Assembly: GCA_964252035.1 (NCBI GenBank)
Contig: OZ176215.1
Direction: 5' to 3' (one strand)
From: Podarcis erhardii
Taxonomy: Eukaryota
Length of the DNA stretch: 64,000 bases
Under the pieces are notes generated by a model. It was not told where the DNA came from. It made no database searches and saw only the letters and a program-made list of their open reading frames with translations. Position 1 is the first letter of the stretch. Every line of letters starts with the position of its first letter. Below are positions 1 to 64,000 of the stretch, one piece after another. The translations under genes and the position numbers were made by a program.

Positions 1-163
1 TTCAGGGACAGCCCCATGGAGGCCATGCTTTCCCTGGGCCTTTCCAAGCCACTTTCTAAGAATGGGGGGGAACTGCATTGTTTAAAAACACTTGAGAGTC
101 TCAGGGTGACCTTGGGTTGGCCACTGATTTGGCTTTACCTACTTTAAAGGGTTGTTGTGAGAT

Positions 164-194
<31 letters not shown>

Positions 195-1127
195 CTGTGT
201 GTGTCTGTGTGTGTCTGTGTGTGTGTGTGTTCCTGGCAGGGTGTGGGGAACAAAACCATGTTTGCTGCTTTGAGCTCCTGAGAGGAAAGGTGGGATAGGA
301 ATCAAACAAATAAACCTGAGCCTTTTGCCCCTTTTCTCAAGCATCTTGAGAACCGGGTCAGGTATTTCCTGACCTGGGCTCCATCAGTTCAGGCCAACTC
401 AGCTTCAGCACCTGCTTGTGTGTCCCTCCCTCCCTCTGTTTCTCTTTCTCCCTCTTTGTGTTTTTGCACCAGTCTCTCTCTCCCTCCCTCCCCCTGCCCA
501 TGGGCAAGGCCTGAGCAGTGCCCACCTGCCTTCCCCCTCCCATTAGCTGCATCCTCTTTGATGGGTGCTGCTTTGGGGCTGAGCTGTTTCCATCATTGCA
601 GAGGGCGCTCTGGGGCCAGGCAGCCTGGCTGTTCCCTGCAAGGTCAGCCCAAGGTTGCCTGCCAAGTAGGCTGCCAGGAATGTGCATGGGGTGGGGAGAT
701 AACCCTTTCTCCTCATCCCTCTGCTTCATCTTCTTCCTCCTGCTTCTGTTCCCCTTCCCTTTCCTGTGGATCATCTCCTTGGGCACGGCTCCAGACTCTT
801 CCTTGCTGCTACTGTGCCCGTCGGGCATCACCAGTTGGCATCAGGAGGGCTCCCCTGGCATGTGCTGGAGAGTTTGGCTATGTTCAGAGCCAGTTCAGAA
901 CTGTTTCTGAAAGGGAGAGGGCAGAACACACAGCCTCTGTACTTGGGGTGGTGGTGGTGGTTACACACACAAACACACGCTTATTCAGTCCAGGCCTTGC
1001 ACATCGGGACATAGGAGAGTCCCTTGTCCAGAGTCATACCATCTCACTCTTTATTGTCTACATACGTGGACTGGCAGCCGTTTCTCAGTTTCAGACTGGT
1101 CTTTCTCAGCACCATCTGGAGATACGA

Positions 1128-1455
1128 CCATAGGATGCTGCCTTATAGTGAGTCTGGCCATTGGGTCCATCCAGCTCACTATTGTCTAGACCAGCAGTTC
1201 TCAACCTGTGGGTCCCCAGATGTTGTTGGACTACAACTCCCATCATCCCCGACCACTGATCATGGTGGCTGGGAATGATTGGAGTTGTAGTCCAACAACA
1301 TCTGGGGACCCACAAGTTGAGAAACACTGGTCTAGACTGATTGGCAGTGGCTGTCCAGGATTTCAGACAAAGCTATCTCCCAGCTCTACCTGGAGACGCT
1401 GTTAGAACTGAAACTGGAACTTTCTGCATGTAAAACAGGTGTCCTTCCCCATGCG
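1128..1455 (-). mobile_element. Squam3-like SINE interrupted by a hAT MITE
   Basis: The reverse strand gives a tRNA-like head (..TTTTACATGCAGAAAGTTCC..), the CTCCAGGTAGAGCTGGGA body and a GGCAGCATCCTAT tail. Confidence 0.75.
1192..1329. mobile_element. 138-bp palindromic hAT MITE
   Basis: CAGCAGTTCTCAACCTGTGGGTC...GTTGAGAAACACTG termini, perfect 8-bp TSD GTCTAGAC, whole element self-complementary. Confidence 0.92.
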
Positions 1456-1479
1456 AGGATAGAACCTGGGAGGATCTTC

Positions 1480-1531
<52 letters not shown>

Positions 1532-1821
1532 TGCATCTGCCCATGAACCAGGGTGGCCTTTGGAAGCTGCCCTCTCAAAGGGGCCATGTGGCATCTCTAT
1601 GTCTTCTCTGATTGCCCCCGAGGTGTGACTGGGGCATTGTCTGTGCTGGGGGGACGACTCCTCTGTGGTGGAACTGAGGAGGGAAAGCCCAAAGTCTGCC
1701 ATGCAGGAAGGGTCTAATTCTGCACCAGGAGTAAATTGTGGAAAATAAAGGCAGTTGTGCATTCCCACCGAGACTTTGGGCTCTTCCACACCAGGCATTT
1801 AAGTTGGGGGAAATGCCATGG

Positions 1822-4800
1822 TTCATGGAGGAGTGGGCTATCGACGGCTACTAGCCATGATGGCTATGCTGTGCCTCCACAGCTCGAGGCAGCCATGCTT
1901 CTAATGCCATTTGTGGAAACCACAGGAGGCAAAAGGGCTCTTGTGCTCTTACTGGCTTCCCATTGGGGCATCTGGTTGGCCACTGTGAGAACAGGATGCT
2001 GGACTAGATGGGGTCATTGGGGAGCAAGGCTCTTCTGATGTTTTTTTGCTTCATTGTTGTGGCTCATCCAGATGACTGACATTTCCCTATGGCTCTTCCA
2101 CCATTCCAACCTGCAGAAAATTGGGTCATTCCCCCCCCCCCATAAGCCTGCAAGTCGGAATGGCTCTCTGGGCAATTTGCTCTTCTTTCCAAAGAGGTTC
2201 AAACTTGTCCTGTGACGTCTGGGGCAGGTGGACCTGTTGTTGTTCTTCGGGACGCCTTTGCTGCTGCTTCTCCTCTGGGCATCATTTTCTGTTTCCTTCT
2301 TTTAGTCAATCTTTTAATTAGCGCTGAACACTTTCTAGGCTATATTTTATATCTCCGCGCAATGGTGTTTAAATGAAAGCGTGTGACAGTGCTAATTAAA
2401 GAAAGGCTATTTGAAAAACCAAAACGATGTTGCCTTAGAAATCTGTTCCGTTTGTTTTTCGGTGAATTTAAAAGCAGACTGGCGGTTGTATCCAGCGTTA
2501 CTCCTACTCAGAGTAGACCCATTGAAATGAATTAACATGACTAAGACAGGTCCATTGATTTCAGTGGGCCTACTTTGAGCAGAACCTAGTTGAACCATGC
2601 ACGGAGAAAGGGGGCAGAGAAAAGTTTTCCTCCCTCTCTCATAACACTGGAACTTGTGGACTTTCAACAAAGCTGAATGTTGGAAGATTCAGGAGAGGGG
2701 GCAAAAGAACATCCTTCTTCACACAGTGTATGGATAAACTGTGGAACTCCCTTCCACAAGAGGCACCAACTTGGATGGCTATAAAAGAGGATGAGGCAAA
2801 TTCGTGCAGAGGGAGTGGAGGGCTACTGATGGCTACTAACTCTGATGGCTATGCTTGACCACAGTTGGAGGCAGCTATGCTTCCGAATACCAGTTTCTGG
2901 AAACGGCAGTGGGGGAGGGGCCTCTTGCACTTGGGTCCTGCTAGTGGGTTTCCTGCAGGCATCTGGTTGGCCACTGGGAGAACAGGATGCTGGACTAGTT
3001 GGGCCATTGGCCTGATCCAGCAGACCCTTATGTTTTTATGAATCACTTGATTATAACAAAAACCCAACCACTGAGTAGCGTCCCTCTCCTCCAAACAGGG
3101 TAAGCAGAACCCACCACATCTAGAAAGAAAGGGAAGCTTAACCCAGGCTTGGATCCAGGCCTCCAAGCATCCTGCCTCTAACTGTGGCTGCTCTTGATGT
3201 CCCAGCTGGGCAGGGAGGCAGGCCCTTTCTCTGGTTCCCTGCCCCTGCCTGCCCCTTGCTGAGTCTCTGCCTGGGCCTGACGCATGAGCCTGTTGTTGGG
3301 TGGGTGGGTATATTTCTCTGCAGATGGCAAGAGCTCAGAGTTTTCACCCAGATCTGTGCTAATTACTGCCACATTGTTTGTTGTCTTGCATTCATTATTT
3401 ACATTCATTATTTTAGGGGTTTATTTTGTCACCAGTGTAGCGTGGGGGTTGGGGAGGGGTGGAGTTTCCTCTCCGCCTCTTTGAGTTTCCTTTTGCTGAT
3501 TTTGGAATTCCACCCCCCCACCCCCCACCCCTGGTGGAAATGCCAGTACTGCCATTCTGGTGCAATCTGCTGCTTCCCCAAAGCTGGTGGCAGGGTATGG
3601 CCCCTTTTCCATGCAAGTGCTGCCTGGGTGGAGTGAAACTTCTTGCCCATTTCTCAAAGTGCCCCATCCAGCAGCTGTCCTAGTGCTCTGCATATGCGCA
3701 GAGACAGAACCAACAACTGTTAGGGGGAAGCTTGAGTCTCTTTCCACATCATAAAGCAGTTTCCAAGGTTTTAAGCTCCGGCACAGGAGTGGTTTAGCCT
3801 AGTCACAGTTATCTATGTTTTGGTAACCACCAGATTAGACTACTGCCATTCATTGTAGACAGGGCTGCCTTTGAAGATGGTTTGGCAGCTGCAATTGCTA
3901 ACTAGGACTCTGTGTCAGGATCATATCATGCTGGTGCTTCGCCACCTGTGTCGCCTTCTCTTCTGTTCCTGGGACCAGTTCAGAACACTAGCTTGGTCAT
4001 TTAGGGCCCTTTATGGTTTGATAATTTGATGGAGGGGTTGGACTAGTTGACCCTGGGGTCCCACCCATACCTGAAATTTTATGATTCTGTGATCACCTGT
4101 CTCTGCAGGTGCGTGTCCTTGCTCTTAAGACGATGATGGAGAACCTGTGGCACTCCAAATTCATCTTGGTCTTGGCAAAAAATCCATCCTGTTCACTGAC
4201 CCTTGGAGCCTTGGTCAAAATGCTGTCCAATGGACATCCTTGTTACCCTAACCCTTTGTGACAGGGATGGGGCCCTCTGTAGGTTGTTGGACTCAAATAT
4301 TGTTATGCAGGAGAGGAGCATTGATGGCTACTAGCCATGATGGTTATGCTCTGCCACTGGTCAGAGGCAGAAATGTTACTGATGCCTGTTGCTGCAAATC
4401 GCAGGAGGAGCTCTGGTGCTTGGATCCTGCTTGCCAGTTTTCCACTGGCATCTGGGTGGCCACAAGGAGAACAGGATGTTGGACTGCATGGGCCCCCTTT
4501 GGCCTGATCTAGCAAACTGTTCTCTTGCCCTTATGTTCTTAAGCCTGTCCTCTTTGCTATGTACCTAAGATGGTGGCTGATGCTGGACTAGGTGGGTCAT
4601 TGGCCTCATCCAGCCAGCTCTTCTTAGGTTCTTATGATTCATGGAGTAGAGGGCTATTGGTGGATATTAGTCAGGATGGCTATTCTTCTCTGAATGTCAA
4701 TAATTGGAAAAACAAAGGAGGGGAGAAGGCTGTTGTGCTCAAACCTTGCTTACTGGTTTTCCAGTGAAGCGTCTGGTTTGCCACTGTGAGGACAACAGGA

Positions 4801-4860
4801 TGCTGGACTAGATGGGCCACTGGCCTGATCCAGCAACAGGGTTCCTCTTACATTCTTACG
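1822..4860 (+). repeat. Cluster of CR1-type 3'UTR fragments with TTATGTTC tail (about 1822-2042, 2728-3038, 4315-4542, 4570-4640, 4645-4860)
   Basis: Recurrent GATGGCTACTAGCCATGATGG..AACAGGATGCTGGACTAGATGGG..GGCCTGATCCAGC motif; also near 17040-17302 and 36600-36755. Confidence 0.75.
2505..2581. repeat. Old palindromic repeat
   Basis: Arms TACTCAGAGTAGACCCATTGAAAT / ATTTCAGTGGGCCTACTTTGAGCA pair at 20/24 positions; related pieces lie near 13160-13500 and 23775-23840. Confidence 0.55.
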
Positions 4861-5579
4861 TCAGCCTCAGCCGGCATAGCCAGTGTCTAGGCATGCTGGG
4901 AGACCTAGTCCAGCAATATCTGGAGGGCCAGAGTTTCCCCATCCCTGCTGTGCAGGTCTTCATCAGAGGCCTTCTTCTCTCCCCTGGTTAACCTGGAAAA
5001 AGGGCCTTCTTCACTGTGGCTCCTGCTTGAGCAATGCTTTCCCCTTGACACTCTCATGGTGGCAATGCCAGGCAAAGACCTTTGTTATCTGGCCAGACTT
5101 TATAATCTACACTGTTTTATCACTGTAAGGTTTATACATAAAAGAAAAAATACTTACGATGGCTGCTGTTTTTCCTCTGTAGCTTGTTGGGTTTTTTTTG
5201 TATGCTTTTAAATGCTTTTAGCAATTGGACTTTGATTTATTGCAAACTGCCTTGGGGAAATCTATTTGATGGGTGGGATATCAACCCCCATAATAAATAA
5301 TTAAAATCCATTGCAGGGCTGTGTGCTGTAGCTGAGTGGTGGAGCTCAGGCTTTGTATGCAGAATAGGAGCGGCAGAGGGTAGGGGGCACAGCGGCTTGC
5401 AGGAGAGGGAAAAAAGAGACACGGACTGGTAGGGCAGTTGGTTGGAGGGTCTTGCCAAGCAAAGGGGGCCTCTCTGTTCCAGGATTCCCACCCCTTATAG
5501 GATCCAGCCAGATGCCTCCAGGAAACCCACAAGGAGGCCATGAGCACAAGAGACCTCCAGCTGGGACTTGGGGCAGGGG

Positions 5580-5772
5580 GCTGGGGCAGAGCTCAGTAGT
5601 GGAGCCCGACCTCTGCATGCTGCAAGTCTTAGGTTCAATCCCTGATGGGAGAATGAGGAATATCTCTTGCCCAAGACCCTTCAGAGAACCATTGTCCATT
5701 GGTGTAGACAGTACTGAGCTTGATGACCAATAGCCTGACTCACTTGAAGACTGGTTCCTCAGTTCCTATGCC
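5580..5772 (+). mobile_element. Squam3-like SINE
   Basis: GCTCAGTAGTGGAG A-box, GGTTCAATCCC B-box, GTGTAGACAGTACTGAGCT core, TTCCTATG tail. Confidence 0.75.
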
Positions 5773-6515
5773 TCTTATCCTGAAAGTGGCTGCTATGATT
5801 AGTCAGCCATTGCTAGCTGTTGTCCTCTGTGAATTTGTTGGTTGGCTTCTTCATAAGAGAACTGTTTCATCTCCTTCTCTCAACAGCCTTCTGGGTATAC
5901 TTTTTGGACCTGGTGTCTCTTACCAGTGCATTGGGAGTGAGGCTTCCCTCCTCTCACCTAAACACGACTCCTTTCTGCAGAATTCCAAGCAGGGAATTCA
6001 AAACCTCATCCTCTTTCTTTCTTTCTTTCTTTCTACTAATTATAGGCTGCCTTTCTTCACAAACTCGTCTCAAGGCAACAAATGCTAACAACAGAAGCAA
6101 AACATGCCAATAATACAACATTGTAGTAAAAACCCCTAAAATTCAGAAAATGCAAACAAAAATAAAAGCACAACAACGCTTTAGAATATAACTTGGCTGG
6201 GTGGGATGCTTTGTGATTCTTTGATGAAGCTGAGGCTGGCGATTCCTCTGGAGCGAAGGAATGCAGCAAGATCTCGTTATCTCACAAGAAGTGAACAAAT
6301 AGCAGTAAATGAGCATTCATAAACATTGACAAATAGTATATTGTATTGCCTTCGCTGACTGGCAGCTGTGGCTCTCCAGGATTCCAGCCTGAGTCTAGGT
6401 CTACATGAGATGCTGGCCTGTCGTTCTGTTGCTGGGTCTTTCCCTTGCTTGCTCCTGACTCTCTTTTTCTCCTTTTTCCTTCCCCAACTCTGCCTGCCTT
6501 GCTGGATCCCCACAG

Positions 6516-6533
6516 AAGAGCTAACGTTGGAAG
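6516..6533 (+). CDS. NRXN2: Neurexin-2 alpha SS1 cassette A, 18-nt microexon, (E)ELTLE, phase 1-1
   Basis: Branch-like CTGAC at 6455, pyrimidine tract 6460-6490, TGC motifs at 6491-6502, then CACAG|AAGAGCTAACGTTGGAAG|GTGAGT. Length, phase and order match the mammalian NRXN2 EEHPME exon (recalled), but the peptide is diverged. Confidence 0.85.
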
Positions 6534-8589
6534 GTGAGTAGAGGCGCCTTTCCTTGCCATTCTGATACCTAATGCTCTGCTTGGAAAGGGATTTTGGGGT
6601 GGGGTGAGAAGGGGGATTGCTGTGTGTTGATCAGATGGTTGATGTGAGATCCAAACAGTGTTTGTTTTGCGGCATTGGGGTGGGTACTGTTTGGCAATCC
6701 TGTTAGGATCTGATCTGTGCTCCATAAAGTGTAAAGGGCAGGGCTCTCCTTGTATGGGGTTGCTGGCTGGGGGTGTAGGGGAAGAGTTACACAGACCATT
6801 TTCCTTTTGTTCCTAGTATTTGGGAGGGGAGACCTGCTCTGAGGCAGCAGAGGCTTTTTCGTAGGTTGGGGGAGGCATCTGTCTGTGTGAAGGCATTTGG
6901 CAGAGCTGGGGTAGGAGAGGTGCTTTTCTCTGAGACATCCTGAGTCTACATGGTCTCATTTGCTCTTGATATGGAAGTTCCACTTAGGCGATTTCTATCC
7001 TTGAATTTCAAACGGCAACTGTGCGCATCCCAGCTGTTCTCCTCCTTGTTGGGTGTGTGCATTCAGCTTCCAGAAACATGGTACTCCTCTACCCTTTGAT
7101 AACATTTCCAGCCCTTTCTGTTGTGTGCTAAGAAACTAAAGTGGGAGCTCTGGGAATGTCAGTCTCCAATCCCCCCACCTCTGATCTGCATTAGGTGTGC
7201 CAAAATCGGGGGGGGGGGGGTGTTGCATTGCATCATGCTAAAAGAATGATTCCCATGCCCATCTGCAACTCAGCCTGTAACTTAGTTAAAGCTGGCTGTT
7301 TTGGACCACAACTCCCAACAGCACCAAGCAGCACAGCTAGCTGTATGATGCTGGGAGCATGGCTGCGTTGTCTGCAAGGCTTGATGGGAGTTGCAGTCCA
7401 AAGCAGCTGGAATGGCAGCAGGTTGGGGGGGGGGGGAAGGTTGGCTTAAGCTCATGCAACTGAAGCACCTGGATCCATTGTTTCTCCCCCCCACCTGCCT
7501 CCTCTCCCCTCTTGTCTCCTCTTTGTCAAATTTGGGACATTGACAGGTACTCTCTGAAAACACCATGGACACTTATGATGCTCCATACAACATTTGCAAC
7601 CAGAGGCCGTGGGCTGGGCTGACAAGTGCAGAAATATGCCCTCTACTCCAGCTGGGGCAAACCCTCCTTGTGATGTTCATATTTAATTTCCAACTCCATA
7701 GAGCAGGGACAGGGGAACATCTGTGGGGCCCTCTGGGCATTGTTGGATTCCAGCTCCCACAGTCCCTAGCCAACTTAGCTGATGGCCACTGATGATGGGA
7801 TAGGTTAGTCCAATGGTATCAGGAGACCTACTGGGTTTCCCCTGTTGGAGACAGAGGTTTGGAAGAGAGATTCTTACTCTCCCATAGTAGGTTTAGCACA
7901 ATGACGATTGCTCCAAGCCCATTAAAACTTGTTTGATTTACATCTGCCCTCATCCACCTTTAAACAAATGTTCCCTACAAAAATACTTTGGCAGGAATAA
8001 GTCACAAAGACTCAGCTTTGCAAATAAATGAAGATTTTACTCACAGAGTTTCAGAAATTACAGCAGATAAGTCTCTGCTGTTGGCAGTGAAATAAAGAAT
8101 AAAAAAGTTCTCAAATGACTTTAAAAGAAAGAACTTGGTTTCCTTATAAGAGAATCACACAGTCTTTGTAAAAATCACATTTTAGAAAGATTTTCTATTC
8201 ATGTGGTTTCCTTTGCACTTGAGAGCCATGCTTGGCTGCAGTTTCTTGTAGGAAGCAGAGAAAGAGGGAGGAAGCAAATGCTGCTATAAGCCTGCTAAAT
8301 CCCATCCATGGTAACTTGAGCTCAGGACACAGGTAACTCTTTCATGCACACACGTGAGCCAGTAACTATATCACATCGCCCCCATAATCCCTGACAATCA
8401 AGAAAGTGACTGGCTCTCTTTCCTATACCAATAATTTAGGAACTTTCACAACTGTAACTTAGCCAAGTTTTACTGCCTGTGTACCTTTTTTCTGAATGCT
8501 GCCTGGGAAAGCATATGAATCTGACATTTGGAGAGTTTGTTAGTGAACCATTTTTAACTTACCAAATGTTTGGTCTCTTTCTATTATAA

Positions 8590-9037
8590 GGGAAGAGGGA
8601 AGTTTTGGAACTCACAAGGGTGACCAAGATGATCAAAGGTCTGGAAACCAAGCCTTATTAGGAATGGTTGAGGGAGTTGAGTATGTTTAGCTTGGAAAAG
8701 AGGTGACTGAGAGGAGATATGCTAGTCATCTTCAAATATCTAAAGAAAGGGCTGTCACATGAAAGATGGAGCAAGCCTGTTTTCTCCTGTTCTGGAGGGT
8801 AGAACTTGAACACACAGCTTTAAGTTGCAAGGAAGGAGATTCCAGCTAAACACCAGGAAGAACTTTTTGACAGTAAGAGCTGTTTGACAGTGGAGCAGAC
8901 GCCCACAAGAAGTTGTAGACTCTTCTTCCTTGGAGGTTTTTAAGCAGAGACTGGATGGCCATCTGTCATGGATAATTTAGTTGAGAATCCTGTATTGCAA
9001 GGGGTTAGACTAGATGAGCCTGAGGTGCCTTCCAACT
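8590..9037 (+). mobile_element. CR1 LINE 3' fragment
   Basis: ORF2 end (..GTTTAGCTTGGAAAAGAGG..CTGAGAGGAGATATG) and 3'UTR ending GACTAGATGA..CCTTCCAACT. Confidence 0.85.
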
Positions 9038-9285
9038 CCAGCATGGTGTAGTGGTTAAGAGTGGTGGACTCGTAATCTGGGGAACCGGGTTTGCTTCCCC
9101 ACTCCTCCACATGCAGCTGCTGGGTGACCTTGGACTAGTCACACTTCTCTGAAGTCTCTCAGCCTCACTCACCTCACAGAGTGTTTGTTGTGGGGGAGGA
9201 AGGGAAAGGAGATGGTTAGCCGCTTTGAGACTCCTTAGGGTAGTGATAAAGCGGGATATCAAATCCAAACTCTTCTTCTTCTTCT
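9038..9285 (+). mobile_element. Young CORE/MIR-like tRNA SINE with an L2-like end and (TTC)n tail
   Basis: GCATGGTGTAGTGGTTAAGAG A-box, GGGTGACCTTGGACTAGTCAC CORE-like block and TTCTTC tail; it abuts the 3' end of a CR1. Confidence 0.8.
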
Positions 9286-12200
9286 ACTGTTTGATGAAGG
9301 GCATATTTTAAAGATCTAACACCATATATTTCCACGCTTTCCTTTGCTGCATTTTTTGTGATTTTAAATCTCTGCTGGTGTTCTCTCACCAAAGAGTACT
9401 TGCCCCAAACCTGGATCTTGGCATCCAGGGAATTTTTCTTTTTGTGCCTGTTTTTTCCCTTGCCACCAACAAGATGCTCATGGGATCTGCACTAGCAGTG
9501 ACTAACCAGGAAAGAGACAGTGAGGTCACAGTGGATGATTTGACAAAGATGCTGACCCATCTTTGTGTGAAAAAGGAGAATTCCATGTGGAGTCAGTACT
9601 CAGCATACTCTAAATAGCAGTTGTTGGGAATCACAAGTGGCAGGAGTGTTGCTGTTGTGCTGTGCTGGGCTTTCCATTGGGGCATCCGGTTGGTCACAGT
9701 GAGAACAGGAGATTTGACGAGATGGGTCTCCTTTGGCTGGATCCAGAAGTCAGGCTGTTCTGATGCATGTTCATTTGTAGCGTTTGCCTTCCCACGAAGT
9801 TGTTGTGTTGGGCAACAGGGGACACAGGGGGTTCTGCCCCCCCAAAAAAAGTTTCACTGTGGCTTGATTCAGAGTAGACTTGCATAGACTTGCACAGCAT
9901 GTGTGGTTAATCTTAGATGTGGCATGCACCTTTTGGTTCCTATTGTATTTGCATGGTTGTCTCCAGAGTTGGGTGCTTGGAAGACATGATTTGGCCCCGT
10001 GGGGTCTCAGAGTAGGGTTCCTCAGGGTTTGATCTTATTCCCCATGCTGCCTGACATTTACATAAACCCACGGAGTGAGGAGCTCTGGAGTGTGCTGTCA
10101 TCAATATGCTGTTGACATGCAGCTCTGCTTCTCCTTTGCAGCTCAAGCAGGTGTGGCGCTGAATGTGCTTGATCAGTGCCTGGTAATGGACTGGATGTGA
10201 GCCAACAAAGTGAAGCTCAGTCCAGATAAGATGGAGGCACTCTTAGTGGGTGGCCCCTCCGCACGGATGAGTGTGATGCATCCTGCTCTGGATTCCCCTT
10301 GATGGAGCAGGTGTGCGGCACTCTCGGATCCAGCACTTTCACTGAAGGCACAAGTGGTTTCTGTGGCATGGAGGGCCTTCTGGCAGCTTCAGCTGGTAGC
10401 TCATTTGCAACCCTAGCTGGATGATAACCTTGCTTTGGTTGTCTGCACTCTGGTAGCATTCAGGTTAGATTATGGCAAGGCGTTGTTTCTGGGACTGCCC
10501 TTGAAGGTGGCTTGGAAACTTCGACAGAATGTGGTGGCTAGATTGTTAACGAGGACAAGAAGGCATGGGCTAATTTCTTTCCAGAGCCACTTAGAAGCGC
10601 TGCTCTTGACCTCCAAAGCTACCTCTTTTGTAACCCCCTGTTTGTGGGAGACTCCATGTGTGGTGCAAATGCTTTTGGGGTGATTCTTAGGGAAGGAGAT
10701 GTGTGGAAAGTCTCACCCCAAGAGTCTGGGAGATTTGATACGTTCCCGCAAAAGAGAGTTTTTGCTTGGCTGCCAGTAAATTAAATTCAATCACTGTGGG
10801 CCAAACTAAATGTGTCAGGACCACAGGGGAGCAAGTCGGGGGGGGGGGGAGATATGAATCCTTTCCACCCTATCAGGGTCCCAAAGAAAATTGCCCCCCT
10901 CCTTCTCTCCCTTCAAAGCTGCTATTTGCATCCAGTGGCACCGATGTGCAGGAAGACGTTCACATGAGCCTCAGGGCAGGAATTCCAAAAATAGCACCCA
11001 GGCTGGTTGATCCGGGCGCTGCTCACAGGGCTGCCTTCTGTTCTGAGAAATGGCACTTCCCACTTCTGACGCCCCCTATACCAAAACAGACAAATCTCCT
11101 CCGTATCTCAGTCCGCCATTATTAGCATCACCACACCACCTCCTCTCCCCTGGCCGAGAGCGGCTAGACAATCAGAAACTGATACAATGCAATCCCACGC
11201 CATAAAGAGGCTCACCGCTCTGGCTAAATGACTCCCTGAGGAGTGCAGCTGGTCATCAGATCTGGCATTTGCCACATGGATAACTGGAAGGTTCGGTGAT
11301 CACGGGAAGAAGTGAGAACCAGCAAGTCAGGTACATTGCTCAAAAATCTGCAACAGCACACAGTGCCCCCTTTGTAGAGCAGTGCCCAGAAATCCTGCAG
11401 AAGCACACAGTGCTTGCTTGGTAGTGCAATGCCCAAACTTGGGCAGGCTCTCACTGATCAAAGTGCTTGTCTGTCTGTTTCCCACCATGTCTTGGCTGTG
11501 CCAAGATTGTTCAAAAGGAAAGTTCTCAGTTGGGTTTTCTTTGCTCTGGTTCCTTTATTCTGTTCTGCCACATAATTTTTTCCTTGAAGCATGCTGGAGG
11601 GCAATTACACTTTCCTTCAGACCAGATTCTTTTTATCTGGCTGCATCACATGTGGGCAGCAGTGCTAAAGCAACGTAACTGCCACAGAGCCCACCACCTG
11701 CCAACTCCAAAAGAAGATGATGAAGACCAAGAAGATAATGATGATGATGAAGAAGCTGGGACTGTGTAGTCCCTTTTGTGAAGCTGAGATCTTAACCTAA
11801 GCCCTGCAGGGCTGAGGCTTGTTTTTCCTTGGAGGCAGAAAATGGGCCTGCTCATTTGAATGCAGCCCTTTTCTAATGTGCAAGTTGGTAGCCTTTATGC
11901 TCACTATGAGACAGATCAAGAGCCTCTTTTGCAGAAGCAATGGCACATTTGATGTAGAAGTGGTATGTTTTGGGGCAGGCGGGGGCGGGGGGACGGGACA
12001 TAAGACACAATAGACGAGCAGAGGCACAGAGGTGTCATGAAAGCCATCCCCAGGCAGATAAATGGTCTGTCTAACCCTGTTGTGCTGCAAATGTCAACCC
12101 ATTTCAGAGTGGTTGCAAATCTGTAACATAGGCATGTCCAAAGCCTGTCATGGAACAATACCAGTAACGGACTTTGGGCTTTCAAATTTCAGCAGCGCCC

Positions 12201-13178
12201 TGTGCAGTGCCATATTTTGGTACCCCCCAGCCTCTCGCCTTGCATTCTACATCACTGTTGCAGTGCCCACTGTGGCGGCTTCTCAGCTCAGTGCCCAGTG
12301 TGGGGAAACCAGTTGCACTCTCCTAAATTTGCCTCTGACAATTCCCTCTATTTCCAAAGTCCAGGTACCCAGAATGGTACCAGTGAGGCACCCAAGTGCT
12401 GGAGGAAGCCAATGGTCTGCAGAAGTATGAACAAAAAAATAGAACAAAAGACCTAAGCTGGCAGAGGTGGGGGAGGACTCTGCAGAAATAGCACAAACAG
12501 AACAGAGCATGTTCAATGGGCTCGGAATGTGTCTGGGGGACTGGGCAAGTCACCTCTACCTGCTGGAGTATCCAGCTGCTCTGTGAGTTGAAACCTTGTG
12601 TTCACTCAGGGTGGGTCCCAGCTAGTTCCATAATCCCAATGGTCAAAGTGTTTATGGGGGTTGGGGTCCCATAGGTTATCAGAAAGATGTAATAATTCCG
12701 TTTTAATGGGTTTTCCCCTCCCCAACTGTATTCTAATGTGTTTTACCAGTTGATATTTTCAGTTCATTTTATGCAATTTGATTCTAACCAACCGTGTGGC
12801 AGACGCTTCTCATGCTCTTAATCTAAACCTGTCCACAGTCCAGAAGACTGCCATCTTCATTATAGTTGAAAATGATAGTTGCTTTTTTTCACCACAGGTA
12901 GACTCATGTCATATTTCCACAAGTAATCAGTGTTGGCTTTCTGTGTTCTGCTGATGTTTCCTCCCTCTCTGTGTCATATATTGACCTCAAATTCTTCACT
13001 TGAGATGGCACGGTCAGGGGGTTCCCTCTTTTCAGAACTTTATTAACTGCTAGAACTGCCCAGTAGATTCACTGCAAATTAACTCGGAGAGAGGATAAGC
13101 TTTATAACTTGGTTGCCTTGTTGAAACTATCTGAATAAAATAATACAAACTAGAGGCTGTAACCAATTCAGTTCTACT

Positions 13179-13456
13179 CAGAGCTTTTTTTCTGGGGGGA
13201 CACAGGGTCATGCACACCCCTAAACATTTTGTGAATCTAAGCTTAGCCTCACTGGGGGCAGTATTTCAATATGAGTAGGAAAATGAGAGTACCCCCAAAC
13301 TAAGGCTACCAGACATCCCCATTTCCCGGGGACAGTCCCCGGATTTACAAATCAGTCCCCATACAAAATCCATTGAAGTTGAAAAGTGTCCCAGGATTCA
13401 TTGAAAAATATCTGGTAACCTTACCCTAAATGGTTTTTTAAAGAAAAAAAGCACTG
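13179..13456. mobile_element. Non-autonomous hAT with a nested MITE (13301-13423)
   Basis: Outer termini CAGAGCTTTTTTTCT...AGAAAAAAAGCACTG with TSD GTTCTACT. Inner termini TAAGGCTACCAGA...TCTGGTAACCTTA with 6/8 TSD CCCCAAAC/CCCTAAAT. Confidence 0.85.
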
Positions 13457-15139
13457 GTTCTACTCAAGAGTTGGGCCATTGAAATTAATGAACCAAAGTT
13501 CATCATGTCCATCAGCGTCAATGGGTCTTCTGTGAGTAGTAGATAGAATTGGCCACAATCCTAAATGCATCAACACAAGACACTGAAACCAGCCAAAGAA
13601 AAGAAATTAAAATTGTAATAGATGACCTTAAGGAGTTGCACAAGTTTGAGAAGCCTTAGCAGGTGGGGGCAAGTTAACTCCCAGAGTGGTTTAGGGTTAC
13701 TGCCTTCTAAGTGGGCTCTGGCCAAAACAAAACAAAAATCTCAAAGCCACACACACTTTCCTATCTTATGACATCTTAGGCTTCTGTTTGAACACAGAGA
13801 AGCTGGTAAAACCTTTCTGTCCCTTTCCTGTTTTCGGGCCAATCAGGTCTCTGCCCCTCTCAGCCTCTCTTAATCCAAGGCAAAGAGGCTGCCTTGAAAT
13901 GTACTCTGGGCATGCTCAGAGCTTGCTTCCTTGAAAGCCACGCCCACTCCTCCATGCACATTCTTTCTCGCTGGCCCCGGGTGGGCGTGGTTGCTGGTTT
14001 GAGCAGCTGGGGTTATTTATTTATTTATTTATTCATTCATTCATACATAGAGAGCAAGGGTGGACGCCAGTGTGTGAGTATATTTCTACAGTATCTATTT
14101 TTAACTTGATCATTTGCAGTTATTTTTGTGAACGGGGGAGGGGGGGGAATTGGGAGAATAAACAGCGGGTGGCTTCCGTATTCGTTTCAAGCTTCAACAC
14201 TTGTGTATTATTGGAACTGTAGGATATGTGTGTCTATGTTTGAGAGCAGGAGGGAGGTTTTGCCTTCCTGATTTTTTGTTTAGGTTTAAAAATACTGTAG
14301 GTGTCTTTGGTTGTTTTTCGAAGAACAGGATGCTGGCCTAGACGGGCCTTCAGCCTGATCCAGCAGGCCCCACTCTGGGGGTTATAAGATTCAGTATGCT
14401 GTTTATACAAAGAAAAAGTCAGACACTTCTCAGTGTACAGTAGTTGCATACTCTTCATAAAATTGCAGTGCTTAAGTGTCCACAGAAGCTTTGCAAGGGA
14501 GGGAGATGGGGAGAAAACTAGAACAACTTAGCTGCCCCCTGGCCCATGACCACTCATTGGCCTCGCAGCCCCATTGCTTTTAAGGGAATCCCCCATTGGG
14601 GCTCAAGGTGGTTGGCTGCTTAGCATCTAAGTGACCTTCTTGGTATACTCAAAAGTAAAATAAATCTTATCGAAATAAAGAGTTTGCAAGGCAGAGCTCT
14701 GGCAAAGAGATGTTATTTATCCTTTCAAACATCAAAGTTCTGTTTTTTAGAGGGAAGACACACATTATATAAATATGGGGCTATTCCATCTTGAGTATTG
14801 GATGATTCTGTAAAGAGTCCTTTTTGAAATGTGAAGGGATTCTTCTCTTTGGGGACCACCTCTGAGAAAAGCCAGAGTTATCCACACAGAGAGTGAGTTC
14901 CCAGAGGACTAAATCTGCTGGGATATTCCAGCTGTTCTCTCCAAAGTCTATCATAGGTCCCGTTTCAGGTTAGGCTAAGGTTCAGATGCTTCTGGTTGCT
15001 ATACTTACTGGATTTCTTACTTGACCACCCCCATGAGGTGGCAACAGGGCAGGTTACATTGATTTGAAAATATGTTATTAAAATCAGTTAAAACAAACTA
15101 CAGTCAAGAGAAAAGGGTAGGTCCAAAGCACACAAACAC

Positions 15140-15357
15140 GTATATTATTATTAATTGCATTTATATCCCATCCCTTTTCTCCAAGGAGCTCAAGGTGGTG
15201 GGCATGGTTCTTTCCCTCCTAATTTAATCCCACAACAACCCTGGGAGGTAGGTTAGGCTGCAAAGGCAGGGTTACCCAGTGAGCTTCATGGCCGAGTGGG
15301 GATTTGAACCCGTCTCCCAAGTCCTAGTCCAACACTCTAACCACTACACCACACTAC
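15140..15357 (-). mobile_element. Older CORE/MIR-like SINE
   Basis: The reverse strand reads GTGTGGTGTAGTGGTTAGAGTGTTGGACTAGGAC..GGTTCAAATCCCCACTCGGCCATGAAGCTCACTGGGTAACC. Confidence 0.75.
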
Positions 15358-16225
15358 CTCTCAGATATATACTGTCCAAGGCCATGGAGCCCTTGGAGGA
15401 GAAGCTATTGATGTATTATGCCTACTTCTTCCACATTTTTGAACTAAAAGCACTCTTGTTTAGATTATCAACACTAGAGAATAAACTCCTAGTTTTGGTA
15501 GCTGCCCTCGCAAAGGCATCCATCAAGTCAATCATCCAGTGTTCAGTATCAAGAGGTAGGTCAATCTCTGTTAGGGTAGTAATAGACTTGGGGGATACCC
15601 AATGATTCTGTATCCAGGGAACTTCCACCTACTTTGTTAATACGAAAACAGCCAAGCCCTGAGGAATGGCAGATCTTCAGATAGCTAAGCTCCTAATGAA
15701 CTAGGCTCTCCTGGATCACTTCCTTGTCAAGAACAGAAATGATGAATAGAGTTAAAGTAGAAATGCCCATTCTGGATCAGGTGTGTAGAGTCCCCTTTTA
15801 TAGTGACTGATGCTGAGCAGGTGTAAGCAGAAATAAGCTAAAGAACAGAACTGAAGAATTGCGAGGAGTCGAGTGGGGCCATTGCTCATAGCATGGATGG
15901 GTTGGAACGGATGCCTTTGGGGGTGGATGAGTTTTCCTTATCACAGGGGAGGTTAAGTGAGGATAAGATTAAGAGCCTGCGTCATGGAGCAGAGCTGGGT
16001 GGATGAAGTGATAGGGGAAGTTCCTAAGGGAGTTTGAACTGATCCTATTGCAAGAAACTTGGGCTCTAGATAATATTGATTTTCCTGGATATATTACTTT
16101 TTGTTGGTGCCAGCAGCATCAAGGAAAAACAAGAGACCCCAGTGGTGGATTAGACTTACTAAGTTTCAACATCAATAAGGGCAAAAATATTGCACGTTTG
16201 GAAAGTGGATAGCAATATGTCCCTT

Positions 16226-16376
16226 GGACAGTTAAGGCCGCATTTATTTAGAGTATGGTGGTGATAATGCCAAGGTTGCCGGTTTGATCCCCATATGGGA
16301 CAGCTGCATATTCCTGCATTGCAGAGGGTTGGATTAGATGATCCTCAGGGTCCCTTCCAACTCTATGATTCTATGA
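16226..16376 (+). mobile_element. Short SINE with a tRNA-Ile-like head and CR1 3' tail
   Basis: ..GGTGATAATGCCAAGGTTGCCGGTTTGATCCCCATATGG resembles the vertebrate tRNA-Ile 3' half, followed directly by CCTGCATTGCAGAGGGTTGGATTAGATGATC..CCCTTCCAACTCTATGATTCTATG. Confidence 0.8.
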
Positions 16377-16628
16377 AATTACAGTTTTATTGTACCTCCG
16401 ACTTCATCACTCTCCGTTGACCACAAGGCCCAAAGTTGAGATTTTTGATTTTTTGGGGGGGATCAGTTGGGTCCAGTGTTAGCTGCAGGAGATTCCCATG
16501 CAAGAATTGGGAGGGAAAGAGAGGGAGGGACCCTCTCAGTGAGGGGCAGAATATTTGCTGGAACTTGAGATGCCGGTGAAGCTCTGATGGGTTTATAAAG
16601 TAAAGCAAATTTTTACATATTGTAACTA

Positions 16629-16649
<21 letters not shown>

Positions 16650-16663
<14 letters not shown>

Positions 16664-17005
16664 AGTAATAATTCATTATTTATACCCCGCCCATCTGGCT
16701 GGGTTTCCCCAGCCATGCTGGGTGGCTTCCAACAGAATATTAAAATACAATAGTCTATTAAACATTAAAAGCTTCCCTAACTAGGGCTGCCTTCAGATGT
16801 CTTCTAAAAGTCTGGTAGTTGTTTTTTCTCTTTGACATCTGGTAGGAGGGCGTTACACAGGGTGGGTGCCACAACAGAGAAGGCCCTCTGCCTGGTTCCC
16901 TGTAACTTGGCTTCTTGTAGCAAGGGAACCGCCAGAAGGCCCTCGGCACTGGACCTCCGTGTCTGGGCAGAACGATGGGAGTGGAAACGCTCCTTCAGAT
17001 ATAGT
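16650..17005 (-). mobile_element. L2 3' fragment
   Basis: The reverse complement matches the 3' part of the 46669 L2 (TFRRHLKAALVREAFNV). Confidence 0.85.
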
Positions 17006-17309
17006 TAACCGTGGAGCTTGCTCTCACAGGAGGCAGTGATGGCCACCCAACTTAAATAGCTGTCAAAGAGGATTCATGGAGGAGAGGGCTGTTGGTGGCT
17101 ACTAGCCAGGAAGGCTATGCTTTTCCTCCACAGCCAGAGGCAGCAACACTTCTAAATACCTGCAAACTGCAGCAGAGGAGAGGGCTCTTGTGCTTGGGTC
17201 CTGCTGGCTGGTTTTTCACAGGCATCTGATTGGCCATTGTGAGAACAAGATGCTGGACTGCATGGTCCCCTTCAGGCTGATCCAGCAAGCTCTTCTGATG
17301 TCTTTATAT

Positions 17310-17789
17310 CAGCACACACACCCCAGCTCCAGCCGCCTTCTCGGTTTGCCGCCTGAAGGGCTGGCGGCAGTGGCGCAAAACAGGCTTACTCCCTGTCCAG
17401 AGAAAGAAGGTGCTGCACTTACCTCCCCAGGAAGGTGCTGCACTTACCACCACCGCTGCTGCTTCTTGTGAAGCGGGTAGCAGAGCAAGCTCATCCACTC
17501 CTCTCTCTGGCCCACAGGAGCACCAGGATGGTGGTGGTGGCAGTGGGAGGAAGAGCGGCAGCTCTGCCAATCAAACCAGGCACGGCGTTTGATTGGCAGA
17601 GATGTCCCCATGCCGCGCTGAGGAAAACGAGGCACAGCGTTTGATTGGCAGAGCTGCCGCCACTTGGCCTCTCCCTCCTATCGCCGGGAGTCTCAGCTTC
17701 GTTGTGGGTTCTGGCTTCTCAGCGTGGGCTGGATTTACGAGGCTGGGGGGGCCACATTCAGTCCCCGGGCCTTAGTTTGCTGACCCTTG
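17310..17789. mobile_element. Non-autonomous hAT with a damaged left end
   Basis: Right end GTTTGCTGACCCTTG, TSD CTTTATAT on both sides, internal repeated TTTGATTGGCAGAG and an 18-bp duplication (17406 and 17431). Confidence 0.7.
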
Positions 17790-17859
17790 CTTTATATTAA
17801 CCTGTTGTATGAGGGGGGGATGGGGAGGGGAGATTTTGCTTTTTAAATTTATTTTTACC

Positions 17860-19030
17860 AGAGAAGAAGCAGGTATGCTGGATCGTGTGGCCACTTCAAG
17901 TCCTCCCGGTACCAGAAATTGACCATCAACCTTTCTCTTTAAAATTGTGGAGTGTGTGTGTGTAGCGGATATAGGGACCCGGCCGATGCCCAGGTATCCA
18001 TCTTGGGAGAAACATAGGAGCGGTGTCACAGAGGAGGGTTCGGCGGTTGCCTGCAGTTGAATTAGATTTGGGGATTTTCTTTAACCCGGAAGTAATTGTT
18101 GGCTGTAAGTACCCACAGTCGTGACATGCACGGATCCTGGAAAGATTCTGCTTTGAACAAAAAATTACTGAATTATTAAGATCAAGGCAGGTGAGTAAGT
18201 CAGGGTTTCCAGGAAGGAGAAAATGGAATAAGCCGTGGTTTAATCGAGAAGGTTGGGAGGGTTTTGAGGAAGAAAGCAAGGGGTTATTTTCTCTCAAGAT
18301 GTGGGAAAACTTCCCAGAAATAAGGACAGGATATAAACTCTTGTTAAAAGGCTTAGAGGTCTTTTGTTCTGGTAAACGGTATCTAAACTTTGCTACATAA
18401 ATAAATATAAATAATTGCAGCAGGGAAATGTAAAGCTGTCTGATGCACAGTATAGGGCAGATCTGACGCATGCAGCAACAGAGGTAGAGAGTTTCCAAAA
18501 CGTTTGGCTAATTGCGGGGCTCTCAAAAGATCTCACTGGAGCCAAGAAGCTGTAGCTGCACAATCCCAATAGGTGAAGTTTCGGGGGGGGGCGGCGGGGG
18601 GGGGGGCGGCAGGTGGCATACAGCACGCAAGGCAAGTACCTTCCCATTTCACCTCAGGTGGTGATATAGGACAACCCACCCCTGGCACAGGGAATCCCTC
18701 CAGAGTTTCTGAAGCTTCTGAGATGGTGGTCTGAAGAGATAATTGTCCGAGGGGTGGAATGAAGAAGAAATTGTAAGCAAGTTGTATGTGGAACATCTGC
18801 TGCAGAGATTTGGGGGATTGGGATGAGGAGACAAATATACCATCCCAGGAGCAAACAGGATTTCAGGAGAGAGATTCAGCAGTTGATAAATGTTTTGCAA
18901 TTTCTCAGTTGTTTCATAAGGGTATTAAGAGTACGAAAGCGTGCATTTCTTGATCTGAAGGCTGCTTTGGACTTGATTGGTAGGGTTTGTCTGTGGGATA
19001 AATTGATTGTTGGATAAATTGAGTAGACAC
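17860..19030 (+). mobile_element. Degenerate non-LTR retrotransposon ORF fragments (RTE-X/CR1-group-like)
   Basis: KPWFNREG motif at about 18230 and RT motif AFLDLKAALDLI..LWDKL at about 18940-19010; multiple stops. Confidence 0.5.
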
Positions 19031-20153
19031 ATGGGGTCTACTCTGAGTTGGATGTCCCTCAGCAGAAACATGTAGCAAAGTATCTGGAGGCCTGGTGTGG
19101 GTGTGGGTGGGTGTTGGCCTTTTGGCTGGCAAGGCAAACCCAGATGAACCACGTTTGATGCTAGTTTCTCTCATGGTTTCACAAACTTCTAGGTCGGTCG
19201 CTTCATAACATGAAGCCATCAAAGCATTGCACAAGATTAAAACAGGACCGAAAAAAAAGCCTGTTCTAAAAACAGGTAATCTCAATGGACTGTAAAACCA
19301 ATAAAACCACTTTTACAAATTGTCGAAACAGCTATCTGGATCTGGAGCAATGAAAGCGGAGGAAGAATGTGCCAGATAATAAGGGGGCGGTAACAGGGGT
19401 GGGGGGCTGAATTATACAGGGCAGGGCTTTGCCTTTTTTATTATGTTACATGTCATAAAAATATTAATTATTAAGTATTTTGCAATGCTGTGGAATTGTG
19501 ACAGGTGGTTATTGCATTTTAACCATGTATTGAGTGTTTCGCTTTATATTGGCCATTTGATGGCCTAAAAAATATAAAGATTCGGATTGGTTGCTGAGGG
19601 GGTAGGAAAGGTGGCAGTGGTATGGGGTGGAGCGGATGGCCGGAGAACTTCACACTTCAACATTTTGCTGCAGCTCCCACATGCCCTAAGTATTTGCCAC
19701 AAACCTTCTTGACTTTATCAGAAACAATCTATCAGGTTTCATTATGTGTTGAAAAAATGCTCAGTAAACAGGTCTAGAAGTACCCCTTGACTGCTTTTCC
19801 TTCAGTCCTACTTTACAGAGGATTGTCCTCTTTTTGAAGGACTGTATAGATCTAAATCCTTGAAAGGACCACCTGGACACAGCACTTACCTGGTCACAGT
19901 TTTAAATTCCTCCACTACAGTGAGATGCCCTGTATTCCAATTTAAATTATAGTCTTTATTTCCAAAATTGCATCTATAACTATACATTAGCACATGTAAA
20001 CTTTCTGCAAATCTCTGACTTCCTCCTCTTCTTTGTTGATGCGTTTCCTTCCTTATGGCGATGTGTGTAAGTGGTACAACATCTCTCTCTGCACTATGCA
20101 CACATAGAAAAGGATTGACTTCTCCTGAGTCCTCTGCTCCATCAGGGTGCTGG

Positions 20154-20711
20154 TGCCAGGGGCTGGCCGGACACCAGCTGGGGAACCCCCAAGGGAGGAG
20201 GAAGAGTCAGAGCCAGGGCATTGGTGGTGGGACACAGAGGAGAGGCCAGAGGGAGAAGATTGGGAGCAGGGGCTGGGTGCCAAAGGGGCAACAGGGCTTA
20301 GTGAGCAGGAAGAGCCGGTGACAGGGAGCAGCTCAGACTCCGAGGCTGAAACAGAGGATGGGGGAGTCAAGAGGCTGCTCAAGAATCTGGGGTGTCTCCC
20401 TCTCCTACTGCAACAAGCTCCCCCACCCGCCTCTCTGAAAACTCACAGAGCAGAACAGAGGTCAGAGGTGTGCAGACGCAGTTTGAGACTGCTTGGGAAA
20501 CATCTGGGAGAGGAGGAGCCTTAGGAAGGGTGGAAGGCAGGGACATTCAGTCCTGGCAACTGCTGCGTAGGGGAAAGATCTATTGGGGAGTGTTGCGGAG
20601 ACTGCTAGGCCGAGTTGTATGTTTGTTTCCTTGAATAAAGAGAGTTAACTTCATTGACAACAGATACCTGCTCCCTGAGTTGCTGACCTGCGTTTGACTC
20701 CAGCACTGACA
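20154..20711 (+). mobile_element. Solo LTR (probably Gypsy/ERV-type)
   Basis: TGCCAG...CTGACA termini, perfect 5-bp TSD GCTGG (20149-20153 and 20712-20716), AATAAA at 20634-20639. Confidence 0.8.
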
Positions 20712-21944
20712 GCTGGTTTCAGCTCACTATAGGACACTCCCCGCTCCTCTTCATCGGCTCACAGGGGTGGGGTGATTTAGAGACAGTCTTTGGGATGACC
20801 CCTGCTCCCCATTTCCGGAGGTGAGCCCCCTGCCCTCCAGGAAAGCAGCCATTTCCAGAAGGGTCCTCTGTGTTGCATCATCCCCTTCTGGGCTGGGCAC
20901 TCAGAATGACCACAGAAGTCTGCTTGAGAACAAGTGGTCCATGGGCAGCCACTCTGTGCTCTTTCTTAGCTCCACCTGGAGATTCTACTGAGGACTGATC
21001 CTGGGGCTTTCTGCATGCAGAGCACACCAGATTCGTCCCCAAATAAAATAAAAGGTCCCCCGTTCTCCCATCCACCTGTCCTCATGTGCCTCACAACCAC
21101 AGTCTTGGTTTCTGCCCTGTGCCCAAACAGTTGGGCCGGGGAGAAACTTGCCATTTGCAGCTTGGCAGGTAAGAGTGGAAGAGGTGGGTGTTTCTCAGGA
21201 GTTTGGCCCAAGGTGGGGATGCCGGATACCTGCCTGCCCAGGACGTTTTGATGTCAGAGGCAAGGCAGAAAATGCTGCTTCCTCCTCTGCCTCCACCTGT
21301 GCTGTGTGCACACCCTCTGCCATGTGCCCGCTAGGGTGTGTATAAAAGGAGGCTGGAGAGGAGCAGGCAGGCAGTGGAGGAGGCAGTAAGTGGCATGTTC
21401 CTCAGGGGTCAGATCCATTGCCCCCTCATCTGTCTTGAGTCTCCCGCCCTGAGGCAACTGCTTCACCGGGCTGCCCTGCCTCTGCAGCTTTCAGAAGGAT
21501 GCCCCATAACCTGGTTTCAGCTTTGCGGACCAGCAGTCCTGCGTTCTCTCCACAGCTCTGGAAGGGCAATGGGGCCTCGTGGCTAGTGGGAGCCTTTCTG
21601 GAGAGGCCAGAGGCTGCTAGTTTCACATGGCTTCCAGCAAAGGCCTCCTGTTTGCCTCTCCGAGCAGAGCTTGCTGCTGCCAGCGCCCAGCATCCATCTC
21701 CAAGAAAAATGACCCTCCGTGCTGCCTGGAGCAGGGGACCTGAGATTAAACCCGCCGACGGCGGCGTCTGGCACTCCATCACCCACCGCTTATCTCCTAG
21801 ACTGCGCCTTCCTCCCTTGTCTTGGGGGTGGCATCTTGACTCCTCTCGCCAAGGAACCTGCCGGTTCCCTTGTTCACCCAGACAGAGTAATTTTTTAATC
21901 AGGAGCTGGGCCCAGCCATGGCAGCGGTGGGCACAATGGGTCAT

Positions 21945-22830
21945 AGAATCGTAGAATTGGAAGGGACCCCCCATGGTCATCTAGTCCAACCCTCTCCAAT
22001 GCAGGAATCTAGCTGTGAATCCCTGACAAATGGCCATCCAACGTCTGTTTGAAGGCCTCCAGTGAAGGAGAGTTTACTCCCTTCCGAGAGAGTCCGCTTC
22101 ACTGTCGAATGGCTCTTACGGTCAGAAGGCTCTTTGTAATGTTTAGCCAGAATATCCTTCCTTGTCTTTTCAATCCATTGGTTCGGTTCCTCCCCTCTGG
22201 AGCAGCAGTAAGCAGACTTGCTCCGGCTTTAATAATAATAATAATAATAATAATAATTAATAAAATTTATTTGTACCCAGCCCATCTGACTGGGTTTCCC
22301 CAGTCACTCTGGGTGGCTTTTGATTAAAAATACATCAAAATGTCACACATTAAAAACTTCCCTGAACAGGGCTGCTTTCAGATGTTTTCTAAATGTCAGG
22401 TAGTTGTTTATCTCTTTGACATGTGATGGGAGGGTGTTCAACAGGGCGGGTGCCACTGCCAAGAAGGCCCACTGCCTGGTTCCCTGCAGCTTTGCTTCTC
22501 GCAGTGAGGGAACTGCCAGAAGGCCCTTGGCACTGGACCTCAACGTCCGGGCAGAATGCTGGGGGTGAAGATGCTCCTTCAGGTATACTAGGCTGAAGCC
22601 ATGTGATGGCCCTTCAGATATCTGAAGATGGCTCTCATGTCACCTCTCAGTCTCCTCTTCTCCAGGCCAAACATCCCTAGCTCCCTCAACCATTCCTCAT
22701 AAGGCCTGGTTTCGGAGCCCTTGATCATCTTGGTTGGCCTTCTTTGCACACCTTCTGGCTAGTCAATATCCTCCTTTAGCTGTGGTGCCCAGTACTGGAC
22801 ACAGGACTCCAGGTAGGGTCTGACCACTCC
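21945..22830 (-). mobile_element. CR1 3' fragment interrupted by L2
   Basis: CATAGAATCGTAGAATTGGAAGGGACC terminus plus ORF2 end. Further CR1 tails lie near 23285, 28420-28530, 30140, 30840-31040, 40470-40705, 52330 and 57625. Confidence 0.85.
22228..22600 (-). mobile_element. L2 3' fragment inserted into a CR1
   Basis: Translates to LLAVPSLREAKLQGTRQ..KHLKAALFREVFNV, has an (AAT)n tail, and splits the CR1 at 21945-22830. Confidence 0.85.
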
Positions 22831-22949
22831 TAGTGGTGCAGCAATAAAACTGCTGGCACATTTGCAAAGCTAAGCAGGGTCCAGGATGGTTTCAAATAGG
22901 ACGGTGGACCAGTGTTGAAATTCCTGCTTTGAAGGGGGTTGGACTAGAT

Positions 22950-23665
22950 CAGTGCTTCCCAACCTTTTTCTGACTGTGGTCCCCTTCTGACCTTGTTTCC
23001 TTCCTGTGGCCCCCCATGGGTGTAGCCAAAGGGGGCAGCTGCCCCCCCAATAAGTAAAAATCAAACAATTTTTTTTACAAATCTGCCCCCCTTAACAAAA
23101 GCCTGCCCCCCACAAAAACCCTGGCTATGCCCATGCCCCCCTCCCTGTCCTACCAGTAGAAAGGTAGCTATTTAAATGTTTTGTGTGTAAACAGAACATG
23201 CTTTATTTATAATTTTTATACATTATACAAAATACAATTACATAAAATGATAGGAACATATTGAAATATTGTGGAAGCAGAAAAACATAGAATCACAGAG
23301 CTGGAAGGGACCCCAAGGGCCATCTTTCTAGTGCAACCCCTTGCAATGTAGGAAACTCAGCTAAAGCATCCATGACAGATGGCCATCCAGTCTCTGTAGA
23401 AATCTGCAAGGAAGGAGAGTCCAGAATGGCCCAAGGGAGATCCATCTTCCATGTATTATAAAAAGTAAACACTTATTTGACCCCAGTTTTTTGACACAGA
23501 GAAGGAAACCTACTGATACAATCCAAAAGGTGCACAGGGAGCGCCTTTATATATATATATATATATATATGACGCCTGTATATATGGGAGAATTTTAAAA
23601 AGCAAGTGGTCCTCACTGATCTGGTACAAAAAGATCTTGTCATCTGGAGGAGCCCTGGCTGCCTA

Positions 23666-23704
<39 letters not shown>

Positions 23705-24265
23705 AATAATTTATTTATATCCCGCCCTCCCCAGCCAAAGCAGGGCTCAGAGTGGCTAACAATAATAATAGACCCACACGCCCTTACCTGGGAATAAAGC
23801 CCACTGAACTTAGTGTGGCTTTCTTCTGAGTAGACTCTTAGTTATTTACTAGATGAGAGTCAGTAGCACCAGATGACCCTGCTTGGCTAGGCGCTGGGGT
23901 AGATTTCACCCCGTCCGTTGCAGAGTCAGGCCCAGGCTGCTGCCAGGCCCAGCACTACTGGTCAAAATGGGATCCTCAGCAATTGCCCTCTCTTGCTGGA
24001 AATAAACCAGGACTGCTCCAAGAAAAGGCATGTGGCAACAAGGAGCACTTGGCCAATCACTTATCCGCTTGTGATTGGCCAAGCTGATAGCCAGCCGATC
24101 ATAATTTTTAAAATGACTTCTTTTTCTTTCACTTCTCACTTCCCTCTGTAGCCCCCTGGGCTCGTGCTGCCCCCCCCCCCCATATACGCGATTTTTACCT
24201 GTGGCCCCCTTGGAATAGCCTTGGTTCCCCCAGGGAGCGATATGGCCCCAGCATGGGAAACAGTG
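22950..24265. mobile_element. Non-autonomous hAT enlarged by nested insertions, sitting in a CR1 tail
   Basis: CAGTGCTTCCCAA...TGGGAAACAGTG termini and perfect TSD GACTAGAT. It contains a MITE (23014-23135), a CR1 fragment, (TA)n, (GAT)n and an L2-like end. Confidence 0.82.
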
Positions 24266-24872
24266 GACTAGATAAGCCCCTGGCTGTCTTCCAACTCTAC
24301 AATTCTACGACTCCATTCTATTCTTCTTCTCCAAGCTAAATATCTCCAACTCCCTCGATGTTCTCCATAAGGCTTAATTTCCTGGCCTCCTCTGCACACG
24401 GTCCCCCACCCTGTTTATTCACCTGCCATACCTCCAGTGGGCCAACTCCTAGGGGTCGCTTCCCTCTGCCTGAAGAGTGTAATTGCTTCTTGTCTGTATG
24501 AAGGTAAAGGGGAACCACACTCTGTACATGCTTAGAGGCACTCTTGTTATTCCTGCCTGTTGTTTTCTGGCTTACTTAACGTCCATGACTCGTTACATTC
24601 TACAGGCCAAAATGAATCACTCAACTTGAGCTGGATTATCCCCCCCGCCATCCTACTTGCCATTGTCTCTGATGGTACTTAGACCCCACTCTTGCTTGAA
24701 AGGGCTTTTGCAGTGGGGGTGGGCATGCTACCTCTTGGCTGTAGAAATTAAGCACTGTACCCCAAACTTCTTCCAGGTGACAGTTCTGATCACTCCATTC
24801 CCTTGGGATCATGCCGCTAACCAATTTAATCTGTGCACCAATGAGGCAGGCTGGGGTGTTGTTGATTTTTTG

Positions 24873-24874
<2 letters not shown>

Positions 24875-24905
<31 letters not shown>

Positions 24906-24948
24906 TTTGCCACTGAGTCCTCCTTGTGGTGTGTGTTGCCAGCTGAAG

Positions 24949-24990
<42 letters not shown>
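24875..24990. repeat. (TG)n microsatellites
   Basis: Two TG runs. Other simple repeats: TG 166-229 and 56526-56559, CT/TG 1485-1532, AAT 16630-16660, TA 23548-23570, GAT 23666-23704. Confidence 0.95.
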
Positions 24991-24992
<2 letters not shown>

Positions 24993-26109
24993 TGTGCTTG
25001 CCTGGCTGTCCCTGTGCCTTCCAGCACTTCTGCGTGCGACAAGAGGCAGCGTCTGCACCAGGAAGATAAGATTTGGTGCCTGGCACTGCGGTGACTTTGA
25101 CTTGCTCTTGACGTCGTGACTTCCTGGAACAAAAGTAGAGGAAAAAGGAAAAGGGGTATAAGGTGGGCCTGTGGGGCGGGGGGCGGAGGGAGAGGGAGAG
25201 AGCCAGGAGGAGCTTGCCCAGCTGCTCAGCTTTCCTGTCCCCTGAGATGGAAAGAGGGTGCGCCCCCCCCTTAGAGGAAATGCAGTCTGCCTATTTGCTT
25301 GCAATAAGCAGAGTGGATGCGCATTTGTGTGGATGCATGTGTGCGCATGGATGAATGGATGGAGTAGTCCATGCCTGGGTACTGATTCTGACTTCTGCCC
25401 CCTGGTGTATTGTGTGCAAGGAGCAGGGGCTGGGATTGGGTGTGGGTGGGCTTTCAGGCACATTCCTCCTCCTCTTGGGGGGTGGGGGTTACACGTGTGA
25501 ATGTGCACCAAGAATCTCTTGAGAGACGAACACTGAGTGCAAGGCCTCTGCCGTATTTCTGATCTGCCACTTGTGTCCATCAGCTTCCACCCCTAGACGG
25601 ACAGGTAGAGTTTGGACAAGACTAAGCCAGCTGGAGTAGTTCAGTCTGGTGGAGGTTTGGAGCCCCCCTCTTCCCTCCTCCTCTTCCTCTGGCCTTTGAC
25701 TTTGCTGCAAGGGGGAGCCCGTGGGAGCCTGAGGCAGAGGGTGGGAACACGAGCCAGAGGGTTACATTCAAGGGGGCGATGTTATGCTTCATAACTGTTT
25801 GCACCTGCATTGACCAGTGAACTCTCAGGGTGGGAACTCCCCAAGTTTTCCCCAAAACATTCACAGATCAGGAAGTTGCCCCCAACATTGGAATGTTAAA
25901 ATTGCTGCTCACCCCGATGCAGTTCTCCAGCGAATCAAGCTCTGCAAACACAGCACTGTATGAAAAGGTAGGCAACTGTTATTAAAATACAAAACAACAC
26001 TATTAAAATTATTTGTGGGTTTTATATCTCACCTTTCCCCACATAACAGGGTGTCCAAGGGAGACTACAATAGCTCCCCCTCCCTGCCCTGCATCGGAAG
26101 TTAATATCC

Positions 26110-26400
26110 TAATAATGCAGCTGAAAACTTTTATTTCCATTCCATGCAAAATTTAGAAACATATATTTGCCACTCTTCAGATATATATTTGGTAGCACTC
26201 TCAGTGGTACATTCAGAAACAGAAATAAAATTTTAGGGAGAATTGTCAATTGTAGGGCATCCATGACATTTTTTAACTTGTACATCAAGTTAGATCTTCT
26301 CTCACTTTGGCCTTTGTTGTGATTATAGGCCATTAAACGTGTCTCAATCCTATGTAATCTGTATGCTGAGATGCAGTTGCATTCATATATCAGATTTAAA
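26110..26400 (-). mobile_element. Ancient L1 ORF2 fragment
   Basis: LTILPKILFLFLNVP..FLNFAWNGNKS parallels MNVLPRMLFLFQTL..ISRFVWQGKKP of the young L1. Confidence 0.6.
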
Positions 26401-27202
26401 AGCTGCCCATCAGACTTCATTGGGTCTTGTTAAAAGGATGGCTACATTGTCAGCGTATTGTCAAGTAAATTTTACATCCTCCTCTCTCTGTCTTAACCGT
26501 TTCTCGTGCTTCCCAAGATCTAATGGCCTCAGCCAGGGCTCTGTGGAGAAGGCAAATGATGGGTGTGATAAAGGAGAACCTTGTCTAGTGCCTCTTCTCA
26601 AATAAAAATGTTCTGAGTCGCAGGCTTACTAGGATTGGTATAAATCATCTCCACCCAGGCTGTTGGGTGGTATATCAAATGTCCAGGCCCAGGAGCTGCT
26701 GTCCCATGGAAGATGGAAGCAGAAATGGAGCTCCCATTGGCAGCCTGAGCCAGATCCAGTGCTGGATCTGCATAGGGGGCCCACCCCATAGCCATACCCA
26801 CATGTGGACTATCACTGGGACCCAGTTGTTATTATTGTCCATCATTGATGTTTGACTCTACAGAGGAGACTTGAGATTTCTTATATAGTCACTGCCAGCT
26901 CATCCTCTACCTGATTCCCTTTCTCCTGAGTAGACCTTGGAGAAAGAACCGCCTGGGAAACCCAGTGGGTCCCACTCTGGGCTTTGCATCTCACTTTCTT
27001 CCACCCTTGCTCCTGAAGCCCCAAGTACAATGAGGGAGAGCTAGGGATCAAGGAAGAGCTCAGGTCCAGGAAAATGGGAAAAATGTTGTCAGAATCAAGT
27101 GTGAATCCCACACTTCCTTCCAGAGAACTCAGGGTGGCAAGCAGCAAAGAAATAAAGAGTACAATTTAAAATCAAATAAGGAATCGGGGATTGGACTAGA
27201 AT

Positions 27203-27328
27203 CAGTGTTTCCCAAACTTGGGTCTCCAGCTGTTTTTGAACTACAATTCCCATCATCCCTGAACACTGATAGGTATGATGGGAGTTGTAGTCCAACAACA
27301 GCTGGAGACCCAAGTTTGGGAAACACTG
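27203..27328. mobile_element. 126-bp palindromic hAT MITE inside a CR1 tail
   Basis: CAGTGTTTCCCAAACTTGGGTCTCCAGCTG TIR is perfect at both ends; flanks are GACTAGAAT / GACTAGAT. Confidence 0.9.
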
Positions 27329-30300
27329 GACTAGATGATCCCCAGGGTCCCTTCCAGCTCTATAATTCTAGGAACAACTTAAAAGCAATTACCCCCCTCC
27401 CCTGTTTATTGGGATGACTGTATTCCTGCTGCCACAATGCCACAAATAGATTTGGGAAAGACTCAAGCTTCTAAAGTATGAGAAGCACTATCCTGAGCAA
27501 ACCCCACATGTGCAAAAATTATGACAACTCCCCTCCACCACCACCACCACCATCACAGAAGTGAGTAGCTGGTAATCCACTATGGAAGGGGACCGGGTAT
27601 TTGCACTTACCCCCCCCCTCCTCCAGCAAAGCTTCCTCCAAGCTGACCAGGAAGAAAGTGCCCACTGGACCTCTTGCAGCTCCTGGCAGGGTGCCTGTGA
27701 CTGGCTACCCAAGGTGCAGGCTCCTTTCCAGACTGCCTCTGGGTCTTCAGTAGGGTTCTCACTCCAGAAAGGTCTCTCCAAGGTCTGGGGTTATCATTCG
27801 TGGTGATTCCATGTTAGGAAACACAGGAACATGCCTTAGCCCCAGCCTGGCCACCAATCCATCATCTGACACAGCACGGATTGGCAGAAGTCATTTGTCC
27901 TCTGGGGCTTCAGGCAGCATTTCCCCCCCTAGGCTTACTTGGATATGCAGATGGTTACACCTATCTCTCACTGTTTTAAAAACTATTTTTAGGTGTTTTC
28001 AAAATTATGCACTTGAGCTGTATGTAAAAGACAATTCATAAAATAATAATAATAATAGCCAATTTGGGAGCCCCAGCAATATGTCTGGGCCATCTGGTTA
28101 TGCTTACAATTGGATTATATCCTCAAGAGCATCCAGTGCAGCAGATTAACGATTTCCTTAACTGTTCTGACCAACCATTTGATACCCACAGACAAATTGG
28201 TTGAAGAGCAGGGTGTGTGTGTGTGCGTGTGTTTTAGTGGGGGAAGTTGTGCAGTTGCAAAAATGGGACGAGGAAATGAGTGGCATTAAGATGTGTATGT
28301 TCATTAAGCTTTTAAATGCTTAATGAAGGGCAGAAGGTGCTCAGTTTCTTCCACGGTCATCTTTGTACAGGTAATGCTGTATCGCATCTGGGCAAATAAC
28401 CTTTAAAGTGCTTCTGTTTGGGGGCCTCAGGTCTATCTGGATGCTTTAGTTGAGATTTCTGCATCACAGCGGGTTGGGACTAGATGACCCTCGGGGTCCT
28501 TTCCAGCTCTACCATTCTATGATTCTATCTCTGCCCCCTCCCCAATTCCTCCTTCTCCAGCCGCCGGAGTGCCACCCAGGCAGTGGTGGCACATGACAAT
28601 GGATGCAAACGTTGCAGTTCTCTGTCTCCACAGACAGTCTGGTTCTGCTTTTACTTCTGAGCACTACAATTGCACTCATGAGCCTCTTGACACTGGCATT
28701 TTAGGGCTTAGAAGCGAGGGTGGTAGGAGTGTTCTTTTAATTTGGTGCCTCTGCGAACAATTTGACCTTGTTCCTTGATGCTGTGGTGCGCACACTCTCA
28801 ACACAGAGTCCAATCTTTCATCAATGAAAACAGGTCTGTTTTAATTTTTTGCTTTCTTGGAAGAGTGCTACACTCGCCATTTTCCTTCTCCCCCAGCCCC
28901 CTCTGCCCCCTCGCCTACCCTTGAGCTGCAGAGAGAGAACTTCAGCCGGGTATGAGAGGATCCAGTCAGTGAGCCCGGTTCAGAGAATTACAACTAATTT
29001 ATTGATTCCTTTTGGTGCTCACTAAACTCCTCCATCTCTCCTAGTCAGGCCTTTGCGATTGACTAGTCCATTCCTTATGCCCAGACTGAGGGCTCAGCAT
29101 TACTTCCACTTGCCCCACCATTTCCCTGCTTCTCCAAAACCTGTGGTTTATCACTGAATTGGAACAAGTGGTATTTAGGTTTTTTCTGCAGATTACTGTT
29201 TGTTCTGATTTAGCGCTAGACCGCAGGTTTTCCGGGGGAAAGCAATGGGGCAAAGGCAAAGCCACTCTGACTGATGCTTTCTAGGTACAGGACAAGCAGA
29301 AGCGTGGACAAACCCTAAATCCGAGAGAGACCACCAACAAACTCTCTCTTAAAAAGGGGTTGGCAGCTTGATTCTGCAGACACTACAGAATCCTGTGGCA
29401 GAGGGAACGGAGCAGGCCATCCTGCTGATTCCAGCAGACACACACTCGCTTTCAAGTACACGTCTCCAGTTTGACACTATAGCAATGAACACAACTGCCA
29501 ATCTGAGCCTGTTCCGAATGGGGCTGCGCTCCCTCCAAAGGAAGGGAGCGCAGCCTGGGGGATGCTTTCAATCCACCTTTGACACTTGAGGCACAGGTGT
29601 CCTGGGGAGGCTGACAGTGCCTTTCCCCAGCTTCCGTTGGTGAGACAACTATGGCCATACATAGGTTGAGATAGCTTGGCCACAGTGATCTTGGTCATTG
29701 GTAACCTCATGGCTGGATTACTGCAGTGTGCTCTATGTAGGACTTCGCTCAGAAGCTGCAGTTGGTGCAGAATGCAGCAGCTAGGTTGACTGTACCCCAT
29801 CAACTCCATATAACACATCTGCTGCAAGAGCAATTCAAGGCTCTACTTTTAGCATGTAAAGTTCCAGGCAAATTGCGACCAGTTTATCTAAGACAGTGCC
29901 TTGCCCACTGTATATCCCTTCCTGGCAAATGCCCTCCTCAGAAGGGGCATGGCTGAGAGTAGCGTATGCCCCAGAGGTATGCTTAACCTGTACTGGAAAC
30001 AGGGTTTTTAGTGTTCCGTCTGCCAGCCAAAGTCAGATAGGTGCCAGGTGTGATGATGTTTGGGCATCTACAGAAGACGCTTTGGTTTAGGAAGGCTTTC
30101 CCTGTGATGTAACCCAGTCATTTGCAGAATATCACTTTTCATAGAATTGTAGAGTTGGGAGGGACCACGCGGGTCATCTAGTCCAACCCCCTGCAATGTA
30201 GAAACTTTTTTATCTGATTATATGCTTTCATTTTTTCCCATTTTTTAAGAGTTTGTGTGGATGATTTTCTTGCTTTAGAGATGGTTAAATCAATTTTGTT

Positions 30301-31615
30301 GTCCTCAGCACTTCTTCATTTTGTTCTGTTTTTACCCTCTACGCTTCTTCAGTGGCTACACGAATGAAACAGCCCATAAATCTGTTCAATAGATAAACAA
30401 TAATATTGAGATTTCAGTAGGCACAGCAATATCTGAATAGGTTCAGGGCACAATCTTATATCTCGCTGCCCTCTGGTTTGTTTGGATGCCTCAGGTGCCT
30501 CTTTAGCCTAACTAGTTCAGTCTGTTGGACCTTGCAGCTGTCGGTTTCAGGGGTCTCTCTGAACATGTGCTGCAGCTGCTACAAACTGAAGGAATAATAT
30601 TTGGACACGGAAGGGCGAAGAGGAAGCTGCAGGCCCTGAAGAAGGGAGTTGGGGCCTGTGTGCTGATGTTTTTGTAAACTGAGAGAGAACGAGCAGTGAT
30701 GCAAGGACTGAGCAGAACTGAAGGGCTGAGCAAGAAGACAACACTCAGGGGCAGAGGAGGGCTGCAGCCTCCAGAGACAGTTTCTGGAGTTTGTTGCTGG
30801 TAAGGACAAGCATGAGCCATGGCCTGTGCCCAACACACTGTAGAATCCTAGAATTGTAGAGTTGGAAGGGATCCCCAAGAGTCATCTAGTCTGACCCTGC
30901 AATGCAGGAATCTCAACTAAAGTATCTCTGGCAGATGGCCATACTATCTCTTTAGAAACCTCCAATGAAGGGGAGTCCGTCACCACCTGAGAATGTCCAT
31001 TCTACAGTTGGACAGCTCCTACCATCAAAAAGTTCTTCCTAATATTTAGTGAAGAATTGGGGTGTGGAGAGTGTAGGCCCCGCCCCCCCAAGCCCAGAAG
31101 CACCCAAGCAATAATTCCATTCAGTTGTCCTGTTTCCACTTGGAGTTAATAAGCTGTCGGTCCTGAAAGTCTGCCCTGCAGGGCTGGGTTCGAGAAGTAC
31201 CAGTTCTGAGAGAGCAAGTCTTAACAAGGCAGCTGGAATAGAAAGGGAGCTTCCAGGATAACCATGGTGACACATGGTAAGAGTCACTGAGTTGGATTTG
31301 CATGGGCCTCTGGATTGTCTTGCCAGGCCCTGTATAGTAGACAAGGTTTTCTGTGGAGAAACTGCCACAGATACGGGGTGTAAGCAAAGAGCAAAGCACC
31401 CTTTGTGTTCTTCTGCCTTAGGTGTCTGATGGGGAACTGGTGTCATTGGACAATCTGCTTTAATTCAGAGCAGCCCTGCTGAGGAGCACAAGTTGATTAT
31501 TCCCGGGCCCCCATGTCCCTGCTTCAGTGCATGTTTCTGGGTGCATATGAAGGGATGGAGTCCAGACAACAATGGTGAGGATTGTGCAATTAGGAGGCTG
31601 TTATTGCAGAAAAAT

Positions 31616-31979
31616 GGGACGCGGGTGGCGCTGTGGGTAAAACCTCAGTGCCTAGGATTTGCTGATCGTATGTTCGGCGGTTCGAATCCCCGCGGTGGGG
31701 TGAGCTCCCGTCGTTCGGTCCCAGCTCCTGCCCACCTAGCAGTTTGAAAGCACCCTTAAGTGCAAGTAGATAAATAGGTACCGCTTTATAGCGGGAAGGT
31801 AAACGCCGTTTCCGTGTGCTGCACTGGTGCTGGCTCGGCAGCTGCAGCTTCGTCACGCTGGCCACGTGACCCGGAAGTGTCTTCGGACGGCGCTGGCTCA
31901 CGGCCTCTAGAGCGAGATGAGCACGCAACCCTAGAGTCGCACACGACTGGCCCGGGCAGGGATACCTTTACCTTTACCT
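31616..31979 (+). mobile_element. Full-length Sauria SINE (Squam1)
   Basis: GGGACGCGGGTGGCGCTGTGGG head, GGTTCGAATCCC B-box, (ACCTTT)n tail, TSD TTATTGCAGAAAA (31601-31613 and 31980-31992), CpGs retained. Confidence 0.92.
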
Positions 31980-32749
31980 TTATTGCAGAAAACCATGCAT
32001 CAGATGGGTGTGACTTTGTCCTGGGCAGCTGGCCTTTGTGGTGTTTCCGCTCTCTCCTTTTCCATGTATTTGGAATGCTAAGCCAGGTTAATGGGTTTGT
32101 GGTTAAGGAACTGGTTAGATGGGTTTGATTCTGAGTGCGGGGCATAAGTCCACATCCACACATCCTTCTGCTTTCTCCCCCACCCACAACCCCAGTGTTG
32201 CCTCCAGTCCAAGGAAACATTAGTATGCAAATAAAGGGCACTCTTCTGTGCATCATAGCCAATGGGTCAGTGATAAGCAGATAGAGAGAGACTGCAGCCA
32301 ATGACAAGAGTTCTCTGGGATGTGATTTACATGTGTCCAGTGTCACCTGGGAAGGGGCTGCCTCCTGTTTCAGACCCTGTCATTATGACAACACCCCCAG
32401 ATAAGGCAGCTCAGCAAGGAGTATTGGGAGGGGCATCTTGGGCCAGCTGATCAGCATATTCATTACGCTTGTGATTTGGGGTGCCTGGTAGTGGGTTTTA
32501 TTTGTCATGGTGGGGTTTTTTTTTTAACCATAATAGGTGTGCAGGGCTTGTTTAGGAAAGTTTGCAAGAATGAGGTGGCAGGAATATAGTCACCCCTACA
32601 TGGGTGTTTATGATGGGAGGAGGGTTTATGTTGCGGGGCAGAACTGAGCTATCTGCAATTAGTTAAGTATTTTTATTTATTTACTTGATGGGGAGGGCAG
32701 CTGTCTGCCCCCTTGCTACACCCATGCACCCTCCATAAAACCTCTTTTG

Positions 32750-33080
32750 TGAGCGGGTGGCACTGTGGGTTAAACCACAGAGCCTAGGAGTTGCCAATCA
32801 GAAGGTCGGCGGTTCGAATCCCCTTTGCTCGGTCCCTGCTCCTGCCAACCTAGCAGTTCAAAAGCATGTCAAAGTGCAAGTAGATAAATAGGTACCGCTC
32901 CGGTGGGAAGGTAAATGGCATTTCCGTGCGCTGCTCTGGTTCGCCAGAAGCGGCTTAGTCATGCTGGCCACATGACCTGGAAGGTGTACGCCGGCTCCCT
33001 CGACCAGTAAAGCAAGATGAGCGCTGCAACCCCAGAGTCGGTCACAACTGGACCTAATGGTCAGGTGTCCCTTTACCTTA
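32750..33080 (+). mobile_element. Sauria SINE, second subfamily
   Basis: Same head and AAGTGCAAGTAGATAAATAGGTAC core as the 31616 copy, but a different 3' body and a CCTTTACCTT tail. Confidence 0.9.
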
Positions 33081-33906
33081 TGCCAGAGTGGAGGTATTCA
33101 GTTTGTAGCGACTGAAGGGGAAGGCTGAACCTGCTTCAGGATCCTGCCTTGCCCATCTGCTCTGGAATTGTGTGCTCTGTAGAGGTCTATGCCATAGCTT
33201 GAGCAGCAGTGACTTTGTAACTAAGGAAGGGCCAGAGAAGCATGTATGGGTGAATCTGTGTTGTTGGAACTGCGGCAGAGTTTTTGAGTACCCTGGTGGT
33301 GTCTGGAGAAGGCAGTGGTAGAGATGGTTTGCAGTTCAGGATGGGGGGCGTGCATTTAAGGCATTCAGGATACTACACAGCCCAATCCCGCCCCCGCCCC
33401 CCATGTAGCAGAGCTGGTTTACTACATTTTAGGAAGAGAAGGCGGGAGCCCCCACCCTGCGAGTCCAAATCCCCTCTGTGTTGGGTGTGACCCGGCACCT
33501 GCCCACAAGGCTCCCTGTGCTTGCGATGTGTCGATTATTATGCACACCTGTGTGAAATGTCACACCTTGAGGAAGGTTTTTTTAGTGGGGTGTGGGTGTA
33601 CGCCTTCCTCATCGGACTAGAATGAAGCACACTGTGCAAGCAGGGCTGTATCAAAGCTGGTACATGGGCTGGGTGTGGAAGGCAGGGATTGCGGTTAGGA
33701 AAGATAGGCATGTGCATGCGTGCGATGGGTTTCTGTCCTGAAATATTGCACGGCAGGTGTGCAAGGGAAAGGTTTGTGCTGCATGCTGTGCGCCTTCTCC
33801 TGCCTTGCATCCTTGTGTGTGCTGAAGGGCCTTGCGAAGGATGGACCGTAAGCACCCAAAAAGTGCCTTGTGTGTGCAGGGGTGTCTCTGCTCAAGGGAG
33901 CTAGAC

Positions 33907-34160
33907 CAGGGGTCAGCAACCTTTTTCAGCCGTGGGCTGGTCCACTGTCCCTCAGACCATGTGGTGGGCTGGACTATATTTTGAAGAGAGAGAAAAAATG
34001 AACAAATTCCTATGCCCCACAAATAACCCAGAGATGCATTTTAAATAAAAGGACACATTCTACTCATGTAAAAACACGCTGATTCCCGGACCGTCCGTGC
34101 GCCTTATTGAGAAGGCTATTGGGCTGGATCCGGCTCACGGCCTTAGGTTGCCTACCCCTG
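33907..34160. mobile_element. 254-bp non-autonomous hAT
   Basis: CAGGGGTCAGCAACCT...AGGTTGCCTACCCCTG termini and perfect TSD AGCTAGAC. Confidence 0.9.
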
Positions 34161-34674
34161 AGCTAGACTGTTCCTCTTCCTGGGTTGTCTCCTCTTTCCT
34201 CTCTTTCCCTGGCTTGGAGGAATAGGATGAGGTGTGCCTGCCAGACTTCACAGCTTTCCCTCTGGGATTTAGTGTTCCCACCCACATGTAGGTGGGTATG
34301 CACGTGTGAGTGTGCATTGCTCAAAGATATGTGTGTGGGGAAAGAAGGGAAGATTGTGTAGGGCCTGTGGGGCTGGTAGTGCAACACTAGCAGTGTGTGT
34401 GGGAGGGAGGAAGGAAGGAAGGGAGATAGAGAGGATGGGGAGAGAAAGGTGAGAGAACAGGTGCATGCATTCATGTATCCTCTACTGCAAGCTGAATCGG
34501 AGAGCACCTCTCTTCCATTTTTATCCAGCTACAAGGACCCCACCTCCTTCCGACAAACTGCCCAGAGACTATTCTAGTTTGTTAATGGGATCCAGGAAAG
34601 AAGTGGGGGGGGGGGGGCTGCAGCAGTCAGAACAATATGGCTGCCTCCGTCATGCCTGAGGGATCATTGGAGTG

Positions 34675-34688
34675 GTCTCCATGGCAAC
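34675..34688. promoter_or_regulatory. RFX X-box-like motif
   Basis: GTCTCCATGGCAAC versus consensus GTTNCCATGGNAAC (1 mismatch), in apparently non-repetitive sequence. Confidence 0.4.
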
Positions 34689-35717
34689 GGGAGGAGAGCG
34701 CAGCATCCTAATGTGCCTAGCCTCCTTCTCCTCTTCTCTTTGCAGCTCTCAGGCGCTTGACAGGGCTTGGGAGGAGGAGAAGAACAAGCAGAAGAAGGGA
34801 AAAGGCCAGGGCCTCACCCAGTGCCCCCCAACTCCAGATAAGGCAAACCTGCCTTCCAAACCTCCTCTAGCAAGAGCTAGGAATACTGCCCCCTCCCTAA
34901 ACTAGCCACCCACCCATCAACATGCTCACAAGTTCATCTAGCCACCCTCTGCTTTGGACAGGCAGGGAGTCCCAGCAAGTGATGCCTTCTGCAGTCATGT
35001 TCTGCTTATATACATCTTTACTTGCCCTTGTGCCCTCCAGATTAATCTGGAGTTAATCTGTGCTTTGCTGCCTGAAGTGGAGTCCATCCACATGGCACAA
35101 CACTCCCTCTGCCTGGCTAGTGCCCACAGTTTATAACCATTGCTGCACCTTCCAGGCGCCAGTTCCTGCCTTCTCCTTGCCCCCCACCTCACCCTGTGGG
35201 ACCACCTGCGCCAGGTCCTCTGCTGGGCCAGTGCCATTCTGGATGCCTGTGCTCTCAGGTCATGGTGTGGAGGTAGCGCCAGCCGCCAGTGGGTGGGTGG
35301 GAGGAAGCAGGAAAGAAGCTCTCCTCTTGGTATCTTGTCTGGAGTATGACATCTTCCACCTTTGGATGTGGAAGGAAGGATGTGGGAATGATGTAGCCTG
35401 AATCACTAGCCTGGATATTGCATTTGCACCCTTCCCTTCCTTGTGCACATGAAAGTGGGGAGGGAGAGAACGATCCAAATCCTTTCTCTTTCCCCCAAAC
35501 CCAGGACTAGTTACTTGTGACTGGAGAAGCATCTACCCACTGCCAGGGAAAGGCACACAAAATTTGCCTCTCCTCATTTAGGACTAATAGATATTGGCAG
35601 CTAAGTTCTTAAAAGATGGCCTGAGTGGGTTTTCTGGACTTGCATTAGACACCCCCTCCCCAAGCCCACCAGAGCGTTAAACAGTGGAACTCTCTCCCGC
35701 ATTGATGGCCACCAACT

Positions 35718-35861
35718 TGGATGACTATAAACAAGGATCAGACAAATTCATAATAATTTTATTATTTATACCCGCCTGTCTGGCGGGTCTGGATGACTAT
35801 AAACAAGGATCAGACAAATTCATAATAATTTTATTATTTATACCCGCCTGTCTGGCTGGGT
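35718..35861. repeat. Near-perfect 72-bp tandem duplication
   Basis: TGGATGACTATAAACAAGGATCAGACAAATTCATAATAATTTTATTATTTATACCCGCCTGTCTGGC(T)GGGT occurs twice. Confidence 0.95.
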
Positions 35862-35889
35862 TGCTCCAGCCACTCTGCCTGGGCAGCTT

Positions 35890-36590
35890 CCAACACAGCT
35901 ACGTCCCTATCTGGACAGGGATAGCCTAACTACTGTTGTCTATGCTCTGGTAACCTCAAGGTTAGATGTGTTATACATAGGCAGGCAGGCCAGGCAATGT
36001 GTTATACGTAGGGCTGCCTCTGAAGACGGTTCAGAAACTTCAGCTGGTGTAGAATTCAGCAGGTAGGTTGCTCACCGGAGTAAGAAAATTTGAGCATATT
36101 ACACTGATCCTGATATGACTGCACTGGCTACCAATTAGTTTCTGGGCCCAATACCTCAAGGACTGCCTCTTTCCATATGAACCTACCCGGACCCTGAGTT
36201 CATCTTCTGAGGCCCTCCTTCATATGCATCCTCCTCGAGAGGTCCGAAGGGTGGCAACATGAGAAAGGGCCTTCTCTGGAGTGGCTCCTCATCTGTTGAA
36301 CGCTTTCCCCAGGGAAGTTCGCCTGGTACCTTCATTATACACCTTTAGGCGCCAGGCAAAAATGTTCCTCTTTAACCAGGCATTTGTTTGATCCAATTTA
36401 CATCCTATGCCCTTTTAAAATGTGGTTTTCTTTGGGGGGGGGTATTGGGTTGCTGTTTTTATTTTTATTAGGTATTTTGTGGTTTTATATCTTGATTTTA
36501 TTCTGTGAACTGCTCTGAGACCCCTAGGTATAGGGCGGTATATAAATTCAATAAATAATAATAATAATTAATAATATAATAAAACCATAA
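35890..36590 (+). mobile_element. L2 LINE 3' fragment
   Basis: GCTCTGGTAACCTCAAGGTTAGA and CACTGGCTACCAATT motifs, with a GGGCGGTATATAAATTCAATAAATAATAAT tail. Confidence 0.8.
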
Positions 36591-37920
36591 CATCAAATCA
36601 GAAGGCTTTTCCTCTGTGGGTGGCTCTTCCCACTGTATTGTCACTGTGCTTGAATCCTCCTTGAGGGTTTCCCACTGCCCCCTGGGAGAACAGAATGCTG
36701 GACTGGAAGGCCATTGGCTGGATATAGCAGGCTCATCTTATATGCTTATGTTCTTGTGAGAGTTCACTGCTCAGAGGCCTTCAGACTTGGTGCTTGAGCC
36801 CCAGCTTTTGAAGGGTCTCAGGGACCCCTAGAGCAGGATTCAAGACTCCTGAGAACAGTCTCAAATTTTGGGGAGGAAACAGATATCTTGCTATGGATGA
36901 GTGGAGATGGTCAGGGAACTCCCAGGAAGCCTGGGTCCTATGTATACCCTTTGGAGTTGTGGTCAAATAGTTTGGATCAGAGGTGAGGGATCTGGGAGGG
37001 TCTCCCAGGTGTTTCTGGGCTGCATCTCCCAACATCCTTAACCATTAGCTGGTAATTTTGGTCCCAGTCTGTGTTGGCATTGGGTTTTTTATGATTTTGC
37101 TGTTTTATTGCTTGTTATTTCCCACTCTGGGCTCTTTTGGGAGGAAGGACTGAGTATAATTTAAATAAGGAATACAGTAAGTAAATTTGGAGGCCCATGA
37201 GGGGGGTGAGCTGTGGTCTTCCAGATACTATTAGACTACAGTTCACATCATCTTCATCCAGCAGGGCTTGTCTTTTAACCTGCATAGCACTTTAATGTCA
37301 GAAAGTTCAAAACACTGCTTCTGAACAGAGTGCCCGCCCCACAACCACTGCCACCCTCTGCACATCTGGTTTCAGGCTCAGACACTTCTCGTCCAAGGAG
37401 TGGGTTGAGGTGTGGAAGAACCTGTGGGTCCCTTCAGATATTGTTGAACCACAACTTCCACAGGCACTGACCATTGGTCATGCTTACTGTGGCTGATGGG
37501 AGTTGAAGTCCCTTAAGATCTGGAGAGACACCAGTTCCCCAACTCTGCAGGAGTGCAGAGGAGCTTTTGAGCCAGCATGCCCGACTCCCGAGAGAGCAGG
37601 TGGAGGGCTGCTTTGAATTCTAATTTTTGTAGTTGGATTATTTGCTGAATAGTGCTACTTTCTAAGTGGTGTCCAAGAGGGGTCCAGCATGTATTCAGTT
37701 GAAACTAACAATAAAATCTGGGGGGAACTTACTTAAAGCGCTTTATGGATTATTTTTTATTCAAACTTCACCAAGAGCCTGAAGTCCAACAGGGGAGTGT
37801 TATTGGAAGTGGGAGGGAGTTCCACAGAACTAGGTTCACAGTACTGAAGGCATGGCTCCTGGCAGATGTGAGCTGTGTGTCTGAACCATGGCGGCACCCA
37901 AAGAGAGACAGCCTCAACAG

Positions 37921-39940
37921 AATATGATTAGAAGAGACCAGTTGGTTAAAGGTATACAGGTCGGAGCTAAACAGTACAAACTGAGAGCATTTGCAGATGA
38001 TTTAATTTTGACATTACAGGAGCCAGAATCTAGTACTAAAAGAGTTTTAGAGTTAATTCAAGAATTTGGTCAAGTGGCAGGATTTAAACTGAACAAGTTA
38101 AAAACCAAAGTTTTAGAGAAAAACTTAACATCAATTGAAAAAGAAAGGTTTCAGAATGAGACTGGTTTGACCGTGGTTAAGAAAGTGAAATATTTGGGGA
38201 TTAATATGACAGCAAAAAATGTGAACTTATTTAAAGATAATTATGAAAAATGTTGGACAGAAGTGAAAAAAGATCTAGAAATATGGTCAAATTTGAAGCT
38301 TTCCTTGTTGGGTCGAATTGCAGCTATAAAGATGAATGTATTGCCTAGAATGTTGTTTTTGTTTCAAACGTTGCAGATTGTGGACAAGATGGACTGTTTC
38401 AAGAAGTGGCAGAAATATATTTCTAGATTTGTCTGGCAGGGCAAGAAGCCCAGAATAAAATTTAAGATATTAACTGATGTAAAGGAAAGGGGTGGATTTG
38501 CCCTGCCAGACCTTAAACTTTACTATGAATCAGCAGCATTCTGCTGGTTGAAAGACTGGCTGCTTCTTGAGAACACAGCCATTTTGGACTTAGAAGGATT
38601 TAATAACGCTTTTGGGTGGCATGCATATTTGTGGTACGACAGGGTTAAAGTACATAAAGCATTTAAAAACCGTATTGTCAGGAAAGCATTGTTTAATGTT
38701 TGGATAAGATACAAAGATTTATTGGAAAACAAAACCCCAAGGTGGTTGTCACCAATGGAAGCGAAAGCCTTTAAAAGACTCAATATGGAGTCCAATTGGC
38801 CAAAATATTGGGAAATTTTGGAACAAGAGGGAGACAATTTGAAATTGCAGAGTTTTGAGAAACTAAAAAACAAAGTGTGAGACTGGCTTCACTATTATCA
38901 GATAATGGAGGCTTATAAATTGGATAAGAAAATTGGATTCCAGGTGGAAAAATTGAAATTAGAAACAGAATTGTTAGAACCCAAAACTAAGATTCTGTCA
39001 AAGATGTATAACTTGCTGTTGAAATGGAATACTCAGGATGAAACAGTGAAGTCTGCTATGATTAAATGGGCACAGGATGTTGGACATAATATTATGTTTG
39101 CTGAGTGGGAACAGCTATGGACCACCGGTTTGAAATTTACGGCATGTAATGCCCTAAGAGAGAATATTATGAAAATGATTTACGGGTGGTACATGACCCC
39201 AGTCAAGCTTGCAAAAATTTATCATTTGCCCGATAATAAATGTTGGAAATGTAAAGAGACTGAAGGTACATTCTTTCACCTTTGGTGGACGTGCCCAAGG
39301 ATTAAGGCTTTTTGGGAAATGATTTATAATGAAATGAAAAAGGTATTTAAATATACCTTCTTGAAGAAACCAGAGGCCTTTCTCCTGGGCATGGTTGGCC
39401 AATTGGTGCCAAAGAAGGATAGAACTTTCTTTATGTATGCGACAACAGCAGCAAGAATACTCATCGCAAAATATTGGAAGACACAAGATCTACCCACTCT
39501 GGAAGAATGGCAGATGAAGATGATCGACTATATGGGACTGGCAGAAATGACCGGCAGAATCCGAGACCAGAGAAAAGAGTCGGCAGAAGAAGACTGGAAG
39601 AAGTTTAAATACTATTTGCAGAAATATTGTAAAATTAAGGAATGTTAGAATGATGCTGGATAGAAATTAAGTGGTTTTCAGCTGTAATGCTTAAGAGATA
39701 TGGAAAATAAGGTTTTGAAATAAGTAAGAGAACTAATGGTGAGGATTTGCTGAACAAACAATTTGAATTGGAATATAAGAAAGGGTGGTAAGAGGAGGTC
39801 TGGAAAGGAAGTTAAAAGAAAATAAGTAAATGGAAACTCTTTGTGTTTTTTAAATTGTTTTTATTTTGTTGTATTTTTGTTTTTTCTGTTTTGTGAAGTA
39901 TTATTTCTGAAAACTTTAATAAATATCTTATAAAAAAAAA
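37921..39940 (+). mobile_element. Young 5'-truncated L1 LINE (ORF2 RT end, C-terminal CCHC region, 3'UTR, polyA)
   Basis: FADD RT motif, LSLLGRIAAIKMNVLPRMLFLFQ block and CWKC..HLWWTC knuckle. One in-frame TGA at 38878-38880, AATAAA at 39918, A-tail, and a TSD core AGCCTCAACAG on both sides (ending 37920 and 39960). Confidence 0.95.
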
Positions 39941-41925
39941 GAGAGAGAGAGCCTCAACAGGACCCTTGGGTGCCAAACTTTGAACACCTGCTGAAAGCTT
40001 TTCCATTCCTATGCATGCAAAGAAGAATACTTATTTCCACGGTGGTTAATGGATGTCTTTTTTAAAACTTTGTATGTGGCATTGATCATGTGGCTTTGTG
40101 TACTATTCTTGTAAACCGATTTGGTGTTTTTTTTAATAAACATGGACTCCCCGCAAGACCTCAGTGATCAGGCTGCAGTATAAAGGGATCCAGCGGAACC
40201 AAGTTCACAAAGGCCTTCTCAATGAATAATGGACCCTTAAATGTGTCCTGGTCGCATCTGGGCAGGGAGGGCAAGCTTTTAAGCAGCCTCGGACACATGT
40301 TGTGGTGAGAGGTCTGTCCCCATCGGCAGTCTGGCTGCAGCAGCTTGCCCCAACTGGAGTTTGGGGCATGGGCAGCTCCACATGGAGCACATTGAAATAA
40401 CTGAGGTTACCAGGGCTTGAACCACAATGGTGAAGAACAGTCATAACTGGCATACCAGCCATAGCTGGTGAAACCTCCAGTGTGTGCTTTCTACTGCTTC
40501 AGATGGTAGGACCCAAACCAGTGGATTCAAACATCGAGAAAGGAGATTCCGAATGAGCTTTCTGTTCAGCAGTGGAATGGACTCTCTTGGAAGGTGGCCG
40601 ATCCATGGGAGGGTTTTAAACAGTGATCAGATGAGCTGTGATTCTGGCATTGCAGCAGGGTTGGACTAGGTGACTTTTGGGATTCCTTCCACCTCTGTGA
40701 TTCTGGGGCTGTCTGAAATCCTGGAGAGACCCTGCTTGTCAGTGCAGGTGGTACTGAGTTAGATGGACCCACGTTTTTGCAACTGCCTGTATCCTTGCCT
40801 GTATGTTTGCCTTTGAGATGCTGGAAGGGGCAAATGTGCCAGCCACTTTTAGGCCTGTAGCTGCTTGACAGATTGATTAGGACTCAGATGTGTGTCTGCA
40901 TTGGAGGTGGGAGCGAGAACTCCTCATTTGCATGAAATTGGGAGCTTTTTCCGGAAGCAGCTGCCAGCACAGGGTCTGGAGCTGACGTGGTGATGAATGG
41001 CGGCAGAGGGGTGGCATGGGAGGAATAGGAATGCTGCCTCACTCTGATGCCACCTGCAGCCTTTGGCCATGCGGGGAAAGGCATGCAGCGGCCCTGCCTT
41101 CTCCTTGTCACTCTGCATGTTGGGGCCTTATTGCTCACGCCATTGGGCGGCGGGAGGGGGGGAATACTTGCTTTGCCTTGCTGAATAGGTGTTGGTGTGT
41201 ATGTCTGTGTCCTTGCCCATGCCCTGTGGAACAAGGGCACTCTGACATCAAGGGAGCTCTGTTTGCAGCCTAGGGCCAGGGAGAGAGGTGGGGCTGTGTC
41301 CTTTGACCCAGGGGACATGAGGGGCCAGTCCTAGGGACCAAGGGTCATAGCAAGAGAAAGCCCCAGGGCTGGATCCCACCATTCTGCTTTCTTCATTGTC
41401 AGTTCTGGGTCGCTCAGCCGTCTGTGTGTGTGTGTATGTGTGTGTGTGTAACTCTGATCTGTCACACAAGGGTGACAGTGGAGGTTGCTTGCAGGCAAAG
41501 TCAATGCACACTGGGTTCAGCACTCTGATCTGCACTGGATGCGTGCCTGTGGGCAGAAGGGGGCCTTTTCACAATTGCTCACAGCCAACGCGTTTGCCCC
41601 GTAAGAGCCTCCTTTAGCCCAGCCTTGCAAAGGACTGGACTTCAGTCATTCTGTGCAGCCTGCCTGTGTGCACAGGCCAGTGCTAAGCTGCTACAAACTT
41701 CCCTGCCTGATCGCCTGGAGGCAATTGCTTAATCACCACAAGCAACCAGATGAGTGGCTGTTGACAGGCCTGCCTTAGCCTTTCCGTCTAACTTACAGTC
41801 GGGGAAACATTCTCAGCTTCTCAGTGCACGCCTTACTTATTTATTGAACAAATGTGCATCCCACACCTTCGACCACTGGGAGTGTTCCCAGGGCAGTAAA
41901 GTATGGATTCTGCTCTGCTCTGATT

Positions 41926-42135
41926 GGGGAGGAGCATCATAGCTCTCTGGCAGAGTGTGTGCTTTGCAATGCGAAAGGTCTCAAGGGTTCAGTCCACAAC
42001 GGAAGCATCTCCAGGTAGGGCTGTGAATGTCCCAAGCTTGAAGACCTAGAGGGCCGATGCTGCCAGTCAGAGTAGGTAATATTGAGGTACATGGATGAGT
42101 GGCCTGGCTCCCTTCGGAGGAGCTTCCCATGCTTT
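41926..42135 (+). mobile_element. Squam3-like SINE (diverged)
   Basis: Same head, GCATCTCCAGGTAGGGCTG body and GCTTCCCATG tail as the other copies. Confidence 0.7.
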
Positions 42136-42967
42136 GGTGGTTCTTCCTCGACAGATTTCCACCCAAATATCCTGGGCCCGTCTTCTGTCTTCCTCTGGGT
42201 TGTGTGCTGGTCTTGGTGGTTTCCATGCAGAGTTCCTCTCAATCAAATGTGTTGCAATTTCAAGATGGTGGGGCAAGCTTTTTATTGGAGGGAAATTCCT
42301 CCCAGTCTCTGACACCTGGGACAATGAGAAAGGAGGGGGGGGTATTCCTGTTGGGCCCCCAGGCACCCACTCATACCCACTGACCTGCTTTAGGAATCTG
42401 GTCGGTTGGAGGAGAGGCCAGCCGTTGACTCTTGGTTTTGCTTCACTAACCCTTTTCCTTCCTGGAGCAGTTTCCGCTCACGCCTGATTCTTGCCGGCCG
42501 CAAACGCCACACGCCCCCCTCAAGGCTGCCTTGGTTTGCGTGGTTCTCCCCCCCTCCCACTCCCACCCCCACATTTTTATTGTTTTTAACCAGGAAAAAA
42601 AAAGCATTTTCTCTCATTGGGCGATGTGACTGTTTGCCCGAAATGCTTTTTTTTTTTAATCCTCAAAGAAACCAAACTTCTTTTATTTTCTTCCCCTGTT
42701 CCCCTCTTGTTATGATTATTATTATTGCTTTGGTTTTGTCTGGCTCTGTCCGGGATTTTGAGTTTCTTCTCCTCTCTCCTTTCTGTTTGTTTCGGCATCC
42801 GACCCTCAAACCTTCCCCCTTCTCTATCTCCCGGGGGCCTGGATGTCTGTCACAAGTTAAAAAATGCTTTTAAATTGTGGCAAAGAGGGGAAAACCCTCC
42901 TTTTTTCCGTGCGTTTATATGACTCGTCTTTTTCTTTCTTTCTTTTTTTCTTTCCTTCCCCTTCAAG

Positions 42968-42997
42968 GTCCAGCTCACCTGACGCTAAACAGCCAAG
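42968..42997 (+). CDS. NRXN2: Neurexin-2 alpha SS1 cassette B, 30-nt exon, (G)PAHLTLNSQ, phase 1-1
   Basis: Long pyrimidine tract, then TTCAAG|GTCCAGCTCACCTGACGCTAAACAGCCAAG|GTATGG. 9/10 identical to mammalian NRXN2 GPAHLTLNSE (recalled); the NRXN1 paralogue reads GLAHLMMGDQ. Confidence 0.96.
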
Positions 42998-43102
42998 GTA
43001 TGGTCTTAAGTTTCTTTCCACAAATGAGTTTTTTATTTCCTCCTCCTCTTCCTCTCTCCATCTCTCTCTCCTTTGCCATCTCTTTCTCCATCTCCCTCCT
43101 TT

Positions 43103-43133
<31 letters not shown>

Positions 43134-43619
43134 GGTTTTTCTCCTCCGTTCATCTGCTTGAACCATCTTATCATCCCGTGTTGGTTTCTGACATTGCCTC
43201 GATTTCTCGCTTATGCAGCTGGGAAAAGAAAATGTTTTGGTTGTGTTTTATACATGAATGTTTATTAGAAAAGAAAAGGGGAAAAAACATGTTTCGGGGA
43301 GGAAGTCAAACAAACTGCCTTTAATCTTGCGTCGCTGCTACAGAGCTTTGATGAACTGTGTGACTTATGCTGGTGATCTGATTATTACAAGCCCCATGTG
43401 GGGCTTGCTTCATTGATTGCTTCTGATGCATTCTTGGGGATTCATCTGCTAGGGGGCACAAAGTAGCATCCCTCACCCAAAGTGCAGTGGGTCTGGGATG
43501 TGCCAGCTAAAGTGTGGCAGGAATTTGCTGCAGCCGTTACCCAGCCCTCCCCACCCCTTCCACCCTGCTATCTGAACAAGTGTATTGGAAACCACCCAGT
43601 GAAGGGGGTGGGCCAGGGG

Positions 43620-43800
43620 CGTACGAAGGGTGGGGTGGGGGGCGTTCCGCCCCGGGTGCCGCCCTGGGTGGGAGGTGACAAGATGGCCTGCTGCCTCCCC
43701 CCCCCAGCTGTAGAGCAGCTGAGGGTATGGGCTGCCGCGTGAGAGACATCTGTGTGAGCACCACGCATGCGCAGTCAGGCAGTTCGCCCTACCTTGGGTG
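43620..43800. promoter_or_regulatory. Small CpG-rich patch with an NRF1 motif
   Basis: ACGCATGCGCAG at 43763-43774, GC-box-like runs and AAGATGGC (YY1-like). Confidence 0.35.
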
Positions 43801-44224
43801 CCAGAGAGGCTTCCTCTGCCACCCCTCAAGCATTTTGGGGGGGAGCCTGAGAGGAGCCCCTTGTAGGGTCACCCTAGTTTGAAAGAGAGGAGGCTTCTTT
43901 TTGCTCAGCTGAAAGGTGCCAATCGGGCTTGGCACCTCCTAAACTTTGTTGGCTGCCTGGTGGAGTCCAGCAGGGCAGTGCTTTGCTTGTCATTTGCTGC
44001 TTTGGGGAGAACCAGGAGGCTTCTCTCTTTGTCAGCCCCTCACTGATGAGAAAAGAATGGGCCACGCTCATATCCCCATGCACAAGGGGTGCATGGAGGA
44101 GACTGGTTTCAAAAAGGCCAACTCCTCCTCTGCTCTAGAAGTTGTCATCTTTACTCCCATTTTTTTTTAATCAGTGGTGGCCAATAGTAGCTCAAGGCTG
44201 TTGTGTGACCAGCATGCTCTAAAG

Positions 44225-44362
44225 CAGCCTTTCTCAACCTGTGGGTCCCCAGATGATGTTGAACTACAATTCCCATCACCCCTAGCTAGCAAGGCCAGAG
44301 CTCAGGGATGATGGGAGTTGTAGTCCAACAACATCTGGGGACCCACAAGTTGAGAACCACTG
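44225..44362. mobile_element. 138-bp palindromic hAT MITE
   Basis: Same family as the 1192 copy; perfect TSD CTCTAAAG. Confidence 0.92.
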
Positions 44363-46425
44363 CTCTAAAGGGATGGGAAGTGAGAAACCCACAGTTGCCC
44401 TCCAGATGTGGCTGGAGCCCAACTCCCATCATCTTGGACACCATGCTGGTTCGTGGGGTTGATGGGAGTTGGAGTCCAGCAACGTCTGGAGAGCCACATT
44501 TATCTCTCTGAAACAGTGTTGGACTACTCTAGATGGTGTTGGACTACAATTCCCATCATGCACAGCCAGCTTAGCCCAATGGGAAATGTAGTTTGGACTA
44601 TCTAGGGACCCAAGGTTGAATACCAGAGAGGGGCATCTGAACAGTCAACCAGCCATAGTGCTCGCATTAAAGCACTCTTTGCTGGCTGTGGAAAAGCTTG
44701 TTGGTCCTAGGTGGTTAGATTTCTTAAAGAGACACGAGGGTAGGACAGATGAGGAGACAAGCTGCAGTCCATCAAGGAGGTGCCACATTTTTTGTGAGAT
44801 GACCTCTCAGTTCTCAGACTCTGTTCTTTCCCAATCTGGCACGATGCCAGTTTTACCCTTGATCTCTTGCTCTGCTTCTTACGTTGACCCCGTGTGGTTT
44901 GGAGTCAGGGAGCCTCCGAATCAAAGCCAGCCATGTTGTTAAGCTTCAGGGTGGGCTTCACATTCCAAAACGTTAACTGTAATATCAATAAACCATAATG
45001 CAGGTGTGCTAGGAATGAGGGACAGCCCATACCCCCTTCCTTTTGGTAAATGTTTAAAATAAATAGCAACCAAGCCCCAGGAGTGAAATCTGAAAAGCAC
45101 CATGGCTTGGGCCAGGTCTCTAGAGAAGGCGATTCAACGACCTCAGGGCCACCCAGACACATGTCATCCTTAGGCAGAGCCCACGACTGACGCGGCTTGC
45201 CCTGGCTTGAAGCTCCAAGCAGTACTAAGCACCTCAGCCTGGACACCATTTTAATTTCTCACAAAATCCATGGTGACTGTCATTGTTCTTGGGCATTGCG
45301 GAGAATTTGGGTGGTGGCTGCGCCCAGTGTGCAACTGCTGCTCTTGGCAGGGTGTACTGATGAAGAATGGGGTCCACTAGAGGTTTCTTTGACCAAGGCC
45401 ACCTTCAGACCAGGAGTTGACCCTGGAAGCTGCCACCATATCCCTGCACACATATGCCCTCCTTTGAACCACGCTCGACTGAGAGGTGTGATGTCCTGGT
45501 CGGCTTTGGGGATCGGGGTGATGCAGGGATCAACTGGACACCCCTAACATAACGGGATTTAGGGGCCAGAAAAGTCTTGCCAAAAATAGTTTCCTTTTTA
45601 GTACCCTTTAGCTGCCCTTGGGCTGTTCTGTTGAACCACAATGCCCATCACCTTGGCATAGTGATAAACCAGAGTTGCTGGCTTATCATGGTGGCTTGGG
45701 AATGAGCTGTGCACATGGCTGGATCTCTCCTGTTCCTCCCCTCCCAGGGTTTGAACTGGAGGAACAAGCTAGAGAGGGTCAGTTAAGCATGGTTTCCTGT
45801 GGTGCCCCAATTCAGGATCAGGGCTTGTTTCTTCCCAGTGAGCCAGGATCCAGCAGCCAGCAGCAAACCATGTTTCAGGCTGGCAAGAGATTCTGGTTTC
45901 TTGGAAGAGAAACAGACCAGGATCCAAGGTGTGGATGCTGTCTCAAGCCAAGTTTCACAATGGCTCCCTGAATTTGCTCTTGTTCTTACACCAGCAAATG
46001 AGGGGTTGGGGCGCCTGCACTGAATGATGCCCCATAATCCATGATAAACCAGCAATCCTGATTTATTGTATTTTGTGACTTTGATATGACCCATTTTGCA
46101 GGGAGGTATCAAGTTTTTTGTTGTTGTTTGGTTGGTTTTTTTAATTAAATTTATAGACAGCTTCAAAGCATAAAGCCATCACAGTGGTGTGCAGGGTAAA
46201 AACAGAATAAAACACTGAAACACAAGCTCTGAAAGCAGTAGAATCAATTCAACAAGCTCTTAAAACAACAAAAGCATTTAATCAAATATAAAATTGATCT
46301 TCCATAAATGATCAGGTCATACCACAGGGAAAGCCTTCCTGAACAAAAATGTCTTCAGTAGATGCCTAAACTTCATCATACTGTGTGCCTGCCTCACTTC
46401 AGCTAGTAATTGATTCCCAGTTTCT

Positions 46426-46668
46426 NNNNNNNNNNNNNNNNNNNNNNNNNNNNNNNNNNNNNNNNNNNNNNNNNNNNNNNNNNNNNNNNNNNNNNNNNNN
46501 NNNNNNNNNNNNNNNNNNNNNNNNNNNNNNNNNNNNNNNNNNNNNNNNNNNNNNNNNNNNNNNNNNNNNNNNNNNNNNNNNNNNNNNNNNNNNNNNNNNN
46601 NNNNNNNNNNNNNNNNNNNNNNNNNNNNNNNNNNNNNNNNNNNNNNNNNNNNNNNNNNNNNNNNNNNN
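46426..46668. other. Assembly gap (243 N)
   Basis: Run of N, with minus-strand L2-like sequence on the left and plus-strand L2 on the right. Confidence 1.
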
Positions 46669-47470
46669 GGACAGGAGGCAGGCAAGTGTGGAGGACTCCC
46701 TGGTCCTGAATGGGGTAACTGTGCCCCTGAAGGACCAGGTGCGCAGCCTAGGAGTCATTTTGGACTCGCAGTTGTCCATGGAGGCGCAGGTCAATTCTCT
46801 GTCCAGGACAGCTGTTTACCATCTCCCATCTGGTACGCAGGCTGAGACCCCATCTGTCTGCGGAAAGTCTCGCCAGAGTGGTGCATGCTCTAGTTATCTC
46901 TCGCTTGGACTACTGCAATGCGCTCTGTGTGGGGCTACCAGAAACCACAACTAATCCAGAATGCAGCAGCTAGACTGGTGACTGGGAGCGGCCGCCGAGA
47001 CCACATAACACCGGTCTTGAAAGACCTACATTAGCTCCCAGTACGTTTCCGAGCACAATTCAAAGTGTTGCTGCTGACCTTTAAAGCCCTAAACGGCCTC
47101 AGTCCAGTATACCTGAAGGAGCATCTCCACCCACATCGTTCTGCCCGGACACTGAGGTCCAGCACCGAGGACCTTCTGGCAGTTCCCTCGCTGCGAGAAG
47201 CCAAGTTACAGGGAACCAGGCAGAGGGCCCTTCTCGGTGGTGGCACCTGCCCTGTGGAATGCCCTCCCACCAGATGTCAAAGAGAAAAACAACTACCAGA
47301 TTTTTTAGAAGACATCTGAAGGCAGCCCTGTTTAGGGAAGCTTTTAATGTTTGATGGACTATTGTATTTTAATGTTTTGTTGGAAGCTGCCCAGAGTGAC
47401 TGGGGAAATCCAGCCAGATGGGCAGGGTAAAAATAATAAATTATTATTATTATTATTATTGTTATTATTA
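46669..47470 (+). mobile_element. L2 LINE 3' fragment
   Basis: Translates to [29 protein letters not shown] and LLLTFKALNGLSPVYLKEHL, and ends in a (TTA)n tail. Confidence 0.9.
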
Positions 47471-48730
47471 TTGATAGATACACATACATATATACATGCA
47501 CGCGCGCACACACACACACACACACTGAGGCTGCCAGAAAACATACCACTGAAACTTGGTGCAGAATCCTAAGTCTGAAGATGGGATGATGTGTAAGGCC
47601 TCACTGGTCATCTTGGTGCTACCAGGTCAAAGGTGCAAGGTCAAAGGCCTCTGCCACAAGTAGGATACCACCAGGTGCCATGCCCATCCATATATTGGCT
47701 TAATGTGGATGGTGCCCCCCTAGTGCCCCTTTTAATTCCCCCTCATCCGCGTGGTGTTCTGCTCCGGCTACTGCCGCCCCACATATTTTCCTCCCTAAAG
47801 CTGGAGGTTGCCTTTGCTCTGAAAATCCAAATTGGAGAGCTACATCAATTGCATAGGGCACTGTTTTCCAAAGTGTATGTTTCAAAGGCTACACGGCATT
47901 TAAAAAATATATATTTTACTTCATCATACTTATATTTACCTGCAGAAAACAATTCAAAGATAAAACAGTATTATTAAAACTACCCCCAAATTATCTTTTA
48001 CCGAGAAGGGGGATGTTGGTAAGACTAAAGGTGTACGTGATTATTGTAAGTTTGGGAAACAATGGCACAGGGACTCTCCAGAATTAGGGGAGAGAAAGTG
48101 TGGGACAGCAGCAGTTGGAGGGGAACCCCACACAGACATGGAGGAATTAAGGGGCTCACCATCCACATTGAGCCAAGTTATGGATAGCATCCTTTATGCA
48201 GGAAGTCAGCCCTATTGGAGGAAATACAGTATTTCTCTGGATAATAACCAGGTGTGGTTTTGGGTGACTCTCCAGGACAGGGGAGGAGAACACCCTTGGT
48301 CAGGTGTTGTTCTGGCTCCAGCTATTCTCAACCCCAGCCTGCATAGCCAGGGAGCTATAAATGAAGGATATCTGTGGGATCCTGAAGGATGGGGTCTCAG
48401 GAGTGAGCTGCCACCCTGGCACATGTAACTTAGCAGATGGTTGCAATTGTTTTAGATGGATTAACTTTAGTTTTATGTTCGAATGTTTCCTTGTTTGTTT
48501 TCCAAATATGTCAGTGGCCCTGGGATATCTCTCGTGATGGAAATCTCATAAATAGGGTCCTCTTTTGTTGTGTAACAAAGCCAGAGGCTCCCCTCTATAA
48601 CTGTCCTGGCGTTCCAGGGGCACCAGCTGCAGGAGGGCTTGGGGGTTCCTCTGCTGGTGGGCCTTCCCTGGGCAGCAGCGTCAAGCAGCCAAGGAGCCAC
48701 CATTTTAAGTTTTCCTTCATGCCCCAGTGT

Positions 48731-50119
48731 TTTTTTTTTTATATATAAGATATTTATTGAAATTTTCCAGAATAATACATTATAAAACAACAAAAAAGAA
48801 ACAACAAAAATACAAAAAAGAAAAAATATAAAAACAACTAAAAAACACATAAAATTTCCCTTTACCTATTTTCTTTTAACTTATTTTCCGGACCTCCTCA
48901 TACCTCCCTTTCTTATATTCCAATTCAAATTATAAATTCAGCAAATCCTCACCATTAGTTTTTACTTAATTCAAAACCTTATTTTCCATATCTCTTAAAG
49001 CATTACAGCTGGAAACCACTTAATTTCTGTCCAACATCATTCATTAATTTTACAATATTTCTGCAAATAATCTTTAAACTTCTTCCAATCTTCTTCCGCC
49101 GACTCTTTTCCCTGGTCTCGGATTCTGCCAGTCATTTCTGCCAATCCCATATAGTCCATCATCTTCATCTGCCATTCTTCCAGAGTGGGTAGATCTTCTT
49201 GTTGTGACGTGGGGTTTGTGATTTCAGCTCCCTTGACATAATATGCTGGAGACGGTTCTCTAGTAACACTTCTTTATTAAAGCAACAAGACTGAGACTTG
49301 AGGAGGGGAGAGCTACATTTATAGGGACAGGGAACTAGCTAGAAAGGATACATTTTGGAGGGAACAATATCAGGCAATCACAGTCCTGCCTTTTGGAGGA
49401 AACCAATAAGACAGAGGATCCAAATACAGCAGCTTAAATGAACCAATAGTAGCTGTACCCTCTGGAACCAAAAGGCAGTTACTTTACCCTAATGCAAATA
49501 CAGACAATAATAATACAGATATAAAATCCTTTGACTCAATACACAACACTTGTGTCTTCCAATATTTTGCGATGAGTATTCTTGCTGCTGTTGTCGCATA
49601 CATAAAAAAAGTTCTATCCTTCTTTGGCACCAATTGGCCAACCATGCCCAGGAGAAAGGCCTCTGGTTTCTTCAAGAAGGTATATTTAAATACCTTTTTC
49701 ATTTCATTATAAATCATTTCCCAGAAAGCCTTAATCCTTGGGCACATCCACCAAAGGTGAAAGAATGTACCTTCAGTCTCTTTACACTTCCAACATTTGT
49801 TATCGGGCAAGTGATAAATTTTTGCAAGCTTGACTGGGGTCATGTACCACCTGTAAATCATTTTCATAATATTCTCTCTTAAGGCATTACATGCCGTAAA
49901 TTTCATACCGGTGGTCCATAACTGTTCCCAGTCAGCAAACATAATATTATGTCCAACATCCTGTGCCCATTTAATCATAGCAGACTTCACCGTTTCATCC
50001 TGAGTGTTCCATTTCAGCAGCAAGTTATACATCTTTGACAAAACCTTAGTTTTGGGTTCTAACAATTCTGTTTCTAATTTCGATTTTTCCACCTGGAATC
50101 CAATTTTCTTGTCCAGCTC
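48731..50119 (-). mobile_element. Young 5'-truncated L1 of the same family, interrupted by a solo LTR
   Basis: The translated region differs from the 37921 copy at only a handful of about 190 residues. Poly-T at 48731 and a 13-bp TSD CATGCCCCAGTGT at 48718-48730 and 50120-50132. Confidence 0.95.
49200..49548 (-). mobile_element. Solo LTR inserted into the L1
   Basis: TGTTGTG...CACAACA inverted termini and a 5-bp TSD CTTCT/CTTGT (1 mismatch) that restores the L1 sequence AGATCTTGTGTC. TATAAAT and AATAAA lie on the minus strand. Confidence 0.85.
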
Positions 50120-51767
50120 CATGCCCCAGTGTTGCTCAAGGGCATTATGGGAAATTTAAAATGGCAGCTGCCCAAACTTGTCCAACCAGCATTGCAGGGG
50201 AGGCCCAGGGCAAGAGGCTGTCCTGCAGGAGCCCTGCTAGGGGGCTGGGGCTCCAGCAGGCCCCTACCTCACCCCACAAGGATCCTCAAAATTCTAGGCC
50301 CCTGGAGTTGGATATTCTTTTGCTAGGGGTGCTTGTTCCCTCTTTGACCTTGGAAGCGACAGTAAACTAGGTTCAGAGCTGTAGGGTTGGCATGAAGAGA
50401 GGGGGAAAGAGCCACTTCCATGTACAGGGTGTCAGGGTCACATGCGCCACCAGGAGTTTAAAACACTATGATACCGCTTTAAATAGTAATGGCTTCTTCC
50501 CCCAAAGAATCATGGGAACTGTAGTTTGTTATGAGCGCTGATAATTGTTAGGAGTCCCCCTTCATTTCCCTCACAGAGCTCCAATTCCCAGAGTGGTTTA
50601 ACCGTCAATCCCTCTTCACAGGGAACTCTGGGAAACAACAACAACTCTCAGGATTCTTTGCAGGAAGATATTATTCATTTCCCCCCCATTGCATTTATAT
50701 ACTGCCTTCAAAGCCACACAATATGGTTTACAATTTTAAAGTACCACAGCAAATGATAAATAACATTTAAAATGGAGAAGGAGGGACAGTCTGACTGGAG
50801 CAGGTCCTGGTTTTGTCGGGGATGCTCTTCACAATCGATACTAATGATTGGTGTTTAGGGTTTAATTCGGTATTAATAATGATAATAGTAATAATTAGAA
50901 ACAGACAGTGTATTTAAAAACGCAAACAACAACACAGCCGATGAAAAGTTCCCAAAGAAGAAGAGCAGGGCCAATAATAATAATAAAAAAGTGAAACACC
51001 AGATCAGGTAGTTAGCCAGACCTTCAGAACTATGTATTTATTTTTGCTGGTTTTGAAACATCACCAGAATGGAAGCCAAATGAATTTCCTGGGGCAGGGA
51101 ATTTGCGAGCTGTTCCTGGATTGCTGAGGGCGCATGTGTCACTATGTTCTTCCACTCCAGGGATGGGCCATATGACTCAGCAGCCCTTGGGCCCAATTCA
51201 GAAAATCCCCTGTAAGCCATGAGTTCATACATCTGGCGAGATCGATCTGTTCCTCTTCCTGCAGTTTGCTGAACTGGGGGAGGGATGGCAGAAAAGGAGG
51301 GCTTCAGCCCTACCTACTGCTGCCAAAAGGCCATCAACAGACTGTTCTGGAGGGGATGTGGCTCTCAAGAGAAAAAAAATTGTCCATCCCTGCTCTTTTA
51401 CTGTCTGGATAGCTCAGGTTGTCATCAAGGGCAGCCCCGTGAATGCTTGTTTTGAAGCAGTCTAACTTGAAGGTTGTGAAGGAAGGAATGGTGGTTGCTG
51501 GTTTCACAAAGAAAGAGTAGCAGCCACCCTCCTCCAAATTTATTTGAATGCATTTGTGCCCCACTCCCCCAGAGCTCAATGTGACCTTTGTGGCCAACTG
51601 AGATTTTGAATCCAGGTATCCCAAGCCCAGCCCATTCTCCACAATGATAGACAGGTGTCAGGAGCCGTTGAAAAGCATTTCAGTATTCTAGCCCCAGTGC
51701 TAGATGCAGCAGGTTAGGGATGGAGCTCCATGGCAGGTCACCTTCCTGGTATGTAGAAGAGCACACT

Positions 51768-51904
51768 TATAGAATCATAGAATTAGAAGGGGGCACAAGG
51801 GTCATTTAGTCCAACCCCCTGCAAGGTGGGACTCCTTTGCCCAATGTGAGGCTTGAACCCACAACCCAGACATTAAGAGACTCTACCAACTGATCTATCC
51901 CAGC
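51768..51904 (-). mobile_element. Short SINE with a tRNA-Lys(CTT)-like head and CR1 3' tail
   Basis: The reverse strand reads GGGATAGATCAGTTGGTAGAG..TCTCTTAAT..GGGTTGTGGGTTCAAGCCTCACATTGGGC, then TTGCAGGGGGTTGGACTAAATGACC..ATTCTATGATTCTAT. A related fragment lies at 53088-53180. Confidence 0.75.
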
Positions 51905-52605
51905 TGTCAAAACTCCATGGAGTGAAACATAACATTCACCAACATGGATGCCCCCAGAGTGTACTATCCTCTCATTACAGAGCTGTGCTACTGATCTTTT
52001 AAACACCTCTTTCAGACATTTTGTTAAGGATTTGCCTCAGACAGGAGAACCCAGATATATTGATGTTGTGGTCTAATGTTGGGTGGTTTTGGCTAATCTG
52101 CCTTTCAGAATGATTGTTTGCATTTCTGCCATTGTTTGTGTTTAGTTCTGATTGGTGTTGTTGCTTGTATCATCAGGGTGTAGGTGGGCTACCACATTGT
52201 CAAAGGCGGCCATCATGGCCAATGGTCAGGGATGCTGGGACTTGTGGTTCAGCAATAGCCAGAGAGCCACCTTTCCCCTTTGGGGAAACCCAAAGGCAGC
52301 GTATCAGTGCTTTAGCAAGAAAACCCACTGATCATAGAATTGTAGAATTGGAAGGGAGACCAAAGAGTCATTCAGTCCAACCCCCTGCAGTGCAGGAATC
52401 ACATGCTCCTCCCTTGCTGTCTGTTCCTGCCAGCCCAGAGCAGGGACTGGGCCAGTGATCCTCCTGCTACCCCAGCAAGGGAACAGCTCAGCTATCCTGA
52501 GGCCTGGCTGGGGGAAGGGCCGTAGCTCAGAGGTAGAGTATCCGCTTTGCATGTGGAAGGTCCCACGTTGAATCCCTGCTGGCATCTCTCAAGTAGGACT
52601 GGCAG

Positions 52606-52880
52606 AGAATCATAGAGTTGGAAGGATCATGTAGTCCAGCGGTTCTCAACCTGTGGGTCCCCGGGTGTTGTTGGACTACAACTCCCATCATCCCTAGCTA
52701 GCAAGGCCAGAGCTCAGGGATGATGGGAGTTGTAATCCAACAACAACTAGAGACCCACAAGTTGAGAACCGATGAATTCTAGTCCAATCCTCTTCAATGC
52801 AAGAATATGCAGCTGTCCCATATGGGGATCGAACCCACAACCTTGGCATTATCAGCACCATGCTCTAACCAGCTGCACTA
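52606..52880 (-). mobile_element. Second tRNA-Ile/CR1 SINE, carrying a MITE
   Basis: The reverse strand reads GCTGGTTAGAGCATGGTGCTGATAATGCCAAGGTTGTGGGTTCGATCCCCATATGGGACAGCTGCATATTC, then a CR1 tail split by the MITE at 52637-52774. Confidence 0.82.
52637..52774. mobile_element. 138-bp palindromic hAT MITE with SPIN-like terminus
   Basis: Begins CAGCGGTTCTCAACCTGTGGGTC and has the same loop as the 44225 copy. TSD is imperfect (ATGTAGTC / AA-TTCTAGTC). Confidence 0.88.
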
Positions 52881-52890
52881 TCCACTTGGG

Positions 52891-53026
52891 CAGGCATAGG
52901 CAAACTTGGCCCTCCAGATGTTTTGGGACTACAACTCCCATGATCCCTAGCTAACAGGACCAGTGGTCAGGGATGATGGGAATTGTAGTCCCAAAACATC
53001 TGGAGGGCTGAGTTTGCCTATGCCTG
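52891..53026. mobile_element. 136-bp palindromic hAT MITE
   Basis: CAGGCATAGGCAAACT TIR and perfect TSD CACTTGGG. Confidence 0.92.
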
Positions 53027-53624
53027 CACTTGGGGATAAAGAGATCTGCATTTGAAGCCATGTTTCAGCTATCCAAGGTCACTCTAGTATCATAGAATTG
53101 TAAGGTACCACAAGGGTCATCTAGTCCCTGCAATGCAGGCATTGTTTGCCGAACATGGGGCTCAAACTCACGACCCAGTCCTGCTTGAAACGCTGGAGAG
53201 CTGCCGCCAGCCAGTGTAGACAATATTGAGCTAGAGGGACCTCATGGTCTGATTCAGCATAAGGCGGCTTTCTATGTTCCTTTGTAAGGCTTGGTGAGGC
53301 ACCTGCCTCCCGCTCTGAGCTCCGACACCTTAAGATGTGCAGGCTGAGAGTTTCTATGGCAGCCCCTGCGAGCCCTGCCTTTTGCTGGAGCCCAGCAGGT
53401 CTGGATCCAGAGAACATCATAGTGCTTGGTTCCTCCTCCCAGGTAGGGAGAGGCGGCCTCTGCCTGCCAAGGAAGCACAGTGTGTCCATTGCTCCTTTGA
53501 CAGAGGTACAGCATCGCCAGGGGGTCCTATGAGGAACCACTGACATCCCATGACATTACGGTCTCCAGGGGGGCATTAACTTCCACTCCCTGTCCCTTTG
53601 GGGGGCAAATTGTCACTTGCATAC

Positions 53625-54085
53625 AACACCCTGCTTGTGAAATTTGCACTGGCTGCCAATCTGCTGCAGGGCCAAGTTCAAGGGGTTGGTAGTAACACAA
53701 TACAGCTTAGGACCAGGTTACTGGAAGTTCCACCTTTTCCCTTATACACGCAGTGAGTCATTGCCTTCTGCTGGAGAGCTTCTCCTTCAAATCCCCAGAA
53801 TATCGGAAGCCCATTCCCCAGTGACTTGGAGCAGGGCTTTTAGTGTGGCTGCCCCTGTTCTGGGTAAGAGCATCCCTGCTGAGATACGACAGGCGCCCAC
53901 AACCTGCACTTTCCAGAAACAATTGAAAATGTTTTTGTTCCAACAAGCTTTCAAAGCTGGATGGCGATGGTCTCTGCCAAGGGTTTCTACTTTGCCTGCT
54001 GTTTACCTGCTGTTATTTTCTGTGTTTTTAACTTATTTTGTACATTGCTTTGAGAATGTGTGGCAGGTGATTAAATAATAAAGAA
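53625..54085 (+). mobile_element. Older L2 3' fragment
   Basis: Translates to HWLPICCRAKFK..RAFSVAAPVL..FQKQLKMFLF. Similar older pieces lie near 3760-4010, 10440-10700 and 29790-30110. Confidence 0.8.
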
Positions 54086-56520
54086 ATACTTGCATTCTCC
54101 ATCCCTTTCTAGAGATGTGAAGGCCCTGAATTTTTATTTTTTTTGGGGGGGGGGATGTTTTTCTCCATCCTCCCCACCAAAAAGCATTTTGTTTGCTTTT
54201 TCCTGAAAAACTGGGGGATGGGGGGATGGATGGTAAAATATTTTCTTTTAGAATGATGAACAAAACCTTTAAGATGAGGTGTTTGTATATTTAGTCCCCC
54301 AAAATGATTTCTAAAATTGTTTTAACGGGAAGACTTTCATGTAATTCATGTGCACTGAGGTCATGCAAGCTTGTAGCTGAGGATTCAGCTCCCAAATGCA
54401 AGCTGCATTTCTGCCTCTTGACCATTGTCGCAAGGGGAGCAAGAAGGACCCAGTGCCTTCTCTGCTTTTGGCCTTCCTCTTGTAAACATGGTTGGTGGAT
54501 CTCTTTCTGCCCTCTTGACTAGGCCTCAAATGTCTGAGGGTGGCAGAAAGGCACAGAGCAACACAATTGTGTTGCCATCCAATTCACGCTGTTGCAGATT
54601 CTGTTGGGCCCAAGATTCAAAGGCAAGGATTGTCCGTGATGATAGCACTGACCCAATAACAAAACAAGCAGCACACTTTGGGCTTGATGTTGGACAGATA
54701 CATTCCAGTGTTGCAGAGAGCAGAATATCTTCAGGCTGATGAAGGCAGTCTGGGATTCAGCCAAACATATCCCTCTTGCAACATGAGGGCAAAGCCTTTC
54801 CACAACAACACAGCCTCTGTCTCCTTTTGCTTCTTACCTACTTCAGATTCCTCCATCTTTTGCGTCATGTTGAAAGAAACTGGTCCAAGTTTGGAAATAT
54901 AACAAATCAAGTAAATTATAATTTACTCGCCCTTCACCCTAATGTTCCAGAGCTGGTTACAACTATTAAAACACAACGATGAAAAAGTTGAAAACAAACG
55001 TACAATCGCAGGAATAAATAAGCTGGCATGCGAAAGGATAGAAGCTTGTTTCAGTCTGGGCAAACCTTCAGTTTTGAGAAGTCCATGGAGAATGTGATGG
55101 TGACAAATATGAAGTAACTGAAACAGAGAGTGAGTGATAGCTAAGAGAAAGAGACTGAATAAATTTCCTGTAGAGTTCACAGAATTTTGTTCCCTCTCCT
55201 CTCTTTTTTCCAGCTCTATTTATTTATTTACTTATTTGTTAACTTTCCATACTACCCTTCATCCGAGAACCACAGGGTGGTTTACAATATAATAACACAA
55301 AAATACATATCATAGTACCAAACAAAACAATAGCCCCCAGTTTAAAACACCATAAATTGTGGGGAAACGAGAGTGCTTTATGTCTACTTGACACTGTGGA
55401 GGACTTGAAGGAAACAATAATTCTCAGAATATTCAATAGTTTGTTTTACTAGAATGTGAGAATGTGGACAGATTCTGCTTTTACTGTTTTTTTGCTGGCT
55501 CCTCATAAACTGGCAAAACCAAAGAGATGCCAAAGAAGTTCCTTTGTGGTACAGCAGCTTGTTGCTCCATTTACAACAAAAACTTACAAATTCAGTTTGT
55601 AATTATTGTCTGTAGAAACTGTATAGTACTTTTGATAAACCAAACACGATACTTATTTGGTAAACCAAATTATGCACAATATGGTTTATGTGAACGAAGT
55701 GACTGTTGATATTTAGAGAATGCTAGAAAATGGTACTGAATATTATTATGTATTGTTTTTTAATTCCCCAAATCCCAGGCGTCCCCCCCTGAAAACGCCG
55801 GGTGGGGAAACAACAGTCCTTCCCCTCTCCCCATGGCTTCAAACATTTGGGAGATTTTAAATCTCTATCCCTTTGGTTACATATATTATAAATAATTATA
55901 ATAACTATTGTAGCTTGTTGTTTGTAGAAGGGGGGAGGGCGAAGCCAACTTGCAGTACCAGATGCCACTACAGCTTACCTGAGTGGGGCAGGGCAGTGGC
56001 ACATTTGGGGTGGTGTCGGGGGCCTGGCAGAGCCAATCTGGTGCCCCTGCCTCGCTGCCTCAGCTTCACCCAGGTAAGCCGGTAGTGCCAGTGTTGAGAG
56101 GGCGGCTCTGTGGCTCCACTACACAGGCCGCTCTGAGATTGTCACCGGCCACCCCAATCTCTGCCGAGCAGTGTGCCAAGATTCCAGGGGTTTGTGTTCC
56201 TTTAGGGTTACCAGCTGCCCTGTATAATACAAGATTGCCCCGTATTTCAATATAAAACGCTATGTCCCATATTGATAACAGTTTTGTCCTCTTATTTCAG
56301 ATCTTTTTCTCTTTCTCTTTCTCTGCCAAGTTAGGGATCCTGTCCAAATGCATGTGTGTGAAAGGGCATGTATTTAAGCTCTGGGTAGCCAAGCACAGAC
56401 AGATTTGCAAACTCTTGTGTATGTCTGCATGCACATGCATGTGTGACAAATTCCAGAGGGGCCATCCTGTCAGGCTGCAGTAGATTGTAATGGATTGCTT
56501 TGAAGTCACTTCAGTACCGG

Positions 56521-56563
<43 letters not shown>

Positions 56564-58132
56564 TTGTCCACCAACCGCCCAGCCCCATCCTGTATTTTGC
56601 CAGTGCCAAGGTGGCAACCCTAGGCATAGTGGAGTCTGTGGTTTATTTGCACATATTTACACCTGAGTTTTGGTGGAGGGATTGCAGAATATTACAGCCC
56701 AGGAGCATCTCTTGTTGGTCTCCTGATAGCTTCAGCAAACTTGGGTCCAGAGCAGAAGCCAGCCATGTTCCCTGGTCTCTGTGTGCAGCCTCTCCCAGCC
56801 AGCCCAGCCTCTCCCTGCCCCCATTTTCAAACCTCTCTTTAAAAACACCACAGCTTTCCTTCGGTTTACATCACCACCCACTGTCCACTTGGAACTCCCC
56901 GCTCCCAGCTTACACTGAAATCCTATACCTCGTCTTTGTCTCTGTTCACCATCCCCTCATGGGAGGAAGGGCTCACACTCCTCTGTTGCCTGGCACAGGG
57001 TAACTGCCCGTGTCGGTCGACCATTCCCTTCCTTTGAACTACATTATGGTTCTTCTTCCCAGGCGATTCCTGCCCAGGAAACTGATTCAGCCTGCATTTT
57101 TACACTGCTGAGCTGTCTCACACCCAGGTGAAGCCTTTCAGGCATTTAGTAATTGCCTACATTCACTAACTCTAGAAATTATTGGGTGGCGGCGGGGGGG
57201 AAGGAACCTGGTACCCAGTACTTTAAGGGATGCCTGCACGCATCCCAGATCATATCACTATTTATAGCTGGCCAGCATTGAGCCAGCATTTTCTATAGCT
57301 ACAGTTAGCACAAACTGGTTTGCAACCCTGGTCCTAAACGGGTTTGCAAAGGGTGAGTTGGGCAAACTGTAGTCAGCACGACTTAACAATAACCAGAATT
57401 AGCTCTGAAATGGAGGGCAGGGCGGGGAAGCAAGGTCTCAGGTGGCTCCCCCAGTAGAGCCAGTTTGACCTCTGGGCACATATAAGCATATTGATTGTGT
57501 TTATTTGTATGGCCCCTTTCCAGGGTGCGTGTGCTGTGCCCAAAGTGACTTGTGGCAAGCATTCATATTCTCAAAATACAAAGTGTGTGTGTGAGTGGTG
57601 GTGGTGGTGGTGGGGAGAAGTCACAGAATCATAGAACTGTAGAGTTGGAAGGGACCCTCAAGGATCATCTAGCCCAGACAACCTCCGTTGAAAAGCCTCC
57701 ACTACCTCCTATTCACCACTGAGCGGCTCTTACCACTAGGAAGTTCTTAACTGCTGCCGAAATAATAGAATAAAGAGTTGGGTGTGACCTTGGAGGTCAT
57801 TTGGTTCAGCTGCTTGGTCAATGTAGAGTCTACTGTGCAGGATGTCAGCACAGCATCCCTGACAGGTGGCTGCCTCTTCTTAAATGCTGTTCCTGCTCCT
57901 ACAACTAAGCCATTTGAAACATTTGGAAAGGGGGGGAGGAGTGAGTGTGTGTTTACCTGCAACCATCTTATCCCAGAAGTCTAATTTTGGAACGGATCAT
58001 TCTTCTGTTGCACTCTGGGAGGTTCAGCCGGTCATTGGTGTCCAGGCACGTGTGGGGCTGATGCGCTGTGCCTGGGGTGGGTCGGGGGGCTTCTGGCCTA
58101 TCTTCCCTAATGCTGTGGTTCTGCTTCTCCAG

Positions 58133-58201
58133 TAGGGTCCCTACTGTACTCGGAAGGGGGGGCTGGGAGAGGAGCCAGTGAGGTGCACCAGACATCAAAA
58201 G
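58133..58201 (+). CDS. NRXN2: Neurexin-2 alpha SS1 cassette C, 69-nt exon, (V)GSLLYSEGGAGRGASEVHQTSK, phase 1-1
   Basis: Branch-like CCCTAAT, then CTGCTTCTCCAG|TAGGGTCCC...TCAAAAG|GTCAGT. Clear match to human VGSLLFSEGGAGRGGAGDVHQPTK (recalled), one residue shorter. Confidence 0.96.
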
Positions 58202-58441
58202 GTCAGTGTAAACCCTCCCTTTCCTCCTTTCCCCAACCTCAAAGCCTCTGTGTGCCTGCAGCTGAATTAGGAGTGCAAATTAGGTTAAATGGGTCCTCTT
58301 TGCTTGGCTTACCTTATTTACGTTGCCATAGAGTATGCAGGCTTTTGGCATTAGCATAAGTGGAAGTGACTGGGAAACAGTGGCAATTCTTGTTCCCTTA
58401 AGGCCAATATTGCTAATTGTGGCTTTGCTTCCTAGTAACAT

Positions 58442-58752
58442 GGGCTTGCTGATCAGCCGGTCGGCGGTTCGAATCCCCGTGACGGGGTGAGCTCCCGTTG
58501 TTCGGTCCCTGCTTCTGCCCACCTAGCAGTTCAAAAGCACGTCAAAGTACAAGTAGATAAATAGGTACCACTCCGGTGGGAAGGTAAACGGCGTTTCCAT
58601 GCACTGCTCTGGTTTGCCAGAAGCGGCTTAGTCATGCTGGCCACATGACCTGGAAGCTGTACGCCGGCTCCCTTGGCCAATAAAGTGAGATGAGCGCCGC
58701 AACCCCAGAGTTGGTCACAACGGTACCTAATGGTCAGAGGTCCCTCTACTTA
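58442..58752 (+). mobile_element. 5'-truncated Sauria SINE about 240 nt downstream of cassette C
   Basis: Aligns by eye with the 32750 copy from the B-box onward. Confidence 0.9.
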
Positions 58753-61700
58753 ACATGACTGAAGAGTTTGGTGAAACCCAGAAGCTTGCTTTTGCCCACA
58801 GCCACTTAAGTTGTCCCACATTCAGCAGCTCTGTTGCTGCCTGCCCTTTGGCACCTAGGCATCCACCACTGTCTGCTAAAGCCTTTGCCAATGTGCTGCC
58901 CCTCCAGATGTTTTGGACTACCCATCAGCGACCCATAACACCTGGAGGGGCACCAGGTGGGAGAAAGCTGCAGTGCTGGAGCCATTGAATGTGCTTCATG
59001 ATGATCGGGACTTTTGGTTTCCACATTGCTTGTTTGACGCCACCCAAGTCCCACAGCCCAAGTCGCCCATGAAATGACATTGTGGTGCTGATCCCCTTTA
59101 GCTGGAACTGTGAAATGGTGGGTGGCAATCAGAATGAAAGTAAATCCCACTGTGTGCATTGGAGCCTATTCCAAGGAAATTGCACCCAGGGCTGCAGCCT
59201 TAAGCTTCGGTACTCTTTCCTACAAAAGTCTGGGAGGAGAGAATTTCAAGCACTGAATAATTTGCTATAGGTACCTATTATTAATATTATTATTATTAAA
59301 TCTTATGTAGATTGATGCAGTGCTTTAAAATTTGCCACTGCTAATGTGGCTGGAGAAGGGCCCACTGCTTGAGGGAACTCCTGGGGTTTGCAGAAGTTTT
59401 ACAAAAATATACTTAGTGTGCATTATAACTTAAAATAAAATAAAAAAGCCCAATGACAACTGAGCATGTTCAGTGGTCGTGGCATGCTAACTTAGGGTCC
59501 GTACGTGCTGAGTGATAATGTGCATTCAGTGCTAGAGGCAGGTGCTGTACATGCAATGCCATCCCCATGACTTCCCCACCCCATGCTGTTTGTGACTCTA
59601 AGGCACATTCTGCAAGAGTAGTTATAATCCGCTTTGTGCCACGTATGCCCTTCCTAAAAGCTTGCTGCCTACATGTGTATGCAGAGAGAGAGAGAGAGAT
59701 AGTGCTTCCGCTGGTCACCTCCGATTGGGGCAGACCTACTGGCCTTGCATGGCTGTGCCACTCCCCCTTGCCATGTTTCTAGACAGGCTAAAGGTGGAAG
59801 CAGTAACTCTGTATGCCCTTGTTTATCGGTGTGTTGACACACCAATTTCTAGCCCCTCTCTTCTGAAAAACTAGATATATCGATAGATAGAAAGACAGAT
59901 ACATTAGATAGTATGTGTGTGTGTGTGTATATATAAATATGGTCTGTGGAACCACTAAGTAAGGGGGGGGGGAGCGCACTGTTACACACTAATTTGAATA
60001 ATGTCCACCTATGTGTATGGGCCATTTGGATATAGCTGCTGCTTTAGGTGATGTTATTGGGTGAAGGTGTGTACAATTGCAAACTGCTATCTGCAAAAGT
60101 ACCCTGCGAGGAAAGGACCCTTGTGTGCTTCAAAAGCCTTAATCTGTGTCTCTCTGTGTGCGTGTGTGTCATGGGGTGTCCAGGAAGAGGGAGCAGTTCA
60201 CTGGAGTGGTGAACATTTTGTCTTTTCGCTGTTGGGTTGCTTGATTTCGAAACATTCGCAGGAGCATGAAACTTTGGCTCATGCGTTTCCCCTCTGTGGC
60301 ACAGAATAGCATTTCCCGTGGACAACTTTCTCCCTCCCCCTCGCAGCAGAACAGTGCAACCACAACCCTGCAGACAAGGGACAGTCTCTGTTTGTGTATG
60401 GTGCATCTTTTTACTGGGGCCTCCTCTGGGTGCAGATGGCTACGTGCCTCTAGTGGAACTGTGGACAACTGTGTGTGCCAGGGGAGAGGAGTGGAGGGCT
60501 TGTGGTGGGTGTTAACAAGGTTTGCAGTTGCCTGCAAGTCTGCTGTTCTCACGTGCTGTCCTGGCACCCCTTTTGGGGAGGATCTTTTGATGTTGAGACC
60601 TGGGTGCACTCTATCATTTGGCACCCCAAGGGTTAACAAGGCCCTTGGAGATAGACCCAGAATCAATTTTGTTGTAGCAAAAAAAAAGGGAATCAGCATA
60701 TTTACCAAAGGCGTTAAACGAAATCAATAACCAGCGTGCTAACGATAGGCTATGTTTGAAAGAGCTGTATTGGGTTTTTGAGCTAAATATATTCTCGGAA
60801 GTCTATCTGGGAACACAGAGGAAAACCAGCATATGCAGTGAGACTGGTTCAAGGGTAGAAGAGGAAGAGGTGATGGTATTGGTATTGGTTTGGCTGAAGA
60901 GACAAAGGGGGTGTCAGAGGGAAACTGGATACCAACTAGGGTAACATGTGTCAGACAAAGAAGGCGAGGACAGACTGTGGGGTGGGTTTTAATAGGTAGG
61001 GGAGTATCTATTAATTGCATTTTATCCCTCCCCCAGTGTGTGTGAGCTGTACAGAGTTTTAAACGTCCCTTAGCAGCAAAATTGAAGCATGTAGGAATAG
61101 GCCATGAAGCCTTCTTTTAATTAAGTCCAGCTACGAATTAAACTGGCTTCCCCCATTCTTATCCCGCTTAACGAAGAAATCGGACAACAGACTGGAAATA
61201 TGATTTAAGCTACTCAATAGTCTTGCATTGGTTTCCAGTTTCAGCAGCAGTAAAAACTGTGCAGGTAAAATGCCTCCAGTTTAGCAAGCACAGGGCACAT
61301 CTGCTCTCATGACTGGTCAAGAAGAGGGAGGAGGCCCCATCTCTGAGAAATGCAATTGGAAGACTAGAGGGTGGGCTGGAGGTCTCTCCAAGAAAGACGC
61401 ACCTGATCTGGCCTGGGGCGAATGCAGAGGAAGGACTGACATTTTCAGCGATCATATCTTTGCTGCACCCTTCCAGAAGGAGTCTGGTGCCTTACTTGCT
61501 TACTTTAGAAATGCAAATTTGAAGGGAGTTTGGGCAGAGACAGCAGACCCTGGCTTTTCCAGGAAGTGTTGCAACTCAGCTTCCTTGAGAGCACGCTTCC
61601 CTGTGACCTCTAGGTGCCTCTGGTGTGCTTCTTAACCTGGATATTTGGTGGTCCTGGAAAAAGGCTACCTGGGTTGAGAGCACCCACCTTAATGTTTTGC

Positions 61701-63896
61701 AAGGCAAGGGGAGGGGGGACCAGTTATTCCAGATTAATTTATGTGGCAGTGCGCAGAATCACAAAGAAGGGGGTAGGGCCACAAGAGACAGCACCATTAG
61801 TCCAACTCTCCATAGTTTCAGCCCAGAAGTCTTGCCCAGCCCTAACTGGAGATGTCAGGATTGTGCCCAGGTGCATGCAAAACACTTTATCTGTGATTGA
61901 ACAATAGCTTCCCCTAGAAATAAGGTTCCAGCCCTCATTGTTCTAAATGAAGGGCCTTATACAGAGTCAGACCATTGGTCCTTCTGGCTCAGTTTTACCT
62001 GCTCTCCAGCATTTCAGATGGCCATATTACCAGCCCTGTTTGGAAGTGTGACATTTGGGTGGGTGGGTGGGTGTGGGTGTGGGTGTGTTAGCAGGTGTGA
62101 TCCCTTATATCTGGAGTTAACTGGTAGCACTGAAGTTGTATGAAGTCAAAGAAAGAGAGTTTGCAGCTTCACACCTTCCTCCTTCATGTCTTAGACAGAA
62201 TTAAGTTCCACCGACGTCCACAAATCTTTCCAGTCCTTTGCTGGTCCCTCTTTAACTACAGGGCTGGCAAAGGGCATTTGCAAGGAAGAGCTGGGAGGAG
62301 GGTGGAATTTGCTTAAGTTAAGCCTCCTTCCTTCTTTCCCCCTGAAAGCCTGCCCCCACCCAATCTATGTTGCCTTTTTTTAAAAAGGGGCTTGGGAAGA
62401 TAGATGCCTTTGCTGAGATGGTATGTGGCTCTGTCCTTAGATATATGTAACCAGGCAAAGGTAGGCTCCTGCCCTATGATTGTCTCCGGTCATCAGGTTT
62501 GTCCATGTAGGTGTCTTGGGGCTCTAAGCCTGGCACTTTGTGGGTGTCCATCCCCTTCGCCTCTCCTTCAGAACTGGGGGTGGTGGCGCAAGTCTTGGGC
62601 TCAGTGTCCACCTCTCTGTTATGTGTTTGCACGCTCAGATTGCCGCTTGTACGTTGCAAGAAAAACAGGGCTCGCTCATTAGTATGCATAGGTGCAAATT
62701 TAGGAAAAATTGTTGTGATTTAAATCAGTAGGAGGACCATGATTGTGGGATGCTGATCATGCTAAGCCTTTCATAGTGTCCACATGATGATGTCATTGGC
62801 TTCCCCCCATTTAAGCCAGATGTGCCCTTTTGAAAAATTCCAGTGTGTGGTTTTTTAAAACCACACACACGCCATGTGCCGACCCAGCTGCTGACAGCTC
62901 ATTTTCAGCAACCCATTTGAAATATTCAGCCCCTGTCTGGAAGTGCCAGAAGGTGACCTGTGTGTGCCTGCTGTCCATGCACTGCTAACTCTTGAGGGGC
63001 CCCCCTCCTCCTCCTTTGGACCGTACCCCCATTTCCAGTAGAGGCCAACGCCAAAGGACAGCCATGCGATTGCCCTTCAAAGAGAGGGCTGTCCTCTCTC
63101 TTTACGGCACATGCCTACCCCTGGCCCGCCTCTTTGGCCGAGATATTTTGAGCATGTGTGTGCATCTTGCAGAAGCGGTGTCCGATATTGCGTGGGGGCG
63201 TTTGCATCCGTGCTGAACCACCTTGCCTCTCCCCGCATCTTTGGAGAGGCTGACGCCCGCCAGCCCCGTCTCTCACTCAGGCACACGCCCCCCCAAAAAA
63301 CATGCCAGCTGTGTGAAGCGTGAAAACTCCCAGCCTTAATATTTAATTACAAAGTGAGCAATTAATACACTCCGTCCAGGGAGGGTGGGGGAAGACTCCC
63401 AGGGATCGTTAACATTAATGATGCATTCAATACAAATAAGATGCCATTAATATAGAAAAGGCTGTGATTGATTTTAATCAGGAAAGGGCAGCTTTTATGG
63501 GAGAGCGGGGAACTGTTGGGCAAGGGCAGAAGACCCTGCCACACTTCCTGGGAAAGGCCAAAGAGCTGCCTGGGGGCATCATCCAGCCAACCCTGGGGTG
63601 ACTGGTGTTGCCTGTCCACTGAGCCTGATTCTTATCAGGGGATAGGTGGGTTGGTGTCAGCCGGTTCACATCACAGAGATCAGTTTCTTTCTGGGGGTTT
63701 TAGTTCAGGATGAGGCCAATAGATCTCTGTTGGTCACTTTTCCCTCTGTGTTTTTAAAGTCCTTGGGAGGAATTCAGAGCAGCCCTAAGGAGGCCACTCC
63801 TTCAGCACAGGGTTTCGCATTTTCTGACTCTCCGGAATCTGCATGAACCACCTTCATACCTGGAGGAGTTCACTTCTTAGGCAAGACCTTAGATCA

Positions 63897-64000
63897 GGGG
63901 CAGAGCATCTGCTTTGCATGCAGAGGGTCCCAATTTCACCCCTTAGCTTCCTTTGGGGTTTTCTTTTAGAGACCCAGGTAGCAGATGGCAGGGAAGACCT
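63897..64000 (+). mobile_element. Squam3-like SINE head fragment
   Basis: AGAGCATCTGCTTTGCATGCAGAGGGTCCC matches the heads of the other copies. Confidence 0.65.

What the first reader, a model, noticed from the sequence alone, without database searches (positions are those of the whole stretch)
6516..58201. Hidden gene: three NRXN2 SS1 cassette exons (117 coding nt in total) invisible to ORF calling
Seen: three exons with canonical splice signals, lengths divisible by 3, all phase 1-1, in the correct order. Known: neurexin alpha SS1 is a multi-cassette linker between EGF1 and LNS2. Inference: the whole window is NRXN2 intron and these short exons could be missed by automated annotation in squamates.
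Basis: partly seen in the sequence, partly recalled or inferred. Interest (0 to 1): 0.7.

Follow-up and report, generated by a model that had tools for sequence, protein, structure and literature searches.

The report
Lizard neurexin-2 SS1 mini-exons

Summary
Together they make 117 nt.

Their translations line up, in order, with the human neurexin-2-alpha SS1 insert printed in PMC13728146 (E244-K283, 40 aa):
- B matches 8 of 9 residues.
- C matches 17 of 23, with one residue missing.
- Both junction codons between the exons (Gly, Val) are reproduced.
- A matches only 3 of 6, so it rests mainly on its splice signals, its length and its junction codons.

Splice scores sit in the top 0.1-5% of all AG/GT sites in the window. 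The assembly gap (46426-46668) lies in a LINE-like repeat inside intron B-C and touches no exon.

RNA evidence is weak. Twelve small, probably transcriptome, contig runs hold only the share of words that exon C alone would give. One laid run matches the exon only. Two raw RNA runs of unknown tissue showed no reads. The flanking EGF and LNS2 exons lie outside the window.

Verdict: lizard orthologues of known NRXN2 SS1 cassette exons. This is not a hidden gene. Whether annotation misses them was not testable.

The parts
6516..6533 (+). SS1 exon A, 18 nt, phase 1-1. It encodes (E)ELTLE plus the first base of a Gly codon.
   Evidence: The acceptor is ccccacag and the donor gtgagt (99.9th percentile). 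It has the same length and the same E-E...E-G frame as human EEHPME-G. It ties for second of 138 18-nt candidates by similarity to the human residues (EHPME). The top-ranked candidate has weak sites and wrong junction codons; the other tied candidate (29438) was not checked further. Three UGC motifs lie within 40 nt upstream. It lies in DNA with no other copy in the window. This is the weakest of the three exons.
42968..42997 (+). SS1 exon B, 30 nt, phase 1-1. It encodes (G)PAHLTLNSQ.
   Evidence: It matches human PAHLTLNSE at 8 of 9 residues. The acceptor is at the 99.8th percentile, with a tract of 93% C/T over the 40 nt upstream, and the donor gtatgg is at the 99.0th. No other copy in the window apart from a ~30-nt low-complexity match in its downstream flank.
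58133..58201 (+). SS1 exon C, 69 nt, phase 1-1. It encodes (V)GSLLYSEGGAGRGASEVHQTSK plus the first base of a Gly codon.
   Evidence: It matches human GSLLFSEGGAGRGGAGDVHQPTK at 17 of 23 residues, with one residue missing. Acceptor and donor are at the 95.8 and 99.1 percentiles. Run X3 has contig depth only over the exon bins, with none in the flanks. Twelve small contig runs hold 3 of 22 sampled words, about what the exon alone predicts.
6534..42967 (+). Intron A-B (36.4 kb).
   Evidence: No neurexin-like coding segment was found. It contains repeats and the + strand LINE fragment at 37888-39648.
42998..58132 (+). Intron B-C (15.1 kb). It contains the assembly gap 46426-46668 and a - strand LINE fragment.
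6476..6515 (+). Upstream 40 nt of exon A, with three UGC motifs. This is an SRRM4-type microexon enhancer look-alike, by inference only.
   Evidence: only 4.8% of AG sites in the window have 3 or more TGC in the 40 nt upstream. The motif's role is as described in PMC12221596.

Best explanation
The window is intronic DNA of the alpha-neurexin-2 gene (NRXN2) of a lacertid-like lizard. It carries the three consecutive small exons that encode the optional 'splice site 1' (SS1) insert in the linker between the first EGF-like domain and the LNS2 domain.

Each exon is a multiple of three, starts after the first base of a codon and ends in G. Any subset of A, B and C can therefore be spliced in or out without breaking the frame. 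The junction codon is set by the first two bases of whichever exon follows: AA gives Glu, GT gives Gly, TA gives Val.

What is shown: sequence, phase, order and homology to the human insert. What is inferred: that the exons are used as independent cassettes in neurons, as in mammals. It is also inferred that inclusion is helped by microexon-type signals, namely UGC motifs upstream of A and C and a long C/U tract upstream of B.
For: Exon borders, lengths and phase come.

The human NRXN2-alpha SS1 insert E244-K283 is printed in PMC13728146. A by-eye alignment, exon by exon, gives these identities: A 3/6, junction G, B 8/9, junction V, C 17/23. The total is 39 aa against 40 aa.

The words AHL[TM][LM], GSLL[FY]S and SEGGAG occur on the + strand only at B and C; the only other hit in the six frames is one chance AHL[TM][LM] match on the - strand at 58695.

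Splice scores are in the top 0.1-5% of the window, and almost no other candidate reaches that stringency on either strand. The exons lie in DNA with no other copy in the window, not in repeats.

Sequencing runs give limited support. Twelve small 'RNA?' contig runs from five organism labels and six studies hold 3 of 22 sampled words. Exon C alone predicts 3.6, while whole-genome-like runs hold all 22. In run X3 the laid contig covers exon C plus or minus 1-5 nt, or a part of it, and nothing in the flanks.

An NRXN1 intron was noted on another piece of this genome. That fits with this locus being a different paralogue.
Against: - No junction read was seen. Two raw RNA-seq runs of a related or the same species (tissue unknown, about 12% of reads sampled) gave zero depth on exon C.
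- One contig of run X1 crosses the acceptor of C unspliced.
- The small runs are only guessed to be RNA.
- Exon A shares just the acidic ends with the human sequence.
- The flanking EGF and LNS2 exons are not in the window.
- No database protein could be retrieved for a formal alignment.
- The human comparison is one peptide from one paper, aligned by eye.
Confidence: 0.88

Rival explanations
1. Exons B and C are genuine, but the 18-nt segment at 6516-6533 is a chance AG..GT site. On this reading the real first SS1 exon lies elsewhere, perhaps upstream of the window, or is absent in lizards.
For: Only 3 of 6 residues match human EEHPME. Another 18-nt candidate at 15528 scores higher by BLOSUM (NHPVF). 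There is no RNA evidence for A.
Against: The donor gtgagt is at the 99.9th percentile and the acceptor at the 94.7th. The length is exactly 18 nt. The junction codons give Glu before it and Gly after it, as in human. Three UGC motifs lie upstream. The 15528 rival has weak sites and would give Val and Ser at the junctions. At matched stringency no other 18-nt candidate exists on the + strand.
Confidence: 0.15
2. The three segments are relics: sequences inherited from the ancestral SS1 exons that this lineage no longer splices into mRNA.
For: Two raw RNA runs show no reads on C, and one contig is unspliced across the acceptor.
Against: All three frames are open and all six splice sites are strong. 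Identity to human is high in B and C after more than 300 My (age from general knowledge), which implies purifying selection. Contig runs hold exon C without its flanks. The tissue of the raw runs is unknown, and NRXN2 is brain-enriched (general knowledge).
Confidence: 0.05
3. The locus belongs to another neurexin paralogue (NRXN1 or NRXN3), not NRXN2.
For: All alpha-neurexins have a multi-exon SS1, and an AHL motif is shared with NRXN1 (recalled from memory, not tested).
Against: Exon B matches the published NRXN2 insert at 8 of 9 residues. Exon C matches a 23-residue stretch that, to my knowledge, is specific to NRXN2. An NRXN1 intron lies on another piece of this genome.
Confidence: 0.03
4. 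The whole pattern is chance: random AG..GT pairs in a long intron.
For: Each short length class offers over a hundred open AG..GT candidates (129 for 30 nt across the region between A and C; 138 for 18 nt upstream of B).
Against: An exact 8-residue match and a 12+4-residue match to a 40-aa peptide occur on one strand, in order, each bounded exactly by strong splice sites in the right phase. By rough estimate, the expected number of chance 8-mer matches in 128,000 six-frame positions is about 1e-5.
Confidence: 0.01

Closest known systems
Human and mouse NRXN2-alpha splice site 1 (SS1) insert, E244-K283 of UniProt Q9P2S2, as used in PMC13728146
   Same: The position is inferred to be the same, between EGF-A and LNS2. 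The order of the three sequence blocks is the same, as are the Gly and Val junction residues. Exon B is nearly identical, and the core of exon C (GSLL.SEGGAGRG...VHQ..K) is shared. The phase-1 frame is consistent with the insert starting at Glu and being followed by Gly.
   Different: The lizard insert is 39 aa rather than 40 aa, with one residue fewer in the Gly/Ala-rich middle of C. Exon A is diverged (ELTLE against EHPME). There are a few substitutions: F>Y, E>Q and PT>TS. The introns are long, 36 and 15 kb, and loaded with LINE and SINE copies.
SS1 mini-exon clusters of NRXN1-alpha and NRXN3-alpha (Ullrich 1995; Tabuchi & Sudhof 2002; Treutlein 2014, cited through PMC12665717)
   Same: They share the architecture: several tiny in-frame cassette exons in the EGF-A/LNS2 linker that can combine freely.
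   Different: The sequences differ. From memory, NRXN1 has additional upstream exons. A short-motif scan for three words recalled from memory of those exons found none upstream of exon A; the only hits were two chance LQCV 4-mers elsewhere in the window, in the wrong place.
Vertebrate neural microexons dependent on SRRM4/nSR100
   Same: Exon A (18 nt) and, at the borderline, exon B (30 nt) are in the size class. UGC motifs lie just upstream of the 3' splice sites of A and C, and that motif's role is described in PMC12221596. The gene is synaptic.
   Different: Exon C (69 nt) is too long for the class. SRRM4 dependence of NRXN2 SS1 was neither found in the papers searched nor tested.

Membership tests
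NRXN2-alpha SS1 cassette exons | The encoded peptide is homologous to the published NRXN2 SS1 insert. | tested here: met
   Exon B matches 8/9 and exon C 17/23, and the junction G and V match the human insert in PMC13728146. Exon A matches only 3/6. The alignment was made by eye, exon by exon.
NRXN2-alpha SS1 cassette exons | The exons are collinear on one strand, in the order of the protein. | tested here: met
   A 6516 < B 42968 < C 58133, all on the + strand.
NRXN2-alpha SS1 cassette exons | The exons are frame-neutral (a multiple of 3, same phase at both ends) with canonical splice sites. | tested here: met
   Lengths are 18, 30 and 69 nt, all phase 1-1 with AG/GT borders. Site scores are in the top 0.1-5% of the window.
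NRXN2-alpha SS1 cassette exons | The exons are flanked by the LNS1/EGF-A exon upstream and the LNS2 exon (GKEEFVATF) downstream. | not testable with these tools
   Neither is inside the 64-kb window (motif scan).
NRXN2-alpha SS1 cassette exons | The exons are spliced into brain mRNA. | tested here: inconclusive
   Twelve small contig runs hold exon C words only, and the X3 contig is confined to the exon. However, no junction was displayed, the raw RNA runs had zero depth, and the runs are only guessed to be RNA.
NRXN2-alpha SS1 cassette exons | Use is alternative (inclusion and skipping both occur). | not tested
SRRM4-type neural microexon | Length of about 3-27 (up to 30) nt. | tested here: met
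   Met for A only: A 18 nt is in the class, B 30 nt is borderline, and C 69 nt is outside it.
SRRM4-type neural microexon | A UGC motif lies close upstream of the 3' splice site. | tested here: met
   A has 3 and C has 2 within 40 nt upstream. B has none, but its upstream tract is 93% C/T. Background is 0.85 per 40 nt, and 4.8% of AG sites have 3 or more.
SRRM4-type neural microexon | Inclusion depends on SRRM3/4. | not testable with these tools
   This needs knock-down or expression data.

The most novel reading that the evidence does not exclude
In this lizard lineage SS1 splicing could be rewired by young transposons. Exon B sits between two inverted LINE copies that are 97% complementary over 567 nt and about 10 kb apart. 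These could pair in the pre-mRNA and loop the exon out. A further 30-nt phase-1-1 segment with a top-percentile acceptor (45748-45777, FELEEQARE) lies between B and C and could be a lineage-specific extra cassette.
Probability: 0.07. Interest if true: 0.4.

Novelty: already known. Interest (0 to 1): 0.15.

Why it matters
The value is mainly for annotation. The report gives exact coordinates and phases for three neurexin-2 mini-exons that ORF-based or homology-poor gene callers cannot see. It also shows that the NRXN2 SS1 insert is conserved from mammals to lizards in both exon structure and sequence, except for the diverged first exon. It opens no new biological question. SS1 is a long-known splice site whose function is still poorly defined; in PMC13728146, removing it did not markedly change Vstm2 binding.

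Tried and rejected
1. The 30-nt candidate at 45748-45777 (FELEEQARE) was considered as the middle exon. It was rejected because 42968-42997 matches the published insert at 8 of 9 residues.

2. PDB sequence searches with exon C and with the stop-free stretch through B found nothing.

3. Pfam on the three stop-free stretches gave nothing relevant, only a sub-threshold chance hit.

4. The search for homologous proteins was run with the stop-free stretch through exon C (82 aa, region 1-40) and came back blank. Only 45-143-aa proteins were eligible, so this says nothing about full-length neurexins.

5. Read laying was placed on 57568-58767 and was swamped by a SINE-like repeat, so the exon C loose ends were not among the rows shown. 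That single call is spent.

6. The PNAS paper with the mouse exon map (Treutlein 2014) is not held.

7. A motif scan for the flanking EGF/LNS2 exons and for NRXN1-type extra SS1 exons found none in the window. The LQCV hits are chance and in the wrong place.

8. The Rfam scan of the window found nothing.

10. Not done: a scripted alignment with the 40-aa human peptide. It has no reference id, so it was aligned by eye.

11. Not done: the large representative-protein search.
Full report
**What is there**

Reading the two ends of the finding shows two segments with textbook borders. The first is ccccacag|AAGAGCTAACGTTGGAAG|gtgagt at 6516-6533 (18 nt). The second is cttctccag|TAGGG...CATCAAAAG|gtcagt at 58133-58201 (69 nt).

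A scan of all 30-nt AG..GT segments open in phase 1 gave 129 candidates. Two had near-perfect polypyrimidine tracts: 42968-42997 (xPAHLTLNSQx) and 45748-45777 (xFELEEQAREx).

**Identity**

A full-text search for a short peptide word found one paper. PMC13728146 (Nat Commun 2026) prints in its Methods the human NRXN2-alpha SS1 insert, residues E244-K283 of UniProt Q9P2S2: EEHPMEGPAHLTLNSEVGSLLFSEGGAGRGGAGDVHQPTK.

I compared it with the window exon by exon, by eye:

| Part | Window | Human | Identity |
|---|---|---|---|
| Exon A | (E)ELTLE | EEHPME | 3/6 |
| Junction codon G\|GT | Gly | Gly | match |
| Exon B | PAHLTLNSQ | PAHLTLNSE | 8/9 |
| Junction codon G\|TA | Val | Val | match |
| Exon C | GSLLYSEGGAGRG-ASEVHQTSK | GSLLFSEGGAGRGGAGDVHQPTK | 17/23, one residue fewer |

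This settles the middle exon as 42968-42997 and rejects 45748. On the + strand the diagnostic words occur only at these places. The only other hit in the six frames is one chance AHL[TM][LM] match on the - strand at 58695.

The 40-aa human peptide has no reference id, so I did not script an alignment with it.

**More than chance**

With a simple log-odds score, the acceptor and donor sites rank among all 4,578 AG and 3,591 GT sites of the + strand as follows:

| Exon | Acceptor percentile | Donor percentile |
|---|---|---|
| A | 94.7 | 99.9 |
| B | 99.8 | 99.0 |
| C | 95.8 | 99.1 |

I then applied the weakest of these values as thresholds, which is a post hoc choice. Only six phase-1-1, stop-free segments of 9-99 nt remain on the + strand. 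They are the three exons, two alternative-acceptor versions of B and C, and one 9-nt site. One segment remains on the - strand.

The exons lie in DNA with no other copy in the window, not in repeats.

Exon A is the weak link. By similarity to the human residues it ties for second of 138 18-nt candidates. The higher-scoring candidate at 15528 has poor sites and would give the wrong junction residues. The other tied candidate (29438) was not checked further. A keeps the human length, the Glu-Glu start, the Glu-Gly end and a consensus GTGAGT donor.

**The assembly gap**

The gap at 46426-46668 is the only run of N in the window. It lies in intron B-C, 3.4 kb past B's donor and 11.5 kb before C's acceptor. 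Its right flank reads as the C-terminal part of a LINE reverse transcriptase, which is a typical cause of assembly gaps.

No exon touches it, and the coding frame runs through splice junctions rather than through the gap. The human-like order A-B-C on one strand argues that the scaffold is collinear across it. A misjoin, or a further tiny exon inside the gap, cannot be excluded.

**Surroundings**

The rest of the window looks like intron. The only Pfam hit among ORFs of 150 aa or more is a reverse-transcriptase fragment. The longer ORFs are LINE ORF2 pieces or low-complexity runs. Rfam finds nothing.

The flanking neurexin exons (EGF-A upstream, LNS2 'GKEEFVATF' downstream) are not inside the window. 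Earlier notes of the scan cover no neighbouring window. One note places an NRXN1 intron on another piece of this genome. Another calls the genome wall-lizard-like.

**RNA evidence**

The look-up of sequencing runs was run on 58033-58301.
- Six large runs hold all or nearly all (0.91-1.00) of the 22 sampled words. These are whole-genome-like.
- Twelve small runs (65-125 Mb of contigs) from five organism labels and six studies each hold 0.14 of the words, which is 3 words. Their kind is only guessed to be RNA.
- Exon C alone holds 39 of the 239 possible words, so 3.6 sampled words are expected.

My single read-laying run was poorly placed. A very abundant SINE-like repeat at 58445-58740, together with a second highly covered stretch at 57608-57687, filled the tables, so any loose ends at exon C were not among the rows shown. 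What can be read from it:
- In run X3 the only depth between 57888 and 58407 is in the two bins over exon C. The bin means fit a single piece spanning exon C plus or minus 1-5 nt, or a 35-39-nt piece inside it. Nothing lies in the flanks. A spliced transcript contig would look like this, but so would a very short DNA contig.
- Run X1 has a 96-nt contig (58065-58160, no differences) that crosses the acceptor unspliced. It could be pre-mRNA or DNA.
- Two raw RNA-seq runs (organism B, tissue unknown, about 12% of reads read) have zero depth on exon C.

RNA use is therefore suggested, not shown.

**Database searches exon by exon**

The PDB held nothing for exon C or for the stop-free stretch through B, and Pfam held nothing relevant.

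The word-indexed protein search with the 82-aa stop-free stretch through C was blank. Its length filter admitted only proteins of 45-143 aa, so this says nothing about full-length neurexins.

I did not run the large representative search. The operators flagged its cost, and the paper had already settled the identity. It could have helped only for exon A.

**How it most likely works**

All three exons are frame-neutral and end in G. The first two bases of the following exon decide the junction residue: AA gives Glu, GT gives Gly, TA gives Val. By inference, GN of the LNS2 exon gives Gly.

Any of the eight combinations therefore keeps the frame. That is the design of the multi-cassette SS1 of alpha-neurexins described for mammals (Ullrich 1995; Tabuchi & Sudhof 2002; Treutlein 2014, as cited in PMC12665717). 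The insert lengthens the linker between EGF-A and LNS2.

Its ligand role is poorly defined. In PMC13728146, removing SS1 did not markedly change Vstm2 binding.

On regulation, I can offer inference only:
- Exon A has three UGC motifs in the 40 nt before its acceptor, and exon C has two. The background is 0.85 per 40 nt, and 4.8% of AG sites have three or more.
- UGC between the polypyrimidine tract and the 3' splice site is the SRRM4 microexon signal (PMC12221596).
- Exon B is preceded by a tract that is 93% C/T and rich in UCUU, the PTBP1 motif type listed in the same paper.
- No paper linking NRXN2 SS1 to SRRM4 was found.

**Comparison and novelty**

These are the lizard orthologues of a splice site known since the 1990s. 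The differences from human are small. One residue fewer lies in the Gly/Ala-rich middle of C, exon A is diverged, and the introns are long and transposon-rich.

'Hidden gene' overstates it. This is a known part of a known gene, trivially invisible to ORF calling because the exons are 18-69 nt. Whether squamate annotations miss them could not be tested here.

Interest is low. The result is a clean confirmation with exact coordinates.

Noticed in passing
window 37888-39892 (+) and 48799-50122 (-): Two LINE (L1-like, RT-bearing) fragments lie in inverted orientation around exon B. The arms 38921-39487 and 49549-50115 are 97% complementary over 567 nt and 10 kb apart. They could pair in the pre-mRNA. 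This is the subject of another first-stage note (s1-268930).
   Followed up: partly
window 45748-45777 (+): A 30-nt phase-1-1 open segment (xFELEEQAREx) has the best acceptor score in the window (100th percentile) and a fair donor (95.5th percentile). It lies in DNA with no other copy in the window, between exons B and C. It has no homology to the human insert. It may be a decoy site or a lineage-specific cassette.
   Followed up: partly
window 58130-58135 (+): Exon C has a tandem NAGNAG acceptor (cag|TAG). Use of the distal AG (exon start 58136) would drop only the junction Val.
   Followed up: no
window 42971-42973 (+): An internal CAG sits 6 nt into exon B and gives a weaker alternative acceptor (exon start 42974). 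Its use would turn G-P-A into A.
   Followed up: no
window 58445-58740; copies at 32821-33064 and 31659-31937: A SINE-like repeat starts 244 nt downstream of exon C's donor. It is extremely abundant in all four laid runs, with contig depth sums up to about 266,000 and many variant positions. A second highly covered stretch lies at 57608-57687.
   Followed up: partly
window 46426-46954: The assembly gap sits inside a LINE-like element. The right flank translates to a reverse-transcriptase C-terminal-like peptide (...[15 protein letters not shown]...).
   Followed up: no
window 167-230 and 35718-35861: A (GT)32 microsatellite, and a 72-nt unit repeated twice at 98% identity.
   Followed up: no
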